DNA from: Kiritimatiellia bacterium
GTDB lineage: Bacteria; Verrucomicrobiota; Kiritimatiellia; RFP12; JAAYLN01
Assembly: GCA_017458965.1 (NCBI GenBank)
Contig: JAFSZJ010000014.1
Location: 1 to 48,004, forward strand
Length of the DNA: 48,004 bases
Reading direction: 5' to 3'
Shown: piece after piece, positions 1-48,004 of the stretch
Numbering within the stretch: the first letter of the stretch is position 1
Layout of the letters: every line of letters starts with the position of its first letter
Position numbers and translations under genes: made by a program
Notes under the pieces: model-generated
Database searches by the model: none
Told to the model about the DNA's origin: nothing
The model's input: the letters and a program-made list of their open reading frames with translations, nothing else

Positions 1-625
1 CCACGTCGTGATCGACTCGGAGGAGCTGGACGTGCCGGGCTTTGCGGAAAACCCGCCGGACCGCTGCTACCACTGCAAGCGGGAGCTCTTCGGCAAACTC
101 GTCGCGTTCGCGCGCGAAAACGGCCTTGCGGCGGTCTTGGAAGGATCCAACGTCGATGACGACGGCGACTACCGCCCCGGCCGCCGCGCCATCCGCGAAC
201 TCGGCGTCCGCAGCCCGCTGCGCGACGCAGGCCTGACGAAGGCCGAGATTCGCGCGCTTTCGCGCGCAATGGGCCTTCCGACCGCCGACAAGCCCTCCTT
301 CGCCTGCCTCGCCTCGCGCTTTCCCTACGGCGAACGCATCACCGCCGAGGGGCTGGACCGCGTCGGCCGCGCCGAGGAATGGCTGCGCAACACCTTCCCA
401 GACCTAGGTCAATTGCGCGTCCGCTGCCATGGCGGAACCGTCGCCCGCATAGAGGTCGCGCCTGCCGACATCCCGCATCTCGCCTCCCGTGCCGCCGATA
501 TTTCCGCCGCCCTTCGAGACATAGGCTTCACCTACGTCTCCCTCGACCTCCGTGGCTACCGCACCGGGAGCCTCAACGAGACGCTCCCTTCCGCCCCTTC
601 TCCCCATCCCGCGTCATTGGGCTGA
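1..625 (+). CDS. larE: LarE-type PP-loop ATP-dependent sulfur transferase, C-terminal part (5' end outside window)
   Basis: The frame of ORF 8..625 is open to the window edge. DRCYHCK (CxxC) and KPSFACLASRFPYGE motifs match the TIGR00268/LarE family. Stop TGA 623-625. Confidence 0.7.
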   Translation, partial: HVVIDSEELDVPGFAENPPDRCYHCKRELFGKLVAFARENGLAAVLEGSNVDDDGDYRPGRRAIRELGVRSPLRDAGLTKAEIRALSRAMGLPTADKPSFACLASRFPYGERITAEGLDRVGRAEEWLRNTFPDLGQLRVRCHGGTVARIEVAPADIPHLASRAADISAALRDIGFTYVSLDLRGYRTGSLNETLPSAPSPHPASLG

Positions 626-630
626 ACGGC

Positions 631-655
631 CTTTCAACTTTTCAACCTTTCAACC
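631..655. repeat. 3 x 8-nt tandem repeat (C/T)TTTCAAC ending 1 nt before the bioB ATG
   Basis: Read directly: ctttcaac ttttcaac ctttcaac c ATG. Confidence 0.9.
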
Positions 656-1678
656 ATGATTACCGCATCTGCCCTTGCCTCTCGGCTGATCGCCGGCGGC
701 GCACCCGCCACAGCGGAGGAACTGATCGATTTGCTGCGACATGCCCCACGCGAGGAACTGTACGCCGCCGCACATCGCGTCACGACGGCCTTTGCGCCGA
801 AGCGTTTTGACTTCTGCGGCATAGTGAGCGCGCGCGCTGGCCGCTGCTCGGAGAACTGCAAGTGGTGCGCACAGAGCGCCCACTGGAAGACGGGATGCGA
901 GAGCCATGGCTGGATTGGTACGGAGGCCTGCGTCCAGTCCGCCGCGGATGCCGAGGCGCATGGCGTCGGGCGCATCGGTATAGTCACGAGCGGTCGCGCC
1001 CAGACGCCGGACGATATCGATGCGCTATGCGACGCCCTGCGTGCGATGAAGGCGCAAACGCGCATTCACCTTTGCGGTTCGCTGGGGCTGTTGGCCGAGG
1101 ATGACTTGCGCCGTCTCAAGGAGGCGGGCCTCGAGCGCGTGCACTGCAACATCGAGACTGCGCCGTCGCTTTTCCCCACACTCTGTTCCACGCACACGCA
1201 GGAGCAGAAGCTCGAAACGCTCCGCGCCGCGAAACGTCTAGGCCTCGAGATCTGCTGCGGCGGCATCATCGGGATGGGCGAGACGGACGAGCAGCTCGTC
1301 GAATTCGCCCTGGCGCTCGCCGAGATCGCGCCAGCATCAATCCCGGTGAACATCCTCCATCCCATCCATGGAACGCCGCTTGGCGCCCGTCCTTTTCTTG
1401 ACGAAGCCCGCATTCTCGATTCCATCGCCATCCTGCGCCTTGCCAATCCCAAGACGCCATTGCGTTTCGCCGGCGGACGCGCCCGCCTCTCCGACGACAC
1501 GGCCCGCCGTGCCATATACTGCGGCATCAACGCCGGAATCGCAGGACCTCTCCTCACAACCCCCGGAGCCGACTACGCCGACGACCGAGCACTCGCCGCC
1601 GAAGCGGGGTATGATGTGGATCAGGAATTGAGAAACCATTACTTCAATTCGGCCATTAACCCCAGCACACATCAATGA
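656..1678 (+). CDS. bioB: biotin synthase-like radical SAM enzyme
   Basis: ATG at 656. CSENCKWCAQS is a CxxxCxxC radical SAM motif. IHLCGSLG, ICCGGIIGMGET, IPVNILHPIHGTPL and RFAGGR line up by eye with BioB. Confidence 0.75.
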   Translation: MITASALASRLIAGGAPATAEELIDLLRHAPREELYAAAHRVTTAFAPKRFDFCGIVSARAGRCSENCKWCAQSAHWKTGCESHGWIGTEACVQSAADAEAHGVGRIGIVTSGRAQTPDDIDALCDALRAMKAQTRIHLCGSLGLLAEDDLRRLKEAGLERVHCNIETAPSLFPTLCSTHTQEQKLETLRAAKRLGLEICCGGIIGMGETDEQLVEFALALAEIAPASIPVNILHPIHGTPLGARPFLDEARILDSIAILRLANPKTPLRFAGGRARLSDDTARRAIYCGINAGIAGPLLTTPGADYADDRALAAEAGYDVDQELRNHYFNSAINPSTHQ

Positions 1679-2157
1679 AAGTACAACCTCCATCATCGTA
1701 TTCCCTGAGTGCTTCGGAGCGTCTCCGCCGTGCGCTCTTCGCCATGGTAGCCGGCGCGGCCGTGACGGCGGCAGGGCAGTCCCCAGCGCCTGCCACCAAG
1801 GCGGACACCGCGGAGGCGGACCCCAAGGCCCTCGTTCCGCGGACAATCGATTTCGGCGACGAGCGGATTCCCATGACGCCGATGCTGATAGTCCCGGACA
1901 TGAAGGACTTGCAGGAGATGACACCCCGCCCTCTCGCGACATTTTCACCGGAGGAACTCGCACGGCTTAGGGAGAAGTTCCTCGCGCAGAAGGCAAAAAT
2001 CGCGCTTTCTTCTGATCAGTATTCCGCTGTTTCAAACGCGGTCAGGACCGCTACATCGAACGCGGCCGCGATTGCTGCGACGACAACCAACGCTGTCTCA
2101 ACGGCGAAGGATGCAGTTGGGCAGCAGGCCACAGACACTGAAGCGGGCAAGCCCTGA
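1675..2157 (+). CDS. hypothetical exported protein (Sec/Tat-like signal peptide, Ala/Thr/Ser-rich C-terminus)
   Basis: The ATG overlaps the bioB stop (ATGA at 1675-1678). The N-terminus SERLRRALFAMVAGAAVTAAG resembles a twin-arginine/Sec signal. No Cys and no domain I recognise. Confidence 0.5.
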   Translation: MKVQPPSSYSLSASERLRRALFAMVAGAAVTAAGQSPAPATKADTAEADPKALVPRTIDFGDERIPMTPMLIVPDMKDLQEMTPRPLATFSPEELARLREKFLAQKAKIALSSDQYSAVSNAVRTATSNAAAIAATTTNAVSTAKDAVGQQATDTEAGKP

Positions 2158-2158
2158 C

Positions 2159-3262
2159 ATGGGACTCACGCTCTGCGTCACCCACGACTGCAACCTGCGC
2201 TGCACCTACTGCTACGCGGGGGAGAAGCGTCATGTGGCGATGTCGCGCGAAACGGCGTTTCGCGCCATCGACTTCGCCCAGGGACACCATCTGGCGACGC
2301 ATCCGCATGGAACGCCATTCGTCCTTGGGTTCTTCGGCGGCGAGCCGCTGCTTGAATGGGACCTCGTGCAGGCCGCGGACGATTACGCGGCGGAATCTTG
2401 CCGCAAGGCCGGGATCCCGCTTGGACGCACCCTTACGACAAACGGCACGCTCCTCGACCCGGAGCGGATTGCCTGGATGGGGGAGCGCCGCTACCGCCTT
2501 GGCGTCTCAATCGACGGTGGCCAGTCGCTCCACGACCGCCAGCGCCAGTTCCCCGACGGACGCGGTTCTTTCACCGCCGCAACCCGCCATCTTGCGCTCC
2601 TCGAGGCGCTTCGGCCCGCCCCGGAGCTTTTCTGCACGGTTGACCCCGCCACGGTGCGGCTCGTCCCGGATGCGATCGGGGACCTCGCCTCGCGCACTTC
2701 GCTGCGGATCGCGCTAAACCCGAACTACGAGGCTCGGTGGGACGAAGCGGCCGCGGCGGCCTTCGAGGAGGCATGGCGCGCGCTTGCAGACCTTGTCCTC
2801 GCGTCCTATCGCATGGGGCGCCCGATCCGGCTCACATGGTTCGAGGGCAAGGTGCAGACTCTTCTTCTGGGCGGATACCGCGACTGCGACCGCTGCGCCC
2901 CGGTCCGGCGGGAACTCGCATGCGCCCCGTCAGGCAACCTCTACCCATGCGCGGCGCTCGTGGGGGACGACGACCGCCAAGACCTGCTGCTTGGAAACAT
3001 CCGCGACGGCTTCGACCCTAACGCGCTCGCCCGCATGGCCTCCCGCGTCGGAAACCGCAACGAAGCGTGCCGGAACTGCCCCGCGGCCCCTCGCTGCATG
3101 AACTGGTGCTTCTGCAACAACTGGCATGCCACAGGATCGCCAGACCTGGTCTCGCCCCTACTTTGCCTTCACGAACGCCTTTCAATCAATCTGGCGGACC
3201 AGATCGCCGAAATCCTAATCGCCGAGCGCAACGCCGCATTCGCCTCCATCTTCGGGCGGTAG
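2159..3262 (+). CDS. radical SAM / SPASM-domain maturase (anaerobic sulfatase-maturating-enzyme-like)
   Basis: In-frame ATG at 2159, 1 nt after the upstream stop (the ORF track starts at 2072). It has a CNLRCTYC radical SAM motif and GFFGGEPLL. The C-terminal Cys clusters CDRC..CAPSGNLYPC and CRNCPAAPRCMNWCFC are typical of SPASM auxiliary Fe-S sites. Confidence 0.7.
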   Translation: MGLTLCVTHDCNLRCTYCYAGEKRHVAMSRETAFRAIDFAQGHHLATHPHGTPFVLGFFGGEPLLEWDLVQAADDYAAESCRKAGIPLGRTLTTNGTLLDPERIAWMGERRYRLGVSIDGGQSLHDRQRQFPDGRGSFTAATRHLALLEALRPAPELFCTVDPATVRLVPDAIGDLASRTSLRIALNPNYEARWDEAAAAAFEEAWRALADLVLASYRMGRPIRLTWFEGKVQTLLLGGYRDCDRCAPVRRELACAPSGNLYPCAALVGDDDRQDLLLGNIRDGFDPNALARMASRVGNRNEACRNCPAAPRCMNWCFCNNWHATGSPDLVSPLLCLHERLSINLADQIAEILIAERNAAFASIFGR

Positions 3263-3271
3263 TTAGAGCGG

Positions 3272-3301
3272 TTGGCGCCAAGTAGGTCCTTAGCGTATAA
3301 T
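3272..3301 (+). promoter_or_regulatory. candidate sigma70-type promoter: TTGGCG - 18 nt - TATAAT
   Basis: Hexamers read at 3272-3277 and 3296-3301. An ATG lies exactly 7 nt after the -10 box (3309). Confidence 0.35.
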
Positions 3302-3308
3302 TGATGCC

Positions 3309-3476
3309 ATGGAAAATGGTCTTGCCATCGGCGGAAAGCCATTGAAGGATGTCTATGAGGCGACGGGATACGCCAAGGCCCACGGCATCGCAAAGGACAA
3401 GCCCGTCGGCGAAAGTCCGATAGGGCGATCCATGGCAATTGACGCTTCCACGAACGGCGGCTACCTTGCGATATGA
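3309..3476 (+). CDS. candidate small ORF (55 aa), possibly leaderless
   Basis: Below the ORF-track length cutoff. Hand translation: MENGLAIGGKPLKDVYEATGYAKAHGIAKDKPVGESPIGRSMAIDASTNGGYLAI*. ATG lies 7 nt after TATAAT. About two thirds of third positions are G/C. Its 3' end overlaps the start of the next gene. Confidence 0.3.
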   Translation: MENGLAIGGKPLKDVYEATGYAKAHGIAKDKPVGESPIGRSMAIDASTNGGYLAI

Positions 3477-5703
3477 CTTTCCATACGCGCCCCTAGTCGC
3501 CGAAGCCAAGCCGACCGTCCTTTCAGGGAACGCGGAATGGTTGTGGGCCGACCCCGCGAACCACCCGGACGCGGAGTTCACGCCGACCACGGTTTTCGCG
3601 CCCCTTCCCGAACAGTTCAGGTTCCGCGCTTTCGAATTCGAAAAGACCTATCACCGCCACATCACATCTCCCGGGGTTCTGTCCGTGACGGTCTTCGCCG
3701 ACCCAAGATTCCGTCTGTGGGTCAACGGTGTTTATGTCGGAACCGGTCCCGTCGCCGCGGGAGGGGACTACGCCAATATCCGTCCGATGCCAAAGCAGTA
3801 TGTCAACCGATATGACATCCCGGTGAACGGCTGCAATGTGACCATACGCGCCGAGGTCTGGAACGGATGCGCGGTGATGACTGACTACTCCGTGGGCAGA
3901 TGCGCGTTCGTTCTCTCCGGCACCCTTGACGGCGAAGATATCCATACCGACAGGAGCTGGCGTATGCGCTTCCTCCCCGGATATCACGGCGTTACGGAAG
4001 CCGATCTGACCGAGGAGCCGGGGGAATGGGAGACGCCGGCGGTCGTTTCACCGGCGGCATGGCATCCAGCCGATCCCCGCATCCCTGCGCTGTGCGAGGA
4101 GACAATCCGGCCGGAGACCGTACGACGCGAAATGTCCGCAGGGGAACAGTCCCTCCTTGTTTCCTTCCCGCGGATCTACTCGGCGTATATCCGCCTGGCG
4201 ATCAAAAACGACACCGGCAAGCCGGCCATCGTTAGGGTCGGGGTTTCGGAGGGAATGCCGGCGGACGCCAATTCGGAGCGCGTCACGGTTCCCGCCTCAT
4301 CCGGTACGGTCTTCTACCGCGGGTTGCGGATGTGGAGCGTAGGCGCGGTCCTTGTCCACGCCCCCGTGGATGTTGATATATCCGTATCGCTCTCCTATGT
4401 CCATTACCCCGTCGATCGCGCAAACGAGGGCTATTTCCGCTGCTCGGATGAAAAGCTGAACCGAATCTGGGACATCGGGAAGTTCACGCTGGAAATGTGC
4501 CGCCAGAGCCTGCATCTTGACAGCCCGTTGCACCAGGAGACGCTGGGATGCACCGGTGACTACGCCATCGAAAGCCTGATGACGCGCACGACCTTCGGCG
4601 ACATGCGCCTCGTGCGTCTGGATCTGGTCCGCACCGCCGACTACCTCGTAATGTCGGAAGGCGTCATGTTCCACACATCCTATTCCCTGATCTGGGTCAC
4701 GATGCTGCGCGACTACCTTCTATGGACCGGCGACCGCTCTGTGCTTCACGCCTGTCTCCCGGCCCTTGGCGTTCTTCTTGACCGTTTCCGGACCTACATC
4801 GGCGAACAAGGCGTTATCGATAATCCGCCGAACTACATGTTCGTGGACTGGGCGAACATAGACGGCTACCAGCTGCATCATCCACCGATGGCGCTCGGCC
4901 AGACCGTGCTCAATGCCTTCTGGCAGCTTGCGCTTAAGGCGGCCGCTACGCTCCATCGTCTTGATGGCTCCACGGATCTGGCGCTTGACTTGGAGAACGA
5001 AGCCGAACGGCATGCGGCGGCCTGCCTGCGCGAGTTCCACGATGCCGGCAAAGGACTTTTCTGCGATGGTTGGACAAAGTCCGAACGCGATCCCGCCCCA
5101 AACCAATGGCAACCCGCCAACACGGACAAGCGGTACTTCTCGCGGCACGCGAACACCCTTGCCGTGCTTGCGGGGTTCGTGACCGGAGAGACGGCAAAGG
5201 CGTTGGCGGAACGCATCATAGCCGACGACTGGCCTGAAAAGGATTCCGCGATCGACATACAGCCCTATTTCATGCACTATGTCTGCGAGATGGCGGTGAA
5301 GACGGGGCTCTGGGACAAATACGCTTTGAAACTCATGCATCTGTGGGACAGGCAGGCGGAGGATTCCCCGAAGGGACTGAAGGAAGGCTGGGGGGATTTC
5401 CGCGGCGACTGTTCCCATGCATGGGGAGGGACGCCCGTCTATCAGCTTCCAATCCGCATGCTTGGATTCGAGATGCTGGAACCTGGCTTCCGGAAATTCC
5501 GCCTTGAGCCGCGGCTCTTCGGTCTGGAATGGGGGGAGGCCGGCATCCCTACGCCGTGGGGGCTGCTGAAAGTCAAGGCCGACGCCAGCGGCTTCTCGGC
5601 CGACGCCCCAGCTGCGTTCCGCAGGGTGGAGGATCGCGGCCGGATTGGCGGCGCCGTCTTCGAACTGAAGGACGATCGCGAAGCGCCGCAGACTAATCCA
5701 TGA
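3439..5703 (+). CDS. GH78-like (alpha-L-rhamnosidase family) six-hairpin glycoside hydrolase
   Basis: 754-aa ORF with no signal peptide. The N-terminal AEWLW...FRLWVNGVYVGTGP resembles the rhamnosidase N-domain. DSPLHQETLGCTGDY resembles the GH78 D-x-P-x-R-x-E-R-L-G-W-x-G-D motif. The start is TTG (3439 or 3466), as there is no in-frame ATG upstream of the conserved part. Confidence 0.6.
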   Translation: MTLPRTAATLRYDFPYAPLVAEAKPTVLSGNAEWLWADPANHPDAEFTPTTVFAPLPEQFRFRAFEFEKTYHRHITSPGVLSVTVFADPRFRLWVNGVYVGTGPVAAGGDYANIRPMPKQYVNRYDIPVNGCNVTIRAEVWNGCAVMTDYSVGRCAFVLSGTLDGEDIHTDRSWRMRFLPGYHGVTEADLTEEPGEWETPAVVSPAAWHPADPRIPALCEETIRPETVRREMSAGEQSLLVSFPRIYSAYIRLAIKNDTGKPAIVRVGVSEGMPADANSERVTVPASSGTVFYRGLRMWSVGAVLVHAPVDVDISVSLSYVHYPVDRANEGYFRCSDEKLNRIWDIGKFTLEMCRQSLHLDSPLHQETLGCTGDYAIESLMTRTTFGDMRLVRLDLVRTADYLVMSEGVMFHTSYSLIWVTMLRDYLLWTGDRSVLHACLPALGVLLDRFRTYIGEQGVIDNPPNYMFVDWANIDGYQLHHPPMALGQTVLNAFWQLALKAAATLHRLDGSTDLALDLENEAERHAAACLREFHDAGKGLFCDGWTKSERDPAPNQWQPANTDKRYFSRHANTLAVLAGFVTGETAKALAERIIADDWPEKDSAIDIQPYFMHYVCEMAVKTGLWDKYALKLMHLWDRQAEDSPKGLKEGWGDFRGDCSHAWGGTPVYQLPIRMLGFEMLEPGFRKFRLEPRLFGLEWGEAGIPTPWGLLKVKADASGFSADAPAAFRRVEDRGRIGGAVFELKDDREAPQTNP

Positions 5704-5755
5704 ACTTCCAAAGCGTCCCTCATGTCATAAGCCAGAGTCATCCGAAAAACCCCCG

Positions 5756-8191
5756 ATGAACATGAATTCATCCAGTTCCGCGTCAGACCTGCATCCTCGC
5801 CGTTTTTCCGTCACGGGCATGCATTGCGCCGCCTGTTCCACGCGGGTCGAGCGCACCGTCTCGAAAATCCCAGGCGTCACCTCATGCGCCGTCAGCCTGC
5901 TCACAAACGAGATGTCCGTCACCGGAGCCGCCAGCGATGAGGAAGTCGTTGCGGCGGTGGTCAAGATCGGCTTTGGCGCGACGCCTCTGGATCGGAACGT
6001 CGAAAGTCGAAAGTCCCAGGTCGAAAGTCGAAGGTCCCAGGTCGAAAGTCGAAAGTCGGAAGTCGAAAGTCAGACGGCCGGGGTGGAAACTCCGCGTCCT
6101 GTCGGCGCGGTTCTTCAAGCCGCGTCCGGGCACGGTGTACGGCTCTTCGCCTCGCTCGTGCTGCTTGCGATCCTGATGTACGCCACAATGGGCCACATGA
6201 TGTTCGGATGGCCGCTGCCGCGCTGGTTCACGGAGCCGGAGCCGAACCATGTCGCGATGGGCCTTGTGCAACTGCTTTTGTCGGGCGCGGTGCTCGTGAT
6301 CAACCGGCGGTTCTTCACCTCCGGCTTCCGCGCCGTCATGCACGGTTCGCCTAACATGGATACCTTGGTCGCCCTTGGCGCGGGCGCGGCCTATGCCTGG
6401 AGCGTTGCGGTCCTCTTCCTCATGACGCGCGCGCAAGTCCTCGGCGGCACGGCCGCCGCAGAGGCGTGGATGGGGCAGTACTACTTCGAAAGCGCCGCGA
6501 TGATCGTGACGCTGATCACCGTAGGCAAGCTTCTCGAGGAACGCGCAAAAGGCAAGACGACGAGCGCACTCGCCGACGTGTTGCGCCTTGCGCCAAAGAC
6601 GGCTACCGTCCTGCGTGACGGACGCGAAACCGAGGTCCCGGCCTCGCAGGTCCGTGTCGGCGACATATTTCTCGTCCGTCCCGGGGAGAACATCCCGGTT
6701 GATGGCATTGTCGATGAGGGCGAGAGCGCCGTCAACGAGTCGGTCCTGACGGGAGAGAGCGTCCCCGTCGACAAGGCTCCGGGTGCCATGGTCTCCGCCG
6801 CCACTTTGAATGTCTCGGGCTTCCTGCGCTGCCACGCGACGAGGGTGGGGGAGGACACCACACTCGCGCAGATCGTGCGCCTCATGCAGGATGCCGCCGC
6901 CACCAAGGCGCCGATCGCGCGACTCGCCGACCGGGTGTCGGCGGTTTTCGTACCGGCCGTTCTGCTCGTCGCGCTCGTCACGCTTGGCGTCTGGCTCGCA
7001 TGCGGCGCCGCGCCTGGCTTCGCCCTTGCCCGCGCGATTTCGGTGCTCGTCGTAAGCTGCCCCTGCGCTCTTGGCCTCGCGACGCCAGTGGCTATCATGG
7101 TCGGAAGCGGCGTGGGGGCACGGCGCGGCCTCCTCTTCAAGACAGCCACCGCGCTTGAAGCCGCAGGGCGGGCTCAGATAGCAGTTCTCGACAAGACCGG
7201 CACCGTCACTTCCGGAGAGCCTGAGGTTGTTGGCGTATTCGCCAACGGCGAAGACGCCAACGACAAGGACGAAATAAGAAGTACGAAGGACGAAGGGGAG
7301 TTGCTTGCGTTTGCTGCGGCGCTGGAAAGAGGCAGCGAGCATCCGCTCGCGAAGGCCATCGTCCGTTTCGCAGCGAAACTTTCAACTTTCAACTCTCAAC
7401 TTTCAACTGGCGGCGGTGAAGTCGCCGCCTTTCATGCTCTGCCCGGTTGCGGCGTGGAGGCGATCATCGGCGGACAACCGGCCTTCGGCGGCAGTGTGGT
7501 CGCAGCCGAGGAGCGCGGCATAGAACTTTCCCCTGGATTGCGCGCCAAGGCAGACGAGGCCGCCATCAAGGGCGCGACGCCCCTTGTCTTCGCGCAAGAT
7601 GGCAGGGCGCTTGGCATGATTGCCGTGGCCGATGCCCCCAAGCCCGACGCGGCGGTCGCCGTCCGCAACCTTCACGACCTTGGCTTAAGAGTCCTGCTCC
7701 TGACTGGCGACAACGAGCGCACCGCCCGCGCCGTCGCGGAATCCGTTGGCATTGGCGAAGTGATCGCCGGCGTGCTGCCTGATGGCAAGCACCATGTCGT
7801 CGAAGACCTCAAGAAGCAGGGACGGGTCGCCATGGTCGGTGATGGCGTGAACGACGCGCCTGCTCTAGCGGCGGCCGATCTGGGACTCGCCATCGGGGCT
7901 GGTACGGATGTCGCCATAGACGCGGCCGGAGTGGTGCTGGTCCATTCTCGCCTTTCCGATGTAGCCGCCGCGTTGCGCCTTGGCAGGGCGACGCTTCGCA
8001 ACATCAAGGAGAACCTCTTCTGGGCATTCCTCTATAATGTGCTGCTGATCCCGTTGGCGGCAGGCCTCTGGTATCCGCTCTTCGGCTGGAAGATGCATCC
8101 GGACCTCGGAGCGTTGGCGATGAGCCTCTCCAGCTTCTGCGTCGTCCTGAACGCCCTCCGCCTCAACTACGCGCGGCTCGACCCGCGCTAA
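5756..8191 (+). CDS. copA: copper-translocating P1B-type ATPase
   Basis: HMA domain GMHCAACSTRVE, CPC motif (SCPCALGLATP), DKTGTVT phosphorylation site, and the GDGVNDAPALA hinge. Confidence 0.93.
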   Translation: MNMNSSSSASDLHPRRFSVTGMHCAACSTRVERTVSKIPGVTSCAVSLLTNEMSVTGAASDEEVVAAVVKIGFGATPLDRNVESRKSQVESRRSQVESRKSEVESQTAGVETPRPVGAVLQAASGHGVRLFASLVLLAILMYATMGHMMFGWPLPRWFTEPEPNHVAMGLVQLLLSGAVLVINRRFFTSGFRAVMHGSPNMDTLVALGAGAAYAWSVAVLFLMTRAQVLGGTAAAEAWMGQYYFESAAMIVTLITVGKLLEERAKGKTTSALADVLRLAPKTATVLRDGRETEVPASQVRVGDIFLVRPGENIPVDGIVDEGESAVNESVLTGESVPVDKAPGAMVSAATLNVSGFLRCHATRVGEDTTLAQIVRLMQDAAATKAPIARLADRVSAVFVPAVLLVALVTLGVWLACGAAPGFALARAISVLVVSCPCALGLATPVAIMVGSGVGARRGLLFKTATALEAAGRAQIAVLDKTGTVTSGEPEVVGVFANGEDANDKDEIRSTKDEGELLAFAAALERGSEHPLAKAIVRFAAKLSTFNSQLSTGGGEVAAFHALPGCGVEAIIGGQPAFGGSVVAAEERGIELSPGLRAKADEAAIKGATPLVFAQDGRALGMIAVADAPKPDAAVAVRNLHDLGLRVLLLTGDNERTARAVAESVGIGEVIAGVLPDGKHHVVEDLKKQGRVAMVGDGVNDAPALAAADLGLAIGAGTDVAIDAAGVVLVHSRLSDVAAALRLGRATLRNIKENLFWAFLYNVLLIPLAAGLWYPLFGWKMHPDLGALAMSLSSFCVVLNALRLNYARLDPR
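5999..6075 (+). repeat. 11 x 7-nt tandem repeat GTCGAAA (variants GTCCCAG, GTCGAAG, GTCGGAA) inside copA
   Basis: Read directly. The 21-nt superperiod encodes VESRKSQ VESRRSQ VESRKSE VESQ between the HMA domain and TM1. Confidence 0.9.
7253..7296 (+). repeat. about 6 x 7-nt repeat GNACGAA inside copA
   Basis: gacgcca acgacaa ggacgaa ataagaa gtacgaa ggacgaa; encodes EDANDKDEIRSTKDEGE after the DKTGT motif. Confidence 0.75.
7379..7408 (+). repeat. 4 x 7-nt tandem repeat CTTTCAA inside copA
   Basis: ctttcaa ctttcaa ctctcaa ctttcaa ct; encodes LSTFNSQLST. Confidence 0.9.
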
Positions 8192-8203
8192 CCCGCGTAC
8201 GCC

Positions 8204-8766
8204 ATGAACGAAAACTCCGAAATCCGGCCGAACGGCCGCGCTCTCATCCCGTTCCTCGTCTTCGTCGCCTTCTACCTCGGGCTCTCGCTGCAGGCCGGCG
8301 ACTTCTACCGGGTGCCGATGCCGATCGCGTTCATCGTCGCCTCCGCGGCGGTCTGCTCGGCCTTATCCGCCACAACGGCGGCATCGCGTGGCTCATGGAG
8401 AAAATCGGCGCGATGGTAAGCGGCGCGCGCGGGTGCGAGCTCGGCGTGCTGGTCCTCGTCTTCGCGGTGAATCTCTTCACCGCCAACAACACAGTCGCGA
8501 TCATCGTCGCGGGACCGGTCGCAAAGTCGCTCGCCGACCGCTTCGGCGCGAAGCCAGAGCGCGTGGCGAGCGTCCTCGACACCGGCTCGTGCATCCTGCA
8601 GGGCGTGATTCCATACGGCGCGCAGCTGCTGATGGCGGTCTCGCTTGCGGCCGGCGCGGGCGTGAAGGTCGGCGCGTTCCCGCTCATCGGGCGCCTCTAC
8701 TACCAGGCGCTCCTGCTTGTCGTCGTCCTAGTCGCCATCGCACTTCCTCGCCGCCGCGCGCGGTGA
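8204..8766 (+). pseudogene. nhaC: NhaC-family Na+/H+ antiporter remnant (large internal deletion plus frameshift)
   Basis: ORF 8204..8419 gives an NhaC-like N-terminus (ALIPFLVFVAFYLGLSLQAGDFYRVPMPIAFIVASA). A different frame from about 8345 (GLIRHNGGIAWLMEKIG...ANNTVAIIVAGPVAKSLADRFG...GVIPYGAQLLMA) gives the NhaC C-terminus. Roughly 250 central codons expected for this family are absent. Confidence 0.65.
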
Positions 8767-8861
8767 CGCGTCGGACGCATCCCGACCACTGCTGCGCGCT
8801 GTCCCTGCGGACTTGGCGCACTTCGCGTGAGCACCGCACCCGTATTTGAACGCTCTAGCGC

Positions 8862-10505
8862 CTATGACTCCCGGAATACGGGAACGTCGGGGCTGGTGGT
8901 CGATTTGCCGTCGCGGTCGAGCGAAAAGGAGTCGAATACGCGCATGTCCTGGTCGAAGGCGTTTATGACTATCTTGTCGTCGTCGGCGTAGAAGGCGAGT
9001 GCCGAATACTCGAGGTCATGGCATACCGGGCCGTCGTTGCTGATTACCGCGTAGCGGATGCCCTTGCCTGTCGGCGTGGGGTTCTTGGTGCCGGGGGCGC
9101 AGTGCGGAAGGACATAGAAGGCGTCGCCATCGGCGTCGCATCTGCTGTACTCGTGCATGTGCCCGGCGATCATCAGATGGATCCGCCGCGCAGGGTCATC
9201 GGAGTTAAGGACGGGAAGATAGCTCTCCGCGAACGACTTCCGCCATTCGTCGCTTTCGCCATGCTGTCCGTGGGTCGCGTTGTGGACGAGGACGACGCGG
9301 AACCTCGCCTTGCGGCAGGCCTCGCTGGCGAGCGCCTCGTCGCGCAGCCAGATGCGCTGCTCCTCCATAAGCTCCTTGCAATAGCGGTTGCGGGCGAAGT
9401 CCCCCATGGGGCCGCATTCGAGAAGTATGAAGTAGCATGGCCCGTCCGTGAAGGCATACCAGGTGCGTCCGCTCTGCGCTCGGAGCCACTTCGTCCAGTC
9501 CGCAGCGTGGAGGCCGCCCCATTCGTGGTTGCCGCGTATGACGGCGATGGGCACCGAGTGGCCGGCGGCCTCGACGACCGGGTTCACGATGTCGTCGATG
9601 ATGTTCTGCCCGTCGGGCGAATACATGCCGTCCCATACGTTGTCGCCGCCGAATGCGATGAAGTCGGCCTTTGCTACGTCCGTGAAACGGATCGCGTTGC
9701 GGATGAAACGCCAGTTGCTGTGGGTGTCCGTGAAGAAGAGCGCGCGGCAGACGCCATCCTCGCGCATGGTGCGGAATGAGTAGTCGCCGTGGGTCGCGGT
9801 CTCGCCTGTCGCCAGATCGTAGAAGGCCAGGCGGTATTCGTACTCGGTATCGGGCCGCAACCCCCTGAGGTCGATTATCTGCGCGATGCCGTCAAGGACG
9901 AGCGTTCCATTCGATTGTACGAGACGCTCGGTCCACTCGTCGTCCGATCCCTTGACCCGATACCGCACACCGCCGGCGACTGGAACCGATGATCGCCAGC
10001 CGATGGAGATCCGGTCGGTGTCAGCGTTGAATAGCCATGGCCCGGCGTCGAGCGGGAAGCTCTTCACAGGCGCTGGAACACGGAATGAGCGGAGCGTGGG
10101 ATCGACGACGCTTTCGCCCTTATCGCCGATGTGGAACCAGCGGTATTCGTACTCGCATCCGGACTCCAGTCCGGTGATGACCATTCCGTGGTCGTAGTTT
10201 GGGGAATCGGGATAGGCCATCTGCTTCCGCCACTCCGACTCTCCTCTGCGGCGGATGAGTATGCCGCCGACCACGGGATGTTCGGTGCGATGGACCAGAA
10301 GAGTGGCAAGGCCATCGTTGGCGCGGTGGAAGTGGCTGATGAAAGGGCCGGATTTGTTGGCCGGGACCGTGCGGTCGGCCGGAATGAAGGGGACGCAGGG
10401 CTGGAGTGCCGACGGTATGCCAAGCACCCCGCTCCGTGCGTGAGGCTGGCGGTTTTCCGCATTCATGACGTTGATCGCTAGTGTGGCGCTGCCACGCGAC
10501 GGCAT
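8862..10505 (-). CDS. calcineurin-like metallophosphoesterase with N-terminal purple-acid-phosphatase/FN3-like domains
   Basis: All five phosphoesterase motifs are present: FFTDTHS, FGGDNVWDG, RGNHEWGG, VLVHNATHG, AGHMHEY. Confidence 0.7.
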   Translation of the reverse strand: MPSRGSATLAINVMNAENRQPHARSGVLGIPSALQPCVPFIPADRTVPANKSGPFISHFHRANDGLATLLVHRTEHPVVGGILIRRRGESEWRKQMAYPDSPNYDHGMVITGLESGCEYEYRWFHIGDKGESVVDPTLRSFRVPAPVKSFPLDAGPWLFNADTDRISIGWRSSVPVAGGVRYRVKGSDDEWTERLVQSNGTLVLDGIAQIIDLRGLRPDTEYEYRLAFYDLATGETATHGDYSFRTMREDGVCRALFFTDTHSNWRFIRNAIRFTDVAKADFIAFGGDNVWDGMYSPDGQNIIDDIVNPVVEAAGHSVPIAVIRGNHEWGGLHAADWTKWLRAQSGRTWYAFTDGPCYFILLECGPMGDFARNRYCKELMEEQRIWLRDEALASEACRKARFRVVLVHNATHGQHGESDEWRKSFAESYLPVLNSDDPARRIHLMIAGHMHEYSRCDADGDAFYVLPHCAPGTKNPTPTGKGIRYAVISNDGPVCHDLEYSALAFYADDDKIVINAFDQDMRVFDSFSLDRDGKSTTSPDVPVFRES

Positions 10506-10520
10506 CGCCGGGGTAGGTCT

Positions 10521-12203
<1,683 letters not shown>

Positions 12204-12286
12204 GTCGAACCTATATGCACAACACAAGGCCAGCGCGATGCCGGAGGCCTTGTCTGGAAGTAGAATCGTCAAAAACGACTTTGAGG

Positions 12287-12315
12287 ATTGTATCAGTATC
12301 CGCCGCCGTTTTCAA
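12287..12315 (-). promoter_or_regulatory. candidate promoter for the helicase gene: TTGAAA - 17 nt - TACAAT (minus strand)
   Basis: Reverse complement of plus-strand tttcaa (12310-12315) and attgta (12287-12292), with exact 17-nt spacing. Confidence 0.45.
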
Positions 12316-12322
12316 ACCGAAT

Positions 12323-12331
12323 TGATATAAT
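12323..12331 (+). promoter_or_regulatory. extended -10 element TGaTATAAT
   Basis: Read directly in the AT-rich divergent spacer, 34 nt upstream of ATG 12365. Confidence 0.35.
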
Positions 12332-12348
12332 CCAAAAACCTTCATCTT

Positions 12349-12357
12349 TGGTAGAAT
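12349..12357 (+). promoter_or_regulatory. extended -10 element TGgTAGAAT, 7 nt upstream of ATG 12365 (leaderless-type geometry)
   Basis: TAGAAT 12352-12357, then ccgcacc, then ATG. Confidence 0.35.
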
Positions 12358-12364
12358 CCGCACC

Positions 12365-13918
12365 ATGACCGAGGAAGAGAACGACACCAGGACTTGGTTC
12401 CTCAGGATATCCAGCGGGGTGGTCTTCGGACCTGTCCCGACGAAGGCTTTGCGCCTCTGGGCCGAGCAAGGGCGCGTCCAGCCGGGGAACGAGATATCCC
12501 CGGACAGATCCAACTGGATCCCGGCCCAGTCCCTGGATGAACTGGACATCGTCTGGTACCTTGAGGACTCGCAGGGGAACCTTACGGGTCCATTCAACAA
12601 GAAGGCCGCCGAGAAGCTCATAGCCGACGGCCGCGTAGGCGATGGCACCTCAATTGTCCACAAGGACGACGCCGACCTGGCGCACCTTGTCCGTCCGGCG
12701 CTCGAGAACCGACGCCGCAAGCAGTCGGCGGAGGATGCCCCGGAACTTGATTTCGGCTCCGAGGACGACGCGGCCTCCAAGGGGGAGAACGAACTCCGCA
12801 CGGAATGCGACGGTCTCCGTCTGAAGATCGAGGTCCTAGAGAAAAGCCAGAAGCAACTCCTGTCGGCCGCGGAGAAGGAATGCAAGTCGCACGAGCGCCA
12901 GCTTGCGGCGGAGCGCTCCAAGGTGTCTAAGCTGGAGGCGGAGCTGGAGGAAGCGCGCCTCATAGCCGCCACGGCTCAGAACGCGCTGCGGGAGGCTACC
13001 GCGAAGAGCGAGGCCGACAAGGCCGGAGCCGCCGAGGACTCCGCCGCGCTCCGCGCCGAGCTGGATGAGAAGACCAGGCGCATTGCCGAGATGGAGAAGG
13101 AGTTCGCGGAGCTGCTTACCTTCTCCAACCAGCGCGACGCCGAGACGCAGGCCGAGATCACCGATCTTCAGGAACAGGCTGAGCGACGCGGCGTCAACGC
13201 CGCCGAGATGGAGAGGCGCATTGCCGAACTCGAAAAGGAGAACGCGCGTCTTGCGTCCGCGGCCGCCGAGGAGAGGCCGCAGGAGAAGAAGATCGTCGTC
13301 TCAGACGACGCCGACCTTGCCCTGGCCGCCCAGATCGAATTCCTCTCATCGCTGCTTGATGACAGCCAGAAGGCCCAGCACACCATAAGGAGCCGCATAG
13401 ACGAGATCGTCGCAATCCGCAGCGGCGGCCACGCCACCGCGAGCGAGCGACAGGCCGAGATGCGCGCCGAACGCGCCGAAGCGGAGCGGAGGGGCGAGGA
13501 GATCAAGAACCTGCGCCTTGAGCAGGCCCGTCTGGAGGAACTCGCCGCCGCCCGCGAGAAGGAGCTGCAGCGGCGCATCCGCATTCTCGAGATAGACCTT
13601 GACGAGACGAAGGAGGCCGCCCGCGAGACCGACGCGCTGCGCGACAAGGTGCGCCAGTTGGAAGGCGCGGTGAACGACCGCGACCAGATAATCGTCCGCG
13701 AGCGCAAGGAGCGCGCCGACGAACAGCAGCAGCTCGAGCAGGCGCAGAACGCACTACTCCTACGCATTGAGACGATGGAGAAAGCGGCCGCGTCCGCCCC
13801 GGAACAGGAGGACCGGACTTCAGATCCCGGATCCCAAACCCCGGCCGACGCCCAGCCCGCCGAATCTCCCCGCCGCCACATTTTCCGCGCCGCGCCGTGG
13901 ATGAGCTTCAAGAAGTGA
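12365..13918 (+). CDS. GYF_2 (DUF4339)-like domain protein with long Glu/Ala/Arg-rich coiled coil
   Basis: Two N-terminal W..GP..W.PA-type GYF_2-like modules (WFLRISSGVVFGPVP...SNWIPAQSL; WYLEDSQGNLTGPF). These are followed by about 350 aa of heptad-like EAELEEAR-type sequence. Confidence 0.55.
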   Translation: MTEEENDTRTWFLRISSGVVFGPVPTKALRLWAEQGRVQPGNEISPDRSNWIPAQSLDELDIVWYLEDSQGNLTGPFNKKAAEKLIADGRVGDGTSIVHKDDADLAHLVRPALENRRRKQSAEDAPELDFGSEDDAASKGENELRTECDGLRLKIEVLEKSQKQLLSAAEKECKSHERQLAAERSKVSKLEAELEEARLIAATAQNALREATAKSEADKAGAAEDSAALRAELDEKTRRIAEMEKEFAELLTFSNQRDAETQAEITDLQEQAERRGVNAAEMERRIAELEKENARLASAAAEERPQEKKIVVSDDADLALAAQIEFLSSLLDDSQKAQHTIRSRIDEIVAIRSGGHATASERQAEMRAERAEAERRGEEIKNLRLEQARLEELAAAREKELQRRIRILEIDLDETKEAARETDALRDKVRQLEGAVNDRDQIIVRERKERADEQQQLEQAQNALLLRIETMEKAAASAPEQEDRTSDPGSQTPADAQPAESPRRHIFRAAPWMSFKK

Positions 13919-13929
13919 CAGCCGCACCA

Positions 13930-15879
13930 ATGCAAAACGAAGCGCACAACCCGTCAAGCGCTGAGCGCCGCAGGCTATACCGGCGGCTTCTCGCCTTCAC
14001 CAAACCGTACCGGCTGCGGCTTGCTCTGGGCATCCTCGCCGGCATGATGAGCGCGGGGACGCTCTTCGTCATCTTCGACAACGCCAACGACGCCGTCGCC
14101 TCCTTTCGCTCCGGCACCAGCCATGCCGCAACCCAACCCGCAACTTCCAACACTCCAACTCCTCAACCTTCAACTCCCAACTCCCCGACTCCCCAACCCT
14201 CAACCCCGGACGACAAGCTCCAGGCGAAGATAGAGCGCGTCGAGAGGACTTTGGCCAGTCATGGGCTGCATGTGAGCATCCGCAACGCCGACAACACGAT
14301 CACGTGGCAGGGGCTCGTGATCGTCATGCTTGCGATCCCGCTGCTCATCATCTTCCGCATAATCACATCGGTTCTCAACCACTACTGCATGAGGTGGGTG
14401 GGTGCCGCGGTCGTCCGCGATCTGCGCGACTCGCTCTTCTCCACGCTTCAACGCCAGTCGCTGAAGTTCTACGGGCGCATCGACATCGGCGAGCTGATCA
14501 GCCGCTGCGTCAACGACACCGCCAGCGTCGAGCATGTCGTCTCAAGCACCATCGCCAACGCCGCCCGCGCCCCGTTCGAGATAATCGCGGTCCTTCTCTG
14601 GGCCGCGAAGTATTCGATCGAGAACGGGATCGGACGGTTCGTCCTGGCCATCGCGGTGTTCCTGCCGCTCTGCGTGCTGCCGATACTCATACTTGGCCAG
14701 CGAGTGAAGCGCTGGACGAAGAAGTCCCTGGAGCGCATATCGTTCGTCGTCTCGCGCATGCACGAGAACTTTACCGGCATACGCGTGGTCAAGGCATTCA
14801 ACACGGAGGCGAAGGAGGAGTCCCGCTTCAAGGCCCTGGACAACGACTACTTCCGCGCAGTGGTCAAGACCTTCCGCGCCGAGATCCTGATGTCGCCGCT
14901 GATGGAGGCGGTCATAGCCGTCATAGGCATGGCCTTCGTCGTCGCATGCTTCATCCTCAAGATCGACCTGATCAAGATCGCCATGGTGGCGACCGCCATC
15001 TACCTCTCCTACCGTCCGCTCAAGGAGATCGCGCAGATCAGCGCGTGGCTCCAGCGTGGCGCCGCCGCCCTCCAGCGAATATTCTCGATACTCGACACGG
15101 ACACCTCGCTTCCCGAGCCGGCGAAGCCTGTGCCGAAGAAGGACTTCACGGACAGGATCGTCTTCGACCATGTCTCGTTCGCCTTCTCCGCCGATGGACC
15201 CGAGGTCGTGCATGACGCGGCGTTCGAGGTGCCGCGCGGATCGCTCGTGGCCCTCGTCGGCGAGACCGGCTCCGGAAAATCGACTTACGCCAACCTCCTT
15301 GCGCGCTTCTACGATCCGACATCCGGCTCCGTCACCCTCGACGGCATAGACCTTCGCGACATCGCCACCCCCGACCTCCGCTCGCTGATCGGCGTCGTCA
15401 CGCAGGATACGATCCTTTTCAACGACACCATCGCGGCCAATATTGCCTATGGCACGGAAGGGGCGTCGATGGACGCTGTCGTGGACGCCGCGAAGATGGC
15501 GAACGCCCATGAGTTCATCGTCGCCCATCCGGACGGCTACGACCGCGTATGCGGCGACAAGGGCTTTCTGCTCTCCGGCGGCGAGAAGCAGCGCATCGCG
15601 CTCGCTCGCGCCATCCTGCGCAACCCGCCTATCCTCATCCTCGACGAGGCCACGAGCGCCCTCGACACCGTCACGGAGCGCCTTGTGCAGGACGCCATCG
15701 CAAAGGTCATGGCCAGCCGCACGACCCTCGCCATAGCGCACCGCCTTAGCACCGTCCGCGACGCGTCGCTCATCCTCGTCATCGACAAGGGGCGCATTGT
15801 CGAGCGCGGCACCCACGACCAGCTATACGCGGCAGGTGGCCGCTACCGCCGTCTTTGCGACATGCAGCTGGCGGGATAA
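13930..15879 (+). CDS. ABC exporter, fused permease/ATPase (MsbA-like)
   Basis: Walker A GETGSGKST, signature LSGGEKQRIALARA, Walker B ILILDEATSALD, and N-terminal TM domain. ATG 13930 lies 12 nt after the upstream stop and is preferred over GTG 13897. Confidence 0.85.
   Translation: MQNEAHNPSSAERRRLYRRLLAFTKPYRLRLALGILAGMMSAGTLFVIFDNANDAVASFRSGTSHAATQPATSNTPTPQPSTPNSPTPQPSTPDDKLQAKIERVERTLASHGLHVSIRNADNTITWQGLVIVMLAIPLLIIFRIITSVLNHYCMRWVGAAVVRDLRDSLFSTLQRQSLKFYGRIDIGELISRCVNDTASVEHVVSSTIANAARAPFEIIAVLLWAAKYSIENGIGRFVLAIAVFLPLCVLPILILGQRVKRWTKKSLERISFVVSRMHENFTGIRVVKAFNTEAKEESRFKALDNDYFRAVVKTFRAEILMSPLMEAVIAVIGMAFVVACFILKIDLIKIAMVATAIYLSYRPLKEIAQISAWLQRGAAALQRIFSILDTDTSLPEPAKPVPKKDFTDRIVFDHVSFAFSADGPEVVHDAAFEVPRGSLVALVGETGSGKSTYANLLARFYDPTSGSVTLDGIDLRDIATPDLRSLIGVVTQDTILFNDTIAANIAYGTEGASMDAVVDAAKMANAHEFIVAHPDGYDRVCGDKGFLLSGGEKQRIALARAILRNPPILILDEATSALDTVTERLVQDAIAKVMASRTTLAIAHRLSTVRDASLILVIDKGRIVERGTHDQLYAAGGRYRRLCDMQLAG
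14131..14208 (+). repeat. CAAC-phased 7/8-nt repeat inside the ABC exporter
   Basis: CAAC recurs at spacings 7,8,8,7,7,8,8,7. It encodes TSNTPTPQPSTPNSPTPQPSTP between the first two predicted TM segments. Confidence 0.8.
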
Positions 15880-15895
15880 GGGCTACGAGGCAGGC

Positions 15896-16303
15896 ATGGA
15901 CACAGGAACTGGCGTTGACATGGCGGTGCTGGCGGAGATGGCGCGGAAGGCGGCGGACAGCGCCTACGCGCCATACTCGCGATACAAGGTCGGCGCGGCG
16001 CTGCTCGCCGATGACGGACGCGTCTTCACCGGCTGCAACATCGAGAACGCCTCGTACGGCCTCACGAACTGCGCCGAGCGCACTGCCGTCTTCAAGGCCG
16101 TGAGCGAAGGCGCCAGATGCTTCCGCGCCATCGCCATTGCCGGCGGGGACGATGAGCCGGCGACGCCTTGCGGCGCATGCCGCCAGGTCCTGGCGGAGTT
16201 CTGCGGACCGGAAACGCCTGTGATGTGCGTTGCGCTCTCCGGCGACGCCGTCCGCGAATACACTTTGGGTGAGCTTCTGCCAGGCGTGTTCCACCTGCGG
16301 TAG
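15896..16303 (+). CDS. cdd: cytidine deaminase
   Basis: CAERTAVFKAV and PCGACRQVLAEF zinc-binding motifs. ATG 15896 lies within the longer ORF 15797..16303. Confidence 0.88.
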   Translation: MDTGTGVDMAVLAEMARKAADSAYAPYSRYKVGAALLADDGRVFTGCNIENASYGLTNCAERTAVFKAVSEGARCFRAIAIAGGDDEPATPCGACRQVLAEFCGPETPVMCVALSGDAVREYTLGELLPGVFHLR

Positions 16304-16336
16304 GCGCGATCACCGACGCAAAAAAAGGACATCAGG

Positions 16337-17641
16337 ATGATTGCGACGAAAGACTACGCATCCGACAAGGATTTCGTAAGGCGTTTCCGCGATGGGGCGA
16401 TAGCCATCGCCCGACGCAAGCGAGACGAGTGCGCGGCTTTGCTTGCCACGCTTCCGCCGCCATCGTTCCCGATGGGGCCGCGTCTTTCGTCCGGCGGCCA
16501 CTTCACAGGTTTCTTCCTGTGGGACACGGTTTTCTGCGCCATGTGGGCGCGCCATGTGCAGGAGGATGCGCCGGACCTGCCGCTTCTTCCGCCGCTCGAC
16601 AACCTCTACGCCCTTGCCCAGCCTGACGGCTTCATCGCCAAGGAGTACACCGCGCGTGGCGGCCTTGCCTTCTTGTGCGACCATCCCATCGCCTTCGCCC
16701 CCCCGATTCTCTCATGGGCGGAGCTTGTCATGCGCCGCGAGAACCGCGCCCCTGCAGCGCGCCTCGGGCGCGTATTCCCGATACTGCACCGCCACCATCG
16801 GGCGTGCCGTGCCCGCTTCCGCAGGCCTGACGGCCTCTATGTGGGCGACCCATGGGGATGCGGCATGGACGACATACCGCGCTACCCGCGCGGCATCACC
16901 GAGGCAGAGGCGGCGGCCATGCCGGGCGGCATACGCCTTACGATCGACTGCCTTGGCGAGGAGTGCCGCAACAAATGGTCGTGGATGCACGAGCATTCCG
17001 ACCACCTCTCATGGAACCGGCAGGCCGGCTGGATCGACATGTCCTGCCAGATGGCTTTCGACGCATACAACCTCGCTGAGATCGCCGATATCCTCGGCCT
17101 CGCCGACGAGGTCGCGGCCCTGCGCAAGGAGCACGCTGAACTTTCCGAGGCCATCAACGCGCTGTGTTGGGACGAGGCCACCGGCTTCTACCACGACTTC
17201 GGCCCCTCGGGCATTATGATCCGCAAGTCGGCCGCCGCGTTCTGGGCCATAATCTCCCGTGTCGCCACCGGCGAACGGCTCGAGCGGATGGTCTCGGTCA
17301 TCCGCGATGAGCGTTGCTTCAACCGGCCTATCCCATTCCCGGCACTTTCGGCGGACGACCCCGACTACGAGCCGGAGACTGCCTACTGGCGCGGGGCCGT
17401 TTGGCCCTCGACGAACTACGCCCTTCTGCGCGGCCTCGTCGAATGCGGTTACAAGGATTTCGCCGAGGACGCGGCCCGGCGTTACTACAACGCCAACGCG
17501 GAGCTTTTCGAGAAGACCGGCACGATCTGGGAGAACATCTCGCCTGAGCAGTGCGACCATGTCAAGGAGCGTTCAGGTCCGGACTTCTGCGGCTGGGGCG
17601 CCATAGCCCCGCTGGCGCTGCCAGCCGAATTCGGCTGGTAG
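16337..17641 (+). CDS. GH63-like (alpha/alpha)6 glycoside hydrolase (MGH1/trehalase-like)
   Basis: FFLWDTVFCAMW, GDPWGCGMDDIPR, YWRGAVWPSTNYALLRGL and WENISPE...FCGWGA resemble YgjK/GH63-type motifs. Confidence 0.55.
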   Translation: MIATKDYASDKDFVRRFRDGAIAIARRKRDECAALLATLPPPSFPMGPRLSSGGHFTGFFLWDTVFCAMWARHVQEDAPDLPLLPPLDNLYALAQPDGFIAKEYTARGGLAFLCDHPIAFAPPILSWAELVMRRENRAPAARLGRVFPILHRHHRACRARFRRPDGLYVGDPWGCGMDDIPRYPRGITEAEAAAMPGGIRLTIDCLGEECRNKWSWMHEHSDHLSWNRQAGWIDMSCQMAFDAYNLAEIADILGLADEVAALRKEHAELSEAINALCWDEATGFYHDFGPSGIMIRKSAAAFWAIISRVATGERLERMVSVIRDERCFNRPIPFPALSADDPDYEPETAYWRGAVWPSTNYALLRGLVECGYKDFAEDAARRYYNANAELFEKTGTIWENISPEQCDHVKERSGPDFCGWGAIAPLALPAEFGW

Positions 17642-17654
17642 GGCTTGCCAATGC

Positions 17655-19013
17655 CTATTCGTACCGCAGCGCGTCGATCGGGTTGAGCTTTGAGGCGCGC
17701 CAGGCTGGGTAGAAGCCGAAGATGATGCCGATGCCCGCCGAGACCGCGACGGACATCGCGATCGCCGTGGGCGAAGTTGCGGTAGGCCAGTTGAGGACGG
17801 ACGATATCACCACCGACGCGATGCGTCCGGTAGCGATCCCGAATATCCCGCCGGAGAGGCAGAGAATGACGGACTCGACAAGGAACTGGGTGAGGATGTC
17901 GGATGACCTTGCGCCGATCGCCATGCGAAGACCGATCTCCCGTGTGCGTTCGGTCACGGACACGAACATGATGTTCATGATGCCCACGCCGCCGACGACG
18001 AGCGAGATCAGCGCCACGATCAGGAGAAGGCTGGTCATGAGCGACGATGTCGAGGTTATCGTGTCGATGAGTTCGCTCATGTTGCGCACCTCGAAGTCGT
18101 CCTCCGCGCCGTCGGCGATCTTGTGGCGAAGGCGAAGGGTCTCCGAGATCTCGGAGATGGCGTCCTGGACGGTGTCGGACGAAGTCGCGGAGGCCATGAT
18201 GCGGCTTATGTTGTTGAAGCGGATCGGCATCGGGTAGTTGGCCGTCTGGGTGGCGTCGCGGGCCGGGTAGTACTGCACGGATGTTATCGGGTACTTGTTC
18301 TTGCGCGAGTAGTCGCCGGAGGATGTCGCGGTCGAGGCCATGCCGCCACCGCGCGCAAGGCGGCTCTGCATGGTGGTCCAGGGGATGATGGCCGTGTCGT
18401 TCTGGTCCATGCCCATGAGGTTGGTGCCCTTTTTCGCAAGGACGCCGGCGACCTTGAAGGTGACGTTGTTCAGGCGGACGAACTGACCGACTGCGCTCTC
18501 GCCATTGTCGAAGAGCTCATCGACGACGGTCTGACCGAGGAGGCAGACAGTCGCGGATGCGGCGACATCTCGCTCCGTGAAACATGCTCCATCCGAGATC
18601 TCCCAGTTCTGCACGACAAGGTAGTCGGGTGTGCCTGACTCGATGCGGTTCGGGCTCCAGTTCCTGCTGCCACGGACGACCTGGATGCCGCCCTGCGAAA
18701 GGACCGGGGTCACGGCCTTGACGGATGGGCAGTCGCGCCGGATTGCGGTCACATCATCCGTTGTAAGCGTCACGGAGGTGCCTGATCCGGCGCTGACGCC
18801 GCCGGAGCTGATCGCCACGGGTGAGATCATCAGGACGTCGGATCCCATGTTGGCTATCTTCGCGGCGATCTGCCCGGATGCGCCGGCTCCGATCTCCATC
18901 ATCGCGATCACGGACGCGATGCCGATGACGATGCCCAGCATCGTAAGCACCGAGCGGAGGATGTTCCTTCGCAGGGCGTTCAGCGCGGTGACTATGACTT
19001 GCAAGGAGATCAT
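17655..19013 (-). CDS. MacB/FtsX-type ABC transporter permease with large periplasmic domain
   Basis: One N-terminal TM, about 250 aa of extracytoplasmic domain, and a C-terminal FtsX-type 3-TM bundle (GGVGIMNIMFVSVTERTREIGLRMAIGA). Confidence 0.8.
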   Translation of the reverse strand: MISLQVIVTALNALRRNILRSVLTMLGIVIGIASVIAMMEIGAGASGQIAAKIANMGSDVLMISPVAISSGGVSAGSGTSVTLTTDDVTAIRRDCPSVKAVTPVLSQGGIQVVRGSRNWSPNRIESGTPDYLVVQNWEISDGACFTERDVAASATVCLLGQTVVDELFDNGESAVGQFVRLNNVTFKVAGVLAKKGTNLMGMDQNDTAIIPWTTMQSRLARGGGMASTATSSGDYSRKNKYPITSVQYYPARDATQTANYPMPIRFNNISRIMASATSSDTVQDAISEISETLRLRHKIADGAEDDFEVRNMSELIDTITSTSSLMTSLLLIVALISLVVGGVGIMNIMFVSVTERTREIGLRMAIGARSSDILTQFLVESVILCLSGGIFGIATGRIASVVISSVLNWPTATSPTAIAMSVAVSAGIGIIFGFYPAWRASKLNPIDALRYE

Positions 19014-19069
19014 GGGAAAGAGGGCTTGGACCTGGGTGTCCGCGACAGGGCGCGAACCACAAAACTCAT

Positions 19070-19104
19070 ATCTGCTATCTGTTATCTACTATCTACTATC
19101 TAAA
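19070..19104. repeat. 5 x 7-nt tandem repeat ATCT(G/A)(C/T)T
   Basis: atctgct atctgtt atctact atctact atctaaa. It overlaps the stop codon (TAG 19096-19098, minus strand) and last two sense codons of the ATPase gene. Confidence 0.9.
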
Positions 19105-19791
19105 CATCCCCTCCACGACCTGGCCGTCCTTGATGTGGATGGTCGTCTTGGCATAGTCGCAGACCTCGGCGTCGTGGGTGACGAGGACGATGGTGATGCC
19201 CTCCTCGTCATTCAGGCGGCGGAACATGCGTAGGATCTCGTCGGTGGTCTTGGAGTCGAGGTTGCCTGTCGGTTCGTCGGCGAAGAGGATGCGCGGACGA
19301 TTGACGAGGGCGCGGGCTATGGCGACCCGCTGCTGCTGGCCGCCCGAAAGCTGGGCCGGGGCGTGGTCCATGCGGTCGGCCAGGCCCATTCGCGTCAGCA
19401 GTTCCTTTGCCCATGCGACGTTCTCCGCCTTCGGTCGGCGCTTGCGCTGGTACTCCAGCGGGAGGAGCACGTTCTGGAGCGCGGATGTGCGGGCGAGGAG
19501 GTTGAAGTTCTGGAAGACGAAACCGATGCGTTCGTTGCGGATGTCGGCGCGGTCGTTCGCGCTCAGGCGCGACACGTCGCGTCCGTCGAAGAAGTAGTCG
19601 CCCCCCGTGGCGACATCCAGAAAGCCAAGGATGTTCATGAGCGTACTCTTGCCCGAACCGGAGGCGCCCATCAGCGCGACGAGATCGCCCTCGGCGATGG
19701 AGAGCGACACACCCTTCAGGACTTCGACGCCCTCGCCGCCGCCGAGGCGGTAGGTCTTTCGCAGATCTTTGAGCTCTATCAGATTGGCCAC
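19096..19791 (-). CDS. ABC transporter ATP-binding protein (MacB/LolD-type)
   Basis: [39 protein letters not shown] start at 19791. Confidence 0.88.
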
Positions 19792-19874
19792 GCCCGAAAT
19801 GCTATCACAAGCCTTGGCGCATCGGGGGGAAATGCGTACGCCCGATTCCGGCGGCGGACATGCGCGTTATGGCG

Positions 19875-19880
19875 TATAAT
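19875..19880 (+). promoter_or_regulatory. candidate -10 box TATAAT upstream of pheS
   Basis: Read directly, 29 nt upstream of ATG 19910. No convincing -35 element. Confidence 0.3.
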
Positions 19881-19909
19881 GTTGAAGATTGAATCCGGAA
19901 TCGAAGAAC

Positions 19910-20929
19910 ATGAACCTCGAAGAACTTGAAGCATTGAAGTCCGAGTCGCTGGAGGCCGTGAAGGCCGCGGCCGATGCCGCCGCGCTTGAGGCGGTCCGCG
20001 TGAAGTACCTTGGCAGGAGCGGAACCGTCACGGCAGTGATGAAGAGCCTCAAGGATGTGCCACCGGCCGAGCGCCCCGCCTTCGGCAAGGCCGCGAACGC
20101 CCTGCGCCAGGCCGTCGAGGCCGCCATCGCGGAACGCCAGGCCGCGCTTGCCTCGGAAGAGACAGCGTCCGGTCCTGCATTCGACTACACGATGCCGGGG
20201 CGCTGGTCGGAAAGCGGCTCGCTCCACCCGCTCTCAATGGTAGTCAAGGAGGTCGCGCGCATTTTCTCGCGCATCGGCTTCACCGTCGCGGACGGCCCGG
20301 ACATCGAGACGAAGTTCAACAACTTCACCGCTCTAAACACAGCGCCGCACCATCCTTCGATGGACCAGTCCGACACCCTCTGGATCACGGACGACCTCCT
20401 TCTCCGCACGCAGACCTCTCCGGTTCAGATCCGCGCCATGCTCGCGCGCAAGCCGCCGGTCCGCATCATCTGCCCCGGCCGCACATACCGGCGCGACACG
20501 ATGGATGCGACGCACAGCGCCAACTTCCACCAGATCGAGGGCCTCTATGTCGATACTAAGCCCGTATCGCTAGCAGACCTCAAGGCGACGCTCGCCTATT
20601 TCGCCCGCGAGATGATGGGCGAGGGCATCGGCGTCCGTTTCCGTCCGCACTTCTTCCCGTTCACCGAGCCGTCGGTTGAGGTCGATTTCACCTGCCATGT
20701 CTGCGGCGGCAAGGGGTGCCGCGTATGCAAGCAGTCCGGGTGGATCGAGGTCGCAGGCGCCGGCATGGTCGATCCGCGGGTCTATCGCCATGTAGGCTAC
20801 GACCCCGAAAAGGTCTGGGGCTACGCCTTCGGCTTCGGCGTCGAGCGCATCGCCATGATCAAATACGGCGTGCCCGACATCCGCTACTTCTACGAGAACG
20901 ACCTGCGCTTCCTGAAGCAGTTCCGCTAG
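19910..20929 (+). CDS. pheS: phenylalanine--tRNA ligase alpha subunit
   Basis: FHQIEGL, FPFTEPSVE and GFGVERIAMIKYG motifs. ATG 19910 (MNLEELEALK) is preferred over TTG 19889. Confidence 0.93.
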   Translation: MNLEELEALKSESLEAVKAAADAAALEAVRVKYLGRSGTVTAVMKSLKDVPPAERPAFGKAANALRQAVEAAIAERQAALASEETASGPAFDYTMPGRWSESGSLHPLSMVVKEVARIFSRIGFTVADGPDIETKFNNFTALNTAPHHPSMDQSDTLWITDDLLLRTQTSPVQIRAMLARKPPVRIICPGRTYRRDTMDATHSANFHQIEGLYVDTKPVSLADLKATLAYFAREMMGEGIGVRFRPHFFPFTEPSVEVDFTCHVCGGKGCRVCKQSGWIEVAGAGMVDPRVYRHVGYDPEKVWGYAFGFGVERIAMIKYGVPDIRYFYENDLRFLKQFR

Positions 20930-21753
20930 GACGCGAGCGCCTTGAGGGTGGCGAGGGCCGTGGCCAGCTTCTCGCGGCGGGGGCGCTCGTCGCCCTTGGC
21001 ATCCCATGAGCACTCGCACGAGACGCCGTCGGAGTAGCCGATCTTCTTCAGCGCGTCGAAGTAGGGCTTCAGCTCGGCCGGGTCGCCGGCGCCGGGGAAG
21101 AGTCGCGTCTTGTTCTGCGCCACATGGCAGTGCATAAGGCTGGACCCGGCGCGCACTACGGACTCGGCGCTTTCGCGGCCCATCATCATGTGGTAGAAGT
21201 CGGCAAGCTGCCGGATGCGCGGCGAGCCGATCTCATCGACTATCTGCATGCCCTGCCAGACATACTGGACGATGTTCGATTCGCTCGGACGGAGAGGCTC
21301 GATTACGACGACCACCTTGCAATCGTCGATGCGCTTGGCGAGCTGGGCGCAGAAGTCGGCGAACTGGTCGCGCCCATCCTCTATCTGGAAGCCGGCGGGT
21401 ACATTGCGGGCGCCTCCCGATCCGAAGACGATGCGCCTGATGCCGACAATGTCGGCGCGGCGGCATGCGCGCTCCGCATAGTCGAGCGCCGGCGGGAAGT
21501 CGGCCGCCGGCCCAGTCAGGCGGAACGAGCCGGGGAGGAAGCAGTTGCACGCCAGGACCGGTAGCGGTGCCGCAAGCACCTTGTCGCGCATCGGCGCCCA
21601 TTCCTCGTCGGACTTGTCTGGCTGCAGGGCGACGCCGACTGACATCTCGGCGTAGTCGAAGCCGACGTCCCGCATCTCCTCCATCTCCGCGAAGTCGCAG
21701 GTGCATGATCCGAACAAAATCCTGTTGCCGCTATTCATAGTTCCGTTCTCCAA
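20926..21753 (-). CDS. sugar phosphate isomerase/epimerase (xylose-isomerase-like TIM barrel)
   Basis: 275 aa with the typical layout (FDYAE..., IVFGSGGAR, VVIEPL, HCHVAQ) of the AP-endonuclease-2/xylose isomerase-like fold. Family-level call only. Confidence 0.55.
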   Translation of the reverse strand: MENGTMNSGNRILFGSCTCDFAEMEEMRDVGFDYAEMSVGVALQPDKSDEEWAPMRDKVLAAPLPVLACNCFLPGSFRLTGPAADFPPALDYAERACRRADIVGIRRIVFGSGGARNVPAGFQIEDGRDQFADFCAQLAKRIDDCKVVVVIEPLRPSESNIVQYVWQGMQIVDEIGSPRIRQLADFYHMMMGRESAESVVRAGSSLMHCHVAQNKTRLFPGAGDPAELKPYFDALKKIGYSDGVSCECSWDAKGDERPRREKLATALATLKALAS

Positions 21754-21783
21754 GTAGGTGCCGATGATTCTATCATAGCCGTG

Positions 21784-23361
21784 TCAGTAGGCCGCCATGC
21801 GCATCGAGGCCGAAGCGCCGTCAGGTGACCTTGACAGCAGAACCGCGACGCGGCACGGCGCCGCGAAGGTAGCGAGGAACCTGTCAGCCGCCTCTATGAT
21901 GGACCTGTCGCCGGCATCGAGCCGCACGATGCCGAGCATAGTCGCCATGCGGGAGAGCGCGAGTATCTGCCGGCATTCGTCCGCAAGTCGGGAGAAATCA
22001 ATCCAAAGGTATCCGACCGGCATTCCGTCCGCGTCGTTCGCGGCGTTGGCATCGAACCATTCGCGCCATGGCGCCGATTCCGGCGCGGCGGCCGCGCGCT
22101 GCGCTTTGAAGCTGGCCATCGACGAGCAGAAGGTAAGACCATGGTTCCTGCGGTCAAGTTCGAAGACCCCGTTCTCCTCCGGGTATGTCTTGAATACGGC
22201 GTTGCCTTTTTGCCAGCGCAAGGGCACAAGAAGACTTCCACCCTCGTCCATAGGCGACTGCATCTGCGGGTACTTGCCTCCGTTCGCCATCATCGCGATG
22301 GCATGGGCGACGTCATCCTTCGAAAGCACCAGCCCGGGGCAGAGGATCGTCAGCGCCGGAATCCGGATTCCGAATAGCGATCCGCCACATGGCGCACCCG
22401 ACAGATATGCCACGGCATCTTCCTTGCCGGCGTTCTCGAGAGGTGGCGCGCTGATCGCCAGCAGGTTCTCTATGTCCTTGGCGGCTGCGGCGCCTGGAAG
22501 GGCGAGAATTGCGAACGCACCGTCGGCATCAAGCGCCGAGGCCTTCGCGTTCCTGCCCGTCAGCCGACCGGCCGAGGCCATCCTTTTGGCCATATCGCCC
22601 TGAAGCGTCACATCCCCGTCCGCGACGAAACGTCCGCGCGCGAGTTCCAGGACGCGGATCTCCGGCGAGGAGCCGAAGTGCCCGTCGCGTATCCAGACGC
22701 GGTGAAGCGTACGGCCGCGGCTCTCCCATGGACGCCGTCCGCCGAAGACCGTGGATGGTCCGGCATCCTCATCGATGCGTCGTTCCAGCTCGCGGACGGC
22801 GTCGCCATCGGTGGAAAGGGCGGCGAGAAGGACGTTCTTGCGCATCGCGAAGCCTACCTTGAGGTCGCTAGGATGGCGTTCGGTGCCTAGCGGCAGATAG
22901 CGCGATCCGCCTGGCGCGATTTCAAGGCGTCCAAGACCGGGGATCCAGCGCGTCTTCAGCAGAAAGAGCAGTACGAGCCTACGCCATCCCGCATGGCTTG
23001 CGCCGTATAGGATCGGGTCTCCGCCGACATCGGGGGACGGCGTCACCGCGAGCACCGTGTTCCGTCCGGTCGTCAGCGGGATGAGGATGCGCCAGCCTGG
23101 AGCGTCGCGCAATTCCGCCACATCGACGCCTGTCGCCTCGAGGAGGTTCGACACGGCAGGAAGCGACACCACGTCGCGCCACCGCGACCTCACGGAGAAG
23201 TTGTCGCATGCCACGACCGACTCCTCCGGCATGGCGGCGTAGGGCACGGACGGGAACTCGCGCGAATGGGCGAGAAGGACGATCACCGCAAGCAGCGCCC
23301 ATGGCATCGCACGGTAAAGGCGCCAGCGTACATTCTGCATTGTGCATTCTGCATTGTGCAT
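21784..23361 (-). CDS. hypothetical membrane-anchored/secreted protein
   Basis: Long ORF with a hydrophobic N-terminus (MPWALLAVIVLLAHS) and no motif I recognise. The start is ambiguous: in-frame ATGs at 23361 and 23340 (inside the heptamer array) and at 23307. Confidence 0.5.
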   Translation of the reverse strand: MHNAECTMQNVRWRLYRAMPWALLAVIVLLAHSREFPSVPYAAMPEESVVACDNFSVRSRWRDVVSLPAVSNLLEATGVDVAELRDAPGWRILIPLTTGRNTVLAVTPSPDVGGDPILYGASHAGWRRLVLLFLLKTRWIPGLGRLEIAPGGSRYLPLGTERHPSDLKVGFAMRKNVLLAALSTDGDAVRELERRIDEDAGPSTVFGGRRPWESRGRTLHRVWIRDGHFGSSPEIRVLELARGRFVADGDVTLQGDMAKRMASAGRLTGRNAKASALDADGAFAILALPGAAAAKDIENLLAISAPPLENAGKEDAVAYLSGAPCGGSLFGIRIPALTILCPGLVLSKDDVAHAIAMMANGGKYPQMQSPMDEGGSLLVPLRWQKGNAVFKTYPEENGVFELDRRNHGLTFCSSMASFKAQRAAAAPESAPWREWFDANAANDADGMPVGYLWIDFSRLADECRQILALSRMATMLGIVRLDAGDRSIIEAADRFLATFAAPCRVAVLLSRSPDGASASMRMAAY

Positions 23362-23372
23362 CGTGCATTACC
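23331..23372. repeat. 6 x 7-nt tandem repeat CAT(T/C)(C/G)TG (minus strand CA(G/C)(A/G)ATG)
   Basis: cattctg cattgtg cattctg cattgtg catcgtg cattacc. It spans the cpaF stop and the 5' end of the next ORF. Confidence 0.9.
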
Positions 23373-25098
23373 TCACCGCATCGGGCTGGAAGATGGCCGG
23401 ATCCAGCGTCAGCCCGCGCGACTTGATCTGCTCGAAGAAAGTCGGGACGGACCCGGTCGGGGTGAGGCGGCCTATGATGCGCCCGTCCGCATCGACGCCC
23501 GTCTGGCGGAACTCGAAGATGTCCTGCATGACGGTCTGGGTGCCTTCAAGGCCGAGCACTTCGGTGATGTTGGTGATGCGTCGGCTACCGTCGCTCAGTC
23601 GCGACTCGTGGACGATCAGATCGACTGCCGACGAAATCTGCTCGCGTATGGCGCGGGATGGCAGGTCGAGTCCCGACATGAGCACCATCGTCTCGAGGCG
23701 GGAGACGACGTCGCGAGGTGAGTTGGCGTGGACCGTCGTTAGCGAGCCGTCATGGCCGGTGTTCATAGCCTGGAGCATGTCGAGGGCCTCGCCGGAACGG
23801 CATTCGCCAACGATTATGCGGTCGGGTCGCATACGGAGGGCGTTGCGGACTAGGTCGCGGATCGTGACCGCCCCGCGTCCCTCGATATTGGGTGGACGGG
23901 CCTCAAGGCGGACGACATGCGGCTGCGTGAGCCGAAGTTCGGCGGCGTCCTCGATGGTGACGACGCGGTCGCTGTCCGGAATGAACGACGACAGGACGTT
24001 GAGGAGCGTCGTCTTTCCTGAACCCGTGCCGCCGGCCACTATGATGTTCTTGCGCATCCTAACGCAGACGCGGAGGAACTCCGCCATGTCGCGCGTCCAG
24101 GTCCCGAATCGGACGAAGTCGTCCTCCGTCAGCGGCGTCTTGGAGAACTTGCGGATGGTGATGCACGGGCCGATCAGGGAGAGCGGCGGTATGATCGCGT
24201 TCACGCGCGAGCCGTCCGCGAGGCGAGCGTCCACGTATGGCTGGCTCTCGTCGATGCGGCGCCCTATCGGCGAGACGATGCGCTCGATGATCGCCAGCAC
24301 GGAGGCGTCGTCCATGAACGTCTGACCGGTCAGAACCAGCTTGCCCTTGCGCTCGACATAGACCTGGTTCGGGCCGTTGACCATGATCTCGGTGATGGAG
24401 TCGTCCGCGAGGAAGGCCTCAAGCGGGCCGAGGCGCAGTGCCTCGGTGTAGATCTCGGCGGCGAGCAACCTTGGGTCGATATCCTTCGGAAGCTTGTCGC
24501 GCACCTCCATGATGATCGCCCCGAGCGTCTCCTTGGCGCGCTTGTCGAGTTCCGCGCTTGATGCGCGCGAAGCGGACAGGCGCTTCAGATCGAGCCTCTG
24601 GATGAGCTCGCGGTGGATCTGGTTCTTGATCGCGCGACGGGCCTCGTCGGCGGCGGAGTTGGTGGAAGGTGGAGGAGTAGGAGGTGGAGGAGTGGAGGAG
24701 TTGGGAAGTGGGGGAGTGGAGGAGTGTGAGAGTGGAGGAGTGGAGGAGTGTGAGAGTGGAGGAGTGGCGGAGACGGGTGGTTGGGTGGTTGGGGCGGGGG
24801 GAAGGGATTCGACATGGATCATGTATGGACCTATGGCGATGTCCGAACCTTCGGCCAGCAGCGTCTTGCCGGATGCCTTCTGACCGTCCACCCAGGTGCC
24901 GTTGCTAGACGCGAGGTCCTCGATGCACGAAGCCCCTGGCGCGATGTGCAGGACCGCGTGCGCCTCGCTCACTTCCTGGTCGCGCAGGCGGATGCGGCAC
25001 TTTTCGCCGCGTCCTATCGCGTACTCTCCGGGCGGGAGCGAGCATGGGAATGGCGCCGCCCCGGCCTGTGATATCGTGATCTTCGCCTGCTGCGCCAT
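23368..25098 (-). CDS. cpaF: FHA-domain-fused CpaF/TadA-family type II/IV secretion ATPase
   Basis: N-terminal FHA-like segment (YAIGRGEKCRIRLRDQEVSEAHAVL...SSNGTWVDG). Pro/Ser-rich linker. ATPase core with Walker A GGTGSGKTTLLN and IIVGECRSGEALDMLQAMNTGHDGSLTTVHANSP. Confidence 0.85.
   Translation of the reverse strand: MAQQAKITISQAGAAPFPCSLPPGEYAIGRGEKCRIRLRDQEVSEAHAVLHIAPGASCIEDLASSNGTWVDGQKASGKTLLAEGSDIAIGPYMIHVESLPPAPTTQPPVSATPPLSHSSTPPLSHSSTPPLPNSSTPPPPTPPPSTNSAADEARRAIKNQIHRELIQRLDLKRLSASRASSAELDKRAKETLGAIIMEVRDKLPKDIDPRLLAAEIYTEALRLGPLEAFLADDSITEIMVNGPNQVYVERKGKLVLTGQTFMDDASVLAIIERIVSPIGRRIDESQPYVDARLADGSRVNAIIPPLSLIGPCITIRKFSKTPLTEDDFVRFGTWTRDMAEFLRVCVRMRKNIIVAGGTGSGKTTLLNVLSSFIPDSDRVVTIEDAAELRLTQPHVVRLEARPPNIEGRGAVTIRDLVRNALRMRPDRIIVGECRSGEALDMLQAMNTGHDGSLTTVHANSPRDVVSRLETMVLMSGLDLPSRAIREQISSAVDLIVHESRLSDGSRRITNITEVLGLEGTQTVMQDIFEFRQTGVDADGRIIGRLTPTGSVPTFFEQIKSRGLTLDPAIFQPDAVR
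24657..24800 (-). repeat. 8-nt phased purine-rich repeat (plus strand AGTGGAGG / AGTGTGAG) with an exact 24-nt tandem duplication
   Basis: 24715-24738 equals 24739-24762 exactly (agtggaggagtgtgagagtggagg). It encodes PPLSHSST PPLSHSST PPLPNSST in the FHA-ATPase linker. Confidence 0.9.
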
Positions 25099-25122
25099 GT
25101 ACGCCCCCTGTCGCCGAAACCG

Positions 25123-26166
25123 TTAGAAGAACATCTTCGCCACCGCGAGCAGCCCCTGCTTCCACGGGACGCGGTGCGACACGCCGCTCTTGCCCTTGAA
25201 CTCGTCGAGGTGCTCCACGTACCACTCGTAGTTGCGGACAAGCGCCTGTTTGTTGGAGTACTTCGGCGAGAAGCCGAGGATCATCTCGGCCTTCTCGATC
25301 GAGACGAAGCTGTCCTTCGAGGCCGTCTCATACACCCATGGGTAAAGCGGCGAGAGGTGGAGCATCTCGAGTATGCGCAGAATGAAGATCAGAAGACCGG
25401 CGGGCATCCCGACGACATGCTTGCCGTATCCGGCGCGGTCGAGGACGGCCTGGTAGTCCTCCTTCATCGTGGTGTACTCCTTTGCGCCGATGTTGAAGGT
25501 TTCGTTCACCTTCTCCTTCGGGAGCGTAAGTGTGAGCCAGATGGCGTCGTCGAGGTCATCAACGTCCATGAGCTGGTAGCGGTTGTTTCCGCTGCCTATC
25601 ATCGGGAAACCGTGGCCCGTGTAGGCCCAGTCGTAGAAGAGGGCGAAGACGCCGAGGCGCTCCGGTCCTATGAAACTCTTCGGGCGGAGGATCGGGACGC
25701 ACATGCCGCGCTTGCGCGCATCCATCGCCACTTCCTCGGCCTTGATCTTGGCGTGGCCGTAGGGGCCGACGCCGATCAAAGGATCGGACTCGTAGAGCGG
25801 GTGGTGGTCCGGGACGCCATAGACCGCCGTCGATGAGATGTCGACGACCCTCTCGACTCCCTCCTCTTCGGCGGCCATGAGGACGTTCTTCATGCCGTCG
25901 ATCTCCGTTGAGTAGATGTCCTTCTCCGAGTAGAGCGGGAGCGCGGCGGCGGTATGGACCACCCACTTCACGTCCTTCATCACGCGGCGCACCATCTCAA
26001 GGTCGCGCACGTCGCCCAGTACGCAATCGACCTTGTCCTTTTCGGGATAGTCGAACGGCGCTATGTCGAGCGAACGTATCTTCGTCTCGCCATGGGCCAT
26101 CAGATGGCGAATCAGGTTAATGCCGAGGAAACCGCTTCCACCGGTGACGAGCACCCATTCCTTCAT
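25123..26166 (-). CDS. NAD-dependent epimerase/dehydratase (extended SDR)
   Basis: VLVTGGSGFLGINL Rossmann motif and YGHAK (YxxxK). ATG 26166 (MKEWVLVTGG) is preferred over 26184. Confidence 0.8.
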   Translation of the reverse strand: MKEWVLVTGGSGFLGINLIRHLMAHGETKIRSLDIAPFDYPEKDKVDCVLGDVRDLEMVRRVMKDVKWVVHTAAALPLYSEKDIYSTEIDGMKNVLMAAEEEGVERVVDISSTAVYGVPDHHPLYESDPLIGVGPYGHAKIKAEEVAMDARKRGMCVPILRPKSFIGPERLGVFALFYDWAYTGHGFPMIGSGNNRYQLMDVDDLDDAIWLTLTLPKEKVNETFNIGAKEYTTMKEDYQAVLDRAGYGKHVVGMPAGLLIFILRILEMLHLSPLYPWVYETASKDSFVSIEKAEMILGFSPKYSNKQALVRNYEWYVEHLDEFKGKSGVSHRVPWKQGLLAVAKMFF

Positions 26167-26171
26167 TTTCT

Positions 26172-27272
26172 TCAATCCTTCCATTCAGATACAATGCCTA
26201 CAAGCTCGCGGACGGCGTACGCCTCAGGTATCCGCCTGACGAATTCGCCCTTGACATAAAGCGCGAAGACGCCTTCGCCGCCGGCTATGGCGACATCGGC
26301 CTCGCGCGCCTCGCCGGGACCGTTGACCACGCACCCCATGACCGCGACATGCGGGCGGGGCGCGTCGGGATGGGCGCGGTAGTGCGCCTCAAGGGCATCC
26401 TCGACCTTGCGGGCGACGCCTATCACGTCGACGCGCGTGCGTCCGCATGTCGGGCACGAGGTGACATGCGGCCCGGGTGCCCGCAGACCAAGCGCGCGCA
26501 GCAGTTCGACGCCGACACGCACCTCCTGCTCGGGAACGTCCGTGAGCGAGACGCGGATGGTGTCGCCGATACCTTCCGAGAGGAGCTGCCCCATCGCCAC
26601 GCAGGAACGGACCGTGCCGGCCAGGAACGTCCCGGCCTCGGTTACGCCCACATGGAGCGGCCAGTCGGTCTTCGTCGAGAGCAACCTATACGCCGCGAGA
26701 GTCCGTGGCACGTCCGACGCCTTCACCGAGATCTTTATCGCCTCGCAACCCTCGTCTTCGAGGATACGTACATGGCCAAGTGCGCTCTCGACAAGCGCCT
26801 CCGGGGTGGCGGAGCCGTACTTGGCAAGGATGCCTTTCTCAAGTGACCCGCCATTGACGCCGACCCGGATGGGGATGCGGCGGGAGTTGGCGGCGGACAC
26901 GACCTCGCGAACTTTCGCCGTGTCGCCGATGTTGCCGGGGTTGATGCGCAGTCCGTCGATGCCAGCTTCGATGGCCGCGAGGGCGAGACGCCAGTCGAAG
27001 TGTATGTCCGCGACGAGCGGCACGCCATCTGTCCGCCGCCGTATCTCCGTGAGGGCCTTCGCGGCCTCCATGTCCGGCACCGCCAGGCGGACGATGTCGC
27101 ATCCGAGATCCATGCAGCGCCTTATCTGGTCCGCCGTCGCCACGGCGTCGCGGGTGTCGGTGTTGCACATCGTCTGCACCGACACCGGCGAGTCGCCTCC
27201 TATGCCGACGCGCCCCAGCATGAAATGGCGCGTCCTTCGTCTTTCTGTCCGCCGTTCTTGCACAATGCGCAC
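26172..27272 (-). CDS. ispG: 4-hydroxy-3-methylbut-2-en-1-yl diphosphate synthase
   Basis: RRTRHFMLGRVGIGGDSPVSVQTMCNT, VADIHFDWRLA, LRINPGNIGD and C-terminal Cys ligands (SCPTCGRT, MGCVVNGPGE). The start is uncertain: GTG 27272 or 27263 fit homologue length, and ATG 27341 is the next alternative. Confidence 0.88.
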   Translation of the reverse strand: MRIVQERRTERRRTRHFMLGRVGIGGDSPVSVQTMCNTDTRDAVATADQIRRCMDLGCDIVRLAVPDMEAAKALTEIRRRTDGVPLVADIHFDWRLALAAIEAGIDGLRINPGNIGDTAKVREVVSAANSRRIPIRVGVNGGSLEKGILAKYGSATPEALVESALGHVRILEDEGCEAIKISVKASDVPRTLAAYRLLSTKTDWPLHVGVTEAGTFLAGTVRSCVAMGQLLSEGIGDTIRVSLTDVPEQEVRVGVELLRALGLRAPGPHVTSCPTCGRTRVDVIGVARKVEDALEAHYRAHPDAPRPHVAVMGCVVNGPGEAREADVAIAGGEGVFALYVKGEFVRRIPEAYAVRELVGIVSEWKD

Positions 27273-27333
27273 ATTGTACGCCACGCCTCCGCTGCGGTAA
27301 AGCCTTTTCAACAAGAGTAGAGATCGTTGCTCC

Positions 27334-27362
27334 TTGAGCATCGGCGTCAGTAGCAATATAAT
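27334..27362 (+). promoter_or_regulatory. candidate sigma70 promoter TTGAGC - 17 nt - TATAAT
   Basis: Hexamers at 27334-27339 and 27357-27362, 42 nt upstream of ATG 27405, which has an AAGGTGGG Shine-Dalgarno. Confidence 0.45.
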
Positions 27363-27404
27363 GCGTGGCGGGCAACGACATGTCCAAGAAGCGCAAGGTG
27401 GGCG

Positions 27405-27857
27405 ATGATACACGACTGCATAGACAACATTGGGTTTTACAGCGGAATGGGCGCCCGGATCCGTACGGCGCTTGAGTGGCTATGCGCCAATGGTGCGTCT
27501 TGCGAACCCGGCGATCCGATCCCGGTCGCGGACGGCGTCGTGGCGCGTCCGGCGCGATACGTGACGCATCCGGCCGATTCTTCGCGCTATGAGTTTCACC
27601 GCCGCTTCATTGACGTGCAGTTCGTCGCCGAAGGCGATGAGACCGTCCTTGTCGCGCCAGTGGCGGAGACGCATCCCTCTGCCCCATTCGACGAGGCGGC
27701 GGATGTCGGCTTCGGCGCCGCTGACGGAATGCCGATCCGGCTCTGCGCCGGCGAGTTCCTGATCCTCTGGCCGCACGAGGCCCACCAGCCGGGCGTCGTG
27801 GCGGACAATGGGCCTGCGGCAGTTAGGAAGATCGTGGTCAAGGTCGCCGTCGGCTGA
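27405..27857 (+). CDS. YhcH/YjgK/YiaL (EbgC-like, DUF386) family protein
   Basis: MIHDCIDNIGFY... start, FHRRFIDVQFVAEGDE and FLILWPHEAHQPG segments are characteristic of this cupin-like family. Confidence 0.65.
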   Translation: MIHDCIDNIGFYSGMGARIRTALEWLCANGASCEPGDPIPVADGVVARPARYVTHPADSSRYEFHRRFIDVQFVAEGDETVLVAPVAETHPSAPFDEAADVGFGAADGMPIRLCAGEFLILWPHEAHQPGVVADNGPAAVRKIVVKVAVG

Positions 27858-27865
27858 ATTAAACT

Positions 27866-29218
27866 ATGAAAGGATCAGTGACGCATATGAATGACAGACT
27901 GCCCATCCCCCCTCTTCCCCCTCCGGACGCCCCGGCGACGATAAACTACGACGAAGCCGCGATACCGCCGTACGAAACGCCCGAGGTGCTGCGCTTCGCT
28001 GACGGCAGACCCGTAGTGCTTGAGGACTGGCAGGCGCGCCGCCGCGAGATGCTGGATGTCCTCGCTTCAGAGATGTACGGGCGCGAACCTCCGCCCCCGG
28101 AGGCCTTCGAATGGGAGGTCATCGAGGAAGGCCCTACATTCGGCGGTCTGGGCATCCGCCGCCAGTGCCGCGTCTGGTTCCGCAAGGACCGTACGGGGCC
28201 GTATCTCGATTGGCTCGTGCTGCTTCCCAACCGGCCGGCCGGAATGAACCCGATCGTCGATGGCGGACGCGTCGTCCGCGAGGCCTCATCGCCAGCCCCC
28301 GTCATCCTCTTCCTCAACTACCACGGCAACCACGCCCTCCTTGACGATCCGGAGGTCGTAATCCCGGACAACGTGTGGGTACACATCTCGGAATCGCGCC
28401 AGGACGGCACTTTCGCCCTGCGTGAGGGGATGCGCGCATTCGATCGCAGGACATGCGACCGCCGCACCTTCCCCGCCGAAACCATTCTCGCGCGCGGTTA
28501 CGCCATAATGAGCTGCTGCTACGGTCAGATCTCGCCCGACGTGGAGGTCGGAAAAGGCGACCCGCTTGATCTGGCGTGGACCGGGGTCTTCGACCTCTGG
28601 GGCCGTCGCGACCCGCAAAGCCCCGACGAGCCTACGGCGCTCGGCGCATGGGCGTGGGCGCTCTCGCGCGGGCTAGACCTGGCGGAGCGACAACCGGAGA
28701 TCGACGCCTCGCGCGCCATCGTCACCGGCAGTTCCCGCCTGGGGAAGTCGGCTCTGCTGGCTGGCGCCCGCGACGAGCGTTTCGCGGTCGTGGCCCCGAA
28801 CCAGACGGGTGGCGGCGGCGCCCCGCTCGCCAAGCGCTTCTTCGGCGAGAACGTCTTCACGGAGATAAAGGCATTCCCGCATTGGTACTGCCCTGCCTAC
28901 CGCCGCTACGCGGAGAACGAGTCGGCAATGCCATTCGACCAGCACTGGCTCCTGGCCTGCGTCGCGCCGCGGGCGCTCCTCGTCGAGGGCTTCGGCGAGG
29001 CGTGGTTCGACGCGAAGGGCGAATTCCTCGCCTGCCGCGCCGCCTCGCCCGCATGGGAGCTCCACGGACTTCCAGGCATGCCGCCCGGCGACTTCCCAAA
29101 GGCGTGGGACGAATCCTTCATCGGCCAGAGCCTCGGCTATGTCTGGCGCGGCGGTCTCCACGGCCTCTCCGCCTACGACTGGAACTGGATGATCGACTTC
29201 GCCGAACGCAGGTGGTGA
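27866..29218 (+). CDS. CE15-like glucuronoyl esterase (alpha/beta hydrolase)
   Basis: VTGSSRLGKSALLAGARDERFAVVAPNQTGGGGAP matches the bacterial CE15 G-x-S-R-x-G-K nucleophile region. The C-terminal GGLHGLSAYDWNWMIDFA matches the His region. Confidence 0.65.
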   Translation: MKGSVTHMNDRLPIPPLPPPDAPATINYDEAAIPPYETPEVLRFADGRPVVLEDWQARRREMLDVLASEMYGREPPPPEAFEWEVIEEGPTFGGLGIRRQCRVWFRKDRTGPYLDWLVLLPNRPAGMNPIVDGGRVVREASSPAPVILFLNYHGNHALLDDPEVVIPDNVWVHISESRQDGTFALREGMRAFDRRTCDRRTFPAETILARGYAIMSCCYGQISPDVEVGKGDPLDLAWTGVFDLWGRRDPQSPDEPTALGAWAWALSRGLDLAERQPEIDASRAIVTGSSRLGKSALLAGARDERFAVVAPNQTGGGGAPLAKRFFGENVFTEIKAFPHWYCPAYRRYAENESAMPFDQHWLLACVAPRALLVEGFGEAWFDAKGEFLACRAASPAWELHGLPGMPPGDFPKAWDESFIGQSLGYVWRGGLHGLSAYDWNWMIDFAERRW

Positions 29219-29282
29219 ACGCCGAATGGCGGGGGTGTCCCCCGGCTCAATGCGCCTGTCGGTGATGTGACATTGTCTGGCC

Positions 29283-31751
29283 ATGGAAACTCTGCGCAAC
29301 CTCACGCTCGAGATCAGCTCCAAGGCGCTCCACGACCAATCGCCCGGTGCGGTGGAGCGCGCCTTCCGTACCGCCTTCCGCCAGTGGCGTCCTTTGGCTG
29401 ATAGGGCAAAGCGCCTGTCGGTTCTCCTATGGACGGCGGACGGCAGCGAACTCCTCGACTGGTCGGGCGACTTCACGGACACCTTCGAATGGGCCTGCTG
29501 GTGCGGTTGCGCGAACCGCCCGCCGCCCACCGGTCCCACGACCACCCGCCAGAGGCGCAATTCGCAGGTCATCCCAAAGAAGGTATTTCCCGATGCGGAA
29601 TGCGCCCCGCGCCCGTACGCATGGCTGCGCGATGTCGTGGCGTTGGCACGAGCCGCCGCGCACGACGAACTGGGGCGGGATATCCGCGTCGGAACGACCT
29701 TCGACGGTGGCCCGGAGTTCGCGATCTCCGGCTTCAAGTACCGGCGCCACCGGGAAGCGATGCTCGGCGACGCCGTATTCAAGGGGAGCTTCCTCTCCTG
29801 CGACGCGACGCTCCACGCCGACGGGCGCCGCTACGCGGCATTTCCGAACGGCATCCCCGAAGGACTCTCCATCGGCTCGTTTCTGGGGGCGCAGTATCGC
29901 GCATTCGCGCACGACTTCGGCTTCGACTACATCTGGCTCTCAAACGGGATGGGCTTCGGCCGCGAGCCATGGGGCGTGGTGGGCGCGCTCTTCGACAAGA
30001 AGTCGTTCCATCCGGAGCGCATCGATGACGCCTCCGGGCGGATGATGGGCTTCTGGCGAGACTTTTTCGCGGCCTGTCCCGACGCCATGGTCGAAACCCG
30101 TGGCAGCAACTATTCCGCAGGAGTGGAGATGGCGTCGGACGCCGCGCCTCTCGCCGAGCTCTACCGCGATGGCCGGATAGAGCCGCCGGTTAACTCCCCA
30201 TGGGCGGCGCTCAACTTCGACACCGGCCTCGAACTCGCGGCGTGGATGTCGCATGTCGCCGAGCTTCCGGCAGGACGGGGCTTCCCGTTCCGCTTCTACA
30301 TCCACGACCCGTGGTTCCTCAATAGCCCGTGGCTCGACCGCTACGGGCGCGAGCCTTGGGACCTCTTCGCGCCGCTCTCCGTGTGCCGCCTCGGATCCGA
30401 CGGCTCCGTGCAGACGCCTGACAGCGTGGCCCTGCTTTCCGTGGACGATACGCTTGGCCGCATGCCGGAAATCGTCCCGCGCGAGGTCGCGCCGCTCATC
30501 ATCGACGCGCTCGAGACGGCCCCAGACCGCGCCGGCCCGATCACTTGGGTCTATCCCTTCGACGAGTATGCGGACGCCGTTTCCGCCGGCGTCGCCACCT
30601 CGGACTCGCTCGCCCGCGTCTTCAATGAGGACATGTTTCTTGGCGAGGCGCTGCAAGGCGGCCTTCCGCTGAACACCGTGGTCTCCACGCGCATCTGGCG
30701 GGAACTGGCGGCGAAGGCTTCCAGCCAATCGTCGGCTGTCCGCCATCCGTCGCTTTTCATCGTCCCCGTTTCCGCACTTCATTCATCAAGCAACCTCGCG
30801 GCGATGGAGGCCTTTGCGGCGAAGGGCGCGGGTTTAATCGTGTACGGCCCGCTGGCTGGCGCGCCAATGGCGCTGCTTGCCCGCCTCGGCCTTTCGGTCG
30901 CGGAGCCGCTTGGAGGTGACTTCACCGTGGAAACGCTCCTGCCAGGCGACATGTTCGAAAAGGATGGCGTCGCCCAACGCATACGCGTAATTCCGGCGTT
31001 CGACGGTGGCGGTCTGACCGAGGTGCCGGCAAAGGAGAGCGACGCACAGATCCTTGCCTGGGCGGAAGCGGGGAATGGCTCGCGCCGGGTGTTGGCTTCG
31101 CGTAACGGGGCCTTCGCGTATGTCCGTTCCGTGACGCCGAGCGATGGGGAAGGAGAGGTTCACCATTGCCGGTTCGACCATGCCCCCGCAACGCGGGTCT
31201 TTCCGGTCGAACGCCTCGCCCGCCACCTTCTTGGCGCGACGTTCGGCTGGAGCATCCTCTCCGATGCGCCAACCGCTGGGACGCCGTTGCCGCGCACGAA
31301 CATCTCCCGCCATGGCAACGCGTTCATCTTCACGGTTTTTTCGCCGGATACGACCGCCAGCCTGCGTGTGCGTACGCCATACGGCGCACCGCTTCTGACA
31401 GAGCGCGAGACGCGCCTTCGCTCCGGTGCAGCCGAATGGCGTCCGGACAAGTCGTGGCGCCGCGAATGCAGGCTTTTCGTCGACGGGCAATGCGAGGGCG
31501 TTGTCGCAGTCAAGACGCATTTCGCCGCGCACCCGGGCTACGCCGGGCGGCTGCGTGTGCTGGGGCTTGATGGCGCTACGCTACGCTTCTTCCCGCCTGA
31601 TGGTTTCCGGGAGACAATCGAACTCGTCCGCACCCCTAACTGGTGGGAGGAGATGGGCGAGGATGTCGTCATGCCCGAATGGATCGAGACCCCGGATGGA
31701 ACCTGCGCGGTCTGGCATGGACTCTCCGGCTCCGTCTTCATCGCCTGGTAG
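29283..31751 (+). CDS. hypothetical 822-aa cytoplasmic protein, possible uncharacterised glycoside-hydrolase-like enzyme
   Basis: Long ORF with coding-like composition and no signal peptide. DFGFDYIWLSNGMGFG looks like a TIM-barrel glycosidase strand, but I cannot place the family. Confidence 0.5.
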   Translation: METLRNLTLEISSKALHDQSPGAVERAFRTAFRQWRPLADRAKRLSVLLWTADGSELLDWSGDFTDTFEWACWCGCANRPPPTGPTTTRQRRNSQVIPKKVFPDAECAPRPYAWLRDVVALARAAAHDELGRDIRVGTTFDGGPEFAISGFKYRRHREAMLGDAVFKGSFLSCDATLHADGRRYAAFPNGIPEGLSIGSFLGAQYRAFAHDFGFDYIWLSNGMGFGREPWGVVGALFDKKSFHPERIDDASGRMMGFWRDFFAACPDAMVETRGSNYSAGVEMASDAAPLAELYRDGRIEPPVNSPWAALNFDTGLELAAWMSHVAELPAGRGFPFRFYIHDPWFLNSPWLDRYGREPWDLFAPLSVCRLGSDGSVQTPDSVALLSVDDTLGRMPEIVPREVAPLIIDALETAPDRAGPITWVYPFDEYADAVSAGVATSDSLARVFNEDMFLGEALQGGLPLNTVVSTRIWRELAAKASSQSSAVRHPSLFIVPVSALHSSSNLAAMEAFAAKGAGLIVYGPLAGAPMALLARLGLSVAEPLGGDFTVETLLPGDMFEKDGVAQRIRVIPAFDGGGLTEVPAKESDAQILAWAEAGNGSRRVLASRNGAFAYVRSVTPSDGEGEVHHCRFDHAPATRVFPVERLARHLLGATFGWSILSDAPTAGTPLPRTNISRHGNAFIFTVFSPDTTASLRVRTPYGAPLLTERETRLRSGAAEWRPDKSWRRECRLFVDGQCEGVVAVKTHFAAHPGYAGRLRVLGLDGATLRFFPPDGFRETIELVRTPNWWEEMGEDVVMPEWIETPDGTCAVWHGLSGSVFIAW

Positions 31752-31769
31752 AAGCAGCCACTCCCCGGG

Positions 31770-31778
31770 TGATATAAT
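31770..31778 (+). promoter_or_regulatory. extended -10 element TGaTATAAT, 7 nt upstream of ATG 31786 (leaderless-type geometry)
   Basis: TATAAT 31773-31778, then cccgcct, then ATG. Confidence 0.4.
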
Positions 31779-31785
31779 CCCGCCT

Positions 31786-32655
31786 ATGGGAAGATGGTCA
31801 ATTCGAGCATTTCTCGCGTCAGCCGTGTCGCTTGCAGCGCTCGCCCTTTTTCTGTTCGTCCTTTTTCTAATCGCTCAGAACGATGTCGGCCGAGTCATCA
31901 ACGCATGGGCGCTCTTCTTTCTGGTCCTCTTCGTCGCTCTGGGACTCGGGCTCGCGGCCTGGGCCTTCCGTTCGCGGCGGCTTGTCCGTGCCGCCAAAAT
32001 CACGGCGTTTGCCTCACCTGTCGTATTCCTTCTCTGGTATTCGTGGAACTGGGCGACTTTTCTGCGCTTCCCCGACATTCCGTCGGAAACGGTACTGTTC
32101 AGCCACAATTGGAGATGGTCGGTCGACGGGAACGGCGACGCCGTCCTTCTCCCGGAAACGCGGCAAGGGTTGTGTCCATGCGACGGCATGACCTTCCGTC
32201 CACCGCGCAGCGATCCGCTTGCTTGCCCACCGCCGCCGGAACTCCGATTTGAAGGCGCTGCACCGCGCCTCAGGTCATCCGCATGGGCGCTGCCCGTCGC
32301 CACGAAAGCGCTTGCAGCGTTGGCGGACCCAGCCGCACCGCCCCCGGAACAGGTTTGCCAGACCAGGGGACTTGACGATCTCGCGCCGGACGCCATTGGA
32401 TACTCGATGCATGTCATGGCCGCGCCGCTCGTCCGCGAGGGCATGGTCCGCCTGATCTCCGTTGGCGGGGCAGCGCCGACAGCCGCCGACATCGCCGCAG
32501 GACACTATCCGCCCGGACGGGTTCTCGAACTCATCACGGCAAAGCCGCAGGATGGCAATTTGCGCAAACTCGCCGCGTTTCTCCGCTCCCCCATGGGCCG
32601 CGCTCTCCTCGCTTCTGCCGGCTTCATCCCCGTTTCCCCCGATGACAATGGGTAA
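31786..32655 (+). CDS. membrane protein (about 3 TM) with C-terminal periplasmic-binding-protein-like segment
   Basis: The start at ATG 31786 (MGRWSIRAFLASAVSLAALALFLFVLFLI) removes the overlap of ORF 31426..32655 with the upstream gene. The C-terminus GHYPPGRVLELI...LAAFLRSPMGRALLASAGFIPV resembles the PstS-like PBP_like_2 tail. Confidence 0.55.
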   Translation: MGRWSIRAFLASAVSLAALALFLFVLFLIAQNDVGRVINAWALFFLVLFVALGLGLAAWAFRSRRLVRAAKITAFASPVVFLLWYSWNWATFLRFPDIPSETVLFSHNWRWSVDGNGDAVLLPETRQGLCPCDGMTFRPPRSDPLACPPPPELRFEGAAPRLRSSAWALPVATKALAALADPAAPPPEQVCQTRGLDDLAPDAIGYSMHVMAAPLVREGMVRLISVGGAAPTAADIAAGHYPPGRVLELITAKPQDGNLRKLAAFLRSPMGRALLASAGFIPVSPDDNG

Positions 32656-34948
32656 ATACATGCACCACACTTCCTTCGTACTTCGCACTTTTTACTTTGT
32701 ACTTGCGGCGGCGCTGGCTGTCTCCGCGGCCAGCGCCGCACGCCCCGTCGCGCGGTGGGATGTTGTGCCCGACCAGCGTATTTCCGGCGTTTTCAACGCC
32801 GGCGTCTGCGCCTTCAACGAGGACGGTGTGTCCGTGGAGTTCTCCGTTGATGGCAAAGTCATGCATGTTGCGGACGCGCCGGCGCTTAATCCAAGAACCG
32901 GCGTCTGGGAATATGTATTTCCGGTCGATACGGCCACCCTGGCCGACGGCCCCGTAATCCTTGGCGCCCGCGCCATTACGAAAGGCGCGTCTTCGGAGGA
33001 ATACGACCTTCCGCCGCTCCCGCTCTATGCGAACAGCGGTGGCTCGCTCACCGTCGCGGACACTCTCTGGGTCGATGCCGCAAAGGGCGACGACGCAGCC
33101 GACGGTACGAAAGCCGCCCCGCTGTGCACCCTCGCCGCAGCCGTCAAGCGGATGAAGGCCGGCGGAACAATCCTCCTGATGGCTGGCGAGTATTCCTCCG
33201 ATGGTTTGAATGGTGGTTCAAAGCGCCCATACTGGACCACGATCACGGCTGCGCCCGGGGTTGACCGCGACGATGTCCAGATCGGCCCGGGGCGGCCAGG
33301 CACGCAGCGCCTCCGCTTCCGTGGCGTGACGCTCTACTGCGACGCCAAGTCCGGCTACGCAACCATTCTTGCCGGGGAGAACGGCAACAACTCGGTCTGG
33401 CTTGACGACTGCAAGTGCTACAACCGACAGGGGCGTTGGAGCGCCAATTCAAATGTCTTCGGGAACCGCTATGTCGGCTATGTCACGGGTGGCATCACCA
33501 CGGAAATGAACAACGGCCCTGGGGCCGACTTGATCCGAGACCACGAAGTCCGCAGGATCGCCTCGGATGTATGGACCGGCTCGAACAAGCTGGTGGTGAA
33601 CTGTACGGCCACCGATGTGGACGCCGGATCGACCGGCGCCCACCCCGATTTCCACCAGTCGTACGCCGTCGAACCGGGCTGGGTGCATGACGTGATCCTC
33701 TACAACGTCACCGGATACAACTGTAGGTGCCAGGGGCTGTTCGGTCTACGCCTGCGCGATTCCGCCTTCGTCAACGTCGTCTTCGAGCGCACGGAGGACA
33801 CGAAGTTCTACACGCAGTATTCGGGGCCTATGGACAATGTGCTCTTCGCGCATGTCACTTTGCTGAACCAGACCTGGGCCTGGCGCGCAAGCTTCTCGCC
33901 CAGCGATGTCCGTGTCATCAACTGTTGCATGAGGGAGATGGCGGAATGGTCCGACGCCCACCTCGATGGTTCCGGCACGAACGGACTTCTGGTCTCGAAC
34001 TGCTTCTTTTATAATGAAAAGGGAAGGTTCGGCCTCAACGCGCTTTCCGGCGACCCGGGGTTCGCCGATCCTTCGGCGTCGGACTACTCGTTCAGACCGG
34101 ACTCCCCGGCCCTTGCCAACTTCCGTCCGCTCCAGTGCGTTCCGATCGATTTCCGCGGCAAGCCGTTCCGAGACGCCTCATGGAAGGTAGATGAGGTGAA
34201 TATGGACCATGCTTGGCGCTTCGCCGATTGCGCGGCGATCAAATCGGGAAGCGCGAGGCTGTATCGTGCGACCGGCAACCGCAGGAACGTGACAGTCGGC
34301 GTCAACGCAGGGCATGGGACGGATGGCGGACAGTCCGTCAAGACATACTGCCATCCAGACAGGTCGCCTAAGGTCACCGGGGGCACGACGGCGGCCGGCG
34401 CGATCATGGCTGTCGCGGTTTCCGGCGGCATGACCTTCAAGGACGGGACGAAGGAGGCGCAGGTCACGCTGGAAGCCGCGAGGCTATTGAGGGACGGGCT
34501 GCTCGCGAATGGGTATGACGTCCTCATGCTGAGGGATGGGGACGACGTGCAGCTCGACAACGTCGCCCGCACCGTCATCGCCAACAACGTCGCGGACTGC
34601 CTGATATCGCTGCACTGGGACGGCGACGGCCTCGGATATGACAAAGGCTGCTTCTACATATCCGTGCCGGAGGGGCTGAAGAACATGGTACCGGTTTCGG
34701 AGCGCTGGCGTGAGCATGAGAAGCTCGGGGCTGCGCTCATCGCGGGACTCGGAGTCAAGGGGTGCAGGATACACGGCGACGGGAAGGTGGCCATAGACCT
34801 GACGCAGACCTCGTACAGCACAATCCCTTCTGTCGATGTCGAGCTCGGGAACCAGTGCTCGACCCATGACAATGCGGCGCTATCGACGATCGCCGAAGGA
34901 TTGCTTGAAGGCGTCGAGGCGTTCTTCGGTCCTGCGGAAACGCCGTAG
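32642..34948 (+). CDS. secreted right-handed beta-helix protein fused to a C-terminal Amidase_3 (N-acetylmuramoyl-L-alanine amidase) domain
   Basis: Signal peptide (FVLRTFYFVLAAALAVSAASAARP). LWVDAAKGDDAADGTKAAPLCTLAAAVKRMKAGGTILLMAGEY is a typical beta-helix/DUF1565 cap. The C-terminal NAGHGTDGG...EAQVTLEAARLL...ADCLISLHWDG...VDVELGN fits Amidase_3 Zn/catalytic positions. The start at 32642 or 32648 overlaps the upstream stop. Confidence 0.7.
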   Translation: MTMGKYMHHTSFVLRTFYFVLAAALAVSAASAARPVARWDVVPDQRISGVFNAGVCAFNEDGVSVEFSVDGKVMHVADAPALNPRTGVWEYVFPVDTATLADGPVILGARAITKGASSEEYDLPPLPLYANSGGSLTVADTLWVDAAKGDDAADGTKAAPLCTLAAAVKRMKAGGTILLMAGEYSSDGLNGGSKRPYWTTITAAPGVDRDDVQIGPGRPGTQRLRFRGVTLYCDAKSGYATILAGENGNNSVWLDDCKCYNRQGRWSANSNVFGNRYVGYVTGGITTEMNNGPGADLIRDHEVRRIASDVWTGSNKLVVNCTATDVDAGSTGAHPDFHQSYAVEPGWVHDVILYNVTGYNCRCQGLFGLRLRDSAFVNVVFERTEDTKFYTQYSGPMDNVLFAHVTLLNQTWAWRASFSPSDVRVINCCMREMAEWSDAHLDGSGTNGLLVSNCFFYNEKGRFGLNALSGDPGFADPSASDYSFRPDSPALANFRPLQCVPIDFRGKPFRDASWKVDEVNMDHAWRFADCAAIKSGSARLYRATGNRRNVTVGVNAGHGTDGGQSVKTYCHPDRSPKVTGGTTAAGAIMAVAVSGGMTFKDGTKEAQVTLEAARLLRDGLLANGYDVLMLRDGDDVQLDNVARTVIANNVADCLISLHWDGDGLGYDKGCFYISVPEGLKNMVPVSERWREHEKLGAALIAGLGVKGCRIHGDGKVAIDLTQTSYSTIPSVDVELGNQCSTHDNAALSTIAEGLLEGVEAFFGPAETP
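32669..32707 (+). repeat. about 5 x 7-nt repeat ACTTNNN inside the signal-peptide coding region
   Basis: acttcct(tcgt) acttcgc acttttt actttgt acttgcg; encodes TSFVLRTFYFVLA. Confidence 0.75.
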
Positions 34949-35214
34949 AATGCGCGTGATTCGTGGACGACCGCCTTTCGCATCCCCGATTCGCAAATTT
35001 CTGCTTGCGCGGGGGGAGGGCGATTTGGTACACTTCTTCATTGCTGTCAAGAGGAACAGGATTTCCGGAACAGCGTCCCACATAGTGATGCGATGTGCGA
35101 GATCGGCCGCGGGAGCGGCTGGTTCTTGTCTTTCCACGCGGAAGCGAAGGGGAGGGGACATGCGAAGGATGGCCAAGGACGATTGAAGCGACCAACAACA
35201 AAGGATCGACTCAA

Positions 35215-35631
35215 ATGCCGACAATCAACCAGTTAGTGCGCAAGGGCCGCAAGCAGGCGACCAACAAGTCGAAGTCGCCCGCGCTCAAGCGCTGCCCGCA
35301 GCGCCGCGGCGTCTGCCTGCTCGTGAAGACGCAGACCCCCAAGAAGCCGAACTCGGCTCTGCGCAAGGTGGCCCGTGTGCGCCTCACCTCCGGCTACGAA
35401 GTGACCGCCTACATCCCCGGCGAGGGCCACAACCTCCAGGAGCACAGCGTCGTACTCGTCCGCGGCGGCCGCGTCAAGGATCTTCCTGGCGTCCGCTACC
35501 ACATCGTCCGCGGCACCCTCGACTCCCTCGGCGGCGCCGGCCCCTCCAACACCAACAAGCTCGAGCGCAAGGTCAGCCGCTCCAAGTACGGCGTCAAGCG
35601 CACGAAGGGCCCGGCCACGGCCAAAAAGTAG
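35215..35631 (+). CDS. rpsL: 30S ribosomal protein S12
   Basis: [13 protein letters not shown]...[15 protein letters not shown]...[16 protein letters not shown] 35215 lies inside the longer ORF 35095..35631. Confidence 0.95.
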
Positions 35632-35656
35632 CATTTGAGCGGAGGCATAGCTAACC

Positions 35657-36127
35657 ATGTCAAGAAGGCGTAAGACCATCAAGCGCGGCATCACCCCCGA
35701 TCCGAAGTTCAACAGCGAACTCGTCGCGAAGGTCATCCGCAGCCTCATGAAGAGCGGCAAGAAGACCACGAGCGAGCGCATCGTGTACGGTGCCATCGAG
35801 GAGCTCCGCGAGAAGACCGGCGAGGATCCGATCCAGGTCCTCGACACCGCCATCGGCAACATGAAGCCGAAGGTGGAGGTCAAGTCCCGCCGCGTCGGCG
35901 GCACGACCTACCAGGTCCCGGTCGAGATCCGTCCGGCCCGCCAGCTGGCGATGGCCCTCCGCTGGATGAGCCAGTACGCCCACGGCCGTCGCGGCATGCC
36001 GATGCCGAAGGCCGTAGCCGCTGAGCTTCTCGACGCCTACAAGGGCGAGGGCAACGTCATCAAGAAGCGTGACGACACCCACCGCATGGCCCAGGCCAAT
36101 AAGGCCTTCGCGCACTACGCATGGTAA
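35657..36127 (+). CDS. rpsG: 30S ribosomal protein S7
   Basis: MSRRRKTIKRGITPDPKFNS...GGTTYQVPVEIRP. Confidence 0.95.
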   Translation: MSRRRKTIKRGITPDPKFNSELVAKVIRSLMKSGKKTTSERIVYGAIEELREKTGEDPIQVLDTAIGNMKPKVEVKSRRVGGTTYQVPVEIRPARQLAMALRWMSQYAHGRRGMPMPKAVAAELLDAYKGEGNVIKKRDDTHRMAQANKAFAHYAW

Positions 36128-36135
36128 CGCTGTGA

Positions 36136-36171
36136 GGCCTTAAGGTCCTTAAAGTCCTTAAGGTCCTTAAA
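36136..36171. repeat. 4 x 9-nt tandem repeat G(G/T)CCTTAA(G/A)
   Basis: ggccttaag gtccttaaa gtccttaag gtccttaaa in the rpsG-fusA spacer. It contains the palindromes CTTAAG/CCTTAAGG. Confidence 0.9.
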
Positions 36172-36201
36172 GCCTGCAAGACCAGAACAGTTAAACGGAT
36201 T

Positions 36202-38322
36202 ATGCCACAGGTTGCGGAAAAACCGAGAATTGACGCGAAGGGGACGGCTGACGCCGCCCTGGCCGAGCGTCTGTCCGCCATCCGCAACATCGGCATCATC
36301 GCGCACATCGACGCCGGCAAGACGACGACGACGGAGCGCATCCTCTTCTACACCGGCGTCTCGCACCGCATCGGCATCGTCGATGACGGCAACACGGTCA
36401 CCGACTGGATGGAGCAGGAGCGTGAGCGCGGCATCACAATCACGAGCGCGGCGATCACGTGCTCGTGGAAGGGCCGGGAGATCAACATAATCGACACCCC
36501 TGGCCACGTCGATTTCACGATCGAGGTCGAAAGGTCCCTGCGCGTCCTCGACGGCGCGGTGGCGGTCTTCTGCGCGGTCGGCGGCGTCCAGCCGCAGTCC
36601 GAGACGGTTTGGCGCCAGGCCGACCGCCACGGTGTCCCGCGCCTCGCCTTCGTGAACAAGATGGACCGCATGGGCGCGGACTTCAACCGCGTCGTCGGCG
36701 AGATCCGCGAGAAGCTTGGCGCCACTCCGGCGGTCATTGCCTTCCCGTGGGGAAGCTCGGAGACGTTCCAGGGGACGATTGACCTTCTCTCGATGAAGGC
36801 GCTCCGCTACTCCGAGGCCGACAACGGTTCGACAATTGAGACGCTCCCGATCCCATCCGAGCTCGCCGTGGAGGCCGAAAGGCGCCGCGCCGAGCTCGTG
36901 GAGCTCATAGCGGGCGACGACGAGGAGCTCATCGAGGCCTACCTCGAGAACCCCGACCTCTCGGCCGAGACGCTGATACCGGCGATCCGCCGCGCCACGA
37001 TTGCCGGCCGCGTCGTCCCGGTCTACTGCGGTTCATCGCTGCGCGACAAGGGCGTGCAGCCGCTTCTGGACGGCATAGTCGATTTCCTCCCGTCCCCTCT
37101 CGACCGCAAGGCCATCGAGGGCACTGACATCAAGACCGAGGCCTCGGTTTCGCGCGAGTGCACCGATCCGCTTCTGACTAGCCTCGTCTTCAAGATCGCG
37201 ACGGATGCCTTTGTCGGCCGCCTCTTCTTCGTGCGCGTCTATTCGGGCGTGATGAAGAAGGGCCAGAACGTCTTCAACCCGCGCACCCGCAAGCGCGAGC
37301 GGATCCTCCGCCTCGTGCGCCTCGCGGCGGACGAGAAGACCGATGTCGAGGAGCTTGCGGCCGGCGAGATCGGCGCGATAGTCGGCCTCAAGGGCGCGAC
37401 GACGGGCGACACGCTCTGCTCGGAGATGAAGCCGCTCGTGCTCGAAAGCATCACGGCGCCCGAGCCGGTGATGTTCATGGCGATTGAGCCGAAGTCGCGG
37501 GCCGACCGCGACAAGCTCTCCGAGGCGCTCGCCGAGCTGGCGGCCGAGGATCCAACCTGCGTCGTGCGCGAGGACGCGGAGAGCGGACAGACGATTTTGA
37601 GCGGCATGGGCGAGCTCCACCTCGAGATACTGGTGGACCGTCTCGGCCGCGAATTCCATGTGGCGGCCAACACCGGCAAGCCGATGGTCTCCTACTACGA
37701 GACCGTGACGGCGACCGGCGAGGGCGGTGCTGTCTTCGACAGGGAGATAGGCGGCAAGCGCTTCTACGCGGCCGTCACCGTCGAGGTCTCGCCGAGGAAG
37801 CGCGGGGAGGGGAGCGTGGTCGAGGCCAAGGAGGCCGCGCGCGTTCTCCCGCCGGAGCTCGCCGAGGCGGTGGAGCAGGGATTGCAGGACGGGATCGGCA
37901 CGGGTGTGCTGGCCCGGTATCCGATGATGGATCTCGCGGCGAAGGTCGTGAAAGTCGAAATGGGCGAGCCGGACAGCGCTTCGCCCGTCGCCTTCCGCAC
38001 CGCCGCCGTGATGGCGTTCCGGGAGGCGGCCGGCAAGGCCTCGCCCGAAATGCTCGAGCCGGTCATGCGGCTCACGATCGTCACACCGGCCGAGTCGGTC
38101 GGCGAAGTGATCGGCGACGTGAACGCGCGCCGCGGACAGGTGCGCGACATGGAGGAACGGGGCGGCACGAAGGTCGTGGACGCCGACGTTCCGCTCGCGG
38201 AGCTATTCGGCTACGCGACGGCAGTCAGGTCGCTCACGCGGGGACGCGCGAGCTACACGATGGAGCCGTCCGCGTTCGCGGTGGCGCCTCGGGCGGTAAA
38301 GGAACGGTTGTTGAACAGGTAG
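36202..38322 (+). CDS. fusA: elongation factor G
   Basis: [28 protein letters not shown] and NKMDR G-domain motifs. 706 aa. Confidence 0.95.
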
Positions 38323-38332
38323 CGGTGAAAGC

Positions 38333-38641
38333 ATGCAGAGTCAGCGCATACGCATACGGTTGCAGGCCTACGATCACAAAGTGCTCGACCAGGCCGTCAC
38401 GAGCATAGTGGATACCGCCCGCGGGTCGGGCGCGAGGGTTGTGGGCCCGGTGCCCCTGCCGACGCGCATCGAGCGCTGGACGGTTAACCGCAGCCCCCAT
38501 GTGGACAAGAAGTCGATGGACCAGTTCGAGATGCGGACGCACAAGCGGCTGGTCGACATCGTCAGCCCGACCGCCAAGACGGTCGATGAGCTAAAGAAGC
38601 TCAACCTCCCGGCTGGCGTGGACATCTCCATCCGCATCTAG
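38333..38641 (+). CDS. rpsJ: 30S ribosomal protein S10
   Basis: [15 protein letters not shown]...[21 protein letters not shown]. Confidence 0.95.
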
Positions 38642-38654
38642 GCAGGAGGACGCG

Positions 38655-39281
38655 ATGAACGGACTTATCGGTAAGAAGGTCGGAATGACCCAGGTATGGG
38701 ACGCGGAGGGCCGCAGGGTCTCCGTGACCGTCCTCGAGGTCGGACCGTGCCCGGTGGTGCAGGTCAAGACGAAGGACAAGGACGGCTATGACGCCGTGCA
38801 GGTCGGATTCGGCGCGCAGAAGCCGCAGCGGCTCACCAAGGCCGTGCGGACGCGCTTCGAGAAGGCCGGCGCGCCGCCCTGCCGCATCCTCCGCGAGTTC
38901 GACGCCGAAGGCGACGCGCTCAAGCCGGGCGATTCGCTCGACGTGGGCGTCTTCGAGGGCGTCAAGCTCGTCGACGTGACGGCTACCTCCAAGGGCAAGG
39001 GCTTCGCGGGCGTCATGCGCCGCTACGGCATGGCCGGCGGCCCGATGACCCACGGCGGCCACAGCAAGCGCCGCATCGGTTCGATCGGCGAGCGCGACCT
39101 CCCGGGCTGGATCGCCAAGGGCAAGCGCATGCCAGGCCATCTGGGCGACGTCCAGGTGACGACGCGCAACCTCGCGGTCGTGCAGGTGCGCAAGGAGGAC
39201 AACGCCCTCCTCGTGCGCGGCGCGGTCCCCGGCGCGAACGGCTCGACGGTCATTGTCAGGAAAGCTCTCAAGAAGGCCTAA
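38655..39281 (+). CDS. rplC: 50S ribosomal protein L3
   Basis: LIGKKVGMTQVWD...; AGGAGGA Shine-Dalgarno upstream. Confidence 0.95.
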   Translation: MNGLIGKKVGMTQVWDAEGRRVSVTVLEVGPCPVVQVKTKDKDGYDAVQVGFGAQKPQRLTKAVRTRFEKAGAPPCRILREFDAEGDALKPGDSLDVGVFEGVKLVDVTATSKGKGFAGVMRRYGMAGGPMTHGGHSKRRIGSIGERDLPGWIAKGKRMPGHLGDVQVTTRNLAVVQVRKEDNALLVRGAVPGANGSTVIVRKALKKA

Positions 39282-39284
39282 GAG

Positions 39285-39926
39285 ATGAGCAAGATCAAGT
39301 CATACAACGGGCAGGGCGCGGCCGCCGCCGAGGTGGACTTCGCGGACGACCTCCTGGTCCTCGACAAGGGCGACCAGGCCGTCAAGGACGTCGTCGTCGC
39401 CACGATGAACGCGCTCCGCGCGGGCACGGCCTCCACGAAGGGCAAGGGCGAGGTCGCCGGCAGCAACAAGAAGCCCTGGAAGCAGAAGGGCACGGGCAAC
39501 GCCCGCGCCGGCTTCCGCCGTTCGCCGGTATGGCGCGGCGGCGGCATCGCGATGGGCCCCAAGCCCCGCTCCTACGACGTCAAGGTGAACCGCAAGGTCG
39601 CCAAGCTCGCCTTCGCCCACGCGATGAGCGAGCAGATCAAGGACGGCAAGGTCGTGGTCGTCGAGGCGCTTCCGCAGGACGGCAAGACCAAGACCGTGGC
39701 GGCCCTCATCAAGACGATGGGTCTGAAGGGGCGCGTCCTCTTCGTCACGGACAAGTACGACGAGAAGTTCCTCCTCGCGGTCCGCAACATCGAGAAGGCC
39801 GACGTGGCCACCGCCGCGCAGATCGACGTCTATTCGCTGCTTCTTGCGAAGACGATCGTCGCGACGAAGGCCGGCCTCGATGCAATCGCGGCCCGCATGC
39901 GCAGGACGACGGAGGTGGCTGAATGA
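39285..39926 (+). CDS. rplD: 50S ribosomal protein L4
   Basis: KPWKQKGTGNARAGFRRSPVWRGGG motif. Confidence 0.93.
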   Translation: MSKIKSYNGQGAAAAEVDFADDLLVLDKGDQAVKDVVVATMNALRAGTASTKGKGEVAGSNKKPWKQKGTGNARAGFRRSPVWRGGGIAMGPKPRSYDVKVNRKVAKLAFAHAMSEQIKDGKVVVVEALPQDGKTKTVAALIKTMGLKGRVLFVTDKYDEKFLLAVRNIEKADVATAAQIDVYSLLLAKTIVATKAGLDAIAARMRRTTEVAE

Positions 39927-40201
39927 AGCACGCAGGGATAATCAGGCGCGTACAGGTCTCGGAGAAGGGCACGATGCTCGCCGAGCAGAGCAGGTACCTC
40001 GTCGAGGTCGCGCCGGAAGCCAACAAGATCGAGATCCGCAAGGCGGTCGAGGATACCTTCGGCGTGCACGTCCTCGCGGTCAACACGCAGAACTACTCCG
40101 GCAAGAAGCGGATGCTCCGCAACCGCCGCGTGGTTCAGGGCAGCGACTGGAAGCGCGCGATCGTCACCTTGAAGGCGGGCGAGCGCATCGAGGCGATCTA
40201 A
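39923..40201 (+). CDS. rplW: 50S ribosomal protein L23
   Basis: The ATG overlaps the rplD stop (ATGA). EANKIEIRKAVEDTFGV...KRAIVTL. Confidence 0.9.
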   Translation: MKHAGIIRRVQVSEKGTMLAEQSRYLVEVAPEANKIEIRKAVEDTFGVHVLAVNTQNYSGKKRMLRNRRVVQGSDWKRAIVTLKAGERIEAI

Positions 40202-40222
40202 ACGCCCGGGAGGCAACTGGAA

Positions 40223-41047
40223 ATGGGTCTTAAGTCATACAAGCCGAGGTCCGAGGGTCTGAGGGGACGCGTCTCCCAGGACCGCAAGGAACTCACCGCG
40301 CAGAAGCCCGAACGCGGCCTGACGCGGGCGGTCCGCAAGAGCGCCGGCCGCAACAACCAGGGCCGGATCACCACCCGCCACCACGGCGGCGGCGTGAAGC
40401 GCCGGTACCGCATAGTCGATTTCAGGCGCGACAAGGCGGGCATCCCCGCCCGCGTCGCGACGATCGAGTACGATCCCAACCGCAGCGCCAACATCGCGCT
40501 CCTGAACTACCTCGACGGCGAGAAGCGCTACATCCTCGCCCCCGAGGGGCTCAAGGTCGGTCAGCTCCTGCTCTCCGGCCCTGACGCCGAGCCCAGCGTC
40601 GGCAACGCCCTCCCGATCGGCAAGATCCCGGTCGGTCTGAGCGTCCACGCCATCGAGCTCGTCCCCGGAGCTGGCGCGCGCGTCGCCCGCAGCGCGGGCA
40701 TCTCGTGCCAGATCCAGGCGCGCGACGGACAGTACGTCCTTCTCCGGATGCCATCCGGCGAAGTGCGCCGCGTCCTCGCGAACTGCCTCGCCACGGTCGG
40801 CGTCGTCGGCAACGGCGACTGGGAAGGCGTCAAGCTCGGCAAGGCCGGGCGCAAGCGCCTCATGGGCATCCGCCCGACCGTCCGCGGCGTCGCGATGAAC
40901 CCTGTCGACCACCCGATGGGCGGCGGCGAAGGCCGCACGAGCGGCGGTTCGCACCCGCGCTCCCCGTGGGGCAAGCTCGCCAAGGGCGGCAAGACCCGCA
41001 AGCCGCGCAAGGCGTCCTCGAAGCTCATCGTCAAGCGGAGGAAGTAA
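40223..41047 (+). CDS. rplB: 50S ribosomal protein L2
   Basis: [34 protein letters not shown]. Confidence 0.95.
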
Positions 41048-41050
41048 CAG

Positions 41051-41329
41051 ATGTCACGTTCCATCAAGAAGGGCCCCTACGTGGAGGCCAAGCTCCTCGC
41101 GAAGGCCGAGAAGGCGAAGCAGAGCCCCCGTCCGCAGCCGATCAAGACTTGGTCGCGCCGCTCGATGATCCTCCCGGACTTCGTCGGACTCACCTTCGCC
41201 GTGCACAACGGCAAGCAGCACGTCCCGGTCTTCGTCAACGAGAACATGGTCGGCCATCGGCTCGGCGAGTTCGCCCCGACCCGCATGTTCAAGGCCCACG
41301 GCGCCACGACCGTGAAGGTCACCAAGTAA
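41051..41329 (+). CDS. rpsS: 30S ribosomal protein S19
   Basis: [11 protein letters not shown]...[12 protein letters not shown]. Confidence 0.95.
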
Positions 41330-41342
41330 GGCGGTGCAGGCC

Positions 41343-41684
41343 ATGGAAGTATCAGCAATCACACGCAACGTGCGCCTCTCGGCCCAGAAGGGCCGCCCGC
41401 TGGCGCGCGAGGTGCAGGGCAAGCCGGTTGCCGAGGCCCTGAAGATCACGGCGTTCAGCCCCCTGAAGGCCGCGTTCCACCTCGAGAAGACGATCAAGTC
41501 GGCCGTCGCCAACGCGAGCAACAACGCGAACCTCGACGTCGATACGCTGCGGGTCAAGCTCGCGGTCTTCGACGAAGGCACGCGCATGCGCCGCCACTGG
41601 CCGCGCGCCCGCGGGTCGGCGAGCCCCATCGCCCGCCGCCTGTGCCATGTCAAGGTCGTCCTCACGGACGGCGCCATCGCTTAA
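41343..41684 (+). CDS. rplV: 50S ribosomal protein L22
   Basis: [30 protein letters not shown] 41343 is preferred over GTG 41334. Confidence 0.9.
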
Positions 41685-41700
41685 AGGAAGGAAGTCTACC

Positions 41701-42381
41701 TTGGGACAGAAAGTCAATCCGATCGGCTTCCGGGTCGCGCTCGACAAGCAATGGCGCTCCCGGTGGTTCAGCGGCAAGAAGCAGTTCGGCGCTTTGCTCG
41801 CCGAGGACCTTGTCATCCGCGAGGCCGTCATCTCCAAGATGAAGGCGGCTGCGATAGCCAAGGTCGAGATCGAGCGCTACGCCAACCGCGTCCGCGTCAA
41901 CATCTACTCCGCCCGGCCCGGCATCATCGTCGGCAAGAAGGGCGGCATCGACGTCGATGAGGTCCGCAAGGATCTCGCGAAGAAGACCGGCAAGGAGATC
42001 TACCTCGAGATCCACGAGGTGCGCGACGCCGACGCGAACGCGCAGCTCGTCGCAGAGAACGTGGCCCAGCAGATCGAACGCCGCGTCGCACTTCGCCGCG
42101 CCCTCAAGCGCGCCCAGAAGGTCGCGATGGACATGGGCGTCGACGGGATCAAGATCCGCTGCAGCGGCCGTATCAACAACGCCGAGCTTTCGCGCGTCGA
42201 GTGGAGCCGCGAGGGCAAGGTCCCGCTGCACACGCTCCGCGCCAACATCGACTACGGCTTCGCGGAGGCCGACACCACCGCCGGCAAGATCGGCGTCAAG
42301 GTGTGGATCTGCAAGCGCGACGACTTCAAGCCGCGGATAAGCGGTCCGAACAGGAGGAAGAGCCATGCCCCTAATGCCTAA
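41701..42381 (+). CDS. rpsC: 30S ribosomal protein S3
   Basis: The conserved N-terminus (M)[11 protein letters not shown] begins at TTG 41701, preceded by AAAGGAAGGAAG. The ORF-track start 41647 would overlap rplV. Confidence 0.9.
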
Positions 42382-42778
42382 AAGGGTCAAGTACCGCAAG
42401 CAGACCAAGGGGAGCCGCAAGGGCTTCGCGACCAGCGGCGCATCTCTCGCCTACGGCGACTACGGCATCAAGGCGCTTACGCGCGGCTGGCTGAAGAGCA
42501 CGCAGATCGAGGCGTGCCGCGTGGCCATCAACCGCGAGATGAAGCGCAAGGGCCGCCTCTGGGTGCGCGTGTTCCCGGACAAGCCCGTCACGAAGAAGCC
42601 CATCGAAGTCCGAATGGGCGGAGGCAAGGGCAACCCCGAGTTCTGGGTGTCCGTCATCCTCCCCGGCAAGATCATCTTCGAGGTCGGCGGCGTGCCCGAG
42701 GCCGTGGCGAGGGAGTGCCTGCGCATAGCGGACACCAAGCTCGGCATCCGCACGCAGCTCGTGTCGCGCGCCCGGTAG
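42365..42778 (+). CDS. rplP: 50S ribosomal protein L16
   Basis: [17 protein letters not shown]... The start is 42365 or 42374. Confidence 0.93.
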
Positions 42779-42810
42779 GTTCGCGTGGCCGACGTGAAAG
42801 GAGCCATCTT

Positions 42811-43014
42811 ATGAAGGCAAGGGAAATCAGGGAACTCGGAGCCGACGAACTCGCGCAGAAGATACGCGAGACATCCGCCGAGATCGCTTCCATGCGCATG
42901 CGCAAGGCCAGCGGCGTGGCGGTGGACGGCTACGGAAAGATCAGGGGCATGAAGCGCGACGTCGCGCGCATGCACACCATCCTCACCGAACGCGAACGCG
43001 GGGGGCAGAAGTAA
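42811..43014 (+). CDS. rpmC: 50S ribosomal protein L29
   Basis: [20 protein letters not shown], with GAAAGGAG Shine-Dalgarno. Embedded in ORF 42514..43014. Confidence 0.9.
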
Positions 43015-43298
43015 TGAGCGAGGAAGCGAAGGAAGCCCGCGGGGTGCGCAAGACGCGCGAGGGCGTGGTCGTGAGCCGCAGCGGCGACAAGGCCGTCGTG
43101 GTGATGGCCGAGCGCCGCATACCCCATCCGAAATACGGGAAGATCATCCGTCAGCGCAGGAAGTTCCATGCGCGTGACGACAACACCTGCAAGGTCGGCG
43201 ATCGCGTGAAGATCGAGGAGTGCCGCCCACTCTCGAAGACGATCCGCTGGCGCGTGCTGAAGGCCGCCGAGGCGGTCAAGGCGGAAGGAGCCGAGTAG
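43014..43298 (+). CDS. rpsQ: 30S ribosomal protein S17
   Basis: TAATG stop/start overlap; [14 protein letters not shown]...HPKYGK. Confidence 0.93.
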
Positions 43299-43300
43299 CC

Positions 43301-43666
43301 ATGATTCGCGAGCAGTCAAACCTCGTCGTCGCGGACAACACGGGCGCCAAGATAGCCCGTTGCTTCCGCGTCCTCGGCCAGCGCAAGGAGTTCGCCCACC
43401 TCGGCGACGTCATCCGCGTGTCCATACGCGAGGCGTCCCCGACGGGCGCGGTCAAGAAGGGCCAGGTCTGCACGGCGGTGATCATCCGCACCGCGCAGCC
43501 GATCCACCGCGCCGACGGTTCGTCCGTCAGCTTCGACCAGAACGCCTGCGTGATAGTCGACGGTAAGTTCAACCCGATCGGAACCCGCGTCTTCGGGCCT
43601 GTGGCCCGCGAGCTGCGCGATTCGGTCTGCGCGAAGGTCATCTCCCTCGCGCCGGAAGTGGTCTAG
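43301..43666 (+). CDS. rplN: 50S ribosomal protein L14
   Basis: [20 protein letters not shown] 43301 lies inside ORF 43220..43666. Confidence 0.95.
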
Positions 43667-43676
43667 GAGGAGCGGC

Positions 43677-43991
43677 ATGAGCATTGCCAGGATCAAGAAG
43701 GACGACACCGTGATGGTGATCTCCGGCGAGTACGCGGGCAAGACCGGCAAGGTCAGGTCCGTCTCCCCGAAGGACGGCACGGCCATCGTCGAGGGCGTGA
43801 ACATGCGCACCCACGCGGTGCGCCGCTCGCAGGAGAACACGGCAGGCGGCTTCGTCAAGGCCGAGGCGCCGATACGCCTCTGCAAGCTGATGCCGTACGA
43901 CCCCGACGCCAAGAAGGGCGTCCGGATAAGGCGCGTGAAGGAGGGCGACAAGTTCGTCCGCAAGTCCGCGAAGACGGGCCACGTGCTCTAG
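43677..43991 (+). CDS. rplX: 50S ribosomal protein L24
   Basis: KKDDTVMVISGEYAGKTGKV (KOW motif). Confidence 0.93.
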   Translation: MSIARIKKDDTVMVISGEYAGKTGKVRSVSPKDGTAIVEGVNMRTHAVRRSQENTAGGFVKAEAPIRLCKLMPYDPDAKKGVRIRRVKEGDKFVRKSAKTGHVL

Positions 43992-44001
43992 GAGGATATC
44001 G

Positions 44002-44544
44002 ATGGCCAATCTCAAGGATCTTTACAAGAGCGAGGTCGCCCCGGCGCTTCGCGAGAAGCTCGGCGTGACGAACCCGATGCTCGTCCCGCGCCTCACCAAG
44101 ATCGTCATCAACATGGGCTTCGGCATCGTCGAGAAGGACGTGCAGAAGAAGCTTGTGGACGAGCTCGCGGCGATAACGGGCCAGCACCCGATGCTCTGCA
44201 AGGCGCGGAAGAGCGTCTCCAACTTCAAGCTCCGCGAGGGCATGGTGGTTGGAGCCAAGGTCACTCTCCGCGGCGACCGGATGTACGAGTTCCTCGAACG
44301 CCTCACCCGCATCACGCTCCCGCGTATCCGCGACTTCCGCGGCATCCCCGGGCGCGGGTTCGACGGGCGCGGGAACTACACGTTCGGCCTCAAGGACCAG
44401 ACGACCTTCCCCGAGATCGACGCCACGCAGGTGCCGGTCGAGAAGGGCATGGACATCACGATCTGCACGACGGGCGACGACAAGTCCGCGCGTGTGCTCC
44501 TCGAGATGCTCGGCGTACCGTTCGCCGGGCGCAAGAACCGGTAG
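44002..44544 (+). CDS. rplE: 50S ribosomal protein L5
   Basis: [13 protein letters not shown]...[16 protein letters not shown]. Confidence 0.95.
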
Positions 44545-44558
44545 CGGCAGGAGGGAAT

Positions 44559-44744
44559 ATGGCTAAGACATGTCTCATAGAGAAGGCCGCACGGCCCCCG
44601 AAGTTCAGCGCACGCGGCTACACCCGCTGCTCGCGCTGCGGCCGTCCGCGCTCCGTAATCCGCAAGTTCCAGCTCTGCCGCCTGTGCTTCCGCGAACTCG
44701 CGCTGACCGGGCAGATCCCCGGCGTCACGAAGGCCTCCTGGTAG
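44559..44744 (+). CDS. rpsN: 30S ribosomal protein S14, zinc-binding 61-aa type
   Basis: [23 protein letters not shown] (CxxC...CxxC). Confidence 0.93.
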
Positions 44745-44768
44745 GCTAGGAAGGGCAGGTACCATACA

Positions 44769-45161
44769 ATGAGCATGACAGACCCGATCGCGGATATGCT
44801 CACCCGCATCCGCAACGCGCAGAAGGCCCGCCACGAGGAAGTCGAGATCCCGCTCTCGAAGATCAAGGCCGAGATGGCCCGCGTCATGAAGGAGTTCGGC
44901 TACATCTCGTCCGTCGCCGCGGATCCCGCCGCGCACACGATGACCCTCGGCCTCCGCTACACCAAGGAGGGCGAGCCCGTCATCCGCGGCCTCCGCCGCT
45001 ACAGCCGTCCCGGTCTCCGCCGCTACACGGCGGCCGCGGACATCCCGATGGTCCTCGGTGGCCTCGGGCACTCGATCATCAGCACCTCCAAGGGGGTCAT
45101 GGCCGGACGCCAGGCGCGCAAGCTCAACGTCGGCGGCGAGATCCTCTGCACGATCTGGTAG
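44769..45161 (+). CDS. rpsH: 30S ribosomal protein S8
   Basis: MTDPIADMLTRIRNA. Confidence 0.95.
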   Translation: MSMTDPIADMLTRIRNAQKARHEEVEIPLSKIKAEMARVMKEFGYISSVAADPAAHTMTLGLRYTKEGEPVIRGLRRYSRPGLRRYTAAADIPMVLGGLGHSIISTSKGVMAGRQARKLNVGGEILCTIW

Positions 45162-45194
45162 CCCCCGGGCCGCCGGCAACAAGGAACAACAGCA

Positions 45195-45734
45195 ATGTCG
45201 AAGATAGGAAAACAGCCGGTCGTCATCCCAGCCGGGGTGACCGTGACCGTTGACGGGCAGCGGCTGACCGTGAAGGGCCCCAAGGGCGAACTTTCGCGCG
45301 TCATACCCGACGGCATCACCGCGACGGTCTCCGATGGCAGGGTCGTCTACACCCGCGCGGACGACTCCCGCCCCCTGCGTAGCCTTCACGGCCTCTCCCG
45401 TACGCTCTGCGCCAACATGGTCCAGGGCGTCACGGCCGGATACAAGAAGGAACTCTCGATCGAGGGCACGGGCTTCAAGGCCCAGCTCCAGGGCCAGACG
45501 CTCCTCCTCTACCTAGGGTTCGCCTCCGCCAAGGAGTACAAGATCCCGGCCGGCATCACGGCCACCGTCAACAAGGACGGCGTGATCGTCGGCGTCGAGG
45601 GCTGCGACAAGGAGCTCGTCGGCCAGGCCGCCGCCCGCATCCGCAGCTACTACCCGGCCGAACCCTACAAGGGCAAGGGCGTCAAGTACGTCGGCGAAGT
45701 CATCCGCCGCAAGCAGGGCAAGAAGATGGCCTAG
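45195..45734 (+). CDS. rplF: 50S ribosomal protein L6
   Basis: MSKIGKQPVVIPAGVTV...YKGKGVKYVGE. Confidence 0.95.
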   Translation: MSKIGKQPVVIPAGVTVTVDGQRLTVKGPKGELSRVIPDGITATVSDGRVVYTRADDSRPLRSLHGLSRTLCANMVQGVTAGYKKELSIEGTGFKAQLQGQTLLLYLGFASAKEYKIPAGITATVNKDGVIVGVEGCDKELVGQAAARIRSYYPAEPYKGKGVKYVGEVIRRKQGKKMA

Positions 45735-45762
45735 CGCCGCCTGATAGGAGTTTCAACGCACT

Positions 45763-46131
45763 ATGAAGAACCGCATTGATCAGCGCCGCCTGCGCCACCA
45801 GCGCCTCCGTCAGAAGGTAAAGGGCACGGCCGCACGCCCCCGCATGGCCATCGCCATGTCCAACAAGAACATCAACGTCCAGTTCATCGACGACGACGCG
45901 GGCAACACCCTCGCCTCCTACTCGACCGTCGGGACCGACGCCAAGCTCAACATCGCGACCGCCAAGGACGCCGGCGCCAAGGCCGCCGAAGCCGCCCTCG
46001 CCAAGGGAATCTCCCTCGTGGTCGTCGACCGCGGCGGATTCAAGTACCACGGCCGCGTCAAGGAGCTCGTCGAGGCGGCAGTCGCCGCCGGGATCAAGAT
46101 CTCCGTCAAGAACGCAGAGGAGTCTAAGTAA
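45763..46131 (+). CDS. rplR: 50S ribosomal protein L18
   Basis: [20 protein letters not shown]...[16 protein letters not shown]. Confidence 0.93.
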
Positions 46132-46637
46132 TGGAACAGCGTGAACAGCGCGGACGCCGCGACGGCGCCGCCCCCCAGCAGGAAAACGAGTTTGACGAGC
46201 GCCTGGTCTTCATCAACCGCTGCTCGAAGGTCGTCAAGGGCGGCCGCCGCTTCAGCTTCTCCGCAGTCGTCGTCGTCGGCGACCGCGAGGGCCGCGTCGG
46301 CTTCGGCTTCGGCAAGGCCAACGAGGTCTCCGAGGCCATCCGCAAGGGCGGCGACGCCGCCCGCCGCGACATGATGACCGTCACCATGCGCGGACGCACC
46401 ATCCCGCACGAGGTCACCGGCGTCTCCGACGGCGGCCGCGTCCTCCTCAAGCCGGCGCCCGACGGCTCCGGCGTCATCTGCGGCGGCGGCATGCGCCCCG
46501 TCCTCGAGGCCGCCGGCGTCCGCGACGTCGTCGGCAAGTCGCTCGGCAGCAAGAACCGCCTCAACGTCGTCAAGGCCACCATTGAAGCCCTCAAGAAGCT
46601 CCGCTCGGCCGAGGAACTCGCGGCGGAACGCGCCTAA
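46131..46637 (+). CDS. rpsE: 30S ribosomal protein S5
   Basis: TAATG overlap with rplR; [24 protein letters not shown]. Confidence 0.95.
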
Positions 46638-46648
46638 TGACATCAAAC

Positions 46649-46671
46649 GGGCCGGGCCACGCGCCCGGCCC
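46649..46671 (+). promoter_or_regulatory. stable GC hairpin (9-bp stem GGGCCGGGC/GCCCGGCCC, 5-nt loop) in the rpsE-rplO spacer
   Basis: Perfect inverted repeat read directly, with no U-tract afterwards. The AGGAG Shine-Dalgarno of rplO follows at 46675-46679. Confidence 0.55.
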
Positions 46672-46685
46672 CACAGGAGTTTAAA

Positions 46686-47123
46686 ATGGATCTCAGCACT
46701 CTCCACAACGAACCAGGCGCCCGCCACGCCGCCAAGCGCCGCGGCCGCGGCCACGCCTCCGGCCTCGGCAAGACCGCCGGACGCGGCAACAAGGGCCAGT
46801 TCTCCCGCAAGGGCCACAAGCACAAGGACTCCTTCGAAGGCGGCCAGATGCCCCTCATCCGCCGTCTCCCGAAGCGCGGCTTCAAGAACCCCGCCCGCTG
46901 CCCGTTCTTCGGCGTCAACGTCGGGACCCTCCAGGACAAGTTCCCCGCCGGAAGCGAAGTCACCCCGTGCGCCCTCGCGGACGCCGGCCTCGCCGATGGC
47001 TGCCGCGTCAAGATCCTCGGCACGGGCGACATCTCCGTCGCCCTCACCGTGAAGGCCAACGCCTTCTCGGCCTCCGCCAAGGCCAAGATCGAGGCCGCCG
47101 GCGGCAAGTGCGAAATAATTTAG
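46686..47123 (+). CDS. rplO: 50S ribosomal protein L15
   Basis: KRRGRGHASGLGKTAGRGNKGQ. Confidence 0.95.
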   Translation: MDLSTLHNEPGARHAAKRRGRGHASGLGKTAGRGNKGQFSRKGHKHKDSFEGGQMPLIRRLPKRGFKNPARCPFFGVNVGTLQDKFPAGSEVTPCALADAGLADGCRVKILGTGDISVALTVKANAFSASAKAKIEAAGGKCEII

Positions 47124-47125
47124 GA

Positions 47126-47242
47126 GTTTGACGGTTTGACAGTTTGACAGTTTGACAGTTTTTACCGCCTGGCAGTAAACCGTCAAACCGTCAAACCGTC
47201 AAACCGTCAAACAAATAGCCGAAAACCGTCAAACTGCAAACC
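47126..47242. repeat. inverted pair of 8-nt tandem arrays: GTTTGAC(N) x4, 12-nt centre, CCGTCAAA x4, plus one more CCGTCAAA copy downstream
   Basis: Read directly. Arms 47126-47157 and 47181-47212 can pair as four 7-bp helices separated mostly by A.C mismatches, plus apical TTTAC/GTAAA pairing. It lies between the rplO stop (47123) and the secY ATG (47254). Confidence 0.9.
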
Positions 47243-47253
47243 TATTTAGAGCT

Positions 47254-48004
47254 ATGTTCGGAGCATTCGCAAACACTTTCAAGGTACCCGACCTGAGGAA
47301 GCGCATCCTCTTCACGCTCGGGCTCGTCTTCATCTGCCGCCTTGTCTCAATGGTCCCGACTCCGGGCGTAGACTGGCATGCCCTCTCGGACCTGCTCCGC
47401 GGCATCCAGGAGAACGCCGGCGCATCCGGCGGCCTCCTCGGCATGGTCAACGTCTTCAGCGGCGGCGCCATGGAGCGCTGCTCCGTCGGCACACTCGGCA
47501 TCTGGCCCTACATCAGCGCGTCAATCGTGCTGCAGCTCATGACCGCCATCATCCCCGCCCTCGAGCGCATGGCGCGCGACGGCGAGGCCGGCCGCCAGAA
47601 GCTGAACCAGTGGACCCGCTACTTCACGATCATCATCTGCGTCGGCCAGGGATTCTTCCTCGCCCGCGGCCTTGAGCACCCCGGCTTCCTCGGCCAGGGC
47701 GGACTCCAGCTCGTCGCCCATCCGGGCTTCGGGTTCGAGCTCATGACCGTCGTCGCGATGACCACCGCCTCCATGCTCGTCATGTGGCTCGGCGACCAGA
47801 TCACCGCCCGCGGCATCGGCAACGGCATCTCGCTGATCATCATGATCAACATCTGCTCGCGCGGCCCGATGGCCGTCTTCGAGGCCTACAACCGCTACTT
47901 CTCCGCGCAGAAGTCCGGCACGGTCTTCGAATTCGCCCTCCTCGTCCTCGTCGGCTTCCTCGTCTGCGCCGCGACCGTCATGCTCACGCAGGGCGTCCGC
48001 AAGG
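47254..48004 (+). CDS. secY: preprotein translocase subunit SecY, N-terminal part (3' end outside window)
   Basis: Hand translation from ATG 47254: MFGAFANTFKVPDLRKRILFTLGLVFICRLVSMVPTPGVD... The frame is open to the window end and it sits in the canonical position after rplO. Confidence 0.9.
   Translation, partial: MFGAFANTFKVPDLRKRILFTLGLVFICRLVSMVPTPGVDWHALSDLLRGIQENAGASGGLLGMVNVFSGGAMERCSVGTLGIWPYISASIVLQLMTAIIPALERMARDGEAGRQKLNQWTRYFTIIICVGQGFFLARGLEHPGFLGQGGLQLVAHPGFGFELMTVVAMTTASMLVMWLGDQITARGIGNGISLIIMINICSRGPMAVFEAYNRYFSAQKSGTVFEFALLVLVGFLVCAATVMLTQGVRK

Follow-up and report, generated by a model that had tools for sequence, protein, structure and literature searches.

Short tandem-repeat arrays in rumen Kiritimatiellae: distribution, turnover, and a probable origin by slippage

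Arrays of imperfect 7–9-nt tandem repeats are found both within and between genes in an uncultured rumen member of the Kiritimatiellae (PVC group; 64% GC). Twelve are present in the single 48-kb stretch of DNA analyzed here (48,004 nt; hereafter the window), and comparison with related contigs shows that such arrays grow and shrink between close relatives. The reading we favor, and consider probable, is that they are arrays of the STRR or LSSR type generated by slippage and filtered by selection, some of them possibly co-opted as intercistronic hairpins or unstructured leaders; the slippage origin itself is inferred from the pattern of changes. Replication slippage would create the arrays and drive their turnover at the DNA level, with occasional strand-switching or local copying giving rise to inverted or duplicated arrays nearby. 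As comparison with relatives shows, arrays last only at tolerant sites. Within genes, these are linkers, N-terminal extensions, the signal-peptide region, and surface loops, where only frame-preserving changes (three units, 21 or 24 nt, or another length divisible by 3) survive and the arrays are translated as low-complexity peptides with a 7-aa period. Between co-transcribed genes, unit number changes freely, and unit sequences are swapped between species.

Detection, enrichment, and turnover

All twelve arrays of the original prediction were recovered in place by direct reading and TRF (Table 1), and the gene calls agree with its division into seven coding and five non-coding arrays. Ten arrays passed a strict TRF filter (period 5–11, at least 3 copies, score at least 40). 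The degenerate DEAD-box helicase array was assigned a period of 30/45 in the window and a period of 7 (64% matches) in the identical contig L101. Units were thought to be AT-richer than the background, which is so for ten of the twelve arrays (GC 0.29–0.59 vs. 0.645), but not for the DEAD-box helicase array (0.67) or the FHA-ATPase linker array (0.63). The arrays are genuine sequence: they are identical across at least five independent assemblies from differing samples and studies, and an assembly artefact can be rejected.

Table 1. Tandem-repeat arrays in the window. Positions are from direct reading; those of TRF are given for the strong arrays. The two rplO-secY arms are on separate lines.
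Unit	Position	TRF position	Strand	Location	Strength (TRF score)
CTTTCAAC x3, G-free	631–655	630–655	+	fills 30-nt spacer to ATG (656) of radical-SAM/BATS gene	strong
GTCGAAA x11	5999–6075	5995–6071	+	CopA linker, after HMA domain	strong
GGACGAA, degenerate	7253–7296		+	CopA loop 1, nucleotide-binding domain	weak (score 36)
CTTTCAA x4.3	7379–7408	7377–7408	+	CopA loop 2, nucleotide-binding domain	strong
AAGGYCG(G), degenerate, about 30 units	11850–12115		-	K/R/E/G-rich N-terminal extension of DEAD-box helicase	weak
CCCAACY x10	14131–14208	14132–14207	+	P/T/Q/S-rich N-terminal segment of ABC transporter	strong
TAGATAG x5 (sense strand)	19070–19104	19069–19102	-	overlaps ABC ATPase stop codon; spacer before MacB-like permease gene	strong
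ATGCASA x6 (sense strand)	23331–23372	23331–23369	-	FHA-T2SSE ATPase stop through start of next gene	strong
CCTCCACT-type, 8 nt, about 13 units	24657–24800	24669–24772	-	P/S/T/L-rich FHA-ATPase interdomain linker	strong
ACTTNNN x5	32669–32707		+	codons 8–20 (signal-peptide region) of amidase-like gene	weak (score 34)
CCTTAARGT x4, self-complementary (CCTTAAGG)	36136–36171	36138–36170	+	rpsG-fusA spacer, 30 nt before SD-less fusA start	strong
GTTTGACR x4.6	47126–47161	47125–47161	+	rplO-secY spacer hairpin, 5' G/U-rich arm	strong
AAACCGTC x4.5 plus degenerate units	47177–47242	47177–47212	+	rplO-secY spacer, 3' A/C-rich arm and unpaired tail	strong

An excess over composition-matched shuffles, proposed earlier as a genome-wide check, is clear in this window: it has 10 arrays against a mean of 0.08–0.13, with 200 dinucleotide shuffles averaging 0.075 and shuffles within 150-nt blocks averaging 0.125 (maximum 3 in any shuffle). 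A control set of 80 loci around fusA in diverse bacteria (1303 kb) contained 40 arrays, or about 0.03 per kb, and half of these were contributed by just three loci, two of Nostocales and one of CPR. The Nostocales loci (L044 and L060) had 0.27–0.42 arrays per kb, and the array density of the window matches that of heterocystous cyanobacteria. Related rumen Kiritimatiellae contigs had 53 arrays in 216 kb (the controls, in that comparison, 48 in 1303 kb), with periods of 7 (27 arrays), 8 (15), and 9 (8), while family- or order-level relatives (EF-G 58–69% identical) were almost array-free. Among 48 arrays there were 29 unit families with no unit common to all, and the only enriched trinucleotides were A/T-rich ones. 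The abundance of arrays in the related contigs and the variation in copy number within and between species bear out the suggestion of a single repeat-generating or repeat-tolerating process rather than independent accidents, and support its operation across the lineage.

Contigs of the same species are 99.9% identical and free of indels, with one exception: the FHA-T2SSE linker array of contig L116 lacks 24 nt, three units of 8, which shortens the predicted protein from 576 aa in the window to 568 aa (574 aa in the sister-species contig L115). In a sister species (95–98% identity), the CopA linker array is 21 nt longer (14 units), the DEAD-box array is 45 nt shorter (6+9+30; 545 vs. 560 aa), the FHA-T2SSE junction array is expanded from 6 to 14 units (L115), and the TAGATAG array from 5 to about 10, reaching the start codon (L115, L122). 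The CCCAACY array is unchanged in sister species L108, and no indel was found in the ACTTNNN array of L001. More distant relatives have other units at matching spacers and matching protein loops.

Arrays between genes

All five non-coding arrays lie between co-directional genes, as originally noted, with none in three divergent or three convergent spacers, but this bias is not significant in this window (Fisher p = 0.54). Most spacer arrays stop 0–15 nt from a start codon. Shine-Dalgarno (SD)-like motifs are missing before array-preceded genes and present before most ribosomal-protein genes, and the two array-containing spacers of the ribosomal-protein operon are its longest. The radical-SAM/BATS and TAGATAG arrays are predicted to be unpaired, the former fully; the radical-SAM/BATS array is missing in sister species L108 and in L111, where another gene abuts the start.

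The general design of the spacer arrays is a short G/U-rich 5' arm followed by a longer inverted A/C-rich array running up to an SD-less start codon. In the rplO-secY spacer, the 5' arm and positions 47177–47212 of the 3' arm form a predicted 35-bp stem (-51.6 kcal/mol, z = -7.7), and the tail ends 11 nt before the SD-less secY start (47254). Relatives keep this architecture with GTTCTC/GGAACY or CAGTTGY/GCAACTR units, the copy number of their 3' arm ranging from 5 to 24. At rpsG-fusA, where the window array has a predicted hairpin with z = -2.5, relatives have AGTCGWA/AACGACTA, AGTTGCT/CAACGGAC, or NNCTAGAA. Altogether, six rplO-secY and several rpsG-fusA variants share the 5' arm and longer inverted 3' array, with unrelated units. 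Predicted spacer hairpins have z-scores from -4.5 to -7.7, the surplus 3' units being unpaired on the sense strand. In L001 (97.8% identical) the rpsG-fusA array is conserved and the remaining spacer has diverged, a single case that hints at constraint rather than neutrality.

Judging from predicted folds and position, spacer arrays have probably been co-opted for a secondary function. A short G/U-rich 5' array and part of the longer A/C-rich 3' array would form a long intercistronic hairpin, and the unpaired A/C-rich remainder would extend to a start codon lacking an SD motif. Hairpin and leader together could determine how stable the mRNA is or how it is processed, and how readily ribosomes reach the downstream gene, where expression has to step from ribosomal proteins to EF-G or from ribosomal proteins to SecY. 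However, predicted folding is no weaker on the antisense than on the sense strand in 12 of 15 spacers tested, among them every Kiritimatiellae rplO-secY/rpsG-fusA spacer except one, and the predicted stems have few G-U pairs, so RNA-level selection is unproven.

A stronger proposal would give the spacer arrays a primary function as cis-elements in a network of post-transcriptional control, in which A/C-rich arrays with a 7–8-nt period bind an RNA-binding protein (S1, Csp-like, CsrA-like, or Rho), the inverted 5' arm is an internal antagonist, and slippage only tunes copy number. The position of the arrays just before SD-less starts, a polarity that is stable across lineages despite unit turnover, and the conserved rpsG-fusA array are all consistent with this, and the same idea has been put forward for the TAACTGA repeats that precede fusA, pheS, and ribosomal-protein genes (PMC4679880). 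It is nevertheless unlikely: with so many unit families and no common unit a sequence-specific binder is improbable, seven of the twelve arrays in the window lie in coding sequence, an array in L105 sits in a 3' UTR preceding a terminator, copy number is highly variable among close relatives, and no candidate protein has been identified.

Arrays within genes

Coding arrays occupy linkers, N-termini, the signal-peptide region, and surface loops. CopA has three. In its linker array, the 7-nt period is nested in a 21-nt super-period encoding VESRKSQ-type 7-aa repeats; because the seven residues differ, the 7-nt period has no protein-level rationale, which argues for an origin at the DNA level. 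CopA orthologues with 72–82% identity have differing 7-aa-periodic inserts at all three sites, for example TRHSSPV or DIRQSTS repeats at the linker position and KDEGRRTKDE or SDERRVTSDE at the loop 1 site. Such inserts are absent at these sites from outgroups and from the solved Legionella CopA; the loop 1 array, for one, is an insertion relative to both 3RFU and outgroup homologues.

The CopA arrays are also related to each other. The loop 2 unit is nearly the reverse complement of the linker unit, and the predicted duplex between the two arrays (-23.4 kcal/mol) was matched by none of 300 shuffles. In L111, identical 35-nt GACGAGT arrays are found in two loops 144 nt apart, with an inverted ACTCGTC array in the linker; here the predicted duplex is -47.6 kcal/mol, again reached by none of 300 shuffles. 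Slippage alone accounts neither for this arrangement nor for the joint change of unit in both arms of the spacer hairpins. Under templated copying in place of slippage, tiny non-autonomous mobile units, or else gene conversion or local template switching, would give rise to related or inverted arrays up to 1–2 kb away. This would be consistent with both observations, with the near-complementary linker and loop 2 arrays of the window CopA, and with the GGAACTA 5' UTR and TAGTTCC 3' UTR arrays that flank secY in relatives and the inverted array pairs in the control Nostocales and CPR loci. As a general explanation it is quite improbable. Linker-loop complementarity is absent from the CopA of L114; neither target-site duplications nor terminal motifs were seen, nor any gene for an associated enzyme; and sister-species differences are simple gains and losses of units. 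An 11-mer and a 13-mer previously listed as shared between window loci do exist, but random non-array segments of equal size share k-mers nearly as often (p = 0.03 for k = 11, 0.12 for k = 10, 0.19 for k = 13), leaving cross-locus sharing in the window barely above that of random segments of the genome.

Phase variation, with gain or loss of 7- or 8-nt units frameshifting genes on and off, would suit in-ORF units that are not multiples of three and vary in copy number, but can be set aside as highly improbable: all coding changes observed (+21, -45, -24, -6 nt) are multiples of 3, the imperfection of the units (64–92% matches) would suppress slippage, the genes have housekeeping or transport functions rather than encoding surface antigens, and reading frames are intact in contigs from several samples.

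Relation to known repeat systems

The lineage is new, and the type of repeat has already been described in Xanthomonas, Nostoc, and Beggiatoaceae. The initial impression that this kind of genome has no equivalent was mistaken, as there are matching heptameric arrays in high-GC Xanthomonas (PMC4692102) and upstream of SD-less starts (PMC4679880). Rehm et al. (2015; PMC4692102) describe heptameric repeats, GGGAATC in Xanthomonas and GGGGAYT in Nostoc, that are 89–93% intergenic, chiefly between co-oriented ORFs, and mostly transcribed; many form convergent (inverted) pairs capable of stem-loop formation, and from one species to another their position and array type are retained but their length and sequence change. 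The Kiritimatiellae arrays resemble those of Xanthomonas in their high-GC host, tandem 7-nt units, inverted pairs, and conserved position with variable length and sequence. Xanthomonas and Nostoc, however, have one G-rich, G-quadruplex-capable family, whereas the present arrays fall into at least 29 unrelated, mostly AT-richer families without G-tracts; units of 8 and 9 nt are frequent among them, over half of those in the window are coding, and the host belongs to the PVC group.

TAACTGA direct repeats are found in marine Beggiatoaceae, some cyanobacteria, and Bacteroidetes, a few nt upstream of start codons without ribosome-binding sites, in ribosomal-protein operons and before fusA and pheS; some overlap the upstream stop codon, rare in-ORF copies are at protein termini, and the direct repeats themselves have no predicted structure (MacGregor, 2015; PMC4679880). 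Heptamer arrays before SD-less starts, including that of fusA, and stop-codon overlap are common to both systems. TAACTGA itself is absent from the window. In the TAACTGA system one unit dominates, in sets of 2–6 copies; here the unit varies by locus, arrays reach 10–30 units, and an inverted arm often accompanies them.

LSSR, with 5–11-nt units, are longer than expected by chance, most commonly heptameric, and enriched in non-pathogens with high-GC genomes, and polymerase slippage has been proposed for them (Mrazek, Guo and Shah, 2007, as summarized in PMC4679880 and PMC4692102). So far as these summaries go, the present arrays are similar in exceeding chance, in having heptamers as the commonest class, and in their high-GC genome. 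They differ in that coding LSSR arrays are mainly of multiple-of-three units, while here 7- and 8-nt units occur in ORFs and are kept in frame by three-unit changes; PVC bacteria are not among the LSSR lineages that the two summaries name.

The cyanobacterial analogy drawn at the outset was apt: Nostocales controls have equal array density and paired inverted arrays. In heterocystous cyanobacteria, the STRR heptamers (short tandemly repeated repetitive; Mazel et al., 1990, cited in PMC4692102) are reportedly non-coding. Both systems have dense tandem heptamers in non-coding, operon-internal DNA, and L044 and L060 have 5'/3' inverted pairs; the present arrays are in another phylum, more than half of those in the window are translated, and none of the STRR1–3 consensus units is found in tandem there. 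The window arrays are thus an STRR analogue, not STRR members.

Within operons, REP and other stem-loops between cistrons make some mRNA segments more stable than others; REP elements belong to a single palindromic family whose dispersed copies have a dedicated transposase (RAYT). Unlike REP elements, each Kiritimatiellae hairpin consists of tandem units, is built locally, and has no sequence in common with the others; like REP, they are long hairpins lying between co-transcribed genes at points where the required expression level changes.

Tandem arrays and their gene setting

The twelve tandem arrays originally predicted for the window were all found in place, by Tandem Repeats Finder (TRF) and by direct reading of the sequence, nine of them clear and three weak or degenerate. 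Strict filtering (periods of 5-11, three or more copies, TRF score of 40 or higher) leaves 10 arrays, compared to a mean of 0.075 in 200 dinucleotide-preserving shuffles of the window and 0.125 in shuffles of 150-nt blocks, with a maximum of three in any shuffle. The predicted excess over composition-matched shuffles thus holds within the window. Eighty natural fusA-region control loci from unrelated bacteria have 40 arrays over a total of 1303 kb, and a CPR locus and a pair of Nostocales loci together contribute half of them. At 0.21/kb, the window is therefore at about seven times the typical bacterial background, and equal to cyanobacteria rich in short tandemly repeated repetitive (STRR) heptamers. 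As in long simple sequence repeats (LSSR), 1-11-nt units are arranged head to tail (TRF periods of 7, 8, and 9, in 3-13 copies), and in excess over composition, as tested in the window. The arrays are not assembly artefacts, because independent assemblies, made in separate studies and from different animals, contain identical ones. Across the 216 kb of the window plus 13 related loci, octamers are unusually common (15 of 53 arrays, vs. 2 of 48 in the control loci), and no arrays with 3- or 6-nt units exceed the same threshold.

Positions of arrays and nearby features in the window and in comparison loci (single numbers are array starts; distances run from array to start codon)
Sequence	Position	Feature	Distance (nt)
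Window	631-655	Clear array	0
Window	5999	Clear array, CopA linker	
Window	7253	Weak/degenerate array, CopA loop	
Window	7379	Clear array, CopA loop	
Window	8204-8766	Short ORFs of 71 and 123 aa, weak Na_H_antiporter match in one	
Window	11850	Weak/degenerate array	
Window	14131	Clear array	
Window	19014-19069	Unique 56-nt segment from TAGATAG array to MacB-like start codon	
Window	19070	Clear array	
Window	23331	Clear array	
Window	24657	Clear array	
Window	32669	Weak/degenerate array	
Window	36136-36171	Clear array, rpsG-fusA spacer	30
Window	36202-38641	rpsJ directly after fusA, tuf not between	
Window	46638-46685	rpsE and rplO separated by 48-nt spacer only, without rpmD (L30)	
Window	47112-47135	No rplO-end hairpin	
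Window	47124-48004	Region compared around secY	
Window	47126-47242	Clear array, rplO-secY spacer	11
L091	20121-20148	CRCAAAGNN(N) x3 array	
L093	10982-11017	rplO-end hairpin	
L096	10310-10345	rplO-end hairpin	
L097	4703-4738	rplO-end hairpin	
L100	6290-6322	rplO-end hairpin	
L104 (reverse strand)	just after rplO	rplO-end hairpin	
L105	1515-1630, 2960-3060	GC-rich dispersed repeats downstream of secY	
L105	1862-1915, 3130-3185	CRCAAAGNN(N) x3 arrays	
L108	2073-2163	9-nt array GTTCAGAAG x10 within DsbD_2/FtrD-like gene	

The window (64.5% GC) matches contigs of rumen metagenomes, and its nearest named proteins are from Kiritimatiellae MAGs; among the matches listed (species-representative genomes), the nearest EF-G loci, 61-69% identical, belong to MAGs of Lentisphaerales and Kiritimatiellia. 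Pfam scans, combined with the genes called on matching contigs, place 52 genes on the map. Seven arrays are coding. Three are in CopA, in its linker and in two loops of its nucleotide-binding domain; two are N-terminal, in an extension of a DEAD-box helicase and in an ABC transporter; one is in a T2SSE-type ATPase, in the linker from its FHA domain to its ATPase domain; and one is in an amidase-like protein, within the signal-peptide region. The other five are at junctions of co-directional genes. As predicted, there are none in divergent or convergent spacers (three of each), but the bias towards co-directional spacers was rejected as not significant within the window (Fisher p=0.54). The 11-mer and 13-mer said to be shared between loci likewise both exist, but random non-array segments are nearly as good (k=11, p=0.03; k=13, p=0.19); unit sharing, marginal by this comparison, was rejected as evidence of common descent. 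The statistical weight that the original prediction laid on shared units and on spacer class is accordingly not supported. An AGT/ACT core in common with STRR1, STRR3, and TAACTGA was also considered, with arrays collapsed to 29 families and a null drawn from the same sequences; at p=0.0096 uncorrected, it is not significant after correction for 32 trinucleotides. Only A/T-rich trinucleotides are enriched among the 29 unit families.

Turnover in spacers and coding sequence

Within the ribosomal-protein operon, no other spacers are as long as the two with arrays, rpsG-fusA (74 nt) and rplO-secY (130 nt). In relatives sharing about 88% identity with the window in their ribosomal-protein genes, the CCTTAARGT units between rpsG and fusA are replaced by AGTCGWA x3 followed by AACGACTA x4.6, by AGTTGCT x5 followed by CAACGGAC x4.6, or by NNCTAGAA x6. 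The rplO-secY spacer has at least five versions among the window and its relatives: GTTTGACR/YGTCAAAC, GTTCTCR/GGAACYN with a 3' arm of 14 or 24 units, CAGTTGY/GCAACTR, and two mixed forms. [quoted passage not shown] In PVC relatives at a greater distance, both spacers are free of arrays.

Sense-strand hairpins are predicted for array spacers (z = -4.5 to -7.7), with few G-U pairs in the stems and the extra 3' units left unpaired; arrays 631 and 19070 are unstructured by prediction. Sense-strand-specific RNA structure was rejected, with the antisense strand folding equally well or better in 12 of 15 spacers. Intrinsic terminators were looked for at the window arrays and not found, while in one relative an array is followed by a canonical terminator. 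An Rfam search at gathering thresholds gave no match to known RNA families. In relatives, arrays are 0-14 nt from start codons. Shine-Dalgarno (SD)-like motifs are present upstream of 22 of 51 genes, mostly ribosomal-protein genes, and upstream of none of those directly after arrays.

Contigs of the same species are 99.9% identical, without indels; in one (L116), the FHA-T2SSE array is shorter by exactly 24 nt, or three 8-nt units. A sister species, at 95-98% identity, has 14 units rather than 11 in the CopA linker array (+21 nt), a DEAD-box array 45 nt shorter, 14 rather than six units in the ATGCASA junction array, and about 10 rather than five in the TAGATAG array, which there reaches the start codon; the remaining arrays are the same. 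Non-coding arrays gain or lose any number of units, and changes in coding arrays are all multiples of 3 nt. Phase-variable contingency repeats are near-perfect, vary in copy number within populations, and switch reading frame or promoter spacing by gain or loss of units. They are a very unlikely explanation here, given the coding changes in multiples of 3 nt, the imperfect units (64-92% matches), and the identity of most same-species contigs.

Some further features were seen in comparison with the sister species. The 56-nt segment ahead of the MacB-like gene is missing in L115 and L122, where the expanded TAGATAG array extends as far as the start, with both an SD-like motif and the ATG supplied by its GGAGATG units. 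In L108, the 9-nt array within the DsbD_2/FtrD-like gene shows that in-frame units too occur in the coding DNA of this clade. L108 also has an intact 436-aa Na+/H+ antiporter gene where the window has two short ORFs; the gene has probably decayed or been deleted in the window species.

The CopA linker repeats every 21 nt (90% matches) and, within this, every 7 nt (78% matches). With seven different residues per repeat there is no protein-level reason for a 7-nt period, which points to an origin at the DNA level, then frame-preserving duplication. CopA orthologues (72-82% identity) have 7-aa-periodic inserts at three sites matching the window arrays (e.g., TRHSSPV, DIRQSTS, SDERRVT, and KDEGRRT), all missing in outgroup homologues and in the solved Legionella CopA. 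In the L111 relative, both loops share an identical 35-nt GACGAGT array and the linker is its reverse complement; the linker-loop duplex, at -47.6 kcal/mol, is matched by none of 300 shuffles. The window linker and loop 2 are near-complementary (-23.4 kcal/mol, 0 of 300 shuffles). As a general rule this complementarity was rejected, holding in the window/L108 lineage and L111 and failing in L114.

Likely origin, possible roles, and known repeat systems

Of the unexplained features of bacterial genomes, tandem arrays with units of 7-9 nt are some of the longest known: STRR were reportedly described in 1990, and the excess of heptamers across genomes in 2007. Here the most likely mechanism is slippage, which would give rise to arrays and turn them over, with reading frame and protein structure filtering which of them stay. 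The core of the original prediction, that a single process throughout the lineage, with STRR as its analogue, gives rise to repeats and tolerates them, is supported. The CopA linker-loop relation and the co-varying hairpin arms suggest occasional strand-switching or local copying besides slippage, although the relation is missing in L114; alternatively, the matched CopA arrays and hairpin arms could come from selection for pairing. The spacer arrays, judging from their predicted folds and positions, are probably used secondarily as intercistronic hairpins and as unstructured leaders before SD-less genes. A more ambitious extension, which seems rather unlikely, is that the arrays are not just a by-product of slippage but a self-renewing "zipper" system in which a local templated copy or strand-switch process may keep the arrays of one transcription unit matched or complementary (spacer hairpin arms, secY 5' and 3' UTRs, the linker and loops of the CopA mRNA), while long-range or local RNA duplexes and unstructured A/C-rich tails may stand in for SD-based initiation and may set the relative expression of genes within operons.

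Slippage was also the source proposed by Mrazek et al. (2007), as cited in PMC4679880 and PMC4692102, for the long repeats that were found in large genomes of high GC content, with units of 5-11 nt and heptamers in first place. In Xanthomonas and Nostoc, heptameric arrays are 89-93% intergenic, mainly between co-oriented ORFs, often in inverted pairs, and transcribed (Rehm et al., 2015, PMC4692102); their position and type (single or inverted-pair) are conserved while length and sequence vary between species, as is the case at rplO-secY and rpsG-fusA in at least six lineages here. TAACTGA arrays are found directly upstream of start codons without ribosome binding sites, including those of fusA, pheS, and ribosomal-protein genes, and within ORFs only rarely, at protein termini (MacGregor, 2015, PMC4679880). 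Placement a few nt from start codons without an SD-like motif is similar here. The original suggestion that no equivalent is known is not supported.

The sequences themselves are different. The STRR consensus units CCCCAGT, TTGGTCA, and CAACAGT are not found in tandem on either strand of the window, TAACTGA does not occur in it even as a single unit, and there are no tandem copies of the Xanthomonas/Nostoc units GGGNATC or GGGGAYT, which have G-quadruplex potential, whereas the units here are AT-richer and without G-tracts. The window arrays thus act like STRR or LSSR, outside all named sequence families. STRR are hosted by heterocystous cyanobacteria rather than rumen Kiritimatiellae, and are concentrated in non-coding, operon-internal DNA; here, five arrays are in co-directional spacers and seven are coding. 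The control Nostocales loci have paired inverted arrays as in this clade. REP and MITE elements are many dispersed copies of one palindromic family, unlike these hairpins without shared sequence, from 29 unit families.

The arrays are an already known type of repeat in a further lineage, a phylum-level new host; in the literature library searched, no paper connects Kiritimatiellae to tandem repeats. Their chief interest is the dense comparative series. It is unusually informative, with numerous relatives (88-99.9% identical) that occur together and differ in the unit, length, and copy number of the arrays at shared spacers and protein loops. This makes three questions testable on rumen metagenomes and metatranscriptomes that already exist: how fast arrays turn over, whether pairing is kept by RNA-structure selection or by copying, and whether expression is influenced by arrays ahead of SD-less genes. 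Annotators should note that inserts of low complexity and 7-aa period in this clade's conserved enzymes are DNA-repeat products, and that start-codon calls close to arrays are unreliable.

Other elements near rplO and secY

In five relatives, rplO ends in 12 nt, stop codon included, that base-pair with an exact inverted copy lying about 9 nt further on. For each of three synonymous changes at third codon positions (GAAGTCATCTAG to GAGGTGATTTAG) there is a compensating change in the downstream arm, and a U-G wobble is present in one variant. The pattern resembles a conserved hairpin in which the stop codon of rplO is sequestered.

Over the first 750 nt of secY, the window shares 93-99% identity with L093, L100, L097, and L096; the upstream ribosomal-protein genes are 87-89% identical and the rplO-secY spacers unrelated. 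L091 has a spacer identical to that of the window, between flanking genes only 88% identical. This mosaic could reflect either recombination breakpoints at the arrays or chimeric metagenome contigs.

The CRCAAAGNN(N) arrays of L105 and L091, with a 9-10-nt period, immediately precede a repeated TGTACAAT (-10-like) element and the start codons of several unrelated genes, and may be a promoter-associated class separate from the operon-internal arrays. The L105 dispersed repeats, e.g., two copies of GGGAGCGCGGGCATCTTGCCCGCGGCGGT and related palindromes of the form GGACGCGCTCC...GCGTCCGCC, are REP-like and distinct from the tandem arrays.

What the first reader, a model, noticed from the sequence alone, without database searches (positions are those of the whole stretch)
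47126..47242. Hairpin of about 85 nt built from inverted tandem octamer arrays between rplO and secY
Directly after the rplO stop come four copies of GTTTGAC(G/A), a 12-nt centre, then four copies of CCGTCAAA, and one more copy 17 nt later. The arms pair as four 7-bp helices separated mostly by single A.C mismatches, which makes a long imperfect stem inside the spc operon transcript. There is no U-tract after it, so it does not look like an intrinsic terminator. The array begins inside an AGGAGTTTGAC string. That string resembles the Shine-Dalgarno contexts of rplR (AGGAGTTTCAAC) and rplO (AGGAGTTTAAA). The secY ATG at 47254 itself has no good Shine-Dalgarno. One reading is that repeat expansion displaced the ancestral secY ribosome-binding site. 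The structure might now tune secY expression or mRNA processing relative to the ribosomal protein genes.
Basis: partly seen in the sequence, partly recalled or inferred. Interest (0 to 1): 0.65.

Follow-up and report, generated by a model that had tools for sequence, protein, structure and literature searches.

The report
Gene-less repeat-armed hairpin cassette before secY
The long hairpin between the ribosomal gene rplO and secY is real. It looks like an empty copy of a small cassette, scattered through this gut bacterium's lineage, whose two arms are inverted runs of an 8-base word; close relatives carry quite different cassettes of the same build at this same spot.

Summary
A 130-nt rplO-secY spacer holds two 36-nt inverted arrays (GTTTGACR x4.6 / AAACCGTC x4.5, 92% complementary). 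The RNA fold is -55.5 kcal/mol, z = -5.9.

It is not a private regulator of secY.
- The organism is a ruminant-gut Kiritimatiellia.
- GTDB relatives at 54-80% SecY identity have 6-72-nt spacers without arrays.
- Contigs of the same 90% RplO cluster carry at least five unrelated spacer alleles, 62-253 nt long. Each is built from inverted 7-8-nt arrays.
- Alleles B-D are preceded by a hairpin made from an inverted copy of the rplO 3' end. That hairpin keeps pairing through three compensatory changes.
- The GTTTGACR unit is dispersed: at least 120 metagenome loci hold it.
- In the sample that also holds the window's allele, nearly identical arms enclose a PF05635 gene ("23S rRNA intervening-sequence protein") between sctL and sctN.

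My reading is that this is a gene-less member of that cassette family sitting in an insertion-prone, hypervariable spacer. As RNA it makes a long stem that is a plausible RNase III substrate, and it leaves the secY start region open.

The displaced Shine-Dalgarno idea has little comparative support, and transcript ends could not be tested.

The parts
46686..47123 (+). rplO (ribosomal protein L15, 145 aa). Its last three sense codons (GAA ATA ATT) differ from the GAA GTC ATC of alleles B/C and are linked to this spacer allele.
   Evidence: ORF. Pfam Ribosomal_L27A on the identical product. Allele-linked differences at 3, 6 and 8 nt before the end of the stop.
47122..47126 (+). AGGAG overlapping the rplO stop codon. 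It is Shine-Dalgarno-like, lies 128 nt upstream of the secY ATG, and directly abuts the first repeat unit.
   Evidence: Sequence. It is absent from alleles B-E.
47126..47161 (+). 5' arm: GTTTGACG GTTTGACA GTTTGACA GTTTGACA GTTT.
   Evidence: It matches 34 of 36 positions of the 5' arm of the PF05635 cassette in L128.
47162..47176 (+). Loop TTACCGCCTGGCAGT. Its 3' half (GGCAGT, then AAA) resembles the GGGCAGCAA that precedes the terminal four units of the full cassette in L251.
47177..47212 (+). 3' arm: AAA (CCGTCAAA)x4 C.
   Evidence: It is 100% identical over 35 nt to the 3' arm of L128 and to many other loci. Contig depth over it is about 50-fold or more (up to several hundred-fold) above the flanks in four metagenomes.
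47213..47253 (+). A/C-rich tail and secY leader: AAATAGCCGAAAA, one more CCGTCAAA (47226-47233), then CTGCAAACCTATTTAGAGCT with only a weak AGAG before the ATG.
   Evidence: family D1. The region is mostly unpaired in the ensemble.
47113..47247 (+). Outer imperfect inverted repeat (47113-47137 with 47223-47247, 84% complementary). It would enclose the whole element, including the rplO stop. The nested fold is only 3.7 kcal/mol above the minimum free energy, and it is the minimum-energy fold in the variant with one unit fewer.
   Evidence: I4; A2_L221.
47254..48003 (+). secY, 5' part (250 aa, running off the window). The start is conserved with relatives (MFGAFANTFK against MLGAFANTLK).
   Evidence: Pfam SecY on the full-length gene in L081.

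Best explanation
The hairpin is a gene-less member of a dispersed family of small cassettes found in this Kiritimatiellia lineage. I infer that it is either an empty shell or a deletion derivative of a full copy.

Each cassette has two arms made of inverted tandem arrays of a 7-8-nt unit. Between the arms lies one of three things: a short loop, a GC-rich hairpin, or a small gene of Pfam family PF05635 (23S rRNA intervening-sequence protein, Avd-like four-helix bundle). The cassettes sit just after the stop codon of one gene and run up to the start codon of the next.

The rplO-secY junction in this species cluster is a tolerant, hypervariable site. It has been filled repeatedly with such cassettes built from different units. 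Slippage changes their copy number. Template switching or conversion would keep the two arms matched (inferred).

On the spc-operon transcript the element must be read through, because secY has no promoter-like site of its own in the spacer. It folds into a stem of about 36 bp weakened by three A.C mismatches. By analogy with 23S rRNA intervening sequences, this stem is a likely RNase III substrate. Cleavage would separate the ribosomal-protein message from secY. The A/C-rich tail leaves the secY start accessible.

Shown here: the anatomy, the dispersal of the unit, the allelic replacement at this site, and full cassettes with the same arms. Inferred: derivation from a full cassette, any mobility mechanism, RNase III cleavage, and any effect on the SecY to ribosomal-protein ratio.
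For: - Structure and repeats.
- Lineage-specific gain: relatives L001-L005 have 6-72-nt spacers without arrays.
- Alleles: five types with unrelated units but the same build, in contigs whose rplO and secY are 93-99.8% identical to the window. All alleles that were folded (A-D) score z = -4.5 to -8.1.
- Controls: the neighbouring rpsE-rplO spacer is conserved in the same contigs.
- Dispersal: at least 120 metagenome loci hold (GTTTGACR)>=3. Contig depth over the 3' arm is about 50-fold or more above the flanks.
- Same unit as hairpin arms elsewhere: L101, L109, L167 and L174.
- Full cassettes with the same arms round a PF05635 ORF (Pfam E = 1.8e-22): L128 and L192, and L251 and L252 between sctL and sctN, from the sample that also yielded the window-type contig L081.
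- Arm identity to L128 is 34/36 and 35/35, with four units on each side, a stop codon abutting the first unit, and a shared GGCAG-YAA motif before the terminal four units.
- A second cassette family from the same samples has the architecture of alleles B-D plus the gene. It runs: hairpin from an inverted copy of the upstream gene's 3' end, then (GTCTGATG)n, then PF05635, then (GACCATNN)n, then the ATG of the next gene.
- Close PF05635 homologues are named as Kiritimatiellae proteins.
- Slippage is visible in variants one unit shorter (L221) and in allele C lengths of 157-253 nt.
- 23S rRNA intervening sequences have terminal inverted repeats forming a stem of about 28 bp that RNase III cuts (PMC4990558).
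Against: - No PF05635 gene lies in this copy, or anywhere in the 48-kb window. No rplO-secY allele carrying the gene was found among the cluster members examined.
- Most GTTTGACR arrays (about 70-80%) are single-orientation arrays followed by blocks of other units, not hairpins. Arrays therefore need not come from cassettes.
- The similarity of low-complexity arms could be overrated as homology.
- No target-site signature, transposase or other mobility function was identified.
- The three mismatches are A.C in the sense RNA but G.U in the antisense RNA. That is not what selection for a sense-RNA stem would predict.
- Metagenome contigs may be strain chimeras, so the linkage of alleles to distant flanks is uncertain.
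Confidence: 0.6

Rival explanations
1. Purely local origin with no cassette. Replication slippage amplified short words of the ancestral spacer. Intrastrand template switching (quasipalindrome correction) then copied them onto the other arm. The result is a neutral, fast-evolving hairpin with no mobility and no function.
For: - Copy-number variants exist.
- Hairpins that are exact inverted copies of the adjacent gene 3' end look like fold-back template switches. This mechanism is established in E. coli (PMC7202029).
- The short spacer of outgroup L004 (CCAAGAACCCGGAAACTGGGGAAG) resembles seed units of allele C.
- Arrays also invade coding DNA in copA, which suggests strong mutational pressure.
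Against: - The same 8-nt unit, with the same 4+4 copy arrangement, the same A/G pattern and the same GGCAG-YAA junction, occurs in an unrelated operon round a PF05635 gene and at 120 or more other loci.
- Independent slippage would amplify different local words at each locus.
Confidence: 0.2
2. A selected intercistronic regulator of the spc operon. In this reading the stem is kept because it sets the SecY to ribosomal-protein ratio, acting as a partial terminator, an RNase III processing site or a 3'-exonuclease barrier that stabilises the upstream message. The sequence is free to change so long as the hairpin is kept.
For: - Every allele at this site forms a hairpin, whereas only about 11% of arrays elsewhere have an inverted partner within 200 nt.
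- Three compensatory double changes keep the stop-codon hairpin paired between allele D and alleles B/C.
- Allele A is identical over 207 nt in contigs whose adjacent flanks differ by about 8-15%.
- The more distant relative L005 also has a GC-rich inverted repeat followed by T5 in this spacer.
- From my own knowledge, the E. coli rplL-rpoB spacer combines an attenuator with an RNase III site.
Against: - Relatives at 72-80% SecY identity do without any such structure.
- Allele E has only a 14-bp stem.
- There is no U-tract and no terminator call.
- The mismatches disfavour the sense-RNA stem.
- The secY start is not occluded.
- Compensatory changes and arm matching are also what templated correction produces.
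- The identity of allele A across diverged flanks can be explained by recombination or by chimeric assembly.
Confidence: 0.15
3. A DNA-level signal: an iteron-like array of binding sites for a DNA-binding protein, or an internal or antisense promoter, since the unit contains TTGACA/TTGACG.
For: The unit contains the sigma-70 -35 hexamer TTGACA. On the minus strand TTGACG is followed 16 nt later by TAAAAA.
Against: - The promoter scan found nothing on either strand in 46600-47400.
- The 8-bp period is out of helical phase.
- The other alleles at this site have no TTGACA-like unit.
Confidence: 0.03

Closest known systems
Convergent pairs of tandem heptamer arrays in Xanthomonas (GGGAATC; Rehm et al. 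2015, PMC4692102)
   Same: Two tandem arrays of a 7-nt unit lie close together on opposite strands in intergenic DNA. There are 70-75 such pairs per genome. The type (single array or inverted pair) is usually preserved between species while copy number changes. Stem-loop potential is noted in the paper.
   Different: The unit here is 8 nt, A/T-richer and has no G-quadruplex potential. Several unit families share one site as alleles. I could link the arms to PF05635 cassettes, a link that none of my terms (inverted, hairpin, intervening, terminator, palindrom) turned up in that paper.
Intervening sequences (IVS) of 23S rRNA, with or without the S23p/PF05635 ORF (Coxiella, Leptospira, Salmonella; PMC4990558)
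   Same: A small insertion into a highly transcribed, essential RNA. Terminal inverted repeats form a long stem of about 28 bp. The interior is either a PF05635 gene or nothing. In those cases the stem is cut by RNase III.
   Different: This element lies in an mRNA spacer, not in 23S rRNA helix 25 or 45. Its arms are tandem arrays of a short unit. Cleavage here is untested.
Long simple sequence repeats of 5-11 nt, cyanobacterial STRR heptamers and Beggiatoaceae TAACTGA repeats (Mrazek 2007 as summarised in PMC4679880; MacGregor 2015)
   Same: Many intergenic tandem arrays of 7-8-nt units, often immediately upstream of start codons. They occur inside ribosomal-protein operons as well, for example before fusA, frequently without a canonical ribosome-binding site. 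Their function is unknown.
   Different: In Maribeggiatoa 169 sets are direct repeats and only one is indirect. Here the arrays are inverted and form a hairpin. The lineage uses a vocabulary of many units, and the locus is multi-allelic.
REP/BIME elements of enterobacteria (from my own knowledge)
   Same: Dispersed, hairpin-forming, intercistronic or 3'-located elements. They vary between strains and can stabilise upstream mRNA or attenuate transcription.
   Different: REPs are imperfect palindromes of about 35 nt mobilised by RAYT transposases. They are not tandem arrays of 7-8-nt units.

Membership tests
Inverted tandem-array hairpin cassettes (with or without a PF05635 gene) | Two arms made of tandem 6-9-nt units in inverted orientation that fold into a long stem | tested here: met
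   36-nt arms, 92% complementary, z = -5.9.
Inverted tandem-array hairpin cassettes (with or without a PF05635 gene) | The same arm unit is present at other, unrelated loci (a dispersed family) | tested here: met
   At least 120 metagenome loci hold the unit. Contig depth over the arm is about 50-fold or more above the flanks. L101, L109, L167 and L174 are hairpins with the same 5' unit.
Inverted tandem-array hairpin cassettes (with or without a PF05635 gene) | Full members with the same arms enclose a PF05635 gene | tested here: met
   L128, L192, L251 and L252 do. The arms match at 34/36 and 35/35.
Inverted tandem-array hairpin cassettes (with or without a PF05635 gene) | This copy itself carries the PF05635 gene | tested here: not met
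   The loop is 15 nt, and tblastn finds no PF05635 relative in the window. The copy is filed as a gene-less member.
Inverted tandem-array hairpin cassettes (with or without a PF05635 gene) | Presence/absence or replacement polymorphism at the orthologous site | tested here: met
   Relatives lack it. Alleles B-E replace it.
Inverted tandem-array hairpin cassettes (with or without a PF05635 gene) | A defined mobility mechanism or target-site signature | not testable with these tools
   No filled and empty pair with homologous flanks inside the spacer was available.
23S rRNA intervening sequences | Inserted in 23S rRNA (helix 25 or 45) | tested here: not met
   It lies between rplO and secY. There is no rRNA or any other Rfam match in the window.
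23S rRNA intervening sequences | Excision by RNase III within the terminal stem | not testable with these tools
   Only assembled contigs of RNA runs were available, and they break at the repeats.
Long simple sequence repeats / STRR-type arrays | Tandem arrays of a 5-11-nt unit, at least 3 copies, at many mostly intergenic loci in one genome | tested here: met
   TRF lists about a dozen 7-9-nt arrays in 48 kb. There are 219 arrays in 340 kb of related high-GC loci.
Intrinsic (Rho-independent) terminator | GC-rich stem directly followed by a U-tract | tested here: not met
   No terminator call was made at the element. The stem is followed by AAAUAGCCGAAAA.
Known structured RNA families (r-protein leaders, riboswitches and others) | A match to an Rfam covariance model at the gathering score | tested here: not met
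   There are 0 matches in the whole window.

The most novel reading that the evidence does not exclude
The heptamer and octamer arrays of this lineage, and perhaps of many bacteria, could be the arms and relics of one undescribed class of very small cassettes. In this reading the cassettes insert directly after stop codons inside operons. On insertion they create an inverted copy of the upstream gene's 3' end. They carry, or have lost, an Avd-like PF05635 gene. They are exchanged at hot spots such as rplO-secY, and they behave as intervening sequences of mRNAs that RNase III cuts out or cuts apart.
Probability: 0.3. Interest if true: 0.85.

Novelty: new variant of a known kind. Interest (0 to 1): 0.62.

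Why it matters
Short tandem 7-8-nt repeats have been known in bacterial genomes since the cyanobacterial STRRs, and no mechanism or function has been assigned to them. This locus offers a clean natural experiment. One essential, highly expressed operon junction in one species cluster carries at least five unrelated alleles of the same hairpin architecture. Full, gene-bearing cassettes with the same arms occur in the same samples.

The locus makes three questions directly testable:
- whether such arrays are relics of a small mobile cassette that carries a PF05635/Avd-like gene;
- how the inverted copy of the upstream gene's 3' end arises;
- whether long repeat-armed stems inside mRNAs are processed by RNase III, as 23S rRNA intervening sequences are.

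There is also a practical point for annotation. Spacers of this kind break short-read assemblies and can extend or truncate gene calls. One deposited genome has RplO extended by 8 residues into the array.

Tried and rejected
I could not count arrays, hairpins or PF05635 genes in the window's own genome, nor check for rnc, mutS or mutL.
- Rfam: no match in the window.
- Promoter or terminator at the element: none found.
- Occlusion of the secY ribosome-binding site: rejected, because the region stays mostly unpaired in all alleles.
- A split Shine-Dalgarno brought close to the start by the hairpin: rejected, because 41 nt remain between the stem and the ATG, and the outer pairing would sequester AGGAG.
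- Transcript ends and coverage: four RNA runs were laid, but they are assembled contigs that break at the arrays, as DNA contigs do. One contig from a run whose RNA origin is uncertain (X28, 47183-47390) joins the 3' arm to secY. No conclusion on processing is possible.
- Orientation bias of arrays relative to start codons: my crude GC3-based gene calls gave 14 A/C-rich against 7 G/T-rich arrays within 30 nt of starts. This is suggestive only.
- Terminator in the L005 spacer: the GC-rich inverted repeat plus T5 seen by eye did not pass the scan.
- A PF05635-bearing allele at rplO-secY: not found among the nine RplO cluster members looked up.
- Sense against antisense stability: the antisense strand folds better in alleles A-D, but G/U-rich strands fold better in general, so this is not decisive.
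- Literature: no paper combining Kiritimatiellae with tandem repeats was found.

Full report
**1. The observation**

rplO (46686-47123, stop TAG) and secY (ATG at 47254) are separated by 130 nt. Every other spacer I could read in the S10-spc cluster is 48 nt or less by my rough gene calls. The rpsG-fusA spacer in the str cluster upstream is 74 nt.

The spacer holds GTTTGACG GTTTGACA GTTTGACA GTTTGACA GTTT (47126-47161), a 15-nt centre, and AAA (CCGTCAAA)x4 C (47177-47212). A further CCGTCAAA lies at 47226-47233.
- The tools give 36-nt arms at 92% complementarity.
- TRF gives period 8 with 4.6 and 4.5 copies.
- The unit pair matches 6 times against 0.06 expected from shuffles.
- The RNA fold is -55.5 kcal/mol, z = -5.9 against dinucleotide shuffles. 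As DNA, z = -6.1.

The stem is 15+7+7+4 bp with three A.C mismatches. It is the best inverted repeat in the window. No Rfam family matches anywhere in the window. No promoter-like or terminator-like site is called at the element.

**2. Whose genome, and what relatives have**

SecY places the window in Kiritimatiellia. Sequencing runs that hold the stretch are bovine, sheep and other gut metagenomes from more than a dozen studies.

The five closest species representatives in GTDB have 54-80% SecY identity. Their rplO-secY spacers are 6-72 nt long and have no arrays. Four of the five have a GGAG/GGGGAA/AAGAG-type Shine-Dalgarno at normal spacing. The element is therefore a recent gain.

**3. A hypervariable site with a conserved build**

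I looked up contigs that encode RplO proteins of the same 90% cluster. At least five spacer types appeared.

| Allele | Spacer length | Arms and features |
|---|---|---|
| A (window type) | 130 nt | GTTTGACR / YGTCAAAC arms. One variant is a unit shorter (122 nt, L221). One has the stop mutated to GAG, so RplO runs 8 codons into the array (L224). |
| B | 175 nt | GTTAGTY / RACTAAC arms, then a CCACTAA tail |
| C | 157, 168, 199 or 253 nt | AGTTCYY / GAACYRG arms, with a long GAACYRG tail |
| D | 187 or 192 nt | TAGTTCT / AACTAGN arms |
| E | 62 nt | Two TTCTAGG-type units per arm, and a good GGAG |

The folded alleles A-D give z = -4.5 to -8.1.

Alleles B, C and D begin with a hairpin (H1) whose 5' arm is the last 12-21 nt of rplO including the stop, and whose 3' arm is its inverted copy. 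Between allele D and alleles B/C, three synonymous third-position changes in rplO are each matched by the complementary change in the copy. That gives 3 pairs changed on both sides and 93.7% of cells paired, and only 3 of 500 shuffles reach this.

Two controls come from the same set of assemblies. The 48-nt rpsE-rplO spacer with its GC hairpin is conserved apart from a few point changes. The rpsG-fusA array is stable.

The flanking genes of the different alleles are 93-99.8% identical to the window. Alleles do not track flanks.
- Allele A is identical over 207 nt in contigs whose adjacent sequence differs by about 8-15%.
- One secY 5' haplotype occurs with alleles A, C and D.

This pattern means either recombination or strain-chimeric assembly. 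I cannot tell which.

**4. The unit is dispersed and belongs to a vocabulary**

When contigs of four DNA runs are laid on the locus, depth over the 3' arm is about 50-fold or more above the flanks, up to several hundred-fold. Many different flanking sequences are attached to it.

In the GC-rich contigs the arrays have these properties:
- They fill the space between a stop codon and the next start codon.
- They often begin right after a GC-rich hairpin.
- They are followed by blocks of other units (GTTCCCC, GAACCAG, CCACTRA, CGACTAA, GCATTSW, CTATCTN).

Several of those units also occur in the window and in alleles B-D. One such contig carries an orthologue of a window gene at 78% nucleotide identity.

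About 11% of arrays have an inverted partner within 200 nt. These form composite modules: a GC hairpin that is often an inverted copy of the upstream gene's 3' end, then the array hairpin, and sometimes a second GC hairpin. Of 125 GTTTGACR arrays, 25 pair mostly with a downstream partner and 10 with an upstream one. L101, L109, L167 and L174 are clear relatives of the window hairpin, with a short loop or a GC hairpin as the centre.

**5. The link to PF05635 cassettes**

[quoted passage not shown] I tested this on the material fetched here.

L128 has TAG directly followed by (GTTTGACR)x4, then an ORF, then (CCGTCAAA)x4 CCATATC and the ATG of a type III secretion ATPase. The ORF matches Pfam PF05635 at E = 1.8e-22, covering profile positions 1-70 of 106, so it is truncated.

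L192, L251 and L252 hold the full-length gene in the same place, between sctL and sctN. L252 comes from the very sample that yielded the window-type contig L081.

The arms match the window closely.
- The 5' arm is 34/36 identical and the 3' arm 35/35.
- Both have four units per side.
- Both have A in some 5'-arm units opposite C in the 3' arm.
- The window's ...TGGCAGTAAA(CCGTCAAA)4C parallels L251's ...GGGCAGCAA(CCGTCAAA)4C.

A second cassette from the same samples lies between a histidine kinase gene and an Hpt gene. It runs CCCACCGCGCGG-TAAC-CCGCGCGGTGGG (H1, containing the stop), then (GTCTGATG)n, then PF05635, then (GACCATNN)n, then the ATG. This is the build of alleles B-D with the gene in the loop. 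L133 and L141 show the same arrangement with other units.

Close homologues of the protein are numerous, and some are named four helix bundle protein [Kiritimatiellae bacterium]. PF05635 is the family of the S23p ORFs of 23S rRNA intervening sequences and resembles the Avd protein of diversity-generating retroelements (PMC4990558 and PMC10053308).

**6. How it most likely works**

Shown:
- The element is a gene-less copy with the arms of a gene-bearing cassette family.
- The site is repeatedly occupied by cassettes of different units.
- Copy number slips.

Inferred:
- The copy derives from, or is the empty form of, such a cassette.
- The arms are kept matched by templated correction. Quasipalindrome template switching is an established mechanism (PMC7202029).

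On the RNA side, secY has no promoter-like site in the spacer and is essential in studied bacteria. Transcription must therefore read through, and the element cannot be a strong terminator. The secY initiation region stays largely unpaired in all alleles, so the hairpin does not act by occlusion.

A stem of about 36 bp is the kind of structure RNase III cuts in 23S rRNA intervening sequences, where the stem is about 28 bp (PMC4990558). Cleavage would uncouple the fate of the ribosomal-protein message from that of secY. This step is inference only.

One point counts against selection on the sense RNA. The three mismatches are A.C in the sense strand and would be G.U in the antisense strand, which folds into an uninterrupted 41-bp stem (-73.3 kcal/mol). 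The mismatches may simply keep the sense stem passable.

**7.

- Long stem, not a terminator, and a lineage-specific gain: supported.
- Repeat expansion displaced the ancestral secY ribosome-binding site: AGGAGTTT does recur before rplR and rplO. But alleles B-E and three of four close outgroups have no AGGAG at the rplO stop. This idea remains possible but has little support.
- Tuning of secY expression or mRNA processing: plausible, untested.

The RNA runs were available only as contigs, which break at the arrays just as DNA contigs do.

**8. Comparison with what is known**

Convergent pairs of tandem heptamers are published for Xanthomonas (PMC4692102). Intergenic heptamer arrays before start codons, including inside ribosomal-protein operons, are published for Beggiatoaceae, with cyanobacterial heptamer repeats and the 5-11-nt repeat survey as background (PMC4679880). 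Intervening sequences with terminal inverted repeats and a PF05635 ORF are published for 23S rRNA (PMC4990558).

The following appear to be new here:
- the use of tandem-array arms by PF05635 cassettes in mRNA spacers;
- the multi-allelic replacement at one essential operon junction;
- the inverted copy of the upstream gene's 3' end.

Other agents of this scan have reported similar cassettes in other phyla. I treat those notes as leads, which I checked only on my own loci.

**9. Limits**

All relatives are metagenome contigs. The low-complexity arms make homology claims softer than for ordinary sequence. No experiment supports any RNA-level effect.

Noticed in passing
window 36138-36170 (rpsG-fusA spacer): Four copies of CCTTAAGGT/CCTTAAAGT, a self-complementary unit, lie between rpsG and fusA. 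Unlike the rplO-secY spacer, this array is conserved between two strain groups whose downstream spacer halves differ.
   Followed up: partly
The unit CTTTCAA recurs at 630-655, directly abutting the ATG at 656.
   Followed up: no
window 46638-46685 (rpsE-rplO spacer): A 9-bp all-GC hairpin, GGGCCGGGC-CACGC-GCCCGGCCC, sits between rpsE and rplO. It is conserved in all strain contigs, with changes mainly in the loop.
   Followed up: partly
L224 (GCA_017449165.1), rplO stop: A TAG to GAG change lets RplO read 8 extra codons (EEFDGLTV) into the array until a TGA inside a repeat unit. The arrays carry stops in all frames.
   Followed up: yes
L251/L252 59-460 and 3001-3513: Two PF05635 genes sit in one type III secretion operon, one upstream of sctJ and one between sctL and sctN. 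The first follows an array of GTTTAGTC/GTTTATTC-type units; the second has GTTTGACR arms. The number of 5'-arm units differs between the two contigs, 4 against 2.
   Followed up: partly
L083 against window 43362-48004: This contig is identical to the window from about 46400 onward but only about 80-85% identical upstream. It is either a recombinant or a strain-chimeric assembly.
   Followed up: no
L081 6569-12438; L216 4454-5438: secY seems to be the last gene of the operon here. It is followed by a strain-variable region (a small unknown gene, an N6/N4 methyltransferase, a nucleotidyltransferase) instead of the usual adk-map-infA-rpmJ genes.
   Followed up: no
L005 3929-4000: The rplO-secY spacer of this more distant Kiritimatiellia (72 nt) holds a GC-rich inverted repeat followed 3 nt later by TTTTT. 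The simple terminator scan did not call it.
   Followed up: partly
L136 6020-6190; L091 5400-5580; L150 2050-2175: These are composite modules: a perfect GC hairpin (in L136 an inverted copy of the upstream gene's 3' end with its stop), then an inverted-array hairpin, then in L136 and L091 a second GC hairpin. L136 lies between convergent genes by my rough gene calls; L091 and L150 fall inside long called ORFs that may be over-extended.
   Followed up: partly
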